DNA of 64,000 bases from an uncultured delta proteobacterium (GCA_963785725.1 CAWAWS010000033.1:32001-96000), one strand, 5' to 3'. Positions 1 through 64,000 are shown, counted from the first letter of the stretch. Translations and numbers: made by a program. Notes: generated from the letters alone by a model not told the origin.

Positions 1-419
1 AGATGACGACGCACAACATCGTGGCGATGATCGGCGACAAGGCCAAGCAGGTCATCTGCGCCGTCTGCAACTCGCGGCACGACTTCCGCGACGAGCCGCC
101 GGCGCGCCATCGCACCGCCGTGCGCAACGCCGCCGCCGCTGCCGCCGCCGCTGCCGCCGCCACCAACGGCGCCGGCTACGATGCCGGCGGCCGGCGCGTC
201 GAAGATCGTGAGCTGCTCAAGCGCCAAGAGGCGAAGAAGGCGCTGCAGCTGGAGCTCGCCAACGCGCCCGAGCCGCGGCCGTTCGATCCCAAGGGGCGCT
301 ATAAATCGGGCGAAATCATCGTCCATCCCGAGCACGGGCGCGGCAAGATCGAGAACGTGCTGCGTGGATCGCTGCTGGTGCGCTTCGTCGAGGGGCTCCG
401 TCCGCTCGATCTAGCCTGA
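1..419 (+). CDS. Conserved hypothetical protein, 5'-truncated (Zn-ribbon-like CxxC, C-terminal HPEHGRG beta module)
   Basis: ORF 3..419 with GC3-rich codons, 'HNIVAM..VICAVCNSRH' and 'YKSGEIIVHPEHGRGKIENV'; true start probably upstream of the window. Confidence 0.65.
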   Translation, partial: MTTHNIVAMIGDKAKQVICAVCNSRHDFRDEPPARHRTAVRNAAAAAAAAAAATNGAGYDAGGRRVEDRELLKRQEAKKALQLELANAPEPRPFDPKGRYKSGEIIVHPEHGRGKIENVLRGSLLVRFVEGLRPLDLA

Positions 420-441
420 AGCGAAGAACGGCTCGCCGCTC

Positions 442-2382
442 GTGGGTGCCATCTTAACCGTCCAGAACGTCGCCAAGTCGTTCGGCTCGCGCTCCGTCTT
501 GGAGGGCGTGTCGTTCGCCGTGTCGGATCGCGATCGCATCGGCATCGTCGGGCTCAACGGCGCCGGCAAGTCGACGCTCTTGAAGATCGTCGTCGCCGCC
601 GACACGGCCGACTCGGGCCTCGTCACGCGCCAGCGCGATCTGACGCTCGAATACGTCTCGCAGGAGCCGATCCTCGACGGCAAGAGCACGGTCGGCGCCG
701 TCGTGCGCGAAGGGCTGCGCGTGCACGCGCGGCTGTTGGCCGAGCTGGAGACGCTGGAAGCGACCATCGGCGAGCTCGGCGGCGACAAGCTGGACGCGGC
801 GCTGGCGCTGCAGGCCAAGCTGCACGCGGCCGTCGACGCCGCCGGCGGTTGGGAGCGCGAGCACGAGGTGCGCACGCTGGCCGCCGCGCTCGAGCTGCCG
901 CCGTTGGAAGCCATCGTCGGCAACCTCTCGGGCGGCGAGCGGCGGCGCGTCGCCTTGGCGCGCGCGATCCTGGCGCGCCCGTCGCTGCTCGCGCTCGACG
1001 AGCCGACGAACCATCTCGACGCCGAGACCGTCTCGTGGCTCGAAGAGCGGCTGCGTGACTGGCAAGGCGCGCTCCTCTTGGTGACGCACGATCGCTACTT
1101 CTTGGATCGCGTGGTCAACCGCATCCTCGAGATCGATCGCGGCAAGATCTACAGCTACGACGGCGGCTACACGCGCTTCTTGGAGCAGCAGTCGGAGCGG
1201 CTCGCCGGCGAGAGCGCCAAAGAGCAGGCGCGGCAGTCGTTCGTGCGCCGCGAGCTCGACTGGATTCGCCGTGGCCCGGCGGCGCGCTCGACGAAGCAGC
1301 AGGCGCGCATCGATCGCTTCGACGCGGTCGTGGCCGCGGCGCCGACCATCGACGACAAGCGCTCGGGCCCGATGGCGCTGCGACTGCCGACCGGCGGCCG
1401 CATGGGCAAGACGATCCTGGAGATGCAGGATCTCGGCAAGCGCATCCCCGGCCAAGTCGACGGCCGCTGGCTCTTCCGCGAGCTCAGCCTCATCATCAAG
1501 CCCGGCGATCGCATCGGCATCGTGGGACCGAACGGCGCCGGCAAGACGACGCTGGTGCGCACGCTGCTCGGTCAGATCGCGCCCGACGAAGGCAAAGTCG
1601 TCGTCGGCCAGAACACGCGCTTCTCGTATTTCGATCAGACGCGCGCCGATCTGCGCGCCGACAAGACCGTCATCGACGAGGTCTCCGACGGCAACGAGCA
1701 CGTCTATCTCGACGACGGCCCGGTGCACGTGCGGACGTTCTTGCGCATGCTGCTGTTCGACGACCGCTTCGCCGACACGCCGATCGGGACGCTCTCGGGC
1801 GGCGAGCGCAACCGCGTGCAGCTGGCGCGCCTCTTGCGCCGCGGCGGCAACTTGCTGGTGCTCGACGAGCCGACCAACGATCTCGACCTGATGACGCTGG
1901 GCGTGCTCGAAGAGGCGCTGCAGGAGTTCCCCGGCTGCGCGCTCATCGTGTCGCACGATCGCTGGTTCCTCGACAAAGTGGCGACGGCGATCCTGGCGTT
2001 CGAAGGCGATGGTCGTATCGGCTTTTACGAGGGCGATTATTCGTCATGGTCGAAGCGCGCCAAGGCCGCGGCCGACGCGGCAGCGGCGGCAGCCAAGCCG
2101 GCGCCGAAAGCCGCGCCGGTCGTCGTCGCCAAGCCGGCGGTCGCGGCCACGCCGGCGAAGAAGCTCAGCTTCAAAGAGCGGCACGAGCTCGACGGCATCG
2201 AAGCGGCGATCGCGACGGCGGAGGCGCGCGTCAACGAGCTGCAGGCGACGCTGAACGACCCGACGATCTACAAGTCGCGCGCCGCGGAGGTGCCGGCCAT
2301 CGTCGCGCAGCTCGACGCCGCGAAGCTCGAGGTCGATCGGCTGTACGCCCGCTGGCAAACGCTCGAAGCCTTGAAGTCGTAA
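442..2382 (+). CDS. uup: ABC-F family ATPase (Uup-like)
   Basis: Two ABC domains (GLNGAGKST / LSGGE / LDEPTNHLD and GPNGAGKTT / LSGGE / LDEPTNDLD), no TM segments, C-terminal coiled coil 'KKLSFKERHEL...LYARWQTLE'. Confidence 0.9.
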   Translation: MGAILTVQNVAKSFGSRSVLEGVSFAVSDRDRIGIVGLNGAGKSTLLKIVVAADTADSGLVTRQRDLTLEYVSQEPILDGKSTVGAVVREGLRVHARLLAELETLEATIGELGGDKLDAALALQAKLHAAVDAAGGWEREHEVRTLAAALELPPLEAIVGNLSGGERRRVALARAILARPSLLALDEPTNHLDAETVSWLEERLRDWQGALLLVTHDRYFLDRVVNRILEIDRGKIYSYDGGYTRFLEQQSERLAGESAKEQARQSFVRRELDWIRRGPAARSTKQQARIDRFDAVVAAAPTIDDKRSGPMALRLPTGGRMGKTILEMQDLGKRIPGQVDGRWLFRELSLIIKPGDRIGIVGPNGAGKTTLVRTLLGQIAPDEGKVVVGQNTRFSYFDQTRADLRADKTVIDEVSDGNEHVYLDDGPVHVRTFLRMLLFDDRFADTPIGTLSGGERNRVQLARLLRRGGNLLVLDEPTNDLDLMTLGVLEEALQEFPGCALIVSHDRWFLDKVATAILAFEGDGRIGFYEGDYSSWSKRAKAAADAAAAAAKPAPKAAPVVVAKPAVAATPAKKLSFKERHELDGIEAAIATAEARVNELQATLNDPTIYKSRAAEVPAIVAQLDAAKLEVDRLYARWQTLEALKS

Positions 2383-2554
2383 GCATTCCGGCCGCCGCAT
2401 CGTCGCCGTCAGCGCTCCCGCGTCGTCGCTCGCGCATCGCCGTCGGGTGCTCGCGTCGCGCCGGTTCGCCGTCACGCTTGGCTTTCCCGCGGCATCGCCG
2501 GCGGCGCTCGCCGGGCCATGGCACGAAGTCGGCGGCTTGCGTTACCATGGCAGC

Positions 2555-3421
2555 GTGCGCGACACCGCCGTGCTGCTCATCGACTGCCCCGACTCGCGCG
2601 GCATCGTCGCCGCCGTCAGCGAGTTCCTCTATCGCTACAACGCCAACATCTTGCATGCCGACCAGCATCAAGACGGCGAATTGCGGCTGTTCTTCATGCG
2701 CGTCGAGTTCGAGCTCGACGGCTTTCAGCTGCCGCTCGACGGCTTCGCCGCCGCCTTCGACGAGATCGCCGCCCGCTTCGCGATGAAGTGGCGCCTCGAG
2801 CGATCGACGGTGCGGCCGCGCTTGGCGCTGTTCGTGAGCCGCTACGATCACTGCCTGGCCGATCTCTTGTATCGCTGGCACGCGGGCGAGCTGCGCTGCG
2901 ACGTCGCCGCCGTCATCGGCAATCACGCCGATGCCGAGCCGCTGGCGCGCTTCTACCAAGTGCCGTTCCACCACATTCCCGTCGACAAAGCGGACGGCCC
3001 GCGCGGCAAGGCCGAGGCCGAGACGACCGAGCTCGGCATCTTGCGGCGCGAGCGCGTCAGCCTGGTGGTGCTCGCGCGTTACATGCAGGTCTTGTCGCCG
3101 CGCTTCGTGAACGAGTATCCGCAGCGCATCATCAACGTGCACCACTCGTTCTTGCCGGCGTTCGTCGGCGCCAAGCCGTACCATCAGGCGTTCGAGCGCG
3201 GCGTGAAGCTGATCGGCGCGTCGAGCCACTACGTGACGGCGGAGCTCGACGACGGCCCCATCATCGAGCAGTCGACGACGCGGATCTCGCACCGCGATCA
3301 GCTCGACGATCTGGTGCAAAAGGGGCGCGATTTGGAGAAGGAAGTGTTGTCGCGCGCGGTCCGCTGGCACGTCGAGCACCGCATCCTCGTGTACGGCAAG
3401 AAGACCGTCATCTTCGATTGA
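2555..3421 (+). CDS. purU: Formyltetrahydrofolate deformylase
   Basis: ACT domain 'CPDSRGIVAAVSEFL', then 'LARYMQVLS', 'INVHHSFLPAFVGAKPYHQAFERGVKLIGA', 'ELDDGPIIEQ'; start taken at GTG 2555. Confidence 0.95.
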   Translation: MRDTAVLLIDCPDSRGIVAAVSEFLYRYNANILHADQHQDGELRLFFMRVEFELDGFQLPLDGFAAAFDEIAARFAMKWRLERSTVRPRLALFVSRYDHCLADLLYRWHAGELRCDVAAVIGNHADAEPLARFYQVPFHHIPVDKADGPRGKAEAETTELGILRRERVSLVVLARYMQVLSPRFVNEYPQRIINVHHSFLPAFVGAKPYHQAFERGVKLIGASSHYVTAELDDGPIIEQSTTRISHRDQLDDLVQKGRDLEKEVLSRAVRWHVEHRILVYGKKTVIFD

Positions 3422-3678
3422 ATCCCGAACGTCCGTCGCCGCTCGCGCGCGCGGGTTGACGGCTGAGCGACTGGCGGAGACGCGCGGACGGGCTGGGCCC
3501 GCGTCGGCTATCGTCGGCGGCCCGGTCCAGCGAGGAATCGGCCGCGCGTCGGAGCCCCGTCGTGCCGGCCAGCGGTGGATCGCGCACGGCGATCGCATGG
3601 TTTATCGCGGGCTCGGTCTCGCAGCGCCGACGTTCGCCCCCAAACGCAACGCCAGCGACGCGCACAGCTTCGCGAAGT

Positions 3679-6600
3679 CTAGAAGCCGGGGAGGATCATG
3701 CGGGCGAAGCGATCGGGGTTGCTGACGTTCTGCCGGCGCATCCAGCCGTCCATGGTGGCGACGAGCGCCGCGCCTTCGTCGCCGCCGACGAGGCGGCCGC
3801 GACGGCCGCGGGCGACGGCGGCGTGCATCGCCATGTCGGCCTCGTCGAACGCCAGCGCGGCGCGCGCGAGCAGCGTCTGCGCCGTCGCGTCGTCGCCGTC
3901 GAGGTGCGCGGCGGCGGCGCGCAGGGCGGCGGCGGCGGCGGCGGCGTAGCTGATCGTCTCTTTGTCCATGCGTTTGGCGGCGGCGCGCGCTTCGGCCAGC
4001 AGCGGCTTCTTGCGCTCGGCCGGCGCCGACGCGGCCGCCGCCAGCGCCGCGCGGCCGCGCAGCTCGAGGAGCCCGGCGCGCAAGAGCGGCAGCTCGAGCA
4101 GAAACGAGCGCTCGACGAGCGGCCACAACGCCTGCGCCCGCTCCCACGCGCCCGCGCCGTCGCCGCTGTAGAGCTCGATCTGGCCCATCGAGAACGCGTG
4201 GAAGACGTGCTGCGCATGAAAGCCCGAGCGCGACCAGTGGCCGATGGCGTCTTCACATTCGCCGCGCGCTTCGTCGGGCAGATCTTGCACCAGCCAGATG
4301 ATGTTGGGCTCGCCGAGACGCAGGACCGTCGCCGCGTAGCGATCGCCGCGCTGCTCGGCCTCTTGCAGCGACGCGGTGACGTTCTTCGCCAGCTCCGACA
4401 GCTCGCCCATGCGCGCCAAGCTGACGGCGCGCATGAGATTCGTCGTCGACAGCTCCCAGGCGACGCCGCTGCAGCGCTCGCGCAGGAGTCGTTCGACGGC
4501 GTCGAGCTGCGGCAAGCAGGCGCGCCAACGACCTTGCGAGTTGGCGAGGATGGCGCGCGACGCCAGCGCCAACGCTTCGGCGTGCGCATCGCCCAGCTCC
4601 TCGGCGAGACGGCGCGCGTCACCGGCGAGCGCGTCGACGCGGGCGGCGCGCGCGTCGCCTTGCATGGCGTCGATGCAGGCGGCGAACGCGAACGCGCGCG
4701 CGACGCGGGAAGGCTCGCCGAGCTGCAGCGCCAGCCGCAAATGCAGCGCGCCGAAGCCGGCGCCGCGCACGGGATCGATGTTCGCCAGGCCGACGGCGAG
4801 CGACCACGCGGTGTCGACGCGCGCCAGCTGCGCCGGCGGCAGCTCGGCCGCGCGCCGTCGCGTGAAGCGCAGGCCGCGCATCGCCAGCTGCGCCCGTTGC
4901 CACGCCAGCGCGGCGAAGGCGCCGCGCGACGTCGCCGGGACGCTCAGCTTGACCGCCGCCAACACCGGCTGCAGCGCCGCCAGGCCGTCGTCGACGAAGC
5001 CGGAGCGCAAGAGCTGCTCGGACGCCTGCCGGCGCAGCTCGAGCGCGTCGGCGGGCGCCGCGTCGCCGGCCGCGGCCAAGTATGCGCGCGCCGCTTCCGA
5101 GCCGCGACCGGTGCGCGCCAGCGCGTCGCCGAGCCGCACCTGCAGCGCGTGCACGTCGGGGCTGCCCGGCGGTCGCAAGAGGAGCGTCTGCCGATAGAGC
5201 TGCGCCGCGCGCTCGAACGCCAGCGCCTTCGAGGCGCGCTCGGCCGCTTGCGCGGCATAACCCGCCGCTTTGTCGTTGTCGCCGGCGCCTTGCCAATGCG
5301 CGGCCAGCGCCTCGGGATCGGCGCGACCGGTCGACTCGAGGCCGAGCGCCACGCGTTCGTGCGCGCGGCGCAGCTCGGCCGGCGAGCGACCGGCCTGCAC
5401 CGCGGCGCGTACCCGATCGTGATAGGGCTCGATGAGGTCCGACGGTCGCGGCCCCGACGAGCGCACCAGGTTGGCCGCGCGCAGCGTCGCCGCCTGCTGG
5501 GCGAACTCCTCGAAGCCGAGGTCGGCGGCGCGGGCGGCGGCGTGCTGGGCGAGCGGCCCGCCGGCGACGGACACGAGCTCGAGCACGTGCTGCGCATCGG
5601 CGGGCAGGCGGCGCACGCGCTCGCGCAGGGCTTCGTCGAGGTGCAGCGGCCCTTCGCGTTCGGCGCCCGTCGCCGCGGCGTGACGAACGAGCTCGTCGAT
5701 GAACAGCGGATGGCCGCCGGCCTCGTCGGCGATGGCCGCGCCGGCGGTCGACGCCGTGGACGACGACGCGCCCTGCTCGGCGAGCAGCGCCGCGGCCAGC
5801 TGGCGCGCCTCGTCGGGCGGCAAGCGCGCGAGGAATATCGTCTGCGTCGTCGAGCTGGCGAGCGGCGTGCGCAGGTCGTGGCGGGCGTCGGCGGCGGCGT
5901 CGGCGGGCGCGGCGTCGGGGAAGATGGGCACGCCGCGCGGCGCCGTCGGCGCGTGGCTATGCGCGCCCGGCGCGCCGCTCGCCGCGGCCGGCTCGGAAGC
6001 GGCGACCGCGTTCTGCGCGACGGTGGCGTTGGTCGCGCTCGCCGAATTCGTCGCGCCTGCCGAATTCGCTGCTGCCGCTGCATTCGCTGCGGTCGCTGCA
6101 TTCGCTGCTGCTGCTGCTGAATTCGCGGCAACCGCCGAATTAGCGGCGCTCGCTGAATTCGATGCTGCCGCTGCATTCGCTGCTGCCGCTGCATTCGCTG
6201 CGCGCGCCACACGCGAAGCCGTCGACGTTGGGCTTCCGCTCGCCCCTGCGGCGGCGCTCGTCGATGACGTGCGCGCGACGCTGGCGGCGCTCGCCGTCGA
6301 CGTGCGCTCCGAAGCCGTCTCGACCACGAGCGCCGTCGAGGTATCGCGCCCGACAGCCGGCTGTGCCGCGGCCGACGCCTGTCCGGCGGGCGAAGCCAAC
6401 CGCGCCGACGCTTCGCCGCGCCGCGCTTCCGCCGATGACGCGACTGCGCTCGCCGCCGCGTCGGTCGGCTCGCCCAGGCCACGTGGCGCGCGGCTCGTCG
6501 GCGCAGTCGTCGTCGCCGCGGCAGCGTCAGCGGTTGGCACGCCGGAGGTCGCAGCGCCGGCGACCGCCGGAGCTTCCGCGCCGACCGCCCCCACCGTGGC

Positions 6601-8451
6601 CACGTGCGCGGGCGCATGCGGCACGGGCGTCAACGCCACCGGCGTGGGCGCGGTCGTCGTGTACGCGACATCGGAGTGCGTCAGGTCGCGGCGCGCGCCG
6701 TCGGCTTGCACGCGCGCCACCGGCCCGTCGACGCGGGCGCCGCCGCCGGTCGCGTCCTTCGCCTCGGTCGCCGCAGCGGCGCTGGCGCCGCGTGCCGCCG
6801 CATCGTCGGTGCGCCCACCGAGCGACGCCGCGACGACTTCGGCGGTCGCGCCGTCGCCGAGCGCCGCGCGTGCCAGCCGACCGCCACCGTCGTGCGCATC
6901 CTCGGCCGCGCGCACCGTCGCCAACAGCAGCATCGGCGGCGCGTCGGGCGCGCGCGTGACGGCCTCGAGCAGCGCCAGCGAATCGGCGTCCGCCCACTGC
7001 AAATCGTCGACGACCAGGACCAGCGGGCGCGACTGACCGAGCTGCGTCAACAGCTCCCGCAGCGCGCCGAACAGCCGTTGCCGCAGCTGCTGCGGATCGA
7101 CGTCGTGCGACGGACGCGGCGCCTGCGCCATCGCCTCCACGCGCCGCAAGACCGGAAAGACCTCGGCCAACAGGCCCGCGCGCTGCGGCAACAGCGCCGC
7201 CGCTTCGCGCTTGGGCAGCTTCGAGAGCCAGCGCGCCAACGCGTCGACGACGCCATCGACCGCTTTGTACGGCACGCTCTCGCGCTCGTAGCAGCGACCT
7301 TGCAAGACGACGGCTTCGGGCACGGCGGCGCGCAGCCGGCGCACGAAGTGGCGCACGAGCGCGCTCTTGCCGACGCCCGATTCGCCGCACACGTGCAGCG
7401 TCGTCGCCACGCCGGTGCGCACCTGCTCGAAGGCCGCCTCCAGCGCCGCCAGCTCGTCGCGGCGACCGACGAACGGCCGTTCGCGCGCGCGATCGCGCAG
7501 GTCGGGCGTGGCGCCCACGTTGCCGCGCGACAGCCGATCGTACAGCTCGCGCGCGCCATGGCGTTGCCGCGGATCCTTGCGCAACAGGCCCGCGCACAGC
7601 GCGTCGAGATCGGCCGGCACTTCGGGCGCCAGCGAGCGCGGCGGCGGCGGCTCGTGCGCCTGTTTTTGCAGCAGCACCTCGAGCGGCGCGCCCGAAAACG
7701 GCACGCCGCCCGTCAACGCTTCGTAGAGGATGACGCCGACCGAATACCAGTCGGCCTCGGGACCGACCTTGCGCGCCGAGGCTTGCTCGGGCGCCATGTA
7801 ATCGGCGGTGCCGACGACGCGAATGTCGCTCTGATCGGGTCGCGCCGCCGACGTGGCCAGACCAAAGTCGAGCAGCACGGCGCGCCCGCTCGGCTCGACG
7901 AGAATGTTGGACGGCTTGATGTCGCGGTGGACGACGCCGGCCGCGTGCAGCGCGGTCACGCCGTGCGCGAGCGACAACAGCGAGGCGCGCAGGCGGGCGA
8001 CGTCGAGCGGAAACGTCGGTCGCAAGAGACGGCCGCTCGGCGGCGGCAAAGTCGCCGCGCGGCGCAGCGGGTCGGCGCTCGGCGTCGGGTCCAGGCGCGG
8101 CTCGGAGACGGCGTGGTCAGACCAATGGTCGCGCGCCGGCCGCACCCAATCGAGCAGATCGACGCCGTCGACGAGCTCCATCGTGAAGAACCACTGCCCC
8201 GCGTCGCAGATGAGCTCGCCGAGCGTGCACAAGTTGGGGTGCGACAGATCTTGGAGCGCGCGAAACTCGTTCTTGAAGCGCAGGATTCCTTCGGCCGACA
8301 ACGTGCGCAGCGTCTTGATGGCGACGCGCGCGCGCCGCTCGCGATCCCAGGCTTCGTAGACGACGCCCATGCCGCCTTCGCCGAGCCGCCGACGCACGTC
8401 GAACCGCCCGGTGCTGCGGAAGTCCGACTCAGCCAAGGGCGCCACGCGCAT
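3679..8451 (-). CDS. Ser/Thr protein kinase fused to AAA/STAND ATPase and helical repeat region, with a long Ala-rich insertion
   Basis: Kinase motifs LGEGGMGVVY, HRDIKPSN, DFG, GTADYMAPEQ; Walker A GESGVGKS; Walker B LVVDDLQWAD; GGHPLF. Confidence 0.9.
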   Translation of the reverse strand: MRVAPLAESDFRSTGRFDVRRRLGEGGMGVVYEAWDRERRARVAIKTLRTLSAEGILRFKNEFRALQDLSHPNLCTLGELICDAGQWFFTMELVDGVDLLDWVRPARDHWSDHAVSEPRLDPTPSADPLRRAATLPPPSGRLLRPTFPLDVARLRASLLSLAHGVTALHAAGVVHRDIKPSNILVEPSGRAVLLDFGLATSAARPDQSDIRVVGTADYMAPEQASARKVGPEADWYSVGVILYEALTGGVPFSGAPLEVLLQKQAHEPPPPRSLAPEVPADLDALCAGLLRKDPRQRHGARELYDRLSRGNVGATPDLRDRARERPFVGRRDELAALEAAFEQVRTGVATTLHVCGESGVGKSALVRHFVRRLRAAVPEAVVLQGRCYERESVPYKAVDGVVDALARWLSKLPKREAAALLPQRAGLLAEVFPVLRRVEAMAQAPRPSHDVDPQQLRQRLFGALRELLTQLGQSRPLVLVVDDLQWADADSLALLEAVTRAPDAPPMLLLATVRAAEDAHDGGGRLARAALGDGATAEVVAASLGGRTDDAAARGASAAAATEAKDATGGGARVDGPVARVQADGARRDLTHSDVAYTTTAPTPVALTPVPHAPAHVATVGAVGAEAPAVAGAATSGVPTADAAAATTTAPTSRAPRGLGEPTDAAASAVASSAEARRGEASARLASPAGQASAAAQPAVGRDTSTALVVETASERTSTASAASVARTSSTSAAAGASGSPTSTASRVARAANAAAAANAAAASNSASAANSAVAANSAAAAANAATAANAAAAANSAGATNSASATNATVAQNAVAASEPAAASGAPGAHSHAPTAPRGVPIFPDAAPADAAADARHDLRTPLASSTTQTIFLARLPPDEARQLAAALLAEQGASSSTASTAGAAIADEAGGHPLFIDELVRHAAATGAEREGPLHLDEALRERVRRLPADAQHVLELVSVAGGPLAQHAAARAADLGFEEFAQQAATLRAANLVRSSGPRPSDLIEPYHDRVRAAVQAGRSPAELRRAHERVALGLESTGRADPEALAAHWQGAGDNDKAAGYAAQAAERASKALAFERAAQLYRQTLLLRPPGSPDVHALQVRLGDALARTGRGSEAARAYLAAAGDAAPADALELRRQASEQLLRSGFVDDGLAALQPVLAAVKLSVPATSRGAFAALAWQRAQLAMRGLRFTRRRAAELPPAQLARVDTAWSLAVGLANIDPVRGAGFGALHLRLALQLGEPSRVARAFAFAACIDAMQGDARAARVDALAGDARRLAEELGDAHAEALALASRAILANSQGRWRACLPQLDAVERLLRERCSGVAWELSTTNLMRAVSLARMGELSELAKNVTASLQEAEQRGDRYAATVLRLGEPNIIWLVQDLPDEARGECEDAIGHWSRSGFHAQHVFHAFSMGQIELYSGDGAGAWERAQALWPLVERSFLLELPLLRAGLLELRGRAALAAAASAPAERKKPLLAEARAAAKRMDKETISYAAAAAAALRAAAAHLDGDDATAQTLLARAALAFDEADMAMHAAVARGRRGRLVGGDEGAALVATMDGWMRRQNVSNPDRFARMILPGF

Positions 8452-8527
8452 TCAGTGTAACGCGCGGCGTCGGCGTTGCGAAGAGCCGCCGAAGTAGGAG
8501 CCGCCCCCACTCCGCCGCCGAAACGAT

Positions 8528-8604
8528 TGGTTCGACCACCGTCGGAATTGGTTTAACCATTGCGGCGATTGGTTTAACCATTGCGGCGATTGGTTTAACC
8601 ATTG
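8528..8604. repeat. Tandem array of 4 x 21 bp units, each carrying TGGTTTAACCA (first copy degenerate)
   Basis: Core starts at 8528, 8549, 8570, 8591; unit ttggtttaaccattgcggcga. Confidence 0.95.
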
Positions 8605-8654
8605 CGGGGCGAAGTCGCCCACGAAGCGCCTGCTGCCGCTCGGCAGTGACGGGA

Positions 8655-9443
8655 TCAGCCGCCGCAGAAGAGGACGACCGAGCCGCTGTCGCCGCGCGTC
8701 GACGACCAGCTGGCGTCGGCGCTGCCGTCGAACTTCAGCGTCAGCGTCTCGTGCGAGAGGCCGCCGGTGTGCGTGATGGTGCCGGCGGTCGGGCAGGCGC
8801 TCTTGCAGCGCGCGTAGCCGGCGACGGTCGTCGACCACACGGCGGTGCCAATCGTCGTGGACCAGGCGCCGTCGAGCGTGGCGCATTCGGTGCTGGTGTT
8901 CCAGCTGGCCGTGTAGTCGCCCTTGCGCGTGATGCCGTAGCCGCGCGCGCCGGTGCCGCTACCCTCGCTGGTGACGCTGAGCTGCTTGTTGCCGCCCGAG
9001 ACGCTGTAGACGGCCTGCGAGTCGAAGTCGAGGCTGGCGCCGTTGACGGCGAGCGCGTTGGCGGTGATGGCGGCGTGGATGCCGTCGCTCTGGACGGTGT
9101 AGGTCACGGTGGCGACGCCGCTGACATGCGCGAGGCCCCACGGGCCGCTGCAGTCGGTGAGCGTATAGGTGACGACGTTGCCGGCGGCGGCAGCGACGAC
9201 GCAGCTGGCCGGCTGATACCAGCTCTTGACGCTGGCCGACGCCACCGTCGCCGCGCCGGCGTCCGTGGCTGCGCTCTCGGTGCCGTCGGTGGTGGTGATG
9301 TAGAGCGCGCTCTCGGTCGAGGTCGCGTCGCTGGAGTCGAGGGCGGCGCTGGCGTTACCCACATCGGTGCCGCCGGCGGCGGCGCCGCCGCAGCCGAGCA
9401 AAAGCGTCGTCGAAAGCAGGCCGAGCATGAGGTCGTAGCGCAT
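8655..9443 (-). CDS. Hypothetical lipoprotein (beta-rich, Cys-containing)
   Basis: Signal peptide with lipobox 'MRYDLMLGLLSTTLLLGC'; start at ATG 9443. Confidence 0.75.
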   Translation of the reverse strand: MRYDLMLGLLSTTLLLGCGGAAAGGTDVGNASAALDSSDATSTESALYITTTDGTESAATDAGAATVASASVKSWYQPASCVVAAAAGNVVTYTLTDCSGPWGLAHVSGVATVTYTVQSDGIHAAITANALAVNGASLDFDSQAVYSVSGGNKQLSVTSEGSGTGARGYGITRKGDYTASWNTSTECATLDGAWSTTIGTAVWSTTVAGYARCKSACPTAGTITHTGGLSHETLTLKFDGSADASWSSTRGDSGSVVLFCGG

Positions 9444-9869
9444 CGGGAAGGCTCCTCGTCGATTGGTCGACGACCGCGGTGATTGCAACCCGAGGACCAG
9501 CCGAATCGCCCCGCAGCGTAACCGCTTCCCGCGCGCGCCGAGACGCGCCGACTCAGCGCCGAGAGACGCCCCGGCTCAGTAGGCGCACCTTCGGCGATCG
9601 GCGCCGCGCATTGGTTTGACCATTGGGCGCGACGTCGTGGCGGCACATGTCGAGTCGCCACGTACGCCGACGCGAGGCAGGTCGCCGCAAGACCTGCGGC
9701 GGAGGCACGCGTGCGCCCGGTGGGCGCGCGTGCCGGAGCTCCTGCGCGCCGGCCATCGGTGGAGCGCGCACAGGGGTGAATAGCTTATGGCGGGCTCGGT
9801 CTCGAAGCGCCGACGTTCGCCAACAGCAGCAAACGCAGGAGACGAGTAAGCCTTCGCGCGTCGGCAGAG

Positions 9870-10256
9870 TTGGCCAAACCATTCGGCCGTCGTCGCGCTC
9901 GGTCTCGCGGCTAGATCGTGCAGCAGCAGCGGCAGCAGTTAACCATTCGGCCGTCGTCGTTAGATCATGCAGCAGCAATGGTTAACCATTCGGCCGTCGT
10001 CGTTGGATCATGCAGCAGCCAGCAGCAGTTAAACCCGGCCATCGTGGCTAAATCATGCTGCGGCCAGCAGCAGCTAAGCCATTCGCCGTCGTCGTTAATT
10101 ATGCTGCAGCAATGGTTTAACCATTCGGCCGTCGTCGTTAATCATGCTGCAGCAATGGTTTAACCATTCGGTCGTCGTCGTTCATCATGCTGCAGCAATG
10201 GTTTAACCATTCGGTCGTCGTCGTTCATCATGCTGCAGCAATGGTTTAACCATTCG
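9870..10256. repeat. Tandem array of about 43 bp units containing TGGTTTAACCA, degenerating leftwards
   Basis: Exact cores at 10113, 10156, 10199, 10242 (period 43); unit gcagcaatggtttaaccattcggtcgtcgtcgttcatcatgct; looser copies back to about 9870. Confidence 0.9.
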
Positions 10257-10277
10257 GGGGCTGACATGCTGGTTCTG

Positions 10278-11402
10278 TCAGCGGTATTTGAGGCCGGTGC
10301 CGGTGTTGAAGACGACCACGCGGTCTTCGCTGCCGATTTCGCCGCGCGCGCGCAGCTCGCCGACCGCGGCCCACGCCGCGCCGCCTTCGGGGCAGACGTC
10401 GACGCCGGTCATCGCCGCGAGCTGCGCCGCCGCCGGCTCGATCGCCGCTTCCTCGACGGCGACCGCCGTGCCGCCGGTGTCGCGAATGGCGCTCAAGCAC
10501 AAGAAGCCGCCGATCGGCGACGGCACACGCAAGCCCCAGGCGCGCGTCGTCGCGTTCGGCCACGGCTCGGTGCGCGTGGCGTTGTCGCGCAGCCCGGCGA
10601 CGACGGGCGCGCACCCCGCCGCCTGAACGCTGACGAGCCGCGGCAGCGTCGGCAAAGGCCAGCCGAGCGCGCGCATTTCGTCGAACGCCTTCCACATGCC
10701 GACGAGGCCGGTGCCGCCACCGGTCGGATAGACGATGACGTCGGGAAGCGCGCCGTCGAGCTGCTCGTAGAGCTCGTAGGCCATCGTCTTCTTGCCCTCG
10801 ACGCGATAGGGCTCCTTGAGCGTCGAAAGGTCAAACCAATCGCGCGGGCCGTGCTCACGCAGCCACTTGCCGGCGTCGGCGATGGTGCCGTCGACGAGCC
10901 GCACCTCGGCGCCGTAGTGGCGACACTCGTCGACGAACGCGCGCGGCGTATCGGACGGCATCACCACCAGCACCGGCAACTTCGCCGCCGCGCCGTAGGC
11001 CGCGAGCGCGCCGGCCGCGTTGCCCGCCGACGGCGCCATGAGCGCTTTGGCGCCTAGCGCGCGCGCCATCGACACCGCCGCTGTCATGCCGCGCGCCTTG
11101 AACGATCCCGTCGGATTGCGCGCTTCGTCCTTGATCCACGTGCGCTCGTCGACGGCAACGAGGGGCGTGAAGCCTTCGCCGAGCGTCACTTCACCGGCGA
11201 CGAGCGGCAGCACCTCGCGATAGCGCCACAGCGACGACACGCGCCCACGGAGCTCGGCCGGCTGCAGCCGCACCTTGGACCAATCGTAGTCGACGCGCAG
11301 TGGCATTCCGCAGCGTTCACAAACGGTCTGCAGCTTCTGCAGCGTGTGCGGCGTCTGGCAGGCGAAACAGGTCAAACCAATCAGAGCTGGGTTCAGATGC
11401 AT
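10278..11402 (-). CDS. thrC: Threonine synthase (PLP fold type II)
   Basis: N-terminal CxxC..CxxC, 'SLWRYREVLP', 'KDEARNPTGSFKARG', 'PSAGNAA', 'EPYRVEGKKTMAYE', 'YPTGGGTG', 'FNTGTGLKY'. Confidence 0.88.
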   Translation of the reverse strand: MHLNPALIGLTCFACQTPHTLQKLQTVCERCGMPLRVDYDWSKVRLQPAELRGRVSSLWRYREVLPLVAGEVTLGEGFTPLVAVDERTWIKDEARNPTGSFKARGMTAAVSMARALGAKALMAPSAGNAAGALAAYGAAAKLPVLVVMPSDTPRAFVDECRHYGAEVRLVDGTIADAGKWLREHGPRDWFDLSTLKEPYRVEGKKTMAYELYEQLDGALPDVIVYPTGGGTGLVGMWKAFDEMRALGWPLPTLPRLVSVQAAGCAPVVAGLRDNATRTEPWPNATTRAWGLRVPSPIGGFLCLSAIRDTGGTAVAVEEAAIEPAAAQLAAMTGVDVCPEGGAAWAAVGELRARGEIGSEDRVVVFNTGTGLKYR

Positions 11403-11687
11403 AGGCCACCGTCGAGCGTCAGGGCGCGTCGCTGGCGCGCATCATAGCTGCGGCGGCGTCGGCGATCGGCGCAAACGCCGAGGCCCGAGCGCGCATGCAG
11501 GTGGGCGGACGTGTGACGCTGTCGCGGCCGTGGCAGTCGACGGCGGCGCCGATCGTCACCAACCGTCGTCCGACGCGGCGCGCGATCCTCGTCATTTGCG
11601 TGACTTGGCCGCGATCGACGCGGCGACGGCGAAACCGGCAGACGAACGCTACACCTCGGTTGCATTTCGCAGCGCGGTTGCGTAAAT

Positions 11688-11705
11688 TGAATGAGCGCTC
11701 ATTCA
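11688..11705. promoter_or_regulatory. Perfect 18-bp palindrome TGAATGAGCGCTCATTCA, likely TetR-family fatty-acid-degradation operator
   Basis: Lies just before RBS AGGAGG (11712-11717) of the acyl-CoA dehydrogenase; resembles the Bacillus FadR (YsiA) box TGAATGA-N4-TCATTCA. Confidence 0.7.
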
Positions 11706-11722
11706 GCAACCAGGAGGCCGTC

Positions 11723-13587
<1,865 letters not shown>

Positions 13588-13596
13588 CGGCCATGA

Positions 13597-13640
13597 CGGC
13601 AATGGTTTAACCAATTTTACGATTGGTTGAACCATTGCCG
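13597..13640. terminator. Inverted repeat built from two TGGTTNAACCA copies 21 bp apart, just after the acyl-CoA dehydrogenase stop
   Basis: cggcaatggtt...aaccattgccg; cores at 13603 and 13624; terminator role is inferred and there is no clear U-tract. Confidence 0.4.
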
Positions 13641-14123
13641 TGGCTAGGGCAACACCCGATCCGTTCGCGCAATTCTCCCCCCGCCACTCGCATGTAGCCC
13701 GTCGACGCGGAATCCCGCGCGCGCCGCCGTCGTGCGCACGATTGAAGGCCACTCAGAAGACAATCTCGCGTCGTCGACGGAGCTTCCCGCGCTCCTCGCT
13801 GCTGTGTGGCACCGAGGACGAGGCCTCGGCTCATAGCCAATGGACACTGCTCGCTGCGCTGTGTGGCACCGAGGGACGACCTCGCCTCATAGCCGATGGA
13901 CCCCGAGCGCGTCGCCGGAGAAGCGCCATCGGCTCGAGCTCGGATCGCGTGCGATAGCGGAACGCGAATTGGTTTAGCCAATACTGAATTGGACAAACCG
14001 TCTTCGCGCGGCTACGCGGCGGGACGCATGCGTTTAGTCGTGGAATCGCGGGAGATCGAGGGCCGGCGAATGGTTTAACCAATCCTGGAATTGGTTAAAC
14101 CATTTCGCCGGACCGTCGGAGGT

Positions 14124-15724
14124 TTAGCGGTTGCCGTCGACTTCGGGAGCGGGAGCGGAGGTCTTGCGGTTGCCCGGCTCGGAGGCGGCATCGGACGTCG
14201 GACGCGCGGGCGCGGCCGGAGCCGCGTGCGAGTTGCCGACGTTCGGCGTGGCATTCACCGGCCGACCGACCGTGTCGTCGCCGCGGTGCTGCTGCGGCTG
14301 TCCGCCGCCGTGCTGATTTCCCGGCTGGCCGCCGCCGGCGTGCTGCTGCCCGGCGTGCTGATTTCCCGGCTGGCCGCCGCCACCGTGCTGACCGCTCGGC
14401 TGGTTTCCGGGCTGACCGCCGACATGCTGACCGCCCTGCTGGCCGCCCGCATCCTGACCGCCTTGCTGGCCGGCCGTGTGCTGGCCGCCCGGCTGGCCGG
14501 CCGCGTGCTGACCGCCTTGCTGGCCGGCCGCGTGCTGGCCGCCGACATGCTGGCCGCCAGCGCCCGGCGCGCCTGCCGCGCCCGGCGCGCCCATCTCGCC
14601 CGGACGGCGCCGCCCGCGCCCGCCGCGACGACGCTTCTTCCGCTCGGCATCGGCGCCCGCCGGCCCAGCCGGCCCGCCGGCCGCGCTCGCGCCGCCGCCG
14701 CCCGGCGCCTGCCCCTCGGGACGCGGCCCACGCGGCGCACCGCCCGGACCACGTCCGCCCGGTCCGCCACCGCCAGGTCCGCCACCGGGACCACGTCCAC
14801 CCGGTCCGCCGCCGCCGGGACCGCGTCCGCCCGGTCCGCCGCCGCCCGGTCCGCGTCCGCCCGGCCCGCCGCCGCCAGGTCCACGTCCGCCGCCCGGTCC
14901 GCCCGGTCCACGACGCTCGCCGCCCGGTCCGCCCGCGCGCTCGCCGCCCGGCCCGCCTGCGCCGCCCGGTCCGCCCGCGTGCTGCCCGCCCGGCCCGCGT
15001 CCGCGGCCGCCGCGATCATTCCAATCGCCGCCGCCCGGCGCGCCGCGCCCCGGCCGCTTCGGCCCGCGCTTCTTGTCGCCGAACTTGCCGCCGCCGCGCC
15101 CGTCACGCCCCGCGTTCGGATCGCGCGTCAACATCCAGCCCGAGCCCGCCGACGGCGTCGGTCCGCCGCGCTCTTCGCGCTCGTCCTTGGGCGCGCCACC
15201 GTCGCTGCGCGCCGCCTCTTTGACGAGCGAGCCGAGCCCGCGCGGCGCCTTCTGCTTGGGCGCGCCGAAGGGGCTCGGCGCTGCCGCCGTCCACCACCGC
15301 CGCCGCCGCCGCCGCGTCCTTCGCGACCGCCGCCGCCGCCGCGTCCTTCGCGACCGCCGCCACGACCGCCGCGAGCGTCACGCGCGCCGCCGCCGCCCGC
15401 TTCCGGCTGCCAATCGACGACGTAGTTGAACTCGCCGATCTTCGTCGCGCCACGCGGCTCGTGATCGTTGGCGAAGACGCGCACGAGGCGCACCTTGGCC
15501 GCGCGATCGCCGACCGCCTGCAGCGCCTCCAGCAACCGCGCCAGGCGATCGCCGGTGACCGCCAGCGCCTCGCCCAGCCGCTCGCTCATTTGCTCATCGG
15601 TCACGCCTTCGCCTTGCAGCTTGGCGCGCGTCTCCGCCGCTTTCTGCACGGACGTACCGCTGAACTCCGTGACCGTACGGTACGGTCCCTTCTTCTCAGT
15701 TTCGACCTGCTTCTCGTCGCTCAT
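14124..15724 (-). CDS. Hypothetical protein: small folded N-terminal domain plus long RGG/Gly-Pro and Gln-His-Gly disordered tail (frameshift near 15270-15290)
   Basis: ORFs 15128..15724 and 14124..15134 join through 'SPFGAPKQKAPRGLGSL...GSGWMLTRDP'; ATGA overlap with the upstream S1 gene. Confidence 0.7.
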
Positions 15725-16933
15725 TTCGTCTTCTTCCCGCCTTTGAGCAAATCTGCGAACGTTCCCAAGCTCGACGGCGCCTTTGGCGCATCATTGGTTG
15801 AACCATTGTTGTCATCGCCGGCTTCGATCAGGCCCAGCGACAAACGGCGCTTGTCTTTGTCGACCGCGAGTACCACGACCTCGAGCTGCGCGCCTACCTG
15901 TGTTGCTTCGCGCGCGTGGCGGATCTGCTTGCCGCTTGGCCAGCTCGCTGACGTGCAAGCAGGCCCTCGACGCCGGGCGCCAGCTCGACGAACGCGCCGA
16001 AGGTCTCGAGGCGCACGACCTTGCCGCTGCGCGCGCGCGCCCTCGTAGAACTTCGTCGCCGCGTCGGCCCACGGATCGCTGGCCAGCGACTTCAGCGACA
16101 GCGAAATACGCTCGCCGCGCTTGGGATCGTCGCCCTTCTCCATCTTCAAGATCTGAACTTCGATCTCTTGCCCGACGCTGAGCACGTCTTTCGGATGCGC
16201 CGACGCGGCTGAAAGCCGAGCTCGCTCACGTGCAGCATGCCCTCGACGCCGCCGAGGTCGACGAACGCGCCGTAGTCCTTGATCGTCGTGACTTTGCCGC
16301 GCACGACCGCGCCGGGCTCGAGCGTCTTGCGCGTCTCGACGGCGAGCGTCGCCTGCTCCTCGCTCGAGCAGCGCGCGGCGCGACACGACCATGTTGAGGC
16401 GATTGCCGTTGAGCTCGTAGCGCGTGATGCGGAAGCGCAGCTTCTGGCCGACGTAGCCGACGCGTCCTCGACGTGGCGCACGTCGAGCTGCGAGATCGGG
16501 CAGAACGCGCGCACGCCGGCGACGGTGACTTCGACGCCGCCTTTGTTGACGCCGCTGACGGTGCCTTCGACGGGGACGCCGAGCTGGAACGCCTGCTCGA
16601 GCTCGGCCTTGCCCTCGGCGCCGCGGCCGAGCAGCCGCTTGAGCACGATCGAGCCCGACGGGCCGCCGACCTCGACCACGCGCGCCTCCAGCTCGTCCAT
16701 TGGTTGAACCAATAGCTTGCCGTCAGCGTCGCGCAGCTCGGTCAGATCGATCACGCCGTCGGACTTGGCGCCGATATCGATGAAGGCGGCGCTGCGACCA
16801 ATGCTGATCACTTTGCCACGCACGTGTCGCCGACCTGCGGCTCCTTGCGCTTCTTCTTCGAACGACCGTCATCCGGACCTTCGAATTCGGCCAGTAGTGT
16901 TGCGAAATCTTCTTCGTCGTGTTCGGGCGGCAT
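15721..16933 (-). CDS. S1 RNA-binding domain protein (ribosomal protein S1-like, about 4 S1 repeats), several frameshifts
   Basis: 'MPPEHDEEDFATLLAEFE', 'VRGKVISIG..AFIDIGAKSDG', 'VEGTVSGVNKGG..RAFCPISQLD', 'VRGKVTTIKDYGAFVDLGGVEGMLHVSE', C-terminal 'SLGTFADLLK'. Confidence 0.85.
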
Positions 16934-16980
16934 GGGCGGGCTAGTCTACATCGAAAGAACCGCCGTGCTATATCAGGCAA

Positions 16981-17259
16981 ATGCCGCCCAAGACTACATG
17001 TCCCATCAGCCGACCCGACTTTTTATCGAAGGCCGAGCCGCTCAAGATCGATCTCGGTAACGGTCAGGTCCTCATCGCCGAGCCGCGCCAGTTCTCCACC
17101 GGCAGCTTCGGCTGGTACGTCAACTCCAAGGCCAACATCTCCGTCGACGGCAAGCCGCTCTCGGTGCAGGTCGGTATGAACCTCATCGTCGTCGGCAGCA
17201 AGGAAGCCAAGGGCGGAGAGACGGCCGAGGCCAAGCCCGACGACAGCAGCAATGGTTGA
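16981..17259 (+). CDS. Small conserved hypothetical protein (FSTGSFGW motif)
   Basis: 92 aa with GC3-rich codons and beta-strand pattern 'EPRQFSTGSFGWYVNSK..VQVGMNLIVVGSKE'; divergent from the S1 gene. Confidence 0.75.
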   Translation: MPPKTTCPISRPDFLSKAEPLKIDLGNGQVLIAEPRQFSTGSFGWYVNSKANISVDGKPLSVQVGMNLIVVGSKEAKGGETAEAKPDDSSNG

Positions 17260-17448
17260 ACCATTGGCGACGGCAGCGGCCCGCGCCGCGCGTCGCTAGC
17301 CGTCACCGGTCGGAACTCAGGTGAACCCGGGTGCGCCTGGGCGCGTCTGCCAGCATTGGCGGCGACGGCCCAGGCGCAATCGTGTGCGGAGTCGTGGGTG
17401 GGTCGGAAATTGGTTTAACCATTCCGAGAAATGGTTAAACCAATTTGC

Positions 17449-20146
17449 TCAGTACTGCTGCAGGAACTACGTGACGCTGGGCTGCTGCGCCCGACGAACG
17501 CGCCGCACAGCTGGATGCGCTCGAGCGCCTGCGCAAGGTTGCGCGGCCCGCCCGGCAGCTTAGGCAGCTGGTCGTTGAAGAAGGCCTCGACGGCGCGCGC
17601 GTGCTCGTCGTCGCAGAAGCTGCCCGTGATCTCGGCGACCCGCCCATCAGCTCCGGCGACAGTCGCCTAAGCAGCTGGTCGAAATGGCTCTGCAGGAACT
17701 TCCACGCCAGCTCGCGCGACTCGGGCTCGCGATCGAGATCGCCGAGCAGCCGATACGTCTCGCGCGCGTCGAAGTCGTCGCTGGCGATGACATCGAGCGT
17801 CGCCTGGTTGAGCGCCGCGCCCGGGAACGCCGGCAGCGTCGCCAGAATGCGACGGCGATCGCTGCGTTCGGTCGCGTGCTTGGCCTCGGCCACGTAGCGG
17901 TCGAAGAGCGCGCGATCGCCGGCCCGCGCCGCCACTTCCAGCACCGACGCCGGCGACGTCGGGATCGACGGCCTTGCGATCGCTCAGCCAGCGCAACGCC
18001 AGACGCCTTGGCCTGCGCGCGCAGCGTCGCGTCCTCGCCCTCGTCGGCGACGAGCCCGACCAATTCCGGGCGCAACAGCCGCGTGTCCTCGTCGTCGCTC
18101 TTGCGCGCCGTCCAGCCGAGCGCGCGCGCCCGCTCGCCGAACACCTTCTGAATGTAACGCGCATATTGCGGCCGCAGCGACGGCGGAACGAGGTGTCTCG
18201 CGCAGCCGCCCCGCCCAATGAATCGACTCCTCGGCCACTTCGCGCCGCGGATCCTTCACCATCCACGGCGTCAGCGCGAGCGCGTCGGCGAGCGGCATGC
18301 GGCCCGCTTGCGTCAGCGCGCTGACGTCGTCGAGGAGCCCGATCATCTCCGGCAGCTCGAGCAGCTTACGACCGTTCTCGCCCAGCAGCTTCGCCAGCAG
18401 ATCGCTGCCGTAGACGGCGCGGAAGTAGCCGGCCTCGCCGTCGTTGGCGAGCAGCCACGTCGGGCAGCTCTTGGCGTCGCTGAGCGGCAGCGTCGCCTTG
18501 ACGTCGCTGACGATGCCGCAGGTGCGACCGGTCTTGCCGCCGGCGACCCAGCGCGCGCACAGCGGAATCTGCCAATGCTGATTGGTTGAACCTTTGCTGC
18601 CGACGGGCAAGAAGCGCTGCTGCGCCAACGCCAGCGACGGCGTCTGCCCGGCGTCGCACTGCAGCTTGACGTCGACGAGCGGCGCGCCCGGCTGATCGAG
18701 GAAGCTCTTGAACGCCGGCGCCAAGTCGCGACCGACGGCGCTCGAGATGGCGCCCACGAAGTCGTCGACGGTGGCGTTGCCGTTGGCGTGCGCCTGCAAG
18801 TAGGCGCGGACGCCGCGCTGGAAGGTCTCGGCGCCGACGAAGCGCTCGAACATCGCCAACACGACGCTGCCTTTGGCGTAGGTGATGCCGCTGTCGAACG
18901 AGTTGTAGATGTCGTCCATGCTGGCGACGGGCTGACGAATGCGGCGCGCGCTGACGAGCGCGTCCGAGCGCAGCGCCTGCGCGCGATAGCCGACGACGCC
19001 GGTATGGTTCAACCATTCCGGCTTCCATTGGTCGATGATCTTCGTCTCCATCCAGGTCGCGAACGATTCGTTGAGCCAGATGTCGTCCCACCACGCGGTC
19101 GTCACGAGATCGCCGAACCACTGGTGCGCGTACTCGTGGGCGGCGACCTCGGCGTATTGCCTCTGGAAACGCAGCCCTTCGTCGGCGTGCTTGGCGACGA
19201 GCAAGCTGTTGGCGTAGGTGACCATGCCGACGTTCTCCATGGCGCCGAACGTCGACGTGATCGGGATGGAGACGTTGTCGAGCTTGTCGAACGGAAACGG
19301 AATGCCGAAGTATTTCTCGAGCAGACCGAGCAGATCGCCCGAGACTTTGACGGCCCAGCGCGCGTCGCCGCCGCGGCCGAACGGCACCGCGACGCGAATC
19401 GGCGTCTGCTTCTGCCCGGCGCGACCGGCTTCGACGATGTCGTAGGGGCCGACGGCGAACGCGACGAGGTAGCTCGGCAGCGGCGCCGTCTCGGCGAACG
19501 TCACCGTCTTCATGCCCGGATGCTCGGCTTTCGTGGCCGTGATGCGCGTATTCGACAGCGTCGCCAGCTTCTCGGGCACTTCCAGCGTCAGCTGCCACGG
19601 CGTCTTCATATCCGGCTGATCGAAGCAGGGAAAGGCGCGGCGCGCGAAGATCGACTCGAACTGCGTGATCGCGTACCAGCGATCGCCCTCTTTCTGCGCG
19701 AAGATGCCGCGATCGTCGCGGCGCGAGATGGGCCCCGTGTAATCGATGTGCAGCGTCGCCTTGCCGGCGGCGATTGGTTTGACCACTTGGAAGCCGACGA
19801 ACTCTTCGTTGCCGGGCACGACGCGCGCCGGGATCTTCTCGCTGCCAACCGTAAAGACGGCCTGCGTGATCTTGAGCTCCGTCGAGTTGAGCCACAAGAG
19901 GTCGGTCGCGCGCTTGAAGTCGATGTCGATGTCGATGGCGCCGCTGAACGTCGGCTGATCCGGCTGCACGTTGACGCGCGCGCGATAGCGGACGGGGCGG
20001 GCGCGATCGTCGACGCGCAGCGCCGGCGGTTGCGCGCCGGCGGGTGAAGCGGTGCCGGCGGCGGCGACGGCGCCCACGGGCGCGGCGGCGGCCGAGGCGC
20101 CGACGAGCGCGAGCGGGATGAAGGCGACCCATGAACGTACGAACAT
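17449..20146 (-). CDS. Secreted M1 family aminopeptidase with ERAP1-like C-terminal domain; frameshifted in the 3' third
   Basis: Signal peptide, 'TQFESIFARRAFPCFD', GAMEN, HEYAH..WFG..WLNE, 'ITYAKG'; 3' end approximate. Confidence 0.88.
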
Positions 20147-20479
20147 TCTCGATCTCCAGGAGTTGAGGACTACGACTGAGGTGCAACACCGAATGGTGCG
20201 GATGGTTCAACCATTTGCGCAGCTCGTCGCTGAAGGTCGCGCGGGCAGATGTGGGCGACAGTGCGGCGCGGCGCCGCGCAACGGCAGGCGGCCGACGGGG
20301 GAAGACAGACGACTGACGAGCGGCGGCGGTGACGACGTGACGGGCGCGACCCGCTGCACCGAGCCGCACATTGGTTAAACCAATTCCACGCGCAGCGCGG
20401 CAGGCGAACCGCAGGGCTCACACCGGCAATCGCACGACGCGCGCAGCCGAGAAACGTTACACCGCTCCGCCGAATTGCG

Positions 20480-20850
20480 GTCGAGGAGGGTTAACCAACT
20501 GCCGGCGCGGCCATGCGACGACTGGAACGGGGATGGTCAAACCAATTGCCGACGCCGTCCCCGGCAGCTTCGAGCGGAAATGGTTTAACCAATTGCAGAC
20601 GTGCCAAGGCTCGAACGGGAATGGTTAAACCGATGGCCGGCGCGGCCACCGCTCGAACGGAACGCTGAACCGATGGCCGGCGCGGCCACTGGCACGACTC
20701 GAACGGGAATGCTTGAACCAACTGCCGGCGCGGCCACTGGCACGACTCGAACCAGCCGCCGCGGCCACTGTCACGACTCGAACGGAATGGTTAAACCACT
20801 GCCGGCGCGGCCACTGTCACGACTCGAACGCGAATGGTTAAACCAATTGC
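20480..20850. repeat. Degenerate tandem array (about 41-47 bp units) carrying the TGGTTNAACCA motif
   Basis: Unit gccggcgcggccactgtcacgactcgaacgggaatggttaaacca; cores or variants at 20534, 20581, 20622, 20710, 20788, 20835. Confidence 0.85.
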
Positions 20851-21323
20851 GGGCGCTGCCAGAGCTCGAACCGATGGGGGAGCTCGTCGTCGCGATGGAG
20901 CTCGGTTTCGGCGAGCGTCCAGGTGTCGTCGAGCGCGGGGAACTGGGTGTCGCCGTCGAAGTGGCGCTCGATGACGGTCAAATGCACGCGACGCGCGAGC
21001 GGCAGCACGTGACGATAGAGCTCAGCGCCACCGATCACGAACGGCTCGTCGTCGGTCTGGCACGCGGCCAGCGCGTCCGCGGGTGAATGCGCGACGATGA
21101 CGCCGTCGGGCGCGCGAAAATCGAGCTGCCGCGTGACGACGACGCTGGTGCGCCCGGGCAGCGCGCGACCGATCGAATCCCACGTGTGACGGCCCATGAC
21201 GATGTGATGCCCCATCGTCAGGCGCTTGAACCGCTGCAGATCGGCCGGCAGACGCCACGGCAATCGATTGTCGACGCCAATGACACGATTCTCCGACATG
21301 GCAACGATGAGCGACAGATTCAC
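20838..21323 (-). CDS. folA: Dihydrofolate reductase
   Basis: 'LIVAMSENRVIGVDNRLPWRLPADLQRFKRLT', 'IVMGRHTWDSIGRALPGR', 'FVIGGAELY', 'GDTQFP'. Confidence 0.95.
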   Translation of the reverse strand: MNLSLIVAMSENRVIGVDNRLPWRLPADLQRFKRLTMGHHIVMGRHTWDSIGRALPGRTSVVVTRQLDFRAPDGVIVAHSPADALAACQTDDEPFVIGGAELYRHVLPLARRVHLTVIERHFDGDTQFPALDDTWTLAETELHRDDELPHRFELWQRPQLV

Positions 21324-21409
21324 GCAGCCAACCTCGCATGATTCGACCGCGCCGCAACAGCATTTCTTGTCGCGCGAGTCGTGACAGGACTCGGTCGTTC
21401 GTAAGGAGC

Positions 21410-21720
21410 GCGCTCACTCGAATCGCCGCTCCTCTCAGTCGACCGCACATTGAATCAACCGCTGCTCGAATCGCCGCTTACTTGAAAAGCCGCTTAGTCG
21501 AGTCGCCAGTCACTTGAACAGTCCGCTCGCTTGAACGGCCGCTTGATTGAACAGCCGCTTGATTGAACAGCCGCTTACTCGGATCGACCGTTGCTCGAAT
21601 CGACCATTGCTCGGATCGACGTTACTCGAATCGACCGTTGCTCGAATCGACCGCTCACTTGAATCCACTGGTCAGTTGAATCGGCTCACCGAAATCGGCT
21701 GGCACTCGAATAGCGCCGCA
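21410..21720. repeat. Degenerate minisatellite of about 16 bp units between thyA and folA
   Basis: Units such as ttgaacagccgcttga and ctcgaatcgaccgttg repeated many times. Confidence 0.8.
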
Positions 21721-21834
21721 TTCGTCCGGAAGTCGGCGGAGAATGGCGCGCCATTTCCGCCAAGCGTTCGTGCGCTCGACGATTGGCGTTCACTGGAATT
21801 GTTCGCGCGCCACTTCGATGGTTCGTGCGGCGAG

Positions 21835-22629
21835 CTATACGGCGATGGGCGCCTTGATCGTCGGATGCGGGTCGTAGCCGTCGAGCCGGAAGTCTTCGTA
21901 CTGGAATTCGAAGATCGATTGCACTGCGGGATTGAGGTGCATGGTCGGCAATGCGCGCGGCGCGCGCGACAATTGCAGCTGCGCCTGCTCGACGTGGTTC
22001 AAATACAAATGCGCGTCACCGAGCGTATGCACGAACTCGCCGGGCTGAAGATTGCAGACTTGCGCCATCATCATCGTCAACAACGCATAAGACGCGATAT
22101 TGAAAGGGACGCCCAAGAAGATGTCGGCGCTCCTTTGATATAATTGGCAGCTGAGCTTTCCATTGGCGACATAGAACTGGAATAGCGAGTGACAAGGCGG
22201 AAGCTTCATCTTGTTTACTTCGGCGACATTCCAGGCACTGACGATCAAGCGCCGCGAATCGGGGTTCGTCTTGATTTGCGCGACGACGTTGCTGATTTGA
22301 TCGATCGTCGTGCCGTCGGCGGCGGGCCAGCTGCGCCATTGATGACCGTAGACGGGACCCAATTCGCCATTGGCGTCGGCCCATTCGTCCCAAATAGAGA
22401 CGCCGCGCTCCTGCAGCCAATGAACGTTGGTGCTGCCGGTCAAGAACCAGAGCAGCTCGTAGACGATCGATTTCATGTGCAGCTTCTTCGTCGTCACGGC
22501 AGGAAAGCCGGCGGCGAGGTCGAAGCGCATCTGGTAACCGAAGACACTGACCGTGCCGGTGCCGGTGCGATCCCCTTTTTTGACGCCGTTGTCGAGGACG
22601 TGGCGCACGAGGTCGAGGTATTGCTTCAT
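21835..22629 (-). CDS. thyA: Thymidylate synthase
   Basis: 'MKQYLDL..DRTGTGT', 'ELLWFL', '[10 protein letters not shown]', '[12 protein letters not shown]', catalytic 'LPPCH', '[18 protein letters not shown]'. Confidence 0.97.
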
Positions 22630-22669
22630 CGAGTCCAGAAGGTACCAGATCGTGATAGCTTTCGGCACC

Positions 22670-25600
22670 GTGCCATCGATCGCGTATTACGACTTCGACA
22701 AGGTCGAAAAGACGCTCAAGCTCGGCGCCGAGCCGGTTCTGATTGGCCGCGCGATCGAGTGCCAAATCCGCACCGAGGACGCCGTCGTCTCCCGGCGCCA
22801 CGCGCGCATCCTGCGTGAAGCCGACGACTATTGGATCGAGGATTTGGGCAGCCTGAGCGGCGTCTTCATCGGCACCGAGAAGGTCAAGCGCGCCAAAGTC
22901 GTCCCCGGCGAGCTCATCGTCATGGGCAGCCTCGTCGTGCGGCTCGTCGCTGACGGCTCGTCGCAGCCGGGCAGCGATCGCGTCGACGTGACGGCGACGC
23001 CGGCGATGGCGGCGCAGCTGGAGGCGGCGCAAGCGGAGATCGCCGAGCTCAAGAAGGCCAACGAGCGGCTGCGCTCGAACACGACGGCGGCGAGCGGGCT
23101 CGACACCGAGCTGAAGCGCGCGCGCGACGATGCGGCGCGCGAGCGGAAAGTGCGGCAGACCGCGGTCGAGGGCGAGCGCGAGGCAGCCAAGAAGTCGGCG
23201 GCGCTGGCGGCGGAGATCGAGCGGCTGCGCGGCGAGAGCGACAAGCTGCGCGCGGATGTCGACGCGGCCCGAGCGGCGGCGCGCGACGCGCGAGCCGACG
23301 GCGGGTCGGCGGACTCAGCCGAGACGAGCGCGGCGTTGGCGGCGTTGCGCGCCGAGATCGATCGCGCGCACGCCGACGGCGCGACGTTGCGGGCGGAGCT
23401 GGCGGCGGCGCAGGCGGCGAGCGCGACGTGGCAGTCGCAGCTGGCGCCGACGGGCCCGGCCGCCGCCGACCTGGCAGCGGCCCGTGCCAGCGAAAATGCG
23501 CTGCAGGGCGAGCTCGACCGGGCGCGCGCGGAGCTGGCGGCGCTGCACGCGAACGCTGGAAAAGCGGGCGAAGACACCGCCGCGCTGCGCGGCGACGTCG
23601 AGCGCGCGCGGGCGAGCGAGAGCAAGCTCAAAGTCGAGCTCGAGGCGCTGCGCGGCGATGCGAGCGCCACGCAGGCGCAGCTGGCCGACGCGCGGACGGA
23701 CGCCGACGCGTTGCGGACGCAGCTGGCCGCGGCGCAGGTCGATGCGGGCGCGCTCACATCGCAGGTCGAGAAGTCGCAGGGCGAGGCCGACGCGCTACGC
23801 GCCGAGCTGGACAGGACGCAGGCCAACGCCGACGCGTTGCAGACCCGGCTGAACGAGGCGCGCGCGAGCGAGAGCGACCTGCGCGCCGAGCTGGCGCGGG
23901 CGCAAGGCGACGACCGCGCGCTGCATGACGAGCTGGCGGCGGCGCGCGCCGACGCGGCGGCGTTGCAGGCGGCGGCGGAGACGGCGAGCGTCGCGGCGGC
24001 GGCCGTGCAGGCCGAGCTCGGCCAGGCGCACGGCGAGCTGACGCAAGCGCAGGCGAAGGCGAGCGCGTTGCGGGCGGAGCTCGCCGGTGTGCACGCGAGC
24101 GAAGCGGCCGCGCAGGCGGAGCTCGCGACCGCGCAGGCGACGCTGTCGCAGCTGCAAGAACAGCTGGCGCAGGCCACCGGCGAGCTCGAGAAGCGCGCGG
24201 GCGTGGCGGCGGAGAGCGAGCGTCACGCGGCCGAGCTGCAGGGCGAGCTGACCGCGCTGCGCGCCGAGCTGAGCGACGTCCACGGCGAGGAGACGGCGCG
24301 AAAACAGCAGGTCGAGCAGGCACACGCCGAGCTGGCGGCGACGCGCGCCGAGAGCGACGCGCGGTTGCAGGCGTCCGAGCAGCTGACGAGCGAGCGCGAG
24401 GGCTTGCGCGCCGAGCTGCAGGCGGCGCAGGCGGCGTTGACGAGCGCGCGGCAGGAGCTGGCGACGGCGCAGACGGCGGCGGACGAGGCGCGCGCCGATG
24501 CGGCGCGACTGCGGGCGGCGATCGAGCAGACCGACGGCAACGAAGGCACGCTGCGCGCCGAGATCGCGCGGGCGCAGGGCGACGCCGAGGGCTTGCGCGG
24601 CGAGCTGACCCAGGCGCGCGACGAGGCCACGAAGCTGCGCACGCTCGTCGAGCACGGGCAGGGCGAGCGCGACGAGCTGCAGGCGGCGATCGTCGCCAAG
24701 GACGCGGCGGCGGCGCACTTGCGCGGCGAGCTGCAGGCGGCGCAAGCGGCGCACGAGCAGGCGCAAGCGGCGAGCGCGCAGGCGCACGGCGAGCGGGACG
24801 AGCTGCGCGCGGCGCACGAGCAGGCGCAGGCGGCGAACGCGCAGGCCGAGACGGTCGTCGCGGCCGAGCTGGAGCGCGCGCGGGCGACGGTGACTGCGCT
24901 CGAGCAGGAGCGGACGTCGCTGACGACGCAGCTGGCGGAGCTGCACGCGCGGCAAGATGAGGCGGCGCAGGCCCATACGATCGAGCTGACGCAGCTGCGG
25001 ACGCAGGCGGAGGCGAGCGCGAATCAGCTGGCGGAGCTGCAGGCGCAGCAGACGACGCTGACGACCGAGGGCGAGCGGCTGCGCGGCGACGGTGAGCGGC
25101 TGACGCACGAGCTGCAGGCGGCGCGCGAGCAGGCGGCGGCGGAAGCGGCGCAGCGGGCCGAGCTGCAGGCGCGCATCGAGGCGGCGGCCGAGGACGCGCG
25201 GGCGGCCAAAGCGGCGACGGCGACGCTGGAGTCGGCACGTGAGCAGCTGGAGCGCGAGCGTGACACGTTGCATGCGCAGCTGACGCAGTCGGGCGAGCAT
25301 GCAAAGGACGCGGCGCTGCTGGCGGGGCGTGTCGCCGAGGCCGAGCAGCAGGCGAAGATGGCGCGGCAGGAGACGCTGGAGACGGCGGCGCGCGTGCAGA
25401 CGGCCGTCGACGAGGCGCACCGGCTGACGGCCGAGCTGCGCGCGCGCGACGAGCGGCTGCAGGCAATCGACGCCGAGCTGGCGAGCGCGCGGCAGGCGGC
25501 GCAGGCGGAGGTCTCGCGCGCGCATGCGGCCGACGAGCGCGCGCAAGTGGCCGAGCGCGCGCTGGCGGCGCAGGTCGCAGAGGGCGGCGTCGTCGCGCAG

Positions 25601-26795
25601 AAGCTGCAGGCGGTATCGGAGCAGCTGGCGGAGTCGGAGGCGCGGCTGAAGTCGGAGGCGGCGCGCGCGCAGGAGCTGGCGGCGCAGGCGAACGCGGGGC
25701 AGGAGCGCGTGCAGACGTTGGAGCTGCAGCTGAAGACGGCCGAGCAGCAGGCGGCGGACGCGACGACGCAGGCGGCGGACGCGGCGGAGCGGACGAACAA
25801 GCTGGCGGCCGCCGCGGGGACGAGCGGCGAGCAGGCGCGCGCCGTCGAGCAGCAGCTGGAGGCGGCGACGGCGCAGCTGCGGACGGCCGAGGCGCGCGCG
25901 GGCGAGCTCGAGCGCCAGCTGCACGCGGCGCAGGAAGAGACGCGCGCGGCGGCGACATTGGCGACGGAGCGCGAGCGAGAGGTCGCGGCGGCGACGGCGG
26001 CGGCGCGCGCGGCCGGGGCGCAGTCGGCAGACGCGACGGCGCTCGTCGAGCGGTTGGCGGCGGCGGATGCCGAGCTGCACGCGGCGCAGGCGCGGATCGT
26101 CGAGCGCGAGCAGCGGCTGAGCGATTCTCGAGCGGCAAGCAAAGGCGGCGGACGAGCGGGCGTTGGATGCCGAGGGGCGTGCGCACGAGATCTCGGCGCG
26201 GCTGGATGTGGCCGAGAAGCTGGCGAAGGACGCGACGGCACACGTCGAGGTCGAGGCGCGGCGGGCCGACGACGAGCGGGCGATGCGGCGGGCGGCGGAA
26301 GAGGAGCGCGAGCTGCTGCACGATCGCGCGGCGGGGCTGGAGCGCGAATTGGCGGCGGCGACGGCGGCGCACGGCGCCGGCGGGCAATCATCGGCGGCCG
26401 GCGGCCAATCGGCGATCGGCGGATCGGCGGCGGCGGGCCAAGCGGCAGCCAGCGGCCAGTCGGCAGCCAGCGGCCAATCGGCAGCAGGCGCTGGCGGGCA
26501 TGCGCACGGCGCGGGCGCGAACGGCGACCGTGCGGTCCACGGCGGGCCGGGGGCGCACGCGGCGGGTGCGCCGAGCGTCCCGCCCGGCACCATCGATACA
26601 GTCAGCGCCGTCACCGATGCGCTCGCCGAGCTGCGTGCCAGCCTGCGCGCCGCCAGCGACGAGACGGCAGCGATGACGGAGCCCACGACGTCGGTCCAGG
26701 TCGTCTCCGAGGCGCTCAGCCAGGCGACCGAACAGCTCGAGAACGCGCGCGCGCATCTGCGGGCCCTGTCGCAAATCGTCGGCAGCGACCCGTAG
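22670..26795 (+). CDS. FHA-domain protein with a very long coiled coil (frameshift near 26130)
   Basis: FHA motifs '[26 protein letters not shown]'; more than 1000 aa of heptad A/E/L/Q/R sequence; C-terminus in ORF 26163..26795. Confidence 0.85.
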
Positions 26796-26990
26796 CCGTC
26801 GCGGCGAGCCAGCGCGCCCGCCGTAACAGCTCGAGACGCGCGCATCTGCGGGCCTATCGCAAATCGTCGGCAGCGACCCGTAGCCGTCGCGGCGAGCCAG
26901 CGCGCCCGCCGCAACGGCTCGAGACGCGCGCGCATCTGTCGCAAATCGTCGGCAGCGACCTGTAGTCGCGGCGAGCCAGCGCGCCCGCCG
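26733..26990 (+). repeat. Three tandem copies (about 75-95 bp) of the FHA gene 3' end, including its stop codon
   Basis: gctcgag..cgcgcgcatctg..tcgcaaatcgtcggcagcgacc(c/t)gtag..gtcgcggcgagccagcgcgcccgccg repeated three times. Confidence 0.9.
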
Positions 26991-27047
26991 TTCGTCGCAC
27001 TCGACGGCGCCGGCGCAATGGTTAAACCATTTTCACGATTGGTTTAA

Positions 27048-27320
27048 CCATTGTTTGCGCCGCCACGTCCCCGACCGCGTCATGTTTGCGACATCGCGCT
27101 CGCGCGACGAAGCCATCGTTTGCCAACGTCGGACGCTGCCCACCGAGCCATGTCGCGAGCGTCGGCGCCGCGAGACTACGCCACTGTTTGCGGACGCCGG
27201 CGCTCCGAAACCGAGCGATAGCGCCCCCATATTGCCGCTCCGAAACCGGGCCATTGTTTGCGACATCGTGCTCCGATACCGATCCATTGTTTGCGAGCGT
27301 CGGCGCTCCGAGACAAGGTT
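27048..27320. repeat. Degenerate tandem array of about 33-35 bp units
   Basis: ccattgtttgcga...ctccga(a/t)acc units near 27048, 27080, 27113, 27148, 27181, 27251, 27284. Confidence 0.7.
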
Positions 27321-27676
27321 CGCGATAAACCTTCCGTAACTTTGCCGGTTCAGCCGATGTCCGGCGCGAAGGAGCCGCGGCGCGCGCGGGCACAGCCCGC
27401 CCGCGCGCCGCGGCCAAGCAGCCCGAGCCACTCCGCGGCCGACCAGCCGACCCGTCGCGTCCACACTCCCCGCCGACCAGTCGACACGTCGCTTCCGCAC
27501 TCCCCGCCAACCAGTCGACACGTCGCTTCACGCGCGGCGGATCGATCAGCCGACCAGCCGAGCCGCGGCTTCCGCACTCCGCACCCGACTGAGCCTAGCC
27601 GTGGATTCCACACGCCGCACCGAGCGGCCCAGCCGCGGCCTCCGCACTCCGCACCCGCGCGTATCCGCGCTGCGCG

Positions 27677-29731
27677 CTATGATCGGCGCCGCAGCGACAG
27701 CGGATTGACGTCTTGCGTCGCGATCCCCAGCTCGCGCAGCAGACGATCGAGCTGTTGCCGCGCGACGGGATGGTAGCCGTCGCGAAAGCGTCGCCACCAG
27801 CCGCCGACACGAGCGCGCGTCGCCGGATTGCGCGCCAAGGCCAAATACAGCGGCCGCAAGAACTTGACGCGACCGCCGCCGCGCTCGCCGGCGCCGTCGA
27901 GCGCAGACTCGACGACGTCGAGTGCCGGCGCGTAGTCGCTCTCGATCGCCAACGGCAACCACGCGGCGCGCACCTCGGCGTTGTCGGTCGCGGTAAGGTT
28001 GAACCATTGATCGAGCGTCGCGCACAACGACGATGGACGCGGCAAACCGTCGAGGTACCAGCGCCATTGCCACGGGTCCCAGGTCGCCGCATCGTCGCGC
28101 GCCGGCAACCTGTCGAGCGCTGACGCCGAGCGGGACGCGCCCAGATCCGTCGTATCGCCCGCCGGAGCCGCGGTATCTGACGATTCCGCTCGCGACGACG
28201 ACGCGCCAACGCTCGCTTCGGTCGATGCAGCCGCACTCGCGTCGGTCGACGCGGTTGCGCGCCCGCCGCCCGACGCAACTGCAGCCCGGTCGCTCGATGC
28301 GTCAATTTGGTCGCCCGATGCGGTCGCACTTCGGTCGCTCGACGTGTCCGCAATTCGGTCGCTCGACGCGGCTGCGGCTCCATCCATTGCCGTCGCAGCA
28401 ACCGCGCTCATCAGTGCGCCGGCCACGCCGGACCCCGTCGCGGACGTGGCGCTGGCCGGCAGTCCCGATTGGTTCAACCATTCGTCGACCCGGAATTCTG
28501 GCGCGGCCGCCGCGACGAAGGCCGCTAGCTCCTCCGACGTGATGACGCGACCGGCGAGATCGACGATCCAAGCGCGTAGCCAACGATCGAAGCGGTCGCG
28601 GCCGAGGTGCTCCTCGAGCGCGCACAAAAAGAGGTAACCCTTTTCATAAGGGACGATCGAGAGCGCATCGTCGGGATCGAGACCTTCGAGGTGCGTCCGC
28701 AGCCGCGTCAGCTCCGGCCGCGCGCCGAACGCGACCAGCGCACGATCGAGCTCGCGACGACCGATCGCCGCTTGCAGTCGTGCCGCCGCTGCGCCCGCGA
28801 GCTGCTCGGCCAACCGACGCTCCGCATACACGGCGAAACCTTCGTTGATCCACAGATGCTCGGCCGACGCCGCGCCGACGAGGTTGCCGAACCAGGCGTG
28901 GCAGAGCTCGTGCGCAACGACGCCGAGCAGCGCGCCATCACGCGTCAGCAGCGACGGCGAGAGGAACGTCAGCTGTGGATTCTCCATGCCGCCGTAGGGA
29001 AACGAGGGCGGCGCGATCCACAGGTCGAAGCGCGGCCAGCGATAGGGACCGAGCAAGGCTTCGGCCGCGTGCAGCGTGCGGCCGATGACGGCGAGCACGC
29101 GCGCCGCCTCGTCGATCCGCGCCGGCGCCGCCCAGACGCGCATGCGCGGCGTCAGGTCGCGCGCGACGAAATCGCCGACCGCCAGCGCCAACAGATAGGG
29201 CGCGATTGGTTCAACCATTTCGTACGTCGTTGTTGCGTCGTCGGCGCTCTCGACGCGCGCGACGAACGCGCCGGCCAGGAGCGTCGTCAGCGCGCGCGGC
29301 ACCGTGACCTCGGCGCGCATCGTCAGCCGGGCCGACGGCGAGTCCGGCAGCGGCACGAGCGTACGCGCCTGAATCGGCTGGCACTGGCTGTAGACCAATT
29401 GGTTTAACCATTGCAGCGCGGTCGCAGTGGGCGAGGTGCGATAGACGATGCGCACCGTATGCGCCCGCCCGCGCTCGACGCGCAATCGGCGGCCCAGGAA
29501 CGGATGCGGCGGACTCAGCTCGAACGGCAGCGCCGCGCCCTCGCCGTCGTCGATGCTGACGATATCGAGCTCGCGCGTGTCTAGGTCGACGAAGTCGCCG
29601 GCGCCGTCGACGCGAAGGCAGGCTTCGGCGGCGAGGGTGCGGCTGGCGAAATCGACGCGCACGCGCCAGTCGAGGTGGCGGACGCGCGGCTGCGCGTCGT
29701 CGAACACGGAGTGCGGATCGGGACGCGGCAC
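27677..29731 (-). CDS. M1 family leukotriene-A4-hydrolase-like aminopeptidase with a Ser/Ala-rich insertion
   Basis: 'RPDPHS', 'SQCQPIQAR', 'PPSFPYGGMENP', HELCH..WFGNLV..WINEG, 'VPYEKG', 'GRVKFLRPLY', 'YHPVAR'. Confidence 0.88.
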   Translation of the reverse strand: MPRPDPHSVFDDAQPRVRHLDWRVRVDFASRTLAAEACLRVDGAGDFVDLDTRELDIVSIDDGEGAALPFELSPPHPFLGRRLRVERGRAHTVRIVYRTSPTATALQWLNQLVYSQCQPIQARTLVPLPDSPSARLTMRAEVTVPRALTTLLAGAFVARVESADDATTTYEMVEPIAPYLLALAVGDFVARDLTPRMRVWAAPARIDEAARVLAVIGRTLHAAEALLGPYRWPRFDLWIAPPSFPYGGMENPQLTFLSPSLLTRDGALLGVVAHELCHAWFGNLVGAASAEHLWINEGFAVYAERRLAEQLAGAAAARLQAAIGRRELDRALVAFGARPELTRLRTHLEGLDPDDALSIVPYEKGYLFLCALEEHLGRDRFDRWLRAWIVDLAGRVITSEELAAFVAAAAPEFRVDEWLNQSGLPASATSATGSGVAGALMSAVAATAMDGAAAASSDRIADTSSDRSATASGDQIDASSDRAAVASGGGRATASTDASAAASTEASVGASSSRAESSDTAAPAGDTTDLGASRSASALDRLPARDDAATWDPWQWRWYLDGLPRPSSLCATLDQWFNLTATDNAEVRAAWLPLAIESDYAPALDVVESALDGAGERGGGRVKFLRPLYLALARNPATRARVGGWWRRFRDGYHPVARQQLDRLLRELGIATQDVNPLSLRRRS

Positions 29732-30137
29732 GCCGGCAGTGTAGCGCGCCGCGACCACGCCTGTCGCATCGCCGCGCAGCCGCGATCGTCTTCGAGTGCG
29801 TATGCCGCATCGTCGCGCATTGGCGACCGCTCTCGACCGCGGGCGCCGCATCGTCGCGCGCCGGCGATTCCGCGTGCCAGATGGACGAAACCCGCGTGAT
29901 CAGCTGCATCGAGCAATGGTTAAACCAATCGAGGGAATGGTTTAACCATTGCTCGGCGGGCGGTCGAAAAAGATGCTGACAGCGACGAATCGTCGATCGC
30001 GCGCCGCGATCTGCGACGGCCCATCGATCGCCGGTCACAGCGGGCCGGCCCTGCGGCCGCGCCACCGCCGACCGTGCTGCCGCTACCGATTGCCTGCCGG
30101 ACGAGCAGCGTCTTCCGTTACGCTTATATGTCCTGCG

Positions 30138-31268
30138 ATGGCAACGCGTCGTCAGCACATCTTGCTCGTCCCCGGCTTCTTCGGCTTCGCCAACCTCGGC
30201 GATTTCGCCTATTTCGCGCACGTCCGCGATTTCCTCGTCACGTTCATGCGCCAACGCGACCTCGAGGGCGAAGTGCGCGTCGTGCAGACGTATCCGACCG
30301 CGTCGCTGGCTCGCCGCGCGACGCGCGTCGCCGAGACGGTGGCCGAGCTGCTCGACGACGACGACGGCGACGTTCACCTCATTGGCCACTCGTCGGGCGG
30401 CCTCGACGTGCGCCTCTTCACCGCGCCCAACGTCTCTCTGCCCACGACGCTCGACGTCGACAAATATGCCTGTCGCGTCAAAACCGTCGTCTCGCTCTCG
30501 TCGCCGCACCGCGGCTCGCCGCTGGCGACGTTCCTGTCGAGCGTCCTCGGCGCGCAGCTCTTGCGCGTCATCTCGCTGGTCACGATTTACACGCTGCGCG
30601 GCGGGCGCGTGCCGATCGCCGCCGTGTTTCATCTCGTGCGCCTGTTGTCGCTACCGCGGCTGCCGATGATCGATTCCGGCACGCTGCTCAACAATATCTA
30701 TCGCGATCTCCTGTCCGACTTCTCCCACGATCGCCGCGAAGCGCTCGAGCAGTTCATGATCACCGTCGGCGAGGATCAGGAGCTGCTCGGACAGCTGACA
30801 CCGACGGGGATGGAGACGTTCAACCAATCGACGTTCGATCGTCCCGGCGTGCGTTATGGCTCGGTCGTGACGTGCGCGCGACGGCCGGGCGCGCTGACGG
30901 CGTGGGCGGTCGGCGCGTCACCGCTGCGCCAGACGACGCATTTATTGTTCAACGCGTTTCATCGTCTTACGGCCAATATGTCGTCGATTCCCGTTGGTTT
31001 GACCTATGCGCAGTCGACGGCGTTGACGCGCGCCTACGGCCGACTCCTGGCACCGCGCGACAACGACGGCATGGTCCCGACGCTGTCGCAGGTCTGGGGC
31101 GAAATCATCCACGCGACGTGGGGCGATCACCTCGATGCCATCGGCCACTTCTACTTGCCGTCGCATGTTCCGCCGCACTTCGACTGGCTCAACAGCGGCA
31201 CGCGCTTCTCGATGAGCGACTTCGAGCACATCTGGCGCGACGTCGGCGAATTCTTGGTCGCGAAGTAG
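30138..31268 (+). CDS. Lipase/esterase (alpha/beta hydrolase)
   Basis: 'LLVPGFFGF', nucleophile 'HLIGHSSGGLD', 'SSPHRGSPLA', 'DNDGMVP', 'DHLDAIGHF'. Confidence 0.85.
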   Translation: MATRRQHILLVPGFFGFANLGDFAYFAHVRDFLVTFMRQRDLEGEVRVVQTYPTASLARRATRVAETVAELLDDDDGDVHLIGHSSGGLDVRLFTAPNVSLPTTLDVDKYACRVKTVVSLSSPHRGSPLATFLSSVLGAQLLRVISLVTIYTLRGGRVPIAAVFHLVRLLSLPRLPMIDSGTLLNNIYRDLLSDFSHDRREALEQFMITVGEDQELLGQLTPTGMETFNQSTFDRPGVRYGSVVTCARRPGALTAWAVGASPLRQTTHLLFNAFHRLTANMSSIPVGLTYAQSTALTRAYGRLLAPRDNDGMVPTLSQVWGEIIHATWGDHLDAIGHFYLPSHVPPHFDWLNSGTRFSMSDFEHIWRDVGEFLVAK

Positions 31269-31359
31269 CGGGCCAATTGGTTAAACCAATGCGTGCACGC
31301 CAATGCGCGCGAGCCGCGACCGCGGCCACGCAGCTGCACGCCGCGTCGTAATCAGCCGA

Positions 31360-31660
31360 AACGGCCTAACCAATCGCGGGCGTCGTTGAGCCAGTCGCGC
31401 GTGTGGTCAAACCAATCGCTTGCGTCGCAAAACCAGTAGCAGCCTCGTACCAAGCGCGTGTCGTCGTAACCAGTCGCGTGCGTGGTCAACCGGTCGCGTG
31501 CGTGGTCAAACCGGTCGCGTGCGTGGTCAAACCGGTCGCGTGCGTGGTCAAACCGGTCGCGTGGGCGATTAAACCAATCGCGTGCGTGGTCAAACCGGTC
31601 GCGTGCGTGGTCAAACCGGTCGCGTGCGCGGTTAAACCAATCGCGTGCGTCGTAACCAGC
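31360..31660. repeat. Tandem array of 21 bp units carrying variants of the motif (TGGTCAAACCG/A)
   Basis: Unit cgcgtgcgtggtcaaaccggt; cores at 31503, 31524, 31545, 31566, 31587, 31608, 31629. Confidence 0.92.
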
Positions 31661-31716
31661 CGCGTGGATGTCATCCAGCCGTGTGGATGTCATCCAGCCG
31701 CGTGGATGTCATCCCG
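31659..31716. repeat. 3 x 19 bp tandem repeat with internal palindrome TGGATGTCATCC(A)
   Basis: GGATGTCATCC at 31666, 31685, 31704. Confidence 0.9.
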
Positions 31717-31796
31717 CCGCGCTAATGGTTAAACCAATTCAACGAATGGTTAAACCAATCCTCGCGGCGAGTGCCCGGCGACGATCGGTTGCGGAA

Positions 31797-33344
31797 TCAG
31801 TCGCGGGCGGTGCGGTTCCAGCGTTGCCGACGACGCACGAGCGCGACGAGCGCCGACTTGATCGTCGGTAGCGCGTACAGCGGCGCGGCCAGCACGACAC
31901 GCAGCGGCACTCGGTCATGCGCAAATCGCCACCACGCGGCGACGATCGCCAGCGCGCACGTCGTCATGCCGGCCAAGGCGTACGCAAACGGACGCCAGTC
32001 GTGAATGGTCAAACCAATCGCGAATGCCGCCGTGGCCGCGAGGAGCCAGAGTGGAAACAGCAGGGACAGCGGCGGCACGGCGAGCTCGAGCGCCAGCATG
32101 AAGAGCCCGAAGCTGCCGTGACGAACCGCGGCCACGACGAGACGCGGCGACTGCAGCATCGTGCGCAAGTGGCCCCACAGCCAACGCGTGCGCTGCGCGT
32201 CGGCGGCGCGCTCACGCGACGGGAAGAGGCTCGTCACGCGCGCGTCGGCGCAAAAGCGCGGCGGCGTGCCGGCGGCGGCGAGATCGATGGCGAGCTGCAC
32301 GTCCTCGACGACGCTGGCGTTGCCAAACGGCGCGACGCGAGCGAGCGTCCACGGCAGCGCCATGCCGGCGCCGGTCAGTAGACAAGGCGCGCCGAGTCGC
32401 ATGAGGCCGAGCGGTCGCGCCCAATTGCGGACGGCGAAGAGCAGCTCGGCCAGCTGGCGCGCGGGCGGCGCGTCGGCCGGTGCGCGCATGAGGTAGACGG
32501 CCTGCGCAGGCGCGGCGCCGCCGGCGTCGCGCAGCCGAGCGATCGAGCCGGGCGCCACGTCGCAGTCGGCGTCGACGATGATGACGACATCGGGCGGCCG
32601 CGCGGCGAGCGCGGCGATGCCGGCGGCGAGCGCCCATCCTTTGCCGGCGCGTGCCGCATCGTGGCGTTCGACGACTTCGGCGCCGGCGGCGCGCGCGATG
32701 GCGGCGGTGTCGTCGCTGCAGTTGTCGGCGACCACGAGCAGCCGATCGCCGCGGCGCAGCTGTGGCGTCAGCGTGGCCAGCGTCGCGGCGATGCCGGCGG
32801 CTTCGTCGTGCGCGGGCACGATAATGGCGACGCGAGCTGGGCCGCCGCCATCACGCGGCACGCCGGCGGGATCGCGCGCGTCGCCTGATTGGCCATCGTC
32901 CGTCGCGCGTTGCGCATCACTCGTACCCGCCGCGCTCTGCGCATCACTCGTACCCGCCGCGCGTCGTGTGTCACTCGCGCCCGCCGCGCGTCGCGCGTCA
33001 TTCGCGCCCGCCGCGCGTCGCGCGTCATTCGCGTCCGCCGCGCGTCGTGTGTCACTCGCGCCCGCCGCGCGTCGCGCGTCATTCGCGTCCGCCGCGCTTT
33101 TCGCATCGCTCACGCGCGCCGCGCTTTGCGCATCACTGGCGCTCACCGCGGCTTGCGCATCACTGGCGCCTTCCGCATCACTCGCGCCGACATCCGCCGC
33201 TCGCGCATCCGCCGACCCGGCGGCCGGCCATTGTCCGCCGCCGCCCCGCCGCTGCCCGACCGTCAACGCCGCGGCAATCTCCAGCACGAATACCGCGCTC
33301 GGAAGCGCGAGCAGAGCGATAGCCACGGAGACGAGCAGCGTCAC
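31797..33344 (-). CDS. Glycosyltransferase family 2 (membrane) with an internal 9-aa repeat insertion
   Basis: 'IIVPAHDEA', 'VVADNCSDDT', 'GKGWAL', DxD 'IVDADC', 'VEDVQL', 'QRTRW', C-terminal TM helices. Confidence 0.88.
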   Translation of the reverse strand: MTLLVSVAIALLALPSAVFVLEIAAALTVGQRRGGGGQWPAAGSADARAADVGASDAEGASDAQAAVSASDAQSAARVSDAKSAADANDARRAAGASDTRRAADANDARRAAGANDARRAAGASDTRRAAGTSDAQSAAGTSDAQRATDDGQSGDARDPAGVPRDGGGPARVAIIVPAHDEAAGIAATLATLTPQLRRGDRLLVVADNCSDDTAAIARAAGAEVVERHDAARAGKGWALAAGIAALAARPPDVVIIVDADCDVAPGSIARLRDAGGAAPAQAVYLMRAPADAPPARQLAELLFAVRNWARPLGLMRLGAPCLLTGAGMALPWTLARVAPFGNASVVEDVQLAIDLAAAGTPPRFCADARVTSLFPSRERAADAQRTRWLWGHLRTMLQSPRLVVAAVRHGSFGLFMLALELAVPPLSLLFPLWLLAATAAFAIGLTIHDWRPFAYALAGMTTCALAIVAAWWRFAHDRVPLRVVLAAPLYALPTIKSALVALVRRRQRWNRTARD

Positions 33345-33356
33345 GTGGCTCGAATG

Positions 33357-33755
33357 TTACTGCTTTTGCCCCGCCGGCGCCGTCGGCGACGACGTCAGCG
33401 GCGGATTCTGCTGCGCCGGCACACGATAAATGAGCGTCCCGCGATCGAGCGACCCATGCGGCATCAGCCCCGGCATGCGCGTCCCACGCAACGCCCGCTG
33501 CAGCCGCTCCGCCTCCGGCCGCGGCCGCGGCCGCGCGTCGGTCGCCACTGCCGCATCCGTCGCGCCCGCGGCGCCCGCATCCCGCGCCGTCGCCGGCTTG
33601 CTCACGACCGCCGCGCCACCGTCGACGCTCGCATCCGCCGCCGTCGCCGCGACCGTCGCCGCCGGCGCCGCCGCGACCGTCGCCGGCGCGTCCTTGTGCT
33701 CGCACGCCGCCACGCCGATCCAAAGGGCCAACCCGATCCATCGTCCGCGCTTCAT
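33357..33755 (-). CDS. Hypothetical lipoprotein
   Basis: 'MKRGRWIGLALWIGVAAC' lipobox; lies directly upstream of the GT2 gene. Confidence 0.55.
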   Translation of the reverse strand: MKRGRWIGLALWIGVAACEHKDAPATVAAAPAATVAATAADASVDGGAAVVSKPATARDAGAAGATDAAVATDARPRPRPEAERLQRALRGTRMPGLMPHGSLDRGTLIYRVPAQQNPPLTSSPTAPAGQKQ

Positions 33756-33818
33756 TTGACGGCGAGTAACCCGCATTCACTCATTCGCGTCAACGGCAAA
33801 ACCTGCTACGTTGCGCGC

Positions 33819-34283
33819 ATGCGTTGGCGGTTTCTCGTCGCTGCGTGCGTGCTCGGTTGCGGCGGCAGCAGCGCGTCCACGACCGACGCGCTCGACGGCG
33901 GCCACCTGGCGACGACCGGCGCCGCCTTCGTCGCGCAGCGCGGCTGCCCGAGCTGCCACGAGCCGACCGATCACGCGGGCACGCTCGCCGGCCAGCTCAC
34001 GCCCGTCGCCGGCACGCTCGCCTACGGCTCGAATTTGACGCCCGACCCGGCGACCGGCCTCGGCACGTGGGCCGACATCGAGATCGTGCGCGCCATCCGC
34101 TTCGGCGTCGACAACAACGGCAACCCACTCTGCCCGGCGATGCCGCAATACCCCGACATGGGCGACGTCGAAGCCGACGCGATCCTCGCCTACTTGCACA
34201 GCCTACCGTCGGTGGCGCGCACCATCCCCGCGTCGATGTGCCCGCCCATCAAGCCCACGCCCTCCGCCGACATGGCCAACTGA
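33819..34283 (+). CDS. Monoheme cytochrome c lipoprotein
   Basis: Lipobox 'ACVLGC', heme motif CPSCH, 'GSNLTPDPATGLGTW', distal 'PAMP'. Confidence 0.85.
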   Translation: MRWRFLVAACVLGCGGSSASTTDALDGGHLATTGAAFVAQRGCPSCHEPTDHAGTLAGQLTPVAGTLAYGSNLTPDPATGLGTWADIEIVRAIRFGVDNNGNPLCPAMPQYPDMGDVEADAILAYLHSLPSVARTIPASMCPPIKPTPSADMAN

Positions 34284-34427
34284 CCGCCGCGCCAATTGCC
34301 TCATCGTCGCTAACCGCCCGCGCAACAGATTCCGATTCGTGGATCGACGTGCCCAGCCTCGAGCACGACTGGCGCGCTCGACGCGAATCCCTGCTGGTCG
34401 AGTGCGTGCGAGCGACCGCTGCCGCTA

Positions 34428-34765
34428 AAACTGTCGCGAGCGCACACGTATTCGTATCGCGCGTGCACGCACCTTCAAACTGTCGTTAGCGCGCGTCTGT
34501 ATTCGTGATCGCGAGTTGACCACGGATTTGCGCCCATATCGCGCGTGCACGCACCTTCAAACTGTCGTGAGCGCGCGTCTGCATTCGTGATCGCGAGTTG
34601 ACCGCGATTTGCGCCTTTATCGCGTGCAGGCACCCTCAAAATTGTCGTGAGCGCGCGTCTGCATTCGTGATCAGGAGTTGATCGGGGATTTGAGCCTATA
34701 TCGCGCGTGCAGGAACCTTCAAAGCTGCCGCGAGCGCGTGCGTATTCGGGATCGCAACTGACGGG
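34428..34765. repeat. Tandem repeat of about 81 bp x 4 plus a partial copy
   Basis: Copies begin at 34456, 34538, 34619, 34700 (atcgcgcgtgcacgcaccttcaaactgtcg...). Confidence 0.9.
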
Positions 34766-34878
34766 GCCTTGCGACTACATCGGGCGAGAGTGGGGGAATC
34801 TCGAACCGTTGCCGACTCGTGCGTTATTCCTGATCGAGCCAACCGGCTATCGCGACGACCTCAGGCGGCGGGAATCTT

Positions 34879-34999
34879 CAAAACCGTTGCGAGCGGTCCA
34901 AGCGCAAAGCGGAGCGAGGAGCGCAGCGGAGCGGGGTCTGAGCCCGTGAGCAGCGCACCGCAGCGACAACGCCGCGCTTGGACCGCGCAGTAGGTTTTG
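34879..34999. mobile_element. About 120 bp MITE/REP-like element with imperfect terminal inverted repeats
   Basis: caaaacc..tgcg.gcggtccaagcgc ... gcgcttggaccgcgcagtaggttttg; non-coding; ends 4 bp before the stop codon of the convergent gene. Confidence 0.5.
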
Positions 35000-35003
35000 C
35001 CGC

Positions 35004-36446
35004 CTACTTCGGCTGGATGCTGGCCCACCAGATGTTCAGTCGCTTCGACTGCGTCTCTGCCACGACGAGCACCTGCACCGGCTGCCCATCGTTCTGATAC
35101 GTCGAATCGAAGTTCACCTTGATCGGAACCGTGCTGCCCGCGTTGCCCCACAAGCGCACGCCGAGCGGCGGACCATTCGGATTGCTCGGGTCGGCGCGAA
35201 TCGCGATATCGGGATCGAGCGTCACACCGGCCGGCAAGAACGATCCGGCGACGAAGAATTCGATCGGCCCGACGCTCGGGTCATACTCGAACGGCTCGAT
35301 GTTGAACGTGCCCGTGCCCGTGCCGTTCGACGCCAGCGTCACCGCCAACACCGACTGATTCTGCCCGTTGTTCGACGTGTCGCCGCTCCAGAACGCCGCG
35401 CCGAAATACGGCCCGTCGGTGCTCGGCACGCACGGGTTCGTGTTCGGCCCCGTCGGCGCCGCGTTGTCGGCCGCGACGGTCGCGTTCGAATACAGCTGCT
35501 GCACCAAGTAGCTCGTCGTCGCGTTGGCCGCGATGCGCGCGTTGACCGCCAAGCACATGTCGCCGGTCTCGCCGCCACCTTCGTAGACCGCGTTCGTGCC
35601 CGGAATCGCCACGCGGTTCGACTGCAGATCGGCGTCGGTCGTGGCCTCGGCCGCTTCGTGACTGATGGTGACCGTCAAGTCGTCCCAATCCGGCGTCACG
35701 CCATCGGCCAAGAAGCAGTAGGCATTGACGAGATAGGCGATGCCCGCGGCCGTCTTCGAGTGATAGCCATCGAAGTACACGCAGCTCGAGGCGCCGCCGT
35801 TCGTCGCCGTCGACGCCGGATCGATCACGAACGAAATGATCAGGTTGGCCGACTTCGCCGGCCAGCCCGCCGTGATGCCGACGTTCTTCGTCACCAACGA
35901 TTGCAGCTGCGCGTCCGTGATCGTCTTCGGCGGCGCCGCCGCGATCTTGATCACACCGCCGGCCGTGCCCGCGCCGACGCCGTATTCGCTCGTGCCCGTC
36001 TTCCAGTAGTCGCTACCGAGCATCCACGACGTGAACGTGTTGACCTGCGTGCCGTAATCGCCGTATTTCGCCGCCGGATCGGTCCAGACCACGGTCCAGA
36101 CGTTCGGCGCCGTGTACGGGCTCGTCGTCTTGGCGTTCGAGAACGCCGGCAGCGGCGGATGCAGCGTCGGATCATGATCGGGCAGCGGAATGCCCGCGAG
36201 ATCGAGCGGGCCCGTCGCCATGTCGGTGCTCTTCGGCACGGACAGGTCGTCGCCGACGCTGCCGCCACCACCGCCACCGCCGCCACCGCCACCGCCGGCC
36301 GTGCCGGCGCTCATATCGGGCGGAATCACGACCGGCGTGCCGCCGCCACCGCCGTTACCGCCGACGCCACCCTTCCCGCCGTTTCCCGACGAGCACCCGA
36401 CCACCACCGAAAGTGAGAGCGCGAAACAAGCCAACGACCGCCGCAT
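35004..36446 (-). CDS. Lipoprotein with Gly-rich linker and Phi-1/EXORDIUM-like HExxE domain
   Basis: Lipobox 'SVVVGC'; motifs 'DGYH', 'TISHEAAEATTD', 'ETGDMC'. Confidence 0.7.
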   Translation of the reverse strand: MRRSLACFALSLSVVVGCSSGNGGKGGVGGNGGGGGTPVVIPPDMSAGTAGGGGGGGGGGGGSVGDDLSVPKSTDMATGPLDLAGIPLPDHDPTLHPPLPAFSNAKTTSPYTAPNVWTVVWTDPAAKYGDYGTQVNTFTSWMLGSDYWKTGTSEYGVGAGTAGGVIKIAAAPPKTITDAQLQSLVTKNVGITAGWPAKSANLIISFVIDPASTATNGGASSCVYFDGYHSKTAAGIAYLVNAYCFLADGVTPDWDDLTVTISHEAAEATTDADLQSNRVAIPGTNAVYEGGGETGDMCLAVNARIAANATTSYLVQQLYSNATVAADNAAPTGPNTNPCVPSTDGPYFGAAFWSGDTSNNGQNQSVLAVTLASNGTGTGTFNIEPFEYDPSVGPIEFFVAGSFLPAGVTLDPDIAIRADPSNPNGPPLGVRLWGNAGSTVPIKVNFDSTYQNDGQPVQVLVVAETQSKRLNIWWASIQPK

Positions 36447-36675
36447 GAAGACCTCCGCCCGCGCGCGTTTGCAAACGGCGAACCGCGGCATAACCTCGTG
36501 AAACAGCGGTTTCGTGGCCGAATGGGACCTCGGCCCCATGTGACGCGACTCCCCGGCGATGGCGCAAAATAGCCCGCGCCCAAATCGCCGGAGACTTTAC
36601 CCCCAGGCCGTGCAACTTCTAGTGTGCATGCGTCATGGCCTTTTGTTTCGCCGGCGATCGCGCTATTTCAGTGAG

Positions 36676-39036
36676 GTGCGGCGGCTCTCGTTGGTGGCGT
36701 TCTTTCTCGCGCTCTCGTGCGGCGGCGGCAAACCGAAGCTGCAAACGCTGCCGCTGTCGCCGCCGGTGCCCGCGACCTATTTCACGGCCGAGCGCACCGA
36801 CACGACGTTCTACACCGCCGATCACTTTCAGACGTCGATCGAGATGCAGATTTCCGGCGAGCCCTTCGCGCAGCTGCTCGGGCGCAACTTGGCCGGCTAC
36901 GATCGCTACAGCACGACGACCGACCTCTATATCGATCCGGCGACCAATCGGCCCGTGCGCGATCCGCTCAGCTATTCGATGGCCGTCGAGTCCTACGAAT
37001 ATTCCAAGCAGCCGATGAACAATACGTCGTTCGAGTCGGGCGCCGGCATGTCGCTCATGTTCGGCCCCTTGCTCAACCCGACGAACCTCGTGGGCGACGA
37101 CGCCGTGGCGCTGCTCGTCAATCGCGTGCAGCAGTTCGCCACCGAGTCGAGCTCCGGCGGACCGTCGGGGCAAAACTTCGTCGTCTCGCCGGCGCCGACC
37201 GACAACCCGCTCAACGTCTACGGCTGGCCCGGCTTTTGGCCGGCGTTCGCCGAATATGCCGCGTGGGACACGAGCATCACGCCGTCCATCGGCGGGCAGA
37301 CGATGTTCTGCAGCTTCTCCGCCGGCTACGCCGCCATCGCCGCCGGCTCGCAGATCGTCGGCGATTACGAGTGCTCGTACAACTCGCTCAACCTGCCCAA
37401 TCGCGCGCAGCAGGTGCAATTCACGATCGAGCCGGAGGCGCTCGGCTTTGCCACGTGGAAGCAGTCGCTGTGGGTGATCAACTATTGGCAGTCGCTGCAT
37501 GACGCGCAGGGCAACGCGATCGTGCAAGTGGCCGACGCCGACATGCCGCAGGTCGGACAGCCGGGAAATACGGTGATTGGACAGACGCCGGATCCCAACG
37601 ATCCGACGGGAAATACGCTCATCGACGGCTTGCCCGGCACCTATTTGGGCGACATTCCGCTCGAGGGTTTCCAAGGCCAGACGATGATCGACGAGGTCGA
37701 CAACAAGTCGGCGCTGCTCATCGGTCAGCTGACGACGGCCGACGGCGCGACGCTGAGCGGCTTTGCCACGATCAAAGACGCCATCGATTACGACTATACG
37801 TCGCCCTTGCGCTGGTGGCCGGCGCGCACGGCGGTCACCGAGTTTCCGACGGGACCGACGCCGGCGCACCTGCAGAGCTGGCGCTACTTTCCCGACCCCT
37901 ATCTCTTCACCGTCGCCGATGGGTCGAGCCACGTGCGCGGGCTGACGGCGCTCATCGGCGGCTTCGGCACCTTCTTCGCGCTCACCGACTTCAACAACGC
38001 CGACGTCGGCGGGCAGGCGTCGTCGCGCGCGACGTTCGACGGCGATCCGTTCGCGGCCGACGACCAGCTGCCCGACGGTGAATCGTCGCCGCACGATCGC
38101 GCGTTGGCCATGGTCAAAGTCGCGGTCGTCGATCTCGATCGGCTGCATTGGGACGCGGCGCACAACGTGCTCGTCGATACGGCGAACGTCGTCGGCGGCC
38201 AGGTGCAGCGCGGCAGCGTCGTCACGACGTTCGATCTGGCCTACGCGATCGTGACGCTGCGCGCGGCGTTGCGCGGTATCTCCTCGTCGCTGGCGCTGTA
38301 CTCGAACGACACGCCCGACACGCACGGGCTGCCGACCGCGCTCGACGGCGCGCGCTTCAACGGCGCGGCCGCGGGCGAGACGCTGGCGTCGCGCATGCTG
38401 GAGCTGATCACGGCCGAGTCCGACTTCTTGGCCGACAAGCTCATCGCCAGCGACGGCAGCGTCGCCAATCGTTACGACGTGCAGGCCGGCGCCGGCGACG
38501 GCACGCCGACGACGCTGATGTCGGAAGCGGCGGCGATTCGCGGCCTCCTCGACGGCTACTTGGCGACGGGCAACGACAAATATCGGCAGGTCGCCATCGC
38601 CGTCTACGCCGACCTGGACAAGCGGCTGTGGATGTCGGACGTGCGCGCCTTCCGAACCGTCGTCGGCGAGAGCGATCGCATCGTGTGGAACCCGCTGTCG
38701 TTCGGCGCCGTGCAGGGCGCGATGCGGCAGTATTGGAAATTAGTGGCGAATCGCCCGGGCAACGAGGCCGTCGCCGCCGAGCTGCTCGAGCGCGTCAAGC
38801 GCACCAACAAGCTCATCGCCAACGGCTGGGACGACGCCAACGGCGACGACATCGTGCAGTATCCGTCGGAGTGCACCGGCGCCGGCTTGCAGATGGGCGA
38901 GCGCGCGTTGACCGGCGAATTGGCGCGCCCCGAAGACGGCGGCGACCGCGATCGCGACTGCGTCATCGAGATCGCGATGGCCCAGCGGCCGGCCGCGCTC
39001 GCCGCCGAGCTCGTCTTGCAGCGGCGTAAGAACTAG
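36676..39036 (+). CDS. Large hypothetical lipoprotein (about 786 aa) with a helical, (alpha/alpha)6-like C-terminal part
   Basis: Lipobox 'FLALSC'; GC3-rich codons; 'AIRGLLDGYLATGNDKYRQVA' resembles six-hairpin barrel helices. Confidence 0.7.
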   Translation: MRRLSLVAFFLALSCGGGKPKLQTLPLSPPVPATYFTAERTDTTFYTADHFQTSIEMQISGEPFAQLLGRNLAGYDRYSTTTDLYIDPATNRPVRDPLSYSMAVESYEYSKQPMNNTSFESGAGMSLMFGPLLNPTNLVGDDAVALLVNRVQQFATESSSGGPSGQNFVVSPAPTDNPLNVYGWPGFWPAFAEYAAWDTSITPSIGGQTMFCSFSAGYAAIAAGSQIVGDYECSYNSLNLPNRAQQVQFTIEPEALGFATWKQSLWVINYWQSLHDAQGNAIVQVADADMPQVGQPGNTVIGQTPDPNDPTGNTLIDGLPGTYLGDIPLEGFQGQTMIDEVDNKSALLIGQLTTADGATLSGFATIKDAIDYDYTSPLRWWPARTAVTEFPTGPTPAHLQSWRYFPDPYLFTVADGSSHVRGLTALIGGFGTFFALTDFNNADVGGQASSRATFDGDPFAADDQLPDGESSPHDRALAMVKVAVVDLDRLHWDAAHNVLVDTANVVGGQVQRGSVVTTFDLAYAIVTLRAALRGISSSLALYSNDTPDTHGLPTALDGARFNGAAAGETLASRMLELITAESDFLADKLIASDGSVANRYDVQAGAGDGTPTTLMSEAAAIRGLLDGYLATGNDKYRQVAIAVYADLDKRLWMSDVRAFRTVVGESDRIVWNPLSFGAVQGAMRQYWKLVANRPGNEAVAAELLERVKRTNKLIANGWDDANGDDIVQYPSECTGAGLQMGERALTGELARPEDGGDRDRDCVIEIAMAQRPAALAAELVLQRRKN

Positions 39037-39086
39037 CTCGTGTCGCAGCGGCGTAAGCGCTAGAATCAGCAGCTGGTTTTCTCAGA

Positions 39087-39572
39087 TCAGCAGCTGGTTT
39101 TGCAGAAGGCGTAGGGGCTAGAGGCGGACACCGGGCAGCATTTGAGCGTCGTGCCGCAGTCCTTGTCGACGTGACACATGACCTGCCCGGTCGTCTGCGT
39201 CGCGCAATAGCCGTTCGATTGGCACTGCGAGACCGCGCCGCCGCCCGCCGTCGAGCCCTGCAAACAGCACTCGGGCAGGAAGGGCTCGCAATCCTCGGGC
39301 CCGTCGCAGTGGTAGGCGATCGAGGCGCAGCTGTCGCTCATCTGCTCGCACGAGCCGCTCACGCCGTCGTCGGCGCTGCAGCACAGCTGCGACAGAGTCG
39401 CGCACGCCGTCGCCGGGCCGCAGGCGATGCCGGCGGTCGACCGCGCCATGTCCGTCGCGGCCATCGACAGGTCGGCGACGCCGCTGCCGCCGCCGCCGCC
39501 ACCGCCGCTGCTCGAGGACGATCCGCCGCATGCCGAGACCGCCACGATCATCGCGAACGCAAGCCAGCGCAT
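39087..39572 (-). CDS. Cys-rich lipoprotein
   Basis: 'MRWLAFAMIVAVSAC', Gly linker, many Cys including 'CDGPEDC' and CC pairs. Confidence 0.8.
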   Translation of the reverse strand: MRWLAFAMIVAVSACGGSSSSSGGGGGGGSGVADLSMAATDMARSTAGIACGPATACATLSQLCCSADDGVSGSCEQMSDSCASIAYHCDGPEDCEPFLPECCLQGSTAGGGAVSQCQSNGYCATQTTGQVMCHVDKDCGTTLKCCPVSASSPYAFCKTSC

Positions 39573-39655
39573 GAATCTAGCGTAGCACGCCAAAGCCGCT
39601 CGCAGCGCGCGTTTCCGAGCGTGTGACGCGTGCGCCTGCGGTCGGCTCGAGCGCG

Positions 39656-41791
39656 TTAAAGTCGCGCCACGCGAACCGGCACGCCGCTGAAGACGGCGTT
39701 GCCCGACAGCGCGTCGAGCTCGTGCTCGTCGGTGAGATCGTTGGCGCTGACGCCCGCGTGCGCGCCGGCGACGGCCAGCGCCACGCCGTCGCGACCGTGG
39801 CCCCAGCCGTGCGGCAAGCTGACGATGCCGTGCCCGACCTCGCTCGACACCGCCAGCGGCACCTCGAGCTTGCCGACGCGCGACTCGACCGTCACGCGCT
39901 GCCCGTCGACGAGCCCGCGCGACTCGGCGTCCCGCGGATGCATCAACAACGTGCACGCCTCCGGCCCTTTGACGAGCCGCTGGCTGTTGTGCATCCACGA
40001 GTTGTTGCTGCGCAGGTTGCGGCGACCGATGAGCAGCAGCTGATCGCTCACGCTCGCCGCCGGCGCGTTCAGCTCGGCATCGAGCCGCTCGACGTCGGCC
40101 ACGAACAGCGGCGGCGCCAGCGCGATCCGCCGCGTCTTGGTCTGCAGCAGCTGGCCGAGCCGCGGCTCGAGCGCGCCCAAATCGAGCCCGTGCGGCTTTT
40201 GCAGCAGCTTGGCCACCGACAGCTTGTGCGGACCAAAGCGCAACAGCAGATCGAGCGCGCGCTTCGGACCGCCGGCCAGCTTCAGCGCGCGCAACATGAG
40301 GCTCAGCTTCGGCTCGCGCCGCCCGCCGCCGTGCCGGCGCAGCGCCAGCGCCAGATCGACGAGCACCTGCCAGTCGTGACGCACGCCCGGCGGCGGCTGC
40401 AAGATCGCGCGCGCATAGCGAGCCGCGTTGCGCACCGACAGCGCGTAGAAGGCCAGGTCGTAATGATCGCGCTCGAAGCCGAAGCTCGTCGGCAAGATGA
40501 GGTTCGCGTGGCGCGTCGTCTCGTTGCGATAGAGATCGATCGACACCATGAAGTCGAGCTTGGGCAGCGCCCGCTCCAGCCGCGCGCCGTTGGGCGTCGA
40601 CAAGACGGGGTTGCCGGCGTGCGTGATGAGCGCGCGAATTTGGCCGTCGCCGGGCGTGTCGATCTCCTCGGCCAGCGTCGCGGCGGGCAGCTCGCCGCCG
40701 AACTCGGGCAGGCCGCGCACGCGGCTCTTCCAGGCGCCGAAGTGACCGCGTTCGCCGAGGCGCGACGCGAGGTCGACGAGGTCGGCGGCCGGCGTCGGAA
40801 ACATGGCGCCGCCGGCGCGATCGACGTTGCCGGTGACGATGTTGAGCGCGTTGACGAGCCACGCGGCGATGCCGCCGAACGCCTGCGTGCAGATGCCGAC
40901 GCGGCCGTAGGCGACCGCCGACTTGGCGGCCGCGAGCTCGCGCGCCAGCGTGCGCAGCGTCTCGGCCGCGACGCCGGTCGACGCCGCCACGCGCTCGGGC
41001 GAAAAGCGCAGCGCCAACGCCCGCAAGGTCTCGACGCCGTCGACGCCAAGCGTCAGTCGCTCTAAGCGATCGAGCCGTTCGGCGAAGATCACGTGCAAGA
41101 GCGCCAACAACAGCAGCGCGTCGGCGCCGGGGCGAATGAACAGGTGTTGATCGGCGATGGCCGCCGTCTCCGAGCGCCGCGGGTCGACGACGACGAGCCG
41201 GCCGCCGCGCGCGCGCAGCGCCGCCAGCCGCTTGCCGACGCCGGGCGCCGTCATCAAGCTGCCGTTCGACACCAGCGGATTGGCGCCGAGCACGAGCAGA
41301 AAATCGGTGCGGTCGATGTCCGGGATCGGCAGCGCCAGCTGATGCCCGAACATTTGCAGCGACGCCAACATGTGCGGCAGCTGATCGACCGACGTCGCCG
41401 AAAAGCGGGTGCGCGTGTTGAGCGCCTTGGAGAAGAGCGGCACCGCCATCAGCGCCGTATAGCTGTGCACGGTCGGGTTGCCGAGATAGAGCGCCAGCGC
41501 GTTGCGGCCGTACTGCTTCTGCGCGGCCGCCAAGCGCGCGCCGGCTTCGTCGAGCGCCTCGTCCCACGACACCTCGTGCCAGCGATCGCCGACGCGCTTT
41601 TGCGGCGCGCGCAGGCGGTCGGGATCGTCGTGCATGTCGCGCAGCGCCGCGGCTTTGGGGCAGATGTGGCCGCGACTGAAGGGATCCTCGGCGTCGCCAC
41701 GCACCGACGTGACGCGGTTGTTCTCGACCTCGACCGACAGGCCGCAGACGGCCTCGCAGAGCATGCAGGTATGGAGGCGCGTCTCGACCAT
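39656..41791 (-). CDS. Molybdopterin-dependent oxidoreductase (DMSO reductase family, with 4Fe-4S site)
   Basis: 'CMLCEAVCG..GHICPK', 'DPDRLRAP', 'LGANPLVSNGS', 'VVVDPRRSETA', 'NETTRHANLILP', 'RSNNSWMHN', 'SLPHGWG'. Confidence 0.9.
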   Translation of the reverse strand: MVETRLHTCMLCEAVCGLSVEVENNRVTSVRGDAEDPFSRGHICPKAAALRDMHDDPDRLRAPQKRVGDRWHEVSWDEALDEAGARLAAAQKQYGRNALALYLGNPTVHSYTALMAVPLFSKALNTRTRFSATSVDQLPHMLASLQMFGHQLALPIPDIDRTDFLLVLGANPLVSNGSLMTAPGVGKRLAALRARGGRLVVVDPRRSETAAIADQHLFIRPGADALLLLALLHVIFAERLDRLERLTLGVDGVETLRALALRFSPERVAASTGVAAETLRTLARELAAAKSAVAYGRVGICTQAFGGIAAWLVNALNIVTGNVDRAGGAMFPTPAADLVDLASRLGERGHFGAWKSRVRGLPEFGGELPAATLAEEIDTPGDGQIRALITHAGNPVLSTPNGARLERALPKLDFMVSIDLYRNETTRHANLILPTSFGFERDHYDLAFYALSVRNAARYARAILQPPPGVRHDWQVLVDLALALRRHGGGRREPKLSLMLRALKLAGGPKRALDLLLRFGPHKLSVAKLLQKPHGLDLGALEPRLGQLLQTKTRRIALAPPLFVADVERLDAELNAPAASVSDQLLLIGRRNLRSNNSWMHNSQRLVKGPEACTLLMHPRDAESRGLVDGQRVTVESRVGKLEVPLAVSSEVGHGIVSLPHGWGHGRDGVALAVAGAHAGVSANDLTDEHELDALSGNAVFSGVPVRVARL

Positions 41792-41826
41792 GCCTCAGCA
41801 TGCCACGGAGACAGGCCGCTGGCATC

Positions 41827-41855
41827 CGTTACACAAACCGCTTTTGTTTGTAACG
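41827..41855. promoter_or_regulatory. Inverted repeat CGTTACA-N15-TGTAACG in an AT-rich divergent promoter region
   Basis: Seen directly; lies between the oxidoreductase start (41791) and the prenyltransferase start (42009). Confidence 0.4.
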
Positions 41856-42008
41856 AAACATAGCCGGTTACCGCGATTGGCAATTGCGGCAAAGCGGCGC
41901 GCTATCCGACATTTGGCGAGGAGGCGCGGCAATATGTCGCATTACGGTGCTGTAAAACAGTGATTAAATCGTGCTTGGGGGGCAACCGTTCGCATTTGGG
42001 GGCCCGGT

Positions 42009-43775
42009 ATGTCGGCACGCTCACTCACGCTCTTTGACGAGGGAACGGCCACGTTTGCAAAGCTGGCGACGGCGCTGGAGCTCGGCGACGAACCGTCGGC
42101 GCTCTTCGCTTCGCTGATTTCGCCGCTGGCGGAGCTGTCGACGCAGGAGGCGCCGGCGTGGCCCTCCGATATCAGCGACGATCACACGCCCTTCGAGCTG
42201 TCGGTGGCGCTAAGCGATCGCGGCGCCGAGGCGCGCTGCCTGTTCGAGGCGCGCGGCCTGACGCCCGACGTCGCCGCGCGCGCGACCGCGGCGCGCGAGC
42301 TGAACCAGCGGCTGGCGACGCGGCACGCGCTCGATCTATCGCGCCTCGACACCGTCGCCGACCTGTTCTTGCCGGCCAATCCGCACGGCAGCTGGGCCAT
42401 GTGGCACGCCGTCGCCTTTCGGCCGCAGCGCGTCCCCGAGTTTCGCGTCTATCTCAACCCGCACGCGCGCGGTCCCGGTCGCGCCGGCGCCGTGGTCGAA
42501 GAGGCGCTGCTGCGGCTGGGCTTCTCGGGCGCGTTCCGCACGATCTTGACGCACGCGCTGCGTCGCGGCCCCGAGCTCGACGATCTGCGCTACTTCTCGC
42601 TCGATCTGACGCCGACCGAGGCGCGCGTCAAAGTGTACGTCTTTCACGAAGATGCCGACGCCGAGCTGCTCGAAGAGGCGGCGCGCGGCGCGCACAATTA
42701 CATGCCGGGTGAAGTGCCCGACTTTTGCCGCGCCATGGCCGGCGCCGGCCCGTGGCGCGCGCGGCCGATCGCGACCTGTTACGCCTTCACCGCCGCCGAT
42801 CGCACGCGGCCGATGACCTCGACCGTGCACGTGCCGATTCGCGCCTACGCGCCCGACGACCGCATCGCCACCAAGCGGCTCATCTCGTATGCCGACCATC
42901 GCGGCGTGGGCGCCGCCGACCTGCAGCGGTCGATCGACGCCGTCGCGCGCCGCCCGCTCGCCGCCGGCTCGGGCCTCGTCACCTACGCGTCCATGCGCGC
43001 CGAAGGCGCCAAGCCGCGGCTGACCGCGTATCTGGCCGTCGAATGCTACGCGACCGACCCGCCGCGCCCGGAGGCGATCGCGCCGCGCAAACAGCCGCCC
43101 CTGCCGGTGGCGGAAGCCATCGTGCGCCGCCGCGAAGCCGAGCCGTTGACGGACCACCCGTTCTTCCAGCGCATGCAGCGGGAGACGGTCGATCTCGGAC
43201 ATATGTGGCGGCTGTTCACCAACATTCGCTCCGGGCTGTCGCAGCATTTTCCGCGGCGGCTGGCGGCCGTCGTCGCCCGCGTGACCGACGAGCGCATTCG
43301 CTCGCTGTTGGCCAAGCAGCTGGACGAAGAGCTGGGCGAGGGCGATTATACCAAGGCCCATTTGGTGCTCTTCGACGACATGCTGGCCGGCCTCAGCGCT
43401 TACAAGCCGGCGCACGTGGACGCGCTCGACTTCGAGGCCGGTCGCGTGCTCGAAGCGCAGCTGGAAGTGCCCTATGCCGACGCCGATGGTCATGTCGGCG
43501 TGGGCGCGGCGATGGTCATCGAGGTCTTCGGCAAGCAGGTCGATCGCTTCGTGGCCGATCAATTTCGCCGCCAGCGCGAGGTCGCGCCCGACACGCTGAC
43601 GTGGCTGCACTTGCACGAGAACCTCGAGCTCGAGCACGCCGAGGAGTCGATCGATCTGGCGCGGCTGGTGCCCGCGACGCCGGACGCGCAGGCCGCCGTC
43701 AGCCGCGGCGCGCGCGCCGTGTTCGACGCCGGCTGGCTCTTCTTCGACCACATGTATCGCGCGTGCTGGCGATGA
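42009..43775 (+). CDS. Tryptophan/indole dimethylallyltransferase (DMATS-type) fused to a heme-oxygenase-like iron-redox (PqqC/CADD-like) domain
   Basis: N-part 'PSDISDDHTPFELSV', 'FRVYLNP', 'YFSLDL..RVKVY', 'RLTAYL'; C-part 'HPFFQR', 'QLDEELGEG..AHLVLF', 'IE', 'WLHLHENLELEHAEES'. Confidence 0.8.
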   Translation: MSARSLTLFDEGTATFAKLATALELGDEPSALFASLISPLAELSTQEAPAWPSDISDDHTPFELSVALSDRGAEARCLFEARGLTPDVAARATAARELNQRLATRHALDLSRLDTVADLFLPANPHGSWAMWHAVAFRPQRVPEFRVYLNPHARGPGRAGAVVEEALLRLGFSGAFRTILTHALRRGPELDDLRYFSLDLTPTEARVKVYVFHEDADAELLEEAARGAHNYMPGEVPDFCRAMAGAGPWRARPIATCYAFTAADRTRPMTSTVHVPIRAYAPDDRIATKRLISYADHRGVGAADLQRSIDAVARRPLAAGSGLVTYASMRAEGAKPRLTAYLAVECYATDPPRPEAIAPRKQPPLPVAEAIVRRREAEPLTDHPFFQRMQRETVDLGHMWRLFTNIRSGLSQHFPRRLAAVVARVTDERIRSLLAKQLDEELGEGDYTKAHLVLFDDMLAGLSAYKPAHVDALDFEAGRVLEAQLEVPYADADGHVGVGAAMVIEVFGKQVDRFVADQFRRQREVAPDTLTWLHLHENLELEHAEESIDLARLVPATPDAQAAVSRGARAVFDAGWLFFDHMYRACWR

Positions 43776-44923
43776 CGTTGCCGCCCGAGGTCGCCGCGTG
43801 GCGCGCGCGCTTTCCGACGCTGAACGCGCGCACCTACTTCGCCACGCAGTGCCTGGGCCCGATTCCCGAAGCGGCCTTGCGCGACCTCGACGACTACCGC
43901 GACACGCTCCTTCTGCGTTCGCGCGGCTTGGGTGCCTGGATCGAGCGCATGGACGAGCTGCACGGCCTGTGCGAGCAGCTGCTCGGCGGCGCCGCCGGCT
44001 CGGTCGCGCTCATGCCGAGCGCGACGGCGGCGCACGGCGCGCTGGCGGCGGCGATTCGCCCGACCGAGCGGCGCAACCGCATCCTCGTCAGCTCGCTCGA
44101 CTTTCATTCGACGCGCTATCTGTGGCAGGCACAAAAAGAGCGTGGCTTCGTCGTGCGCGAGCTGACGTCGGAGGACGATGCGACGCTGCCGGCCGAGCGC
44201 GTCCTGCGCGAGCTCGACAATCGCGTCGCCATCGTCGCGCTGTCGCTGGTGTCGCCGCGCTCGGGCGCGCTGCTCGAGCTGGCGCCGATCTTGGCGGCGG
44301 CGCGCGCGTGCGGTGCCCGCGTCGTCGTCGACGCTTACCAAGCCGTCGGCGTCGTGCCCATCGACGTCGCCGCGCTCGGCGTCGACGCGCTCGTCGGCGG
44401 CACGCACAAGTGGCTGTGCGGCGGCGGCACCGGCCTCGCATTTTTGTACGTCGCGCCCGAGTGGTGCGCGACGCTGACGCCGGTCTATCCCGGCTGGCTG
44501 GCGCACCTCGAGCTCTTGGGGTTCGCCGATCGCTTCGTGCCGCACGTGGGCGCGCGCCGTTTTCAGCAGGGAACGCCGGCGCTGGAGCCGATTTACACGG
44601 CGCGCGCCGGCTTGCGGTTCGCGCTCGACGTCGGCGTCGCCACCATTCGCGCGCGCAATTTGCAGCTCGGCCGCCAGCTCATCGACGGCGTGACCGCGCT
44701 CGGCCTCAAGTTGCGCACGCCGCCCGCCGACGCCGCGCGCGGCGGCATGCTCGTCGTCGACGTCGCCGACGACAAAGGCGAGGCCATCGTCGAGCAGCTG
44801 GCCGAGCGCGGCATCGACATCGACCATCGCCCCGGCGCCGGCATCCGCATGTCGCCGCACTACTGCACGAGCGAAGACGAATGTAAGCAGCTCCTGTCCG
44901 CGCTCGCCGAAGTCGCGCCATGA
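43772..44923 (+). CDS. Aminotransferase class V PLP enzyme, kynureninase-like
   Basis: 'WRARFP', 'VVDAYQAVG', PLP lysine 'GGTHKWLCGG', 'PGW', 'RRFQQGTP', 'RGG', 'IRMSPHY'; ATGA overlap with the upstream gene. Confidence 0.85.
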   Translation: MTLPPEVAAWRARFPTLNARTYFATQCLGPIPEAALRDLDDYRDTLLLRSRGLGAWIERMDELHGLCEQLLGGAAGSVALMPSATAAHGALAAAIRPTERRNRILVSSLDFHSTRYLWQAQKERGFVVRELTSEDDATLPAERVLRELDNRVAIVALSLVSPRSGALLELAPILAAARACGARVVVDAYQAVGVVPIDVAALGVDALVGGTHKWLCGGGTGLAFLYVAPEWCATLTPVYPGWLAHLELLGFADRFVPHVGARRFQQGTPALEPIYTARAGLRFALDVGVATIRARNLQLGRQLIDGVTALGLKLRTPPADAARGGMLVVDVADDKGEAIVEQLAERGIDIDHRPGAGIRMSPHYCTSEDECKQLLSALAEVAP

Positions 44924-45981
44924 GCAATCCGATCGACTGGAGCGGCCGCGGCGGCGCCATCGACGAAGCCGGCCTCATGACGCTCAGCGCCGGCTTCGTC
45001 TTCTCCGCCGTCTTGCACGCCGCCGTCGAGGTGCAGCTGTTTGCTGCGCTGGGCGTCGAGCCGATCGCTGCCGTCGAGCTGGCCGAACGGCTCGGGCTCG
45101 CGCCGCGCGGCTTACAGCGCCTCCTCGACGCGCTGGCGCCGCTCGGCCTGGTCACGCGCCTCGACGACGACCGCTGGCAGGCCGCGCCCGTCGCCGCGCA
45201 GCTCTTGGCGCCGTCGTCGCCGTTCGCGCGCGTCTTGCGGCATCAGCAGCGTCACCTGTATCCGCTCTTTTTCCACCTCGGCGCCGCCGTGCGCACCGGC
45301 GCGCCGCAGCCGCTGCCCTGGCAAAGCGCCAATGGTGACGATCTGTATCATTCACTAGCGAATCAACCGCACGAGCTGGCGCTCTTTCTCGACGGCATGA
45401 ACGCCGCCAGCCGCGGCGTCGGCACGGCGATCGCCGCGCAAGCCGAGGTGGCGACGATGTCGCGCCTCATCGATCTGGGCGGCGGCGGCGGACAAGTCGC
45501 CATCGAGCTTTTGCAGGCCGCGCCGTCGCTGCGCGTCGACCTCGTCGACTTTCCGGGCGCCTGCGCCCACGCGCTCGCCGCCGCGCGTACGGCCGGCGTC
45601 GCCGATCGCCTGCGCGCGCTGCCTGGCGACCTCATGGGCACGCTGCCCGCGCTCCGTCCCGCCGACGCCGTGCTCTTCTCCGGCGTGCTCGGCGACTTCG
45701 ACGATTCCGCGCGCCAAATCCTGCTGTCGCGCGCGCACACGCTCTTGCACGCCGACGGTCGACTGCTCGTCTCCGAAACGCTCTTCGACGACGACGGCCG
45801 CGCGCCGCTCCTGCCGGCGCTGCTCGCGCTCAACATGCTGCTCGCGACGACGGGCGGCGACAACTTCACCTGCGCCGAGTGGCAGAGCATCCTCGCGCAG
45901 GGCGGCTTCGGCGACGTGCGCGTCTTTCGCAATCACGAGCGCGGCCTACGCGACCTCTTGATTGCGCGCCGAGCGCGCTGA
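44920..45981 (+). CDS. SAM-dependent O-methyltransferase (dimerisation domain plus class I MTase)
   Basis: 'LHAAVEVQLFAAL', 'LQRLLDALAPLGL', 'LIDLGGGGG', 'LPGDL', 'GRLLVSE'; ATGA overlap with the upstream gene. Confidence 0.88.
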   Translation: MSNPIDWSGRGGAIDEAGLMTLSAGFVFSAVLHAAVEVQLFAALGVEPIAAVELAERLGLAPRGLQRLLDALAPLGLVTRLDDDRWQAAPVAAQLLAPSSPFARVLRHQQRHLYPLFFHLGAAVRTGAPQPLPWQSANGDDLYHSLANQPHELALFLDGMNAASRGVGTAIAAQAEVATMSRLIDLGGGGGQVAIELLQAAPSLRVDLVDFPGACAHALAAARTAGVADRLRALPGDLMGTLPALRPADAVLFSGVLGDFDDSARQILLSRAHTLLHADGRLLVSETLFDDDGRAPLLPALLALNMLLATTGGDNFTCAEWQSILAQGGFGDVRVFRNHERGLRDLLIARRAR

Positions 45982-47238
45982 CGCCGACCGCTTGATGATC
46001 TCGGCCAAGACCAAGCCGAACAAGACGAACGTCGTAAACAACATGAACGCCGGCTGCAACGACGTGCGATTGGTCGTAATGACCGACATCGACGGCGTCG
46101 TCATATTCAAGTCCTTCAGCTGACTATCGAGGATCGACTTGAAGCCGACATAGGCCATGAAGATGGCGACGACCAAGACATCCGCCATCGACCACTTGCT
46201 CGTCTTGAACGCGATGAATTCGAGCGCCTTTCGCGGTTTGTCCCGCGCATTGCCGAGCAGGACGAGCTGCGTCGCAATCAGCTTCGAGATCGGCAACACG
46301 ATGCTGAACAGCAAGATCAGCGCGCCCACGAACAATGAATCGGGCGCATGATTGGCGAACAATGTATGCACCACCTGCATGATGCTCTTCGACTGATAGA
46401 ACAGCACTTGATCGTCGAAGCGCAGCGGCTCGCCCAACAAGACGAAGTCGACGCGCTGAATGCGGGCGTCGATCTCCATCATCGGCGACGCCAACCCCGC
46501 CAGCAGCGTCACCAACGCCAACAGCACCGACATGACGAAGAACGGCCTTTCGATCCAATCGAGGTCGCGGCGGTAATGAACGACGATCCATAAGCCGACG
46601 GTCAATATCAGGCTGACGACCAAGGCAAAGCTGTACCAATAGACGACGCGCTGTAATTCCTGAGCGAGCGCGGTCGTGCGTCGATTGAATTCACCGAGAT
46701 CCTTTACACCGAACTTCACGAAATAACGTCGTTGGTTATTCAGATCGATCGTCGTATCGCGCGTCTCGGCCGCATATTCGTTGAGCTTGCCGATCGCCAC
46801 CGTCTTCAATTCGCGGCGCGTCTCGGGTTTATTCGCCTCCGCGAGCGCGGCGTCGACCAGCAACGGAATCTTGTCGTGCGGGATCAACACACCAATCGCC
46901 GCCTTGCCGATCTTGCCTTTCACCGTCGGCGGCTGCATCTGCTCGACCTGCGCCAACAGCGCCGCCACTTCCTTCGCCAGCGCCGCGTGCAGCAGCTGCT
47001 GCTGTTTGTGCGTCAACGAGAAGTGCTCGATCTTGTGCGCCACTATCTTGCGTAAATGCTCGGTCCAGATATCGACCGACAACAGGCCATATTCGATGCT
47101 GTTCACTTCGCTATATTGCGCCTTCACGATCGCGCGCTCTTGCGAACGGCGATAAACCTGCACCGCGCACCCAATATCGATCGCGAACAACGCCGCCAAG
47201 CATGCGAGGATCGCGCCGCCGAACCAGCGTGACTTCAT
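45946..47238 (-). CDS. Paraquat-inducible protein A (PqiA)-like membrane protein
   Basis: Several TM helices; 'FSIVLPISKL' and 'KWSMADVLVVAIFMAY'. Confidence 0.75.
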   Translation of the reverse strand: MKSRWFGGAILACLAALFAIDIGCAVQVYRRSQERAIVKAQYSEVNSIEYGLLSVDIWTEHLRKIVAHKIEHFSLTHKQQQLLHAALAKEVAALLAQVEQMQPPTVKGKIGKAAIGVLIPHDKIPLLVDAALAEANKPETRRELKTVAIGKLNEYAAETRDTTIDLNNQRRYFVKFGVKDLGEFNRRTTALAQELQRVVYWYSFALVVSLILTVGLWIVVHYRRDLDWIERPFFVMSVLLALVTLLAGLASPMMEIDARIQRVDFVLLGEPLRFDDQVLFYQSKSIMQVVHTLFANHAPDSLFVGALILLFSIVLPISKLIATQLVLLGNARDKPRKALEFIAFKTSKWSMADVLVVAIFMAYVGFKSILDSQLKDLNMTTPSMSVITTNRTSLQPAFMLFTTFVLFGLVLAEIIKRSASARSARNQEVA

Positions 47239-47963
47239 CGTGAGGCGGGATCGTCGCTGAATTCATAGACGCTGAACGGCGCGTGCAAGACCGGCATGGC
47301 CACGTTGCGCACCGGAATTCCGCCCGGCGTAAGGCCGCGCTCCGTCCCTTTGTGCGCGTGCCCGTGAATCGCCAACTGCACATTGGTCTCGTCGATGACG
47401 TCGCTCAACAAATACGAGCCGAGAAACGGATAGAGCTCCAATTTCTCGCCGACCAGCGTGTCGCGCACCGGCGAATAATGCGTCAACGCCACGCGAATGT
47501 CGCAGCGCAGCCGTGCCAAGGATTCGCCGAGCGCGTCGGCCGCTTTGCGGGTGACGGCGATGAACGCCTTCATCGCGTCCTCGCCGAACGCGCTCGCCGA
47601 GGCGCCGCTGAAGCCGCCGCCGAAGCCTTTGGCGCCGGCGATTCCCACGCGCCGGCCGCGCACCTCAATCGTCGTCGACTCGCCTTCGAGCACGCAAATG
47701 CCGGCTCTCTCCATCATTCGCCGAATCGGGATTTGCTGCTCCAAGTTGTAATCGTGATTCCCCAAGATCGCGACCACGGGAACGCCGGCGCCTTTGAGCG
47801 GCGACACCAGCGCTTCCGCCTCTTGCAGCGCGCCGTGCTGGGTCAAATCGCCGGCGAAGAGCAAGAGGTCGGACTCGGCGGCGAGCCGCGCGCAGCCGGC
47901 CACCCACTCCGGCGACGGCCGATCGCCGGCGTGCACGTCGCCGATGGCGGCGATGCGAATCAT
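47235..47963 (-). CDS. Calcineurin-like metallophosphoesterase
   Basis: GDVH, GDLT, GNHD, THYSP, HGHAH. Confidence 0.9.
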   Translation of the reverse strand: MIRIAAIGDVHAGDRPSPEWVAGCARLAAESDLLLFAGDLTQHGALQEAEALVSPLKGAGVPVVAILGNHDYNLEQQIPIRRMMERAGICVLEGESTTIEVRGRRVGIAGAKGFGGGFSGASASAFGEDAMKAFIAVTRKAADALGESLARLRCDIRVALTHYSPVRDTLVGEKLELYPFLGSYLLSDVIDETNVQLAIHGHAHKGTERGLTPGGIPVRNVAMPVLHAPFSVYEFSDDPASR

Positions 47964-48217
47964 CGAATGCGCTCGTGCCGCGGCGGGTGCAGCGGCCGAT
48001 AAACGGTGAGCCGATTGACGATCGTCAAGTGCGGCGCATGCTCGCGCGCAATCTGCTCGGCGACGATCAGCAGCTCGTGCGACGCCAATTCGCCGTGCAA
48101 ATGCAGCACGTCGGCGACGATGCGCACTTCGATGTCGAGCACGTTGAGGCGCGGGTCATCGGCGAGCGCGTCGCGAATGTGGCTCGCCAAGTGCTCGGGA
48201 ACGGTAGAGCGGCCCAT
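47960..48217 (-). CDS. BON-domain protein
   Basis: 'IRDALADDPRL..DIEVRI..LHLHGEL...IVNRLTV'; overlaps the phosphoesterase start. Confidence 0.75.
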   Translation of the reverse strand: MGRSTVPEHLASHIRDALADDPRLNVLDIEVRIVADVLHLHGELASHELLIVAEQIAREHAPHLTIVNRLTVYRPLHPPRHERIR

Positions 48218-48281
48218 ACTGGGGATTTCGGCACGGAACCGCCGCGTGCAAGCCGCGCACGCGCGACCGTCGCCGCCGCTA

Positions 48282-48299
48282 AGTAAACAGCTGTTTACT
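48282..48299. promoter_or_regulatory. Perfect 18-bp palindrome AGTAAACAGCTGTTTACT
   Basis: AT-rich palindrome about 65 bp upstream of the BON-phosphoesterase-PqiA operon. Confidence 0.5.
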
Positions 48300-48345
48300 A
48301 GACCGCGTCGCCTGGCGCGTCATCCGTCGCGCGGCGCGGTGCTGC

Positions 48346-48726
48346 TTAGTTGGTGCTGCAGAGCTTGCGGAGACGGGTCACGAGCTCCTCGGCGGTCTCC
48401 GACTTCGAGATCCAGCCGTCGGCCTGCGTCTCGATGGCGAGCGCGCGCAGCCGCGATTCGTCGCACGCCGAGAACAGCACGAAGCGCGTGCCGGGCACGG
48501 CATAACGCCGCGCGATCGCCAGCAGCCGATCGCCCGACAGCGCCGGGATTTCCACGTCGAGCAGGACGACGTCGGGCGCGAACGAGCGCACCAAGTTGGA
48601 GACGCCGAACGAGCCCGCGCTCGTCGCCACGTCGAAGCCGAACGACTTGAGCTGCCGCGAAGTCAAATCGAGCTGCTGCTGATTGTCGTCGACGATCAAG
48701 ATGCGCAACTTCCGCTCACTAAGCAT
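48346..48726 (-). CDS. Single-domain response regulator
   Basis: 'ILIVDD', 'PDVVLLDVEIP', 'LFSA', 'ADGWISK'; start overlaps the kinase stop. Confidence 0.88.
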   Translation of the reverse strand: MLSERKLRILIVDDNQQQLDLTSRQLKSFGFDVATSAGSFGVSNLVRSFAPDVVLLDVEIPALSGDRLLAIARRYAVPGTRFVLFSACDESRLRALAIETQADGWISKSETAEELVTRLRKLCSTN

Positions 48727-50821
48727 GCATACGCCTTGTGGACAAATGCTTTCGAATGACGCCGAGCAGCTTATCACGCTCGACCGGCTTGGTTAGATAG
48801 TCGGAGCAGCCGGCGGCGCGCGCTTTTTGTTCGTCGTCGCGCCCAGCGTGCGCCGTTAGCGCGATGACGGGAGTGGTCCGAAAGCGTTCGTCTTGGCGAA
48901 TGCGTTTCGTAGTCTCCCATCCGTCCATTCGCGGCAATGAAAGATCCATCAGAATCAAATCGGGCAAATGGCGACGCGCACACTCGAGGCCGTGCTCGCC
49001 GTCTTCGGCCTCGACCAATTCGAACTCGCCGTAGAGATAACGCCGCACGATGTCGCGGTTCTGCGCCGAGTCCTCGACGTAGAGAATCTTGGGCGCGCGC
49101 GACGCTTCGACTGTGCGTCGTTCGACGACATGGCGCTTGGCCTCCTGCACCACTTCGTCCATCGCCATGCCGCCCTTTTGGATCACGCGCGCCATGCCTT
49201 CACGCAGCTGTCGCTCTTCGTCGCGCTCGAGCGTCTTGCCCGTCAACACGACGATCGGCGACATCACCTTCTCGAGCCGCAGTCGCCGTAAGACTTCGAA
49301 GCCGTCCATGCCCGGCATCACCAAGTCGAGGATGATCATCGCCGGCTGCGACAAGCGCGCGCGCAAGATGGCGTCTTCGCCGTCGCGCGCTTCGGTGGCC
49401 GTAAAGCCCACGTGGCGCAGCGAGCGCGCGACCAGCTCGCGCGTCGAGTCGTCATCGTCGACGACGAGCACCTCGCCGGCGCCGGGCGCGATGGCGCGGC
49501 GCACGACGTCGACGAGCCGCTCGGGCTCGATGGGCTTGATGAGGTATTCGCACGCGCCCAGCGAAAAGCCGCGCGCGCGCTCCTCTTCGACCGACAGAAT
49601 GATGATGGGCACGCCCGCGACTTCCGGGTCCGACTTGAGCTGCGCCAGCACGTCCCAGCCGTCGAGGCGCGGCAGGCGAATGTCGAGCAGCACCGCCGCC
49701 GGCTGCAGCTGTCGCGTCAGCCGCAGCGCCTCCACGCCGTCGCCGGCGATCGTCACCTGGAAGCCGTCGCTCTCGAGCGCGCTCTTGACCAGCTGCTGAA
49801 TCAGCGGATCGTCGTCGACGAGCAGCACCGGCGTCGCCGGCGTGAGCGTCGACGGCAGCTCGGCCAGCGGCGTGACCGCCAGCTTCGGCGTCGGCAGGCG
49901 CGCGTCGTTGAGCGCGTTGGGCAGCCGCAGCGTAAACCGCGAGCCGCGCCCGACGACGCTCTGCACGTCGACGCTGCCGCCCATCACCTTCGACAGCTCG
50001 CGCACGATCGCCAAGCCGAGCCCGGTGCCGCCGACTTTGCGCGTCGCCGAGCCGTCCACTTGGCGGAACTTCTCGAAGATGTGCGCCACTTGATCGGCCG
50101 GAATGCCGATGCCCGTGTCTTCGATGGTGATGCGTAGCGCGTCGACGTCGCCTTCGATCTCGGCGACGATCTCGCCCGACTCGGTGAACTTGGCCGCGTT
50201 CGACATCAAGTTGAGCAGGATCTGACGAATCTTGAGCGCGTCGGTGAACGCCCAGCGCGCCCGCTCGTCGACGCGCACCGACAGCTGCACGTCTTTGCCC
50301 TTCAGATACTCGCGCACGGTCATGGCGCACTCGTCGGCCAACGTCGCGATGTCGACGCGCTCACGCACGACTTCGACGCGCCCCGCCTCGATCTTCGACA
50401 GGTCGAGGATGTCGTTGATGAGCGACAACAAGGTCTTGGCGTTCGACTTGATGACGTTCAGATCGCGCCGGCCGTGCGGCGTCAAGCGCGCGCCCTCTTC
50501 GCGCGTCAAGAGGTCGGTGTAGCCGATGATGCCGTTGAGCGGCGTGCGAATCTCGTGCGAGAAGTTGGCCAGGAACTCCGACTTCAGCCGCGCCCCTTCT
50601 TCGATCTCGCGCGACTTCTCCTCTTCGATGCGCTTGGCGCGCGCCAGATCCGCGGCCAGGCGATCGAGGTCCTCGTTCTGCTGGCGAATGATCTCCATCT
50701 GCAGCGCGCGCTGCTGATAGCTGGCCACCGCGCGCGCCGCCAGCCGTCGCTGGCGCTCGACCTCCAAGCGCAGCGCCTCGTTCTCGGCCGCGAGCTTCTG
50801 CAGCTCCTCGTCGCTGCTCAC
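48719..50821 (-). CDS. Hybrid histidine kinase: coiled coil, HisKA, HATPase and three receiver domains; no sensor domain
   Basis: 'FLANFSHEIRTPLNGI', 'NLMSNAAKFT', 'DTGIGI', 'GGTGLGL'; receivers with LLDIRLP, ILDLVMP, LMDLSLP; GTGA overlap with the FIST gene. Confidence 0.92.
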   Translation of the reverse strand: MSSDEELQKLAAENEALRLEVERQRRLAARAVASYQQRALQMEIIRQQNEDLDRLAADLARAKRIEEEKSREIEEGARLKSEFLANFSHEIRTPLNGIIGYTDLLTREEGARLTPHGRRDLNVIKSNAKTLLSLINDILDLSKIEAGRVEVVRERVDIATLADECAMTVREYLKGKDVQLSVRVDERARWAFTDALKIRQILLNLMSNAAKFTESGEIVAEIEGDVDALRITIEDTGIGIPADQVAHIFEKFRQVDGSATRKVGGTGLGLAIVRELSKVMGGSVDVQSVVGRGSRFTLRLPNALNDARLPTPKLAVTPLAELPSTLTPATPVLLVDDDPLIQQLVKSALESDGFQVTIAGDGVEALRLTRQLQPAAVLLDIRLPRLDGWDVLAQLKSDPEVAGVPIIILSVEEERARGFSLGACEYLIKPIEPERLVDVVRRAIAPGAGEVLVVDDDDSTRELVARSLRHVGFTATEARDGEDAILRARLSQPAMIILDLVMPGMDGFEVLRRLRLEKVMSPIVVLTGKTLERDEERQLREGMARVIQKGGMAMDEVVQEAKRHVVERRTVEASRAPKILYVEDSAQNRDIVRRYLYGEFELVEAEDGEHGLECARRHLPDLILMDLSLPRMDGWETTKRIRQDERFRTTPVIALTAHAGRDDEQKARAAGCSDYLTKPVERDKLLGVIRKHLSTRRMHA

Positions 50822-51984
50822 GACTGCGTGGTCCCGAACACGAGCGACGTGAGCGTGGTGTTGATGTGGAAGCCGCAGTAAATCTCGAACTGCACGTTGA
50901 AGCCGACGCTGGGCGGCGCCTGCTTGAACGCCTCCGACAGCTGCGGAATGAACCCGCCCGCGCTCGCCGCCCACATGCGCCCGCCGCAGTGGAACATCAG
51001 CGCCGCCGTCGGGTTGTGCACGCGCCGCCCGATCTCCTCGGTCAAGAACTTGCGCGTCGACTCGACGGGATCGAGCGCGCGCATGATCTCGTACTCGCTG
51101 TGCTCCTCGAGCAAGTTGGCGAACACGATCGAGCCGTCGGGCAGCGGCCAGCCGCCGGCGCGCATGAAGTATTCGCGCCCGACCTTCATCGCCGTCGGCC
51201 GATGCGAGATGCCCTTGGGCATGCCGAACGGCAGCTCTTCGGGCGTGCAGCCGATGAGCTCGGCATAGCGCAGCGCCGCCGGCTTGCCGTCGATCTCGAG
51301 CGCCCGCCGATGCGAGTCGTCGACTTTGGTGATCGTCAGCATCTGCCCCGTCGGCTCGTACCAATGCGAACGCAACGCCGCCCACGGCGCATCGGTGTGA
51401 AACAGCGCCACGAACGCCGCATCGGAGACGACCTCGCCGTCGACGTGAATCTCGGCCGACTGCTTCGACGGATCGCGCTCGCCGTCGCTGGCGCCGCCGC
51501 CGACGAGCACGAGCCCTTGATTGCGATCGAGGATGCCGAGCAGCAGCTCCTCTTTCTTACTTTGGAAGCCGTCATCGACGACGACGCCGACGTGCTTGCG
51601 CGCGCTCAGATCGGCCGGCCGCGTGCCCAGCTCCTCGCAGGCGCGCGTGATGGCCTGCGAGCCGGCGGCGACGGCGTCGCGCGACAACCCACCGCCGAGG
51701 CCGAGGCCGACCTCGAAGTCGCCGCCGAGCGCGCCGAGCACGACCGAGCCCATGTGCAACCCATCGCGATCGATCTCGCCCGCCGTGGTCGAGCCGATGA
51801 GCCGCGTCCCTTTCGGCAAACGTTCGCGCAGCGCCCGGTTGAGCGCCCTCTGATCGCGATCGCGCGACGCGAACAGCGTCACCAGCTTGGGCACGAAACC
51901 GCCGAGCTGGTTCATGAGCTCGTCGGCGATCTGCTTCGGATCTTGCGCCTCGCTGCGGGCGCTCTTGAGCTGGATGCTAGCCAT
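50818..51984 (-). CDS. FIST-domain (NosP-like) signal transduction protein
   Basis: 'LIGSTTAGEI', 'LVGGGASD', 'ITKVD...LEIDGKPAALRY', 'FHCGGR', 'VGFNVQFEI', 'HINTTLTSLVF'. Confidence 0.85.
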   Translation of the reverse strand: MASIQLKSARSEAQDPKQIADELMNQLGGFVPKLVTLFASRDRDQRALNRALRERLPKGTRLIGSTTAGEIDRDGLHMGSVVLGALGGDFEVGLGLGGGLSRDAVAAGSQAITRACEELGTRPADLSARKHVGVVVDDGFQSKKEELLLGILDRNQGLVLVGGGASDGERDPSKQSAEIHVDGEVVSDAAFVALFHTDAPWAALRSHWYEPTGQMLTITKVDDSHRRALEIDGKPAALRYAELIGCTPEELPFGMPKGISHRPTAMKVGREYFMRAGGWPLPDGSIVFANLLEEHSEYEIMRALDPVESTRKFLTEEIGRRVHNPTAALMFHCGGRMWAASAGGFIPQLSEAFKQAPPSVGFNVQFEIYCGFHINTTLTSLVFGTTQS

Positions 51985-52004
51985 GGGCTCGGTCCTTTCT
52001 CGTT

Positions 52005-53808
52005 CTAAAGTCCGCTGCCGGGATGGCTGCGGTGGCAGGAGGTGGTGCACTGGTTGAACGAATCGGTCGGGCCGCCGCCGATGAACACGCTGGTGATGGC
52101 GCCATATTTCTGCACGTGATCGTCGGGATACGACTTGTGGCACGACAAGCAGGCCGACTTCGACGTCCGCAGAATCGACGCGTTGTTCAAGTGGCAGTTG
52201 CTGCACTGAAACGTCGGCTGATCGAAGCGCTGCGAGCGCGAGTGAATGAAGTGCGTGCGCACGTAAATCGGCCCTTCGTACTCGAAGGCCAGCGGCGCGT
52301 GACAGGCGTGGCAGGTGCCGCGGTCGCCGTTGGCGTGCAGAGATCGCCTGGAACGAGCTGTCGCCGGTGTGGCAATTCTGGCAACCACCCGTCGTCAAGG
52401 TCGGCGTCGTCACCGTCTTCGTGCCGACCTGGATGGGTACCGTCCGCGTGTACGGAATGTCCTCGCCCATGAACGTGCGCCGCCCTTTGATCGTCGCGTA
52501 ATAAGTGCCGGACGGCGCGTCGCTGGGCACGTGGAAGAACCAATTGTCGGGGACGGGATTGGCCCACGCCGCGTGCGTCGGGTCGAAGGCGCCGCCGAAC
52601 AGCGCGTTGCCGGTCGGAAACGCGCGCAGCTCGCCGTAGACGCCGTCGACGGCGATGCTGGCCACCGGATCGGTGTCGTTGGGCCCGAGCACCGTCGCCA
52701 CCTGCACCTCCGAGCGAATCGGCTGAATGTCCTGCGCCGGCCCCATGAAGTCGGCGAGCAGCTGCCGCTCACGATGCTTGCGCCGATAGTAGGTCACCGT
52801 CGGATCGAAGAACGCGCGGTAATACTGGATGCCGCTCTTGTCGACGCCGTCGATGACGTCGTTGTACGTCGGCAACGAGCCGACCGGATGCAGCCGATTG
52901 CCCGAGCCGTCGCGCAAGGTCACCTGAAACTGAATCGCCGTGCCCGGCGCGTACGTGCCGTCTTTACGCGGCGCCGTCAGCGCATTCAGATCGATCGAGA
53001 AGCCGTAGTCGAACTGCGGCGTCTTCACTTGCGTCACCGGGATGGTCCAGCTGCCCGGCTTCAAGGTCCAGCTCAGCGTGAACGCCGCCGTGCGCGCATC
53101 GAGCTTGAACGTCTGACACGGCGCCATCGAGTTGCGCAGCTCGATCAGCGCCTCCTCTTGGAAGCTGGTCGCGCCGGTGCAGTCGGTGGGCGAGACACAG
53201 TCGTTGGTCCACTGAATGGCGCGCATGCGGCGCACGAAGAAGTCGTCGCTGGCGCGGCGCGTGTAGTCGTCGCCGGCCGACACCAGCAAGGGCGCGCCGA
53301 TGGCGTGGCCGGCGGCATCGACCTGCTGCAGCGTGAACCAGCTCGGCGCTTCCATCCACGCCGCCTCGCGATAGAAGGCGCGCCGCGTCCACGTTCCGTC
53401 GGCGTTGGGCAGATCCTCCGGCTCGGTGTCGACGTTTTGCACGCCGGCCCAAGGCACGGCCGCGAAGTCGCCCGTCGTCGTCAGCCCGTCGACGCCTTCA
53501 TCGACCGTCGTCTCGATCGCCGCCCGCACGTCGATCTGGTTCAGCCAGAACGTCTGCCCTTGTCGCAGCGTCAACGGAACGCCTACGCCGGTGTCGACTT
53601 CGACGGCGAGCCCGACCGCGCCCGGCGGCGCGCCCGGAATGATCGGCGTCGTCGCCGCTGCCTGCGTGTCGCTGAAGGTCGTGTCGTCGTCGCGCCTGGC
53701 GTCTCCTGTTGCCGCCGCAGTACGATCCGCTGCCGAGCAGCCGATCGAGCACATGGCCGTTAACGCCGCCGCCGCCGCCCCCAAGACTGACGCACGCAGA
53801 TCGAGCAT
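52005..53808 (-). CDS. Multiheme (five heme motifs) cytochrome c lipoprotein; one frameshift near 52340
   Basis: Lipobox 'CSIGC'; CQNCH in the first frame, then CHACH, CSNCH, CLSCH, CTTSCH in ORF 52005..52388. Confidence 0.8.
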
Positions 53809-54089
53809 TCCGTGCACCCCTTAGTCGCGCCGATCGAGCTGAAGAGATCGGGCCGTGTCCACCGTACCAGCGACGTGACGACTACGGGAATGCGACAAAT
53901 TGCCGCACGGAAATCGACGATGTCGGCGCGCTGAGCTCCCCACAGCGCGAATCCGCGACCCTCACCCGATCGCGAGCAACGCCTGCGCGGGCGGCGTCGT
54001 CCTAGATTTCGATGCGCGCGGCCGGGCAGCGACCACCGCGAAGTCGCCAAGATGTCCCACGCGCGTCGCGCTCGGTGTACGCTGCCGGC

Positions 54090-55550
54090 ATGCGTTGGCT
54101 TGGCCTCTCGGTCGCCGTCATGTCCTGGTTACTGTCGTCGCCCGCGTTCGCCGCCGGCGCGCTCACCGTCAACGGTCGCTTCTTCCGCGACGCGACCGGA
54201 GGCACCGTGATCCTGCGCGGCGCCGACGTCGGTGGAAACTCGAAGGTGCCGCCCTTCAAAGCGATCGATCCGGTGTCACAGCTCGATCCTTTGCCGACGT
54301 GGGGAATGAACGTCATTCGCCTGCTTTTCACGTGGGAAGCCTACGAGGGCGTCAAAGGCACCTACGACGACAGCGGCTATCTCGCCTACTATAAAAGCGT
54401 CGTCGAGGCCGCGGGTCAGCGCGGCATCTACGTCGTCGTCGACTTCCACCAAGACGCGTTCTCGCGTTATTCGCTCGAGGGCTGTGGCGAAGGCTTCCCG
54501 CAATGGGCGCTGCCGCCGTCGGTGACACCGGCCACGCCCGACAACGGCGCCGACTGCGCCAACTGGGGCCAGCGGCAGATCGGCGACGCCGACATCAACG
54601 CCAGCTGGGACGCCTTCTACAGCGACGCCAACGGCGTGCGCACGGCCTATTTGGCGATGATCACGCGCGTCGCCACGGCGCTGGCGAGCGAGCCGGCCGT
54701 CATTGGCTACGACCTCCTCAACGAGCCGCTCGGCGACGAGCCGACGCAGATCGGACCGCTCTACACCGACGCCGTCGCCGCCATTCGCACGGCCGATCCC
54801 AACGCCATCGCCTTCGTCTCGCCCAACGGCGTCACCAGCGCCGGCGAAGCGACGAAGCTGCCGCAGCCGACCTTCACCAACTACTGTTACTCGCCGCATT
54901 TCTACGATCCGACGGTCTCGCTCTTGAAATCGTGGGGCGGCAGCGACGAGAGCATCGGCTTCGGCGCCATGATCGGCACGTCCACGGCCTGGGGCGTGCC
55001 GCTCTTCTTGGGCGAGTACGGCTCGCCGCCCGACGTCGACGAGGTGGACGGCTACATGGGCGCGATGGCCACCCAGCTGAACGCGGCTTTGGCTTCAGGT
55101 GCGCAATGGGCCTACACGCCCGGCTGGACGCCGACGGCCAAGGACGGCTGGGACACCGAAGACTTCAGCATCGTCGACAACACCGGCGCCACGCGCGCCA
55201 ACTTCCGGCCGCGGCCGTTCCCGCGTCGCGTCGCCGGCACGCCGCTGACGCTCGACGTCAGCGACGAGATGGACCCCAAGCAAAACGGCCTGCAGCTGTC
55301 GTGGACCAACGATCCCGCCGCCGGCGTCACCGAGCTCTTCGTGCCCGCGGCCTACTTCGGCGGCAGCGTCAGCGTCGACGGCGACGGCGACGTCAAGTGC
55401 AAGCTCGTCGGCGATCTGGCCAGCTGTACGGCCAAGACCGCCGGCACCAAGAACGTGCGCGCCGCGGCCGCGAAAAAGACGCGCTGCGGCTTGACCGGCG
55501 CCGAAGCACTCGCGTTCCTGTTTCTCTTCCGGCGCCGCCGCAGACGCTAG
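54090..55550 (+). CDS. Glycoside hydrolase family 5 (endoglycoceramidase-like) with C-terminal sorting tail
   Basis: Signal peptide, 'WGMNVIRL', 'VVDFHQD', acid/base 'LLNEP', 'PHFY', nucleophile 'LGEYG'; tail 'CGLTGAEALAFLFLFRRRRR'. Confidence 0.85.
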   Translation: MRWLGLSVAVMSWLLSSPAFAAGALTVNGRFFRDATGGTVILRGADVGGNSKVPPFKAIDPVSQLDPLPTWGMNVIRLLFTWEAYEGVKGTYDDSGYLAYYKSVVEAAGQRGIYVVVDFHQDAFSRYSLEGCGEGFPQWALPPSVTPATPDNGADCANWGQRQIGDADINASWDAFYSDANGVRTAYLAMITRVATALASEPAVIGYDLLNEPLGDEPTQIGPLYTDAVAAIRTADPNAIAFVSPNGVTSAGEATKLPQPTFTNYCYSPHFYDPTVSLLKSWGGSDESIGFGAMIGTSTAWGVPLFLGEYGSPPDVDEVDGYMGAMATQLNAALASGAQWAYTPGWTPTAKDGWDTEDFSIVDNTGATRANFRPRPFPRRVAGTPLTLDVSDEMDPKQNGLQLSWTNDPAAGVTELFVPAAYFGGSVSVDGDGDVKCKLVGDLASCTAKTAGTKNVRAAAAKKTRCGLTGAEALAFLFLFRRRRRR

Positions 55551-55644
55551 CGCCGACAGCCGATAGGCGCGAAATGGCCCGCAAAAATGCGGTGCATCAC
55601 ATACGCTCTGCCACACTCTGTCCGAACCCTCGAGGAGGCTGCTT

Positions 55645-56739
55645 ATGAATTGGCGTTTGGCTTTGCGCTCCACGCTCGCATTCGCGATGTTTGCCGCAGT
55701 CGGTTGCGGCGGCTCCAACGGCAGTAAATCGGGCGGCGGCGGCGGCGGAGCGGCCGGCGGCGGCGGCGGCGGAACGGCCGGCGGCGGCGGCGCGGGCGGC
55801 GGCAGCTTGAGCTCGACCGGTCCGTACACGGTGCAGTTCGGCCCCATCACCGTCGCGCCGAACTACGAAGACACGCAGTGCCTCGTCCTGCGCCTCGGCA
55901 ACGCCAACGCCATTCACGTCGGCACGATCCACAACGTGCTCGGCACGTCGTCGCACCACATGATCGTCTACAAGGTGTCGGACACGGTCGAGCAGACGAC
56001 GCCGTTCGACTGCCAGCCATTTACCGAGACGCTCGATCCGACCAAGGGTCAGCCGCTCATGATCACGCAAAAGCACGACGAAGTGCTGACGCTGCCCGAC
56101 GGCGTCGCCTTCAACCTCGACGCGAACCAGATGATCCGCATCGAGATGCACTACATCAACGCGACGACGGCGCCGGTGACGCTGACGTCGACGTCGACGT
56201 TCACCGAGACCACGAACTATCAGTACGAAGCCGGCTTCTTGTTCATGGGCGACATCGACATTTCGCTGCCGCCGCAGGTCGCGACCACGCTCGGCCCGGT
56301 GTTCTCGCAGCTCGACGCGGCTTATGCCGGCGTCAACTTCTTCGCGCTCACCGGCCACGAGCACAAGATGGGCACCAACGTCACCATCAGCACCGCGACC
56401 AGCGCCACCGACCCGAACCCGACGTCGGTCTACAACGTTCCCAATTGGCTGTGGAGCGAGCCGGCGACGGTCTATCAGACGCCGCCGTTCCAGATTCCGG
56501 CGGGCGGCGGCTTCCAGTTCACGTGTAACTGGTTCAACAGCGACCCGGCCGAAACGAACGGCCAGCCGACGCCGCCCATCACGTTCGGCGAGTCGGCCAA
56601 CGACGAGATGTGCTTCTTCTGGGCCTACTACTACCCGAACATCGGCGCCAAGGTCTGCTTGCACTCGAGCCACTTCGGTGACGTGTGCTGCCCCGATTCG
56701 ACCAGCGCCATCTGCACCGCGCTCGCCAGCGGCTCGTAG
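55645..56739 (+). CDS. Copper type II ascorbate-dependent monooxygenase-like lipoprotein (PHM/DBH-like)
   Basis: Lipobox 'AAVGC'; Cu ligands 'SHHMI', 'EMHY', 'HEHKMG', 'DEMCFF'. Confidence 0.8.
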   Translation: MNWRLALRSTLAFAMFAAVGCGGSNGSKSGGGGGGAAGGGGGGTAGGGGAGGGSLSSTGPYTVQFGPITVAPNYEDTQCLVLRLGNANAIHVGTIHNVLGTSSHHMIVYKVSDTVEQTTPFDCQPFTETLDPTKGQPLMITQKHDEVLTLPDGVAFNLDANQMIRIEMHYINATTAPVTLTSTSTFTETTNYQYEAGFLFMGDIDISLPPQVATTLGPVFSQLDAAYAGVNFFALTGHEHKMGTNVTISTATSATDPNPTSVYNVPNWLWSEPATVYQTPPFQIPAGGGFQFTCNWFNSDPAETNGQPTPPITFGESANDEMCFFWAYYYPNIGAKVCLHSSHFGDVCCPDSTSAICTALASGS

Positions 56740-56971
56740 TCTCCCGCTCGTAAGTCAACACCCGTTTACTTCCCGCACACACGAAGCCCCGCAGCGACGG
56801 CGACCGTCGCTGCGGAGGCCTCCGTCAGCGGCCTGCGTTCGCGCCTCCCCACACACCGCCCATCACGTCGATGAAGATGAGGAAACTTCGCATCCACGCA
56901 TAGCTATACAGATGCGCGCGAGGGTCAGCGTGGCGGGTCGAACGAGCGGAGGTGAGGTTGGTCTCGGCGAA

Positions 56972-58480
56972 TCAGCCGGCGATGGTGCTGCACTCGACGG
57001 AGGCGTTGGTGTTCGCCGGCGCCGCCATGCCGTTGCGGTTGATGGCGATGCCGACACCTTCGGGCGAGATGCTGTTGCACAACGCGTTGGGCGCGATCGT
57101 CCAGCACGGGAAGGTGCCGTTCGACGTCGCGCACGCCGGAATCGACGTGATCGTCTGCGTGCCGTCGCTGTTGTCGGTGACGTCCTCGACGATGCACTGC
57201 GGGTTGTTCAAGTCGGTCAGCTTGGCCGGGATGCAGCCGGGGCTGATCTGCGACGAGATGAGCTTGCCGAGCGCCTGCAGCGCCGAGGTGAAGTCGGGCG
57301 CCATGTTCAAGTCGTCGCCGCAGATGCTGCTCGTCTGCTTGAACTTGGCGCTGTTGACGACGGCGTTCAGACGCACCGACGGATCGGCGAAGAAGGCCGG
57401 CGACACGTTGTTCTGGCAGACGTGGTTGAGGCGCTGCACGCAGTTGCTGCCGAGCGCGCCACACGGCACATAAGAAGGATTGGGCGCGACGCCGAGGCCG
57501 GTGCCGCTGGTGACGAGCGCCGTCGAGACCGGCGACTCCGGCCCGTCGATGGCGAAGAGGATGACGTCATCGGCCGTGCTCTTGATGCCGCCGAGCGCGC
57601 TCGGCTGCGAGAACAGGTTCGTGTAGCGCGAGATGTCGTACGCCAGCGTCGGCGGCGCGCCCGGCGACAGATTGGGCGCCGCCGCGCAGTTCGCCAGCGA
57701 CATCGGCATGCCGTACGGAATCGCGTTGCCGCCGCAGTAAACGGCGTACTGCGTCTGCCGGTAGGTGTCGTACGCGCCGTAAGTGCCCACGTCGGCGGTC
57801 GACTCGTAGAACTTCACTTGCGGCGCCGCCGAGCCGTCATCCTCGTTGGTGACGAAGACGACGGCGAGCAGCGCTTGCTGGCGCAAGAAGCCGGCGTTCT
57901 CTTTCGTATTCTTGAGCGCCTGCAACACCGACTCGAGCTGATGCTCGAAGCCGCAACCGCCGGCGCCGACCGACGCCATGCAGGTGAACGTCGGCACGAG
58001 ATCCTGCCCCGCCGGCAAGTTGCTCGTCGGCGTACCGCTCTTGTTGAACGCGTACTGGATATAAGGAGTGTTGCCCGTCGGCACTTGGCAGCTGGCGTCG
58101 GCCGCCGCGCCTTTGGCCTGCAGGATGCCGTTCTGTCCGCCGGGCGACGCTTGGCAGCCGCCGCCCGCCGTGTCACCGGCGCCGTAGTCCGACGTCACGA
58201 CGCCGATGTGCAGATCGGCGTAGGTGCCGGCAGTCGCCAGATCTTGGAAGACCTGAAAGAAGTCGGAGAAGCGCGCCTTGAGCTCGGTCTGCATCGCGTC
58301 CATCGACGGCGAGTTATCGACCATGAACAAGACGTCGATCTGATTCTGCTCGTTCTGCGGCACGCGCACCGGCGTGTCCTGAACGACGGTCGTGGCCGGT
58401 GACTCGACCGGCGGGTTGAGACAGGCCGTCGACAACATCCACACCGAGCCGGCGGCGACCCACCCGAGCAAGCGCAACAT
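56972..58480 (-). CDS. vWA-domain, Cys-rich lipoprotein (myxobacterial type)
   Basis: Lipobox 'LSTAC'; MIDAS-like 'DVLFMVDNSPSM'; 'HIGVVTSD', 'GCGFEHQLES', 'GFLR..ALLAVVFVTNEDD'. Confidence 0.8.
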   Translation of the reverse strand: MLRLLGWVAAGSVWMLSTACLNPPVESPATTVVQDTPVRVPQNEQNQIDVLFMVDNSPSMDAMQTELKARFSDFFQVFQDLATAGTYADLHIGVVTSDYGAGDTAGGGCQASPGGQNGILQAKGAAADASCQVPTGNTPYIQYAFNKSGTPTSNLPAGQDLVPTFTCMASVGAGGCGFEHQLESVLQALKNTKENAGFLRQQALLAVVFVTNEDDGSAAPQVKFYESTADVGTYGAYDTYRQTQYAVYCGGNAIPYGMPMSLANCAAAPNLSPGAPPTLAYDISRYTNLFSQPSALGGIKSTADDVILFAIDGPESPVSTALVTSGTGLGVAPNPSYVPCGALGSNCVQRLNHVCQNNVSPAFFADPSVRLNAVVNSAKFKQTSSICGDDLNMAPDFTSALQALGKLISSQISPGCIPAKLTDLNNPQCIVEDVTDNSDGTQTITSIPACATSNGTFPCWTIAPNALCNSISPEGVGIAINRNGMAAPANTNASVECSTIAG

Positions 58481-58864
58481 CCTGACCACGCGACACCTCC
58501 GGCGATTCGATGTAGCAAACCTGACACCAGCCGAAGTTCCAAGCACGACAAGGACTTCGGCGGATCGATCGACAACCGCGTTGGCCGCAACGTCAACTTG
58601 GTTGGCAGATCGCGGCTGTACCGGGTCGCGCAGATCAACCGAGTACCGCGGTCTCCAGCGCAGACGATCGTGCGCGGTGCGGCGAGGTTCCCCTGTGTCG
58701 TTGCCAACTGCCATGGAGCAATTGGCCCCAGGCGACGCGCACAATCGAGCGCAGTCCCCGAAAACGCACAAAGGCCGCAAGGTTGCGCAATCCTGCGCAC
58801 GAGTGTGCGCTCGGGCGCGAGCGGGCCCAAGCGTTGCTTTGTGTCCGCTTGGCTGAATCCCGTG

Positions 58865-59563
58865 ATGCATCCGATCTGGAAAACGCGCGAACGTCTCGCC
58901 AAGGTCATCGCCCGCGGCGAAGTCCTGCAGACCTCGATGCGCCAAGGTCTGGCGGTCGTCGACGATGCGTCGTTGACGGCGTGGCGCATGAACGCGTCCA
59001 CGGTCATTTCGCAGCTCGTCTCCGAGAAGCACTCCTATCAGCAGCAGTTCGAGCGGCTCGGTCGCGATCGCAAGCTGGGCTCGTTTCGGCTGCTCGAGTG
59101 CACGTTGGGTGTGCTCGTCGGTCTGCGCGACGACTTCGACTCGGGCGCCTTGAGCGATCTGCGCAAGCTGGCGCGCACCGAGATGCTCATCGACTTCCTC
59201 GATCGCGCCGACAATCTGTTCGCGCGCGGCTACTACGGCGCGGCGGTCGTCATCGCCGGCGAGATCCTCGAGTATTACCTCCTGCGCCTCGCCGAGCTGC
59301 ACGGCTGCGACGCCGACGCCGGCAGCGGCATCACCGCGCAGTCGACGGAGCTGTGTAAGGCCGGCGCCTACTCGAGCGCGACCCACGAGCGCGTGCGCGG
59401 CTGGGCCGAAGTCGCCGAGCGCGCGCGCGAAGGCGCGTTGGCGAACAAGAGCGAGGCCGAGGACCTCTTGCGCGGGCTGCCCCGCTTCCTCGACGACAAT
59501 CCAGCACATACCAAGACGCCACGAATCGCAGACGAACGCACGGAAGGGTTGGACGAGCCATGA
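58865..59563 (+). CDS. Hypothetical protein with degenerate HEPN/DUF4145-like C-terminal domain
   Basis: 'AAVVIAGEILEYYLLRLAE..LCKAGAYS...WAEVAERAREG'; the RxxxxH motif is absent. Confidence 0.6.
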   Translation: MHPIWKTRERLAKVIARGEVLQTSMRQGLAVVDDASLTAWRMNASTVISQLVSEKHSYQQQFERLGRDRKLGSFRLLECTLGVLVGLRDDFDSGALSDLRKLARTEMLIDFLDRADNLFARGYYGAAVVIAGEILEYYLLRLAELHGCDADAGSGITAQSTELCKAGAYSSATHERVRGWAEVAERAREGALANKSEAEDLLRGLPRFLDDNPAHTKTPRIADERTEGLDEP

Positions 59564-59862
59564 ACAACCTGCGCTCCTTATCGGTGTACTTTCCGGCCGA
59601 GATGCTCGAAGAGATCGAGCGCGAGGCCAAACGGCTCGACCGTTCGCTGTCGTGGATGGTGCAGCACGCGTGGGCGCTCGCCCACCCGCGCATGACCGCC
59701 TACGCGCCGACGATCGAGCGGCCCAAGCGCGAGCACGCGAGCAACAACGTCGTCGCCGCCGCGCACGAGCCGGATGACGAGATGGGCGACTCCTTGTCGG
59801 CGAAGCCGATGGAGCCGCTGCGCTCGAGCGTCGCCGCCCTGCGCGCGACCTCGGCGACCTAA
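59560..59862 (+). CDS. TIGR04563-like (myxobacterial ribbon-helix-helix) small protein
   Basis: 'SVYFPAEMLEEIEREAKRLDRSLSWMVQHAW'; ATGA overlap with the upstream gene. Confidence 0.8.
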   Translation: MNNLRSLSVYFPAEMLEEIEREAKRLDRSLSWMVQHAWALAHPRMTAYAPTIERPKREHASNNVVAAAHEPDDEMGDSLSAKPMEPLRSSVAALRATSAT

Positions 59863-60007
59863 AGCCGCTCGCGCCGCCGTCTCGCGTCCGCGCGCCTTGT
59901 CCGCGCCGCGGCGCGAACGCTTACGGCCGCGGCGAGATCGGCGCGGTCGATCGCGCCGGCCGCGGCGCATCGGGCCATCGATTGCGACGGCGTCGATGCG
60001 CGAACGC

Positions 60008-60430
60008 TTACGGCGGCGGCGAGATCGGCGCCGCCGGCGGCCGCCACCAGCCGCCGCGCCGCAGCGCTTGCAGCAGCCACTCCTCGGCGTCGAGGCGCTT
60101 GGCGAACGCGCGGAACGGGCACGGCGACGGCGCCAGCCACTGAATCATGCCGACGATGCCGCGCGTCAACGCCGACGGCGCGACCGCCGCCGACGCGGTC
60201 ACCCAGCGGCGAATCTCCTCTTCGCGCGCCAGCGTGTTGTGCGCAATGATCCGTCGCTGCGCCGCGTTGAGGCCGCCGACGCGCACGCCATCGTGCAGCA
60301 CGGCATGCGAGCGACCATAGAACGTCGCCAGCTCCGCCAGCATCTGCACGACGTCCGCATCCTTAGCTTGCCCCATCGGCCAGCTCACAATCACCAGCGG
60401 AAAGCGCGTATCGTCGACCATCGAGGCCAT
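60008..60430 (-). CDS. Hypothetical protein (STAS/SEC14-like)
   Basis: 'DDTRFPLVIV', 'SALTRGIVGMIQWLAPSPCPFRAF...AEEWL'. Confidence 0.65.
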   Translation of the reverse strand: MASMVDDTRFPLVIVSWPMGQAKDADVVQMLAELATFYGRSHAVLHDGVRVGGLNAAQRRIIAHNTLAREEEIRRWVTASAAVAPSALTRGIVGMIQWLAPSPCPFRAFAKRLDAEEWLLQALRRGGWWRPPAAPISPPP

Positions 60431-60609
60431 CCCGGCGCCCATTTTATCGCAGCTCGCCGCTAACGGAAACAGCGAAGCGAACGAAGTAGACGCCCAGCTC
60501 AGAAGCCCACCGCCACAATACCTACGGCCTGTATGTTTCATACGTACGAGCCCCGCTTTGGATTCATTCCATTTCGCAGGGCGTCGTCGTGCTAGTGCCG
60601 CACGCATGT

Positions 60610-61497
60610 TCAGGCGGCGTCGAGGCGCGCCAGCTCGGCCGCCAGCAGCTCGGCGACGATGCGCACGCGCGCGATCTCGAGCGCGCTCTTGGCGCACACG
60701 AGGTGCAGCGACGAGCGCGTATACGGCCCGAGGTCGAGCTTGAGCGGCACCAGCGTCGTCGCGCGCGAAAAGCGGTGGCGCAGCTCGCCGAGGACCATCG
60801 CGCCCAGCCCCATTTCGGCGGCGCGCAGCTGCACGAGATAATTGTCCGACGTGAACGCGAAGGCGAGATCGGGCACCAGCTCCTGCAGCTGCGGATTGGG
60901 CGGCAGGCGATCGAACGGCGGCGCCCAGCCGATCCACGGCACGTCGTGGAAGCCATAGCGCCGCGGCAGCTTGGCGACGAGCGGCCGCGCCGCCACCGCG
61001 TGCACGGCGTGGCTCAGCGACGCGACGGTCGTCAGATCGGCGGTCGTCTCGGCGCGCAGCCGCAGCGCCAAATCGGCTTCGCCGCGCGCCAGATCGAGGT
61101 AATGCACCGTCGAGAGCAGCTCGAGCTGCAGCCCAGGCTGCTTTTGCTTGAGCCACGCCGCGAACGGCACCAAGTAATCCCACGCCAAGCCCGGCGGCGC
61201 GGTCACGCGCACGACGCCGCGCGGACGCCGCTCTTGCGCGCGCGCCGCGCGATCGACCTCGGCGGCCCACTCGGCCATCTTGCGCGCCGGCGCGACGAGC
61301 CGCTCGCCCGCGGCCGTCAGCGTCACGCCGGCGACGCTGCGGCGAAAGAGCGCGTAGCCGAGCTCGGCCTCGAGCGCGGCCAGTCGCCGGCTGACGGTCG
61401 GCTGCCCGACGCGCAATTGCCGCGCCGCCGCGCTCATGCCGCGCGTCTCGGCCACGGCCAAGAACACGCGTAAATCCTCCCACGGCAAGCGATTCAT
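60610..61497 (-). CDS. LysR-type transcriptional regulator
   Basis: HTH 'WEDLRVFLAVAETRGMSAAARQL..QPTVSRRLAALEAELG..LF.R', 'LTAAGE', 'DLARGEADLALR'. Confidence 0.93.
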   Translation of the reverse strand: MNRLPWEDLRVFLAVAETRGMSAAARQLRVGQPTVSRRLAALEAELGYALFRRSVAGVTLTAAGERLVAPARKMAEWAAEVDRAARAQERRPRGVVRVTAPPGLAWDYLVPFAAWLKQKQPGLQLELLSTVHYLDLARGEADLALRLRAETTADLTTVASLSHAVHAVAARPLVAKLPRRYGFHDVPWIGWAPPFDRLPPNPQLQELVPDLAFAFTSDNYLVQLRAAEMGLGAMVLGELRHRFSRATTLVPLKLDLGPYTRSSLHLVCAKSALEIARVRIVAELLAAELARLDAA

Positions 61498-61562
61498 TTT
61501 CGTATGGCCTGATGCGATATTAGTCAGTTTTCATTCTTTTTCGCATGGCTATCTTCATCGAC

Positions 61563-62492
61563 ATGCGCTTCCTACTTCCGTTCGTTCTCGTCAGTGCCGG
61601 CTGTTTGACGACGAGCCATCCGCATCAGCCATCGGCGCTCGGCCAGCCCAGTCGCGCGAGCGCGCTCTTGGCCGTCATCGATGCGCCGGGGCCGCTCGAG
61701 GTCGAGACCGTCAATTCGGCCGATTGGGTCGTCGATCGCAGCGGGCTCATCGATCTGAACGATCCGCGCGCCAAGGCCGCCGGGCTCAAAGCCGGCGACG
61801 AGCCGATTCAGGTGTTCTTTCACGTCATTCACCATCCAACGCGCGGCACGTTCATCGTCGACAGCGGCATGGAGCGCGCGCTGCGTGACGCGCCCGAGCA
61901 GGCGGCGCTGCGTGGGCTCGTGACGCGGTTCATGAAGCGCGATCAGCTGCATATTCGCGTGGCGCTCGGCGATTGGCTGGCGGCGCACGGCGGCAAGCTC
62001 GACGGCGTCTTCATGACGCATCTGCATCTCGATCACATCGCCGGCCTGCCCGACGTGCCGCCGGGAACGCCGATCTACACCGGTCCGCACGAAGCCGAAG
62101 ACCGCAACGCGATGAACAGCCTCGTCAAAGGCAGCCTCGACCGCGCGCTCGCCGGACAGGCGCCGCTGAGCGAGTGGGGCTTCGCGCCCGATCCCGACGG
62201 GCGCTTCGCCGCCGTCGTCGACGTCTTCGGCGACGGCTCGCTGTGGGCGATCGCGACGCCCGGGCACACCAAAGGCGCGACCGCGTATCTGGCGCGCACG
62301 ACGCACGGTCCGGTGCTCATGACCGGCGATACCTGCCACACGGCGTGGGGCTGGCAGCATCACGTGGCGCCGGGCAGCTTCACGGCCGATCACCAAGCCA
62401 ACGTCGACAGCTTGCAGCGCTTGCAGCAGCTGGTGGCCGAGCATCCGCGCATCGACGTGCGCCTCGGCCATCAGCGTCTGGCCGCGCAGTAG
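61563..62492 (+). CDS. Metallo-beta-lactamase-fold hydrolase, AHL-lactonase-like, with lipoprotein signal
   Basis: 'LVSAGC' lipobox; 'THLHLDHIAG', 'DVFGDGSL', 'TPGHT', 'TGDTCH', C-terminal 'GHQ'; divergent from LysR. Confidence 0.85.
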   Translation: MRFLLPFVLVSAGCLTTSHPHQPSALGQPSRASALLAVIDAPGPLEVETVNSADWVVDRSGLIDLNDPRAKAAGLKAGDEPIQVFFHVIHHPTRGTFIVDSGMERALRDAPEQAALRGLVTRFMKRDQLHIRVALGDWLAAHGGKLDGVFMTHLHLDHIAGLPDVPPGTPIYTGPHEAEDRNAMNSLVKGSLDRALAGQAPLSEWGFAPDPDGRFAAVVDVFGDGSLWAIATPGHTKGATAYLARTTHGPVLMTGDTCHTAWGWQHHVAPGSFTADHQANVDSLQRLQQLVAEHPRIDVRLGHQRLAAQ

Positions 62493-62652
62493 TGTCCCGC
62501 CGACGGGACGCGCCGCCGTCGTCGACGGGCGCGCGCTATCAGCTAGTCTTACGGCGGTTTACAGCGCGGGACTGGCGTCGCCGCTGTTGTCGCGTGATTT
62601 CGCAGATCTACGTCGTATTGGGCGCGGCACGCGGCCTGCTGTATGCGCTGAC

Positions 62653-64000
62653 ATGTTCATCCGTTTCGCCCCCGCATCAGTGCTCATCGGCTTACTCGCG
62701 GCCGGCATCGCGCCCGGCTGTTCCAAGGACGGATCGTCAGGCAAGTCGCCGTGCACGACCAACTGCGGCACGGCCGGCGGCAACGGCAGCGCCGGTGGAG
62801 CCGGCAACGCCGGCGGCAGCGGCAACGCCGGCGGCAGCGGCAACGACGCCGGCGCCGGCTGCAGCGAAAACTGCGACGGCGGCACGACCGTCGTCAACAG
62901 CGGCACGCTGCCGCGGCTCGTCGCCTACGTCAACGTCATGTGCGGCTTCGGCATCGGCGCCAACGGCACCGAGTGCTCGGCGAGCCCCGACCCGACCGTC
63001 AACCAAGTCAAACAGTGGGAAGACTCGGGACAATCGCCGATCACCCATTACGTCATCTCCTTCTTGTCATTCTCGGGCGGCAAGATTCAGAGCGACCCCG
63101 GCGAGATTTGGGCTTCGGGCGGCGGCTCGACGACCGATTTCACGCTCGCGCCCGGCCTGAAAGCGGCGATGCAGTCGGCGCAAGCCAAGGGCAAGAAGGT
63201 CATGCTCTCGCTCGGCGGCGAAGTCGGCTCGACGAGCTTCTCCGGCTGGTGGAGCGCGAACGGCGTCGCCGGCATGAACGCGCAACTGCAAGCCGTCGCC
63301 ACGACGTTCCAGCAGCAGAACGGCGTCAACGTCGATGGCTTCGACGTCGACATCGAGCTCGGCTCGGTCTACGCCTACGGCAGCGACAAGTACAACTCGA
63401 CGCGCGATCTCATCAACGCCATACCCGACGGCATGCTCGCCGCCTTCGTGCCGCAGATCGGCAACGGCTTGTGCGCGGCGCCGGTCGTCGGCGATCCGCT
63501 GACGCCGCCGGATGTGCTCGGCGGCCAGTGCCAGCAGCCGGTCAACGGCGACGACAGCTCGTGGATCCTCGCGCGCCTCGACAAAGACTGCAAGAAGGCC
63601 GACGGCACGCCCAAGCTCGATTATTGGGGCATCCAATACTACAACGCCGGCCAAGCGGCCTGCTGCGGCGGCGGCGTCGACGACGCGTCGCAGGCGACGA
63701 GCGCATTCCAAAATTACAAGAACCTCGCCAACGGCTGGCCCGCGTCCGGCGACACGACGCAGGCGAGCAATCCGTGGAACCAGTGGGCCTATTATCCGGG
63801 ACCGTGGGCCGAGTTCGACGGCTTCGGCGCCGATCGCTTGGTGCTCGGCAAGCCCGGCTGCCAGGGTTGCGCGGGCAGCGACTATCTCGACCTGCCCGGC
63901 ATGACCTCGCTCATCGGTCAATTCGATCACAAGCTGACCAAGACGATGGGCGGCATCCTGTTCTGGGATCTCGGCCGCCTGTTCGGCAACACCGGTCCGA
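62653..64000 (+). CDS. GH18 chitinase-like lipoprotein, 3'-truncated by the window end (not in the ORF track)
   Basis: Read manually from ATG 62653: 'MFIRFAPASVLIGLLAAGIAPGC', Gly linker, 'KVMLSLGG', catalytic 'DGFDVDIE', 'IQYYN', 'GGILFWD'. Confidence 0.85.
   Translation, partial: MFIRFAPASVLIGLLAAGIAPGCSKDGSSGKSPCTTNCGTAGGNGSAGGAGNAGGSGNAGGSGNDAGAGCSENCDGGTTVVNSGTLPRLVAYVNVMCGFGIGANGTECSASPDPTVNQVKQWEDSGQSPITHYVISFLSFSGGKIQSDPGEIWASGGGSTTDFTLAPGLKAAMQSAQAKGKKVMLSLGGEVGSTSFSGWWSANGVAGMNAQLQAVATTFQQQNGVNVDGFDVDIELGSVYAYGSDKYNSTRDLINAIPDGMLAAFVPQIGNGLCAAPVVGDPLTPPDVLGGQCQQPVNGDDSSWILARLDKDCKKADGTPKLDYWGIQYYNAGQAACCGGGVDDASQATSAFQNYKNLANGWPASGDTTQASNPWNQWAYYPGPWAEFDGFGADRLVLGKPGCQGCAGSDYLDLPGMTSLIGQFDHKLTKTMGGILFWDLGRLFGNTGP

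Follow-up and report, generated by a model that had tools for sequence, protein, structure and literature searches.

Bacterial repressors are usually pictured as acting at a handful of promoters, and position-defined fields of sites are associated with dedicated chromosome proteins. Auxiliary operators are familiar from LacI, DeoR and lambda CI, and the placement of sites in SlmA-SBS, MatP-matS and RacA-ram follows chromosome position, not gene function; RefZ and SlmA are TetR-family repressors that have been repurposed. For the FadR subfamily of GntR regulators, a survey assigned 2396 sites to 634 regulators, about four each and near the regulated genes, and its supplement includes a predicted enterobacterial FadR site holding the same 11-bp core as the palindrome described below (PMC4494728). 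GalR is a metabolic repressor whose sites lie next to unrelated genes and which is proposed to bridge distant sites and shape the chromosome (PMC5110547), and DNA uptake sequences are a short motif that builds up within coding DNA and skews the peptides it encodes (PMC2817400).

The window, a 64-kb stretch from the genome G000 of a soil myxobacterium, carries such a palindrome at high density. An exact-match scan found the core TGGTTNAACCA 32 times between 8549 and 31757, precisely where an earlier note, made from the sequence by eye, had listed about 32 copies. None lies in 1-8.5 kb or 32-64 kb, again as stated there, and 100 dinucleotide shuffles of the window gave a mean of 0.00 and a largest count of 0, in agreement with its estimate that chance copies are negligible. 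The additional near-matches it mentioned are also present, as 47 cores are found at up to one mismatch (chance mean 0.19), 45 within 8528-32016 and two outside, at 52051 and 53537. The extended consensus AWTGGTTNAACCAWT is upheld by a matrix built from 137 genomic cores. Counted as 15-mers with at most one mismatch, 37 sites fill 23.5 kb with sharp edges (8526-32018), referred to here as domain C. The motif also occurs in the orthologous blocks of seven other family genomes and in metagenome contigs, and short-read contigs of close strains from three studies cover parts of 8000-22000, so it is not an assembly artefact; the in-gene site 15793 is untouched among the 40 listed of 1014 strain differences.

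At the left edge of domain C, four sites at a 21-bp period, one of them degenerate, lie 5' of a Ser/Thr kinase gene (8526-8603), followed by sites between genes (9610-10254), four of which form a tandem array with a 43-bp period. Two degenerate sites are internal to the gene of a PLP enzyme (PALP, threonine-synthase-like; 10278-11402, minus strand) and one, at 12471, to an acyl-CoA dehydrogenase gene (11723-13587, plus strand). A convergent gap without promoter (13601-14104) holds 21-bp pairs at 13601/13622 and 14069/14090 and a single site at 13968. The adjacent gene for an S1-domain RNA-binding protein (14124-16932, minus strand) has in-gene sites at 15793 and 16699, which are not in relatives, the latter swapping LTVxEG for LLVQPM. 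Close-strain contigs are without the single extra bases found at 12095, 12342, 12393, 12528, 12976, 13214, 13265, 16198, 16207 and 16363, so the frameshifts that split the dehydrogenase and S1 genes are probably assembly errors. In 17251-17444 one site covers a 92-aa gene's stop codon and the convergent gap holds a 21-bp pair; next is an M1 aminopeptidase gene (17448-20146, minus strand; in-gene sites 18581, 19003 and 19773). Domains C and D display no clear core operator; the eight-site cluster between folA and the aminopeptidase start (20201-20847) is a candidate for that of domain C, as a site 5' of the aminopeptidase gene is kept in G001, G002 and G004. The sole site-free gap within the domain, of 6.2 kb, covers folA, thyA and an FHA coiled-coil gene (20838-26795). 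Beyond it come a 21-bp pair in a convergent gap (27017-27052) and a leukotriene-A4-hydrolase-like M1 peptidase gene (27677-29758, minus strand), of whose in-gene sites 28468 and 29398 are common to G002-G004, 29398 is also in G001, and 29205 is in G003. The gap from which the peptidase gene and a lipase-like gene diverge has a further 21-bp pair (29915-29950). At the right edge (31276-32018) a convergent gap contains sites as well as tandem copies that have decayed, along with a 21-bp pair, and the last site is within a GT2 gene.

The premise that this domain is unique in the genome did not survive a genome scan, which found three more. G000 contains 151 near-perfect 15-bp sites, 150 of them within four sharp domains, A-D, of 11-33 kb each, together 0.9% of the genome at ~1.8 sites per kb; domain D has 28 sites, and a lone site is found before aconitase. 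Regional clustering regardless of gene function, as earlier proposed, is borne out across these domains. Genes next to sites include folA, a kinase, RluD, a transglycosylase and glycosyltransferases, CoA-linked genes are present in A, B and C, and most genes of C and D are unrelated to CoA metabolism. The confinement to four domains disposes of an even genome-wide spread of the HIP1 or uptake-sequence kind. A mobile REP family is likewise not indicated, for flanks are unshared beyond 300 bp (0.7% sharing for sites 300-3000 bp apart versus 0.6% in the background) and left-right perfection ends with the core. A hairpin or cruciform function was rejected, there being no left-right pairing beyond the core, and copying from neighbouring sites is unsupported by flank comparison beyond 300 bp.

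The earlier note had given no name to the binding protein. From sequence, the palindrome is very probably the operator of P0001, a FadR-type GntR repressor encoded in domain A, outside the window (G000:C7:367773-368570), whose start codon lies inside one motif copy (encoding MVKP) with a second copy 21 bp away. P0001 has Pfam GntR and FCD domains and scores below every named equivalog cut-off; its model (pLDDT 89) is closest in fold to the FadR proteins of E. coli, ranked first, and Vibrio, and the FCD profile and fold match indicate a retained effector domain. The matrix fits the FadR-subfamily shape (TKGT/ACMA boxes, 3 nt between GT and AC, A/T-rich flanks), as the GntR/FadR operator shape proposed earlier had implied, and with the site analysis it supports the dimeric, sequence-specific binder that had been predicted. 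Its contact residues Arg28, Asn39 and Gly59 agree with the published specificity rules for FadR, which link them to G/C in TKGT and A/T at central positions (PMC4494728, section 10, whose numbering is used). In 94 of 121 family proteins a motif-encoded peptide falls in the first 40 residues, mostly as MVKP at the start. The ortholog is found in eight of 15 family genomes and at least seven sites in eight of 15, seven genomes being common to both; the discordant ones are G007, where 11 sites and no ortholog were found at 51% completeness, and G011, which has 0 sites and an ortholog cut at a contig end (86% complete). The same 21-bp pair stands 49 bp upstream of a distant FadR-type gene (L202), and it lies near a distant FadR homolog in 8 of 128 scanned loci; at the starts of other GntR-like genes in G000 no site was found (0/3). 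A basic C-terminal tail characterizes nearly all full-length P0001 orthologs and 53 of 6501 G000 proteins. No partner gene for P0001 was found, a high-scoring conserved orphan of HicB type in domain A being no more than a lead. One locus with the pair was seen in viral contigs and many in low-G+C metagenome sequence, the viral locus also being of low G+C; none matches G000 proteins.

Successive spacings equal 21 bp in 32 of 150 cases in G000, where the 37 pairs have varied spacer sequences, and G012 uses 20 bp in 18 of its 20 short spacings, which argues for cooperative binding. With regard to genes, 14/15 convergent, 14/27 co-directional and 5/14 divergent gaps are occupied in G000 (Fisher p 0.0017), 52 sites lie in convergent gaps and 49, about a third of 151, inside genes, and numerous sites touch start codons. 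Promoter avoidance is not seen in relatives, where automatic gene calls give 15/34 divergent, 28/93 co-directional and 10/36 convergent gaps. FadR-subfamily sites are expected to be few and promoter-proximal, and such a pattern is not what the 151-site motif presents. An ordinary regulon, in which each site represses or roadblocks its adjoining gene and the targets happen to cluster, is very improbable: the 52 sites in promoter-less convergent gaps and a target list spanning folA to glycosyltransferases speak against it, as do 400 other genomes of the phylum with at most six relaxed-pattern matches versus 123 here, even though the operator class is known (PMC4494728), CoA-linked genes occur in three domains, many sites are on start codons and the relatives do not avoid promoters.

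Among relatives, site counts range ~20-fold, from 7 to 151, and both the counts per domain and the set of domains differ by lineage. Domain C is limited to this genus among the genomes compared (no sites in the G010 and G012 blocks), domain B has one site each in G001, G003 and G004, and domain D is found only in G000, its orthologous blocks holding 0 sites in 5/5 relatives. In-gene sites alter the amino acids of their host proteins, with MVKP, WFNH and IGLTN as the encoded peptide types, and a radical SAM gene in domain D has acquired a 160-residue in-frame insertion of motif-encoded repeats. Relative to G002, block lengths are 1.10-1.32x for domains and 0.82-0.94x for flanks; this inflation, the insertion, the lineage-specific counts and the empty counterparts of D argue for growth in cis. 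Mid-gene sites also persist across genera. The one in a lytic-transglycosylase gene is kept, in A/T-ending codons, in G000 and 6/6 aligned relatives, even in G010 with its seven sites in all; a conserved mid-gene site is 10 kb from the core pair. Of 42 alignable sites, 22 are common to a relative, and one coding position (C7:378025) was gained separately in G000 and G012. The conserved transglycosylase site, the shared sites and the convergent gain argue that distant sites have a function.

Fields could instead be tolerated rather than useful, if bound repressor stalled replication forks, template switching copied the site nearby in one step, and more sites brought more stalling. Such a mutational drive, though quite unlikely, would suit several observations. 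Some gains are block-like, as at C7:359033, where four relatives differ at 9-11/15 site bases and 7-11/60 flank bases; perfect sites are far more numerous than partial ones; tandem repeats in A-C reach the 98-99th percentile; the domain DNA is inflated, and rearrangement breakpoints fall at A and D. Gained in-gene sites average 8.2 mismatches to relatives versus 6.8-7.0 for near-match seeds (p 0.012 and 0.0016), a comparison that bears on a one-step or a stepwise origin; with flank-matched controls the excess weakens (p 0.07, 0.03 and 0.26). Background-level flank sharing, perfection that ends with the core, varied pair spacers, and in-gene sites that are long conserved and convergently gained all weigh against the drive. 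The smooth path required by stepwise selection is itself not visible, as isolated half-sites are only 1.2-2.7-fold enriched in domains and motif k-mers show no enrichment. Third-position GC is low in the domains (about the 8th percentile) and below that of orthologs; it is low in G002's own domain B too, an effect that is modest and partly seen in controls.

The earlier note read the field as a centromere-like or single macrodomain element, which the genome contradicts: there are four domains, none at oriC, their set varies between relatives, and parA-parB and SMC are intact, away from the domains. Its check for canonical parS elsewhere had a positive outcome, three copies lying beside dnaA on another contig. 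The palindrome departs from the parS consensus, is not near oriC and is not assigned to ParB, and four domains of 11-33 kb differ from matS and ram, which are defined by a single unbroken region at ter or ori that extends over several hundred kb. Dense palindromes over ~24 kb irrespective of genes and a parA-parB locus displaced from oriC would suit a centromere replacing or supplementing parS; with canonical parS in place and a predicted binder of FadR fold rather than ParB, that reading is extremely improbable. A structural role of the domains is possible.

In G002 (nine contigs, 7.88-Mb circle), the distances from dnaA/parS are +0.97-0.99 Mb for A, +1.05-1.07 Mb for C and about -1.24 Mb for B, whose placement on the left arm depends on one contig join made by elimination. 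Unique contig-end overlaps in G000 give the order C19-C38-C14-C7, by which a join of C39 before C7 was dropped, and place A at 0.96-0.99 Mb and B at 1.03-1.04 Mb from oriC. Domain D is probably near 0.4 Mb; domain C was not placed in G000, as its flanks are accessory genes mapping to scattered places in relatives. GC, third-position and octamer skews gave signals too faint for locating oriC/ter or orienting contigs, and three patterns found no dif-like site by which to fix ter. These distances, roughly mirrored on the two arms in G002, together with an exchange that distinguishes G000 from G002, located at A's edge and 30 kb ahead of B, evoke a positional landmark, a FadR-type protein repurposed to mark loci ~1 Mb from oriC for anchoring, arm pairing or division control. 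RefZ offers a precedent, binding five motifs, two per arm (PMC6657595). The landmark is nevertheless unlikely: it should be conserved, yet B is near-empty in three relatives, C is absent from the G010 and G012 blocks and D is confined to G000. Moreover, its placement hangs on the G002 join with C unplaced in G000, neighbouring genes hold their oriC distance equally well, symmetric inversions alone bring old neighbours to mirror positions, and the binder retains its effector domain. Similar replication times of A, B and C in G002, the autoregulatory pair on the binder's own gene and the many strong sites far from promoters also bear on a titration sink or replication-coupled timer, where sites soak up autorepressed protein, set a threshold or double at a fixed replication time. 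This is improbable, since a sink needs no clustering, yet 150 of 151 sites share 0.9% of the genome, and neither the 20-fold variation in counts nor the location of D elsewhere fits.

The preferred reading, given about an even chance, is that the sites are auxiliary operators, forming a cooperative field that would spread in cis and give rise to a looped nucleoprotein domain. Two dimers would bind side by side on one helix face at the 21-bp pair. The ancestral role would have been ordinary, namely autorepression and control of neighbouring CoA-linked operons for tryptophan/anthranilate-CoA breakdown and a fatty-acyl/ketosynthase cluster, with release probably by acyl- or aryl-CoA, judging from the likeness to the acyl-CoA-sensing FadR fold. 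Bound dimers may contact each other over kilobases by looping or bridging, aided by the basic C-terminal tail, so that a new site within reach of an occupied one would add binding energy wherever located and selection would add sites in cis. Additions would go to the least costly places, such as convergent gaps, stop and start codons and tolerant protein stretches, until a single operator has grown into an 11-33 kb domain that keeps the local repressor concentration high and turns binding and release into a switch. A new domain would begin when a new gene gains a site, as may have happened for C in the genus, D in G000 and the lone site before aconitase. Against this mechanism stand the lack of promoter avoidance in relatives, the absence of a clear core operator from C and D, the many genes there that are unrelated to CoA metabolism, the missing smooth path, the high mismatch number of gained in-gene sites and the two discordant genomes; 150 sites with amino-acid costs also seem to exceed the needs of tight repression. 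A wider version is possible but doubtful: a metabolite-switchable, sequence-encoded chromatin domain. Its operators would start from one gene, come to coat 10-30 kb by spreading in cis over evolutionary time, overwrite protein, found new domains in single lineages and gather the domains of both arms into one focus that dissolves as a CoA-thioester effector rises.

The operator class is textbook and the domain-scale layout is not. A metabolic repressor family has apparently been caught while it builds fields of sites on the scale of domains, in a natural series of 7 to 151 sites and with one single-lineage domain. This allows a direct test of the part that auxiliary operators, looping and local concentration play in driving binding-site gain, of the degree to which such selection can override protein sequence, and of the route by which a transcription factor could become a chromosome-organising protein. 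The host is known from metagenome assemblies alone; protein and site are amenable to in vitro and E. coli tests. A literature search, with most subscription journals outside its range, returned nothing on the motif, a myxobacterial FadR regulon or domain-scale GntR operator fields.

Compared with described systems, the palindrome resembles the operators of FadR, PdhR, LldR and GlcC in its A/T-rich symmetry, TKGT/ACMA boxes and 3 nt between GT and AC (PMC4494728), and the system shares with the FadR subfamily the fold and an autoregulated gene, which belongs to a divergon and has a double site; it differs in having 151 sites, a third inside genes, that fill four domains. GalR has a few scattered sites, whereas those here are dense, confined, arranged in fixed-spacing pairs growing in cis and bound by a predicted member of another protein family, with bridging only proposed. 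RefZ-RBM and SlmA-SBS likewise involve a sequence-specific protein of a repurposed repressor family, but the five RBMs keep their positions across a genus (PMC6657595), in contrast to domains that vary in number and set among close relatives and are far denser. Uptake sequences also accumulate in coding DNA and bias peptides (here MVKP, WFNH and IGLTN), and they are genome-wide and driven by biased uptake, while the palindrome keeps to 0.9% of the genome and is tied to a repressor. ParB-parS has palindromic sites and a domain of the same 10-30 kb scale; its sites are few, at oriC, and its domain arises by protein spreading, whereas the domains described here are written in the sequence itself and lie away from oriC.

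The 15-bp palindrome AWTGGTTNAACCAWT fills four stretches of the source genome (G000, an assembly of 8.89 Mb in 47 contigs, with the window at G000:C33:32001-96000), where domains A-D contain 112 perfect sites and 38 with one mismatch, and 1 more lies elsewhere. Domain A spans 32.9 kb with 60 sites, B 13.6 kb with 25, C, which lies in the window, 23.5 kb with 37, and D 11.3 kb with 28; neighbouring sites are usually 450-660 bp apart. The confinement is established and fades with mismatch: sites with two mismatches number 24 inside and 10 outside the domains, those with three 23 and 100, and those with four 31 and 952. All 32 exact copies of the 11-bp core that an earlier note had counted in the window were recovered at their positions, against a chance expectation of none, and the regional clustering it described held as well, with 45 of 47 matches at one mismatch falling within 8528-32016. 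Across the genome the exact core occurs 137 times (78 on C7, 32 on C33, 26 on C39 and 1 on C20). When every gapped 5+5 palindrome occurring in 12 or more separate copies was screened, this motif took ranks one to five. A relaxed pattern had at most 6 matches in each of 400 other genomes of the phylum versus 123. A lone perfect site at G000:C20:273117, directly upstream of aconitase and without a surrounding field, is absent from the site lists of relatives and is possibly a fresh seed of a field.

Pairing is a real property of the fields, as 32 of 150 successive spacings measure 21 bp and another 3 measure 43 bp. The 37 pairs differ in their 6-bp spacers, and 18 of 20 short spacings in the relative G012 are 20 bp, whereas five other genomes examined use 21; on this sequence pattern, the varied spacers and the shifted period point to a dimer-dimer contact co-evolving with the sites. 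Left-right flank pairing around sites showed no excess over chance and no flanks were shared between sites more than 300 bp apart, suggesting protein recognition and independent origins of the sites. Half-sites are hardly enriched. In G000, sites occupy 14 of 15 gaps between convergent genes, 14 of 27 between co-directional genes and 5 of 14 between divergent ones, with 49 more sites within genes, compared with 10/36, 28/93 and 15/34 gaps and 58 in-gene sites in the relatives' blocks; promoter avoidance is therefore clear in G000 only.

A plain regulon ranks fourth of five rival explanations. Gene content was read from 59 scanned proteins, with relatives' copies standing for the A and B genes, and is mixed. 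Genes for tryptophan dioxygenase, kynureninase, CoA ligase, enoyl-CoA hydratases and acyl-CoA dehydrogenases and a ketosynthase/ACP/LolA cluster share the domains with folA, thyA, peptidases, a kinase, RluD, a transglycosylase and glycosyltransferases. Away from sites, third-position G+C in A-D is below most of the genome and below orthologs. In the window, frameshifts in the acyl-CoA dehydrogenase (11723-13587) and S1 (14124-16932) genes resemble single-base assembly insertions; completeness is probably understated by the assembly. A conserved 92-aa protein (window 16981-17259) gave no Pfam hit and has its stop codon within a site; its Atlas neighbours, scoring 0.93-0.94, come from bacteria and phages and are annotated as hypothetical. 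Window 22670-26795 encodes a protein that combines an FHA domain with a very long coiled coil rich in Ala, Glu and Gln; it lies in a 6.2-kb stretch free of sites. Mid domain A encodes a conserved orphan HicB-like protein (L006:1046-1945; G000:C7:373276-374157) with a long Gly/Asn-rich tail and an Atlas score of 0.90 to HicB clusters, and a Pfam search of its first 175 residues gave no hit.

Comparison with relatives of the same family shows both conservation and gain of sites. Counted in the blocks examined, domains A/B/C/D hold 60/25/37/28 sites in G000, 19/14/8/0 in G002, 19/1/5/0 in G003, 21/1/7/0 in G004, 26/26/0/0 in G012 and 3/4/0/0 in G010, and A/B/C hold 21/1/5 in G001, whose D block was not in the comparison; the sums for G001, G002, G004 and G010 equal whole-genome counts. 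Of the 151 sites, 49 could be aligned with relatives. In-gene sites align without gaps and often alter several residues, as in the window's S1 gene (LTVxEG to LLVQPM). Within the genus, 42 sites could be aligned, of which relatives share 22 and G000 alone has 20. One mid-gene site, 10 kb from the regulator's pair, is retained in 6/6 aligned relatives, even the 7-site genome G010. A B12-binding/radical SAM gene in D (L080:11250-13031; G000:C39:311249-313030) is extended in frame by about 160 residues of motif-encoded ELVKPI/MVEPI repeats, an insertion which relatives lack. Domain blocks are abundant in tandem repeats and are 1.10-1.32 times as long as in G002, versus 0.82-0.94 for flanks. Repressor-induced mutational drive ranks second among the rivals. 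In-gene sites may have come about stepwise or as single blocks: relatives' mean mismatch at them is 8.2 versus 6.8-7.0 in near-match controls, an excess that shrinks under flank-matched controls.

The proposed binder is P0001 (G000:C7:367773-368570), a GntR + FCD protein of 265 aa encoded in domain A. Its gene has an autoregulatory layout: the start codon falls within a site, giving the peptide MVKPI, and a second site lies 21 bp upstream in the divergent gap. The predicted structure (pLDDT 89) has a FadR fold, nearest to E. coli and Vibrio FadR. P0001 has Arg28, Asn39 and Gly59, in the numbering of PMC4494728, and these are conserved across an 87-row alignment; that paper ties them to the G/C in the TKGT box and the A/T at central positions, and the motif shows both features. 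A motif-encoded peptide lies within the first 40 residues of 94 of 121 family proteins, and many of the rest have the N terminus cut off. Regulators 74-77% identical to P0001 occur in four metagenome assemblies (Polyangia, Myxococcales or delta proteobacterium). An R/K-rich tail closes almost every full-length ortholog; 53 of 6501 G000 proteins possess such a tail. Orthologs were found in 8 of 15 family genomes and at least 7 sites in 8 (151, 60, 41, 29, 27, 26, 11 and 7), with both in 7; G007 (51% complete) has sites but no ortholog was found in it, and G011 has a truncated ortholog and zero sites. These counts speak against a titration sink, the third rival, in which sites would hold the protein. 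We infer that P0001 binds the sites and senses CoA esters.

Scanning for the pair yielded at least 127 metagenome stretches and 1 viral stretch. Among the 128 loci listed, 30 have matches to genes of domain A or B, with several overlapping on one contig, and 8 are close to a distant FadR homolog. One of these 8, L202, was inspected: at L202:4435-5285 a 21-bp pair stands 49 bp upstream of a distant FadR-type gene. Judged by sequence likeness, the operon that follows this pair includes glycine/proline-oxidase-like subunits, and the gene facing it is pyrroline-5-carboxylate-reductase-like. The other loci with 21-bp pairs near distant FadR-type genes, likewise in other bacteria, are L163, L210, L225, L235, L238, L145 and L150. 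In other lineages and outside A-D, a 20-bp pair at L185:387-417 adjoins orthologs of G000:C29:99-100k and two sites (L021:9014 and 13099) lie at a pilus-type locus of G012; both may be further nascent domains.

The last rival, a centromere, had been raised by the earlier note, whose centromere-like element was not borne out, as dnaA, canonical parS, parA-parB and SMC are all on other contigs. The canonical parS sought elsewhere were found: three lie beside rsmG near dnaA (C19:123688-123791), while parA-parB (G000:C6:332436-334143) is apart from oriC and SMC is on C26. In G002, parB is on a separate contig, and the inferred contig order puts it about 1.8 Mb away from the origin. The motif fields are therefore not a substitute centromere.

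An arm landmark, the first rival, would tie the fields to chromosome position. In G002, whose contigs were ordered by contig-end synteny with one join by elimination, A and C share an arm at a distance of 0.97-1.07 Mb from oriC, and B is about 1.24 Mb from it on the opposite arm. Unique contig-end overlaps in G000 place A at 0.96-0.99 Mb and B at 1.03-1.04 Mb, and D is probably on the opposite arm at around 0.4 Mb. This layout bears a suggestive likeness to the RefZ pattern (PMC6657595); against the landmark reading, B is near-empty in three relatives and D is off-position.

Bound dimers may contact each other over long range, and selection may add sites within reach of already occupied ones; such selection would produce self-extending domains. 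The finding is real, with a known operator class in an unusual arrangement, and searches of a literature library found no description of such an arrangement of this class. Comparison systems include matS, ram and SlmA sites and the auxiliary operators of LacI, DeoR and CI. Among precedents, GalR is a metabolic repressor for which a role in shaping the chromosome has been proposed (PMC5110547), and uptake sequences offer a precedent for a motif bending proteomes (PMC2817400).
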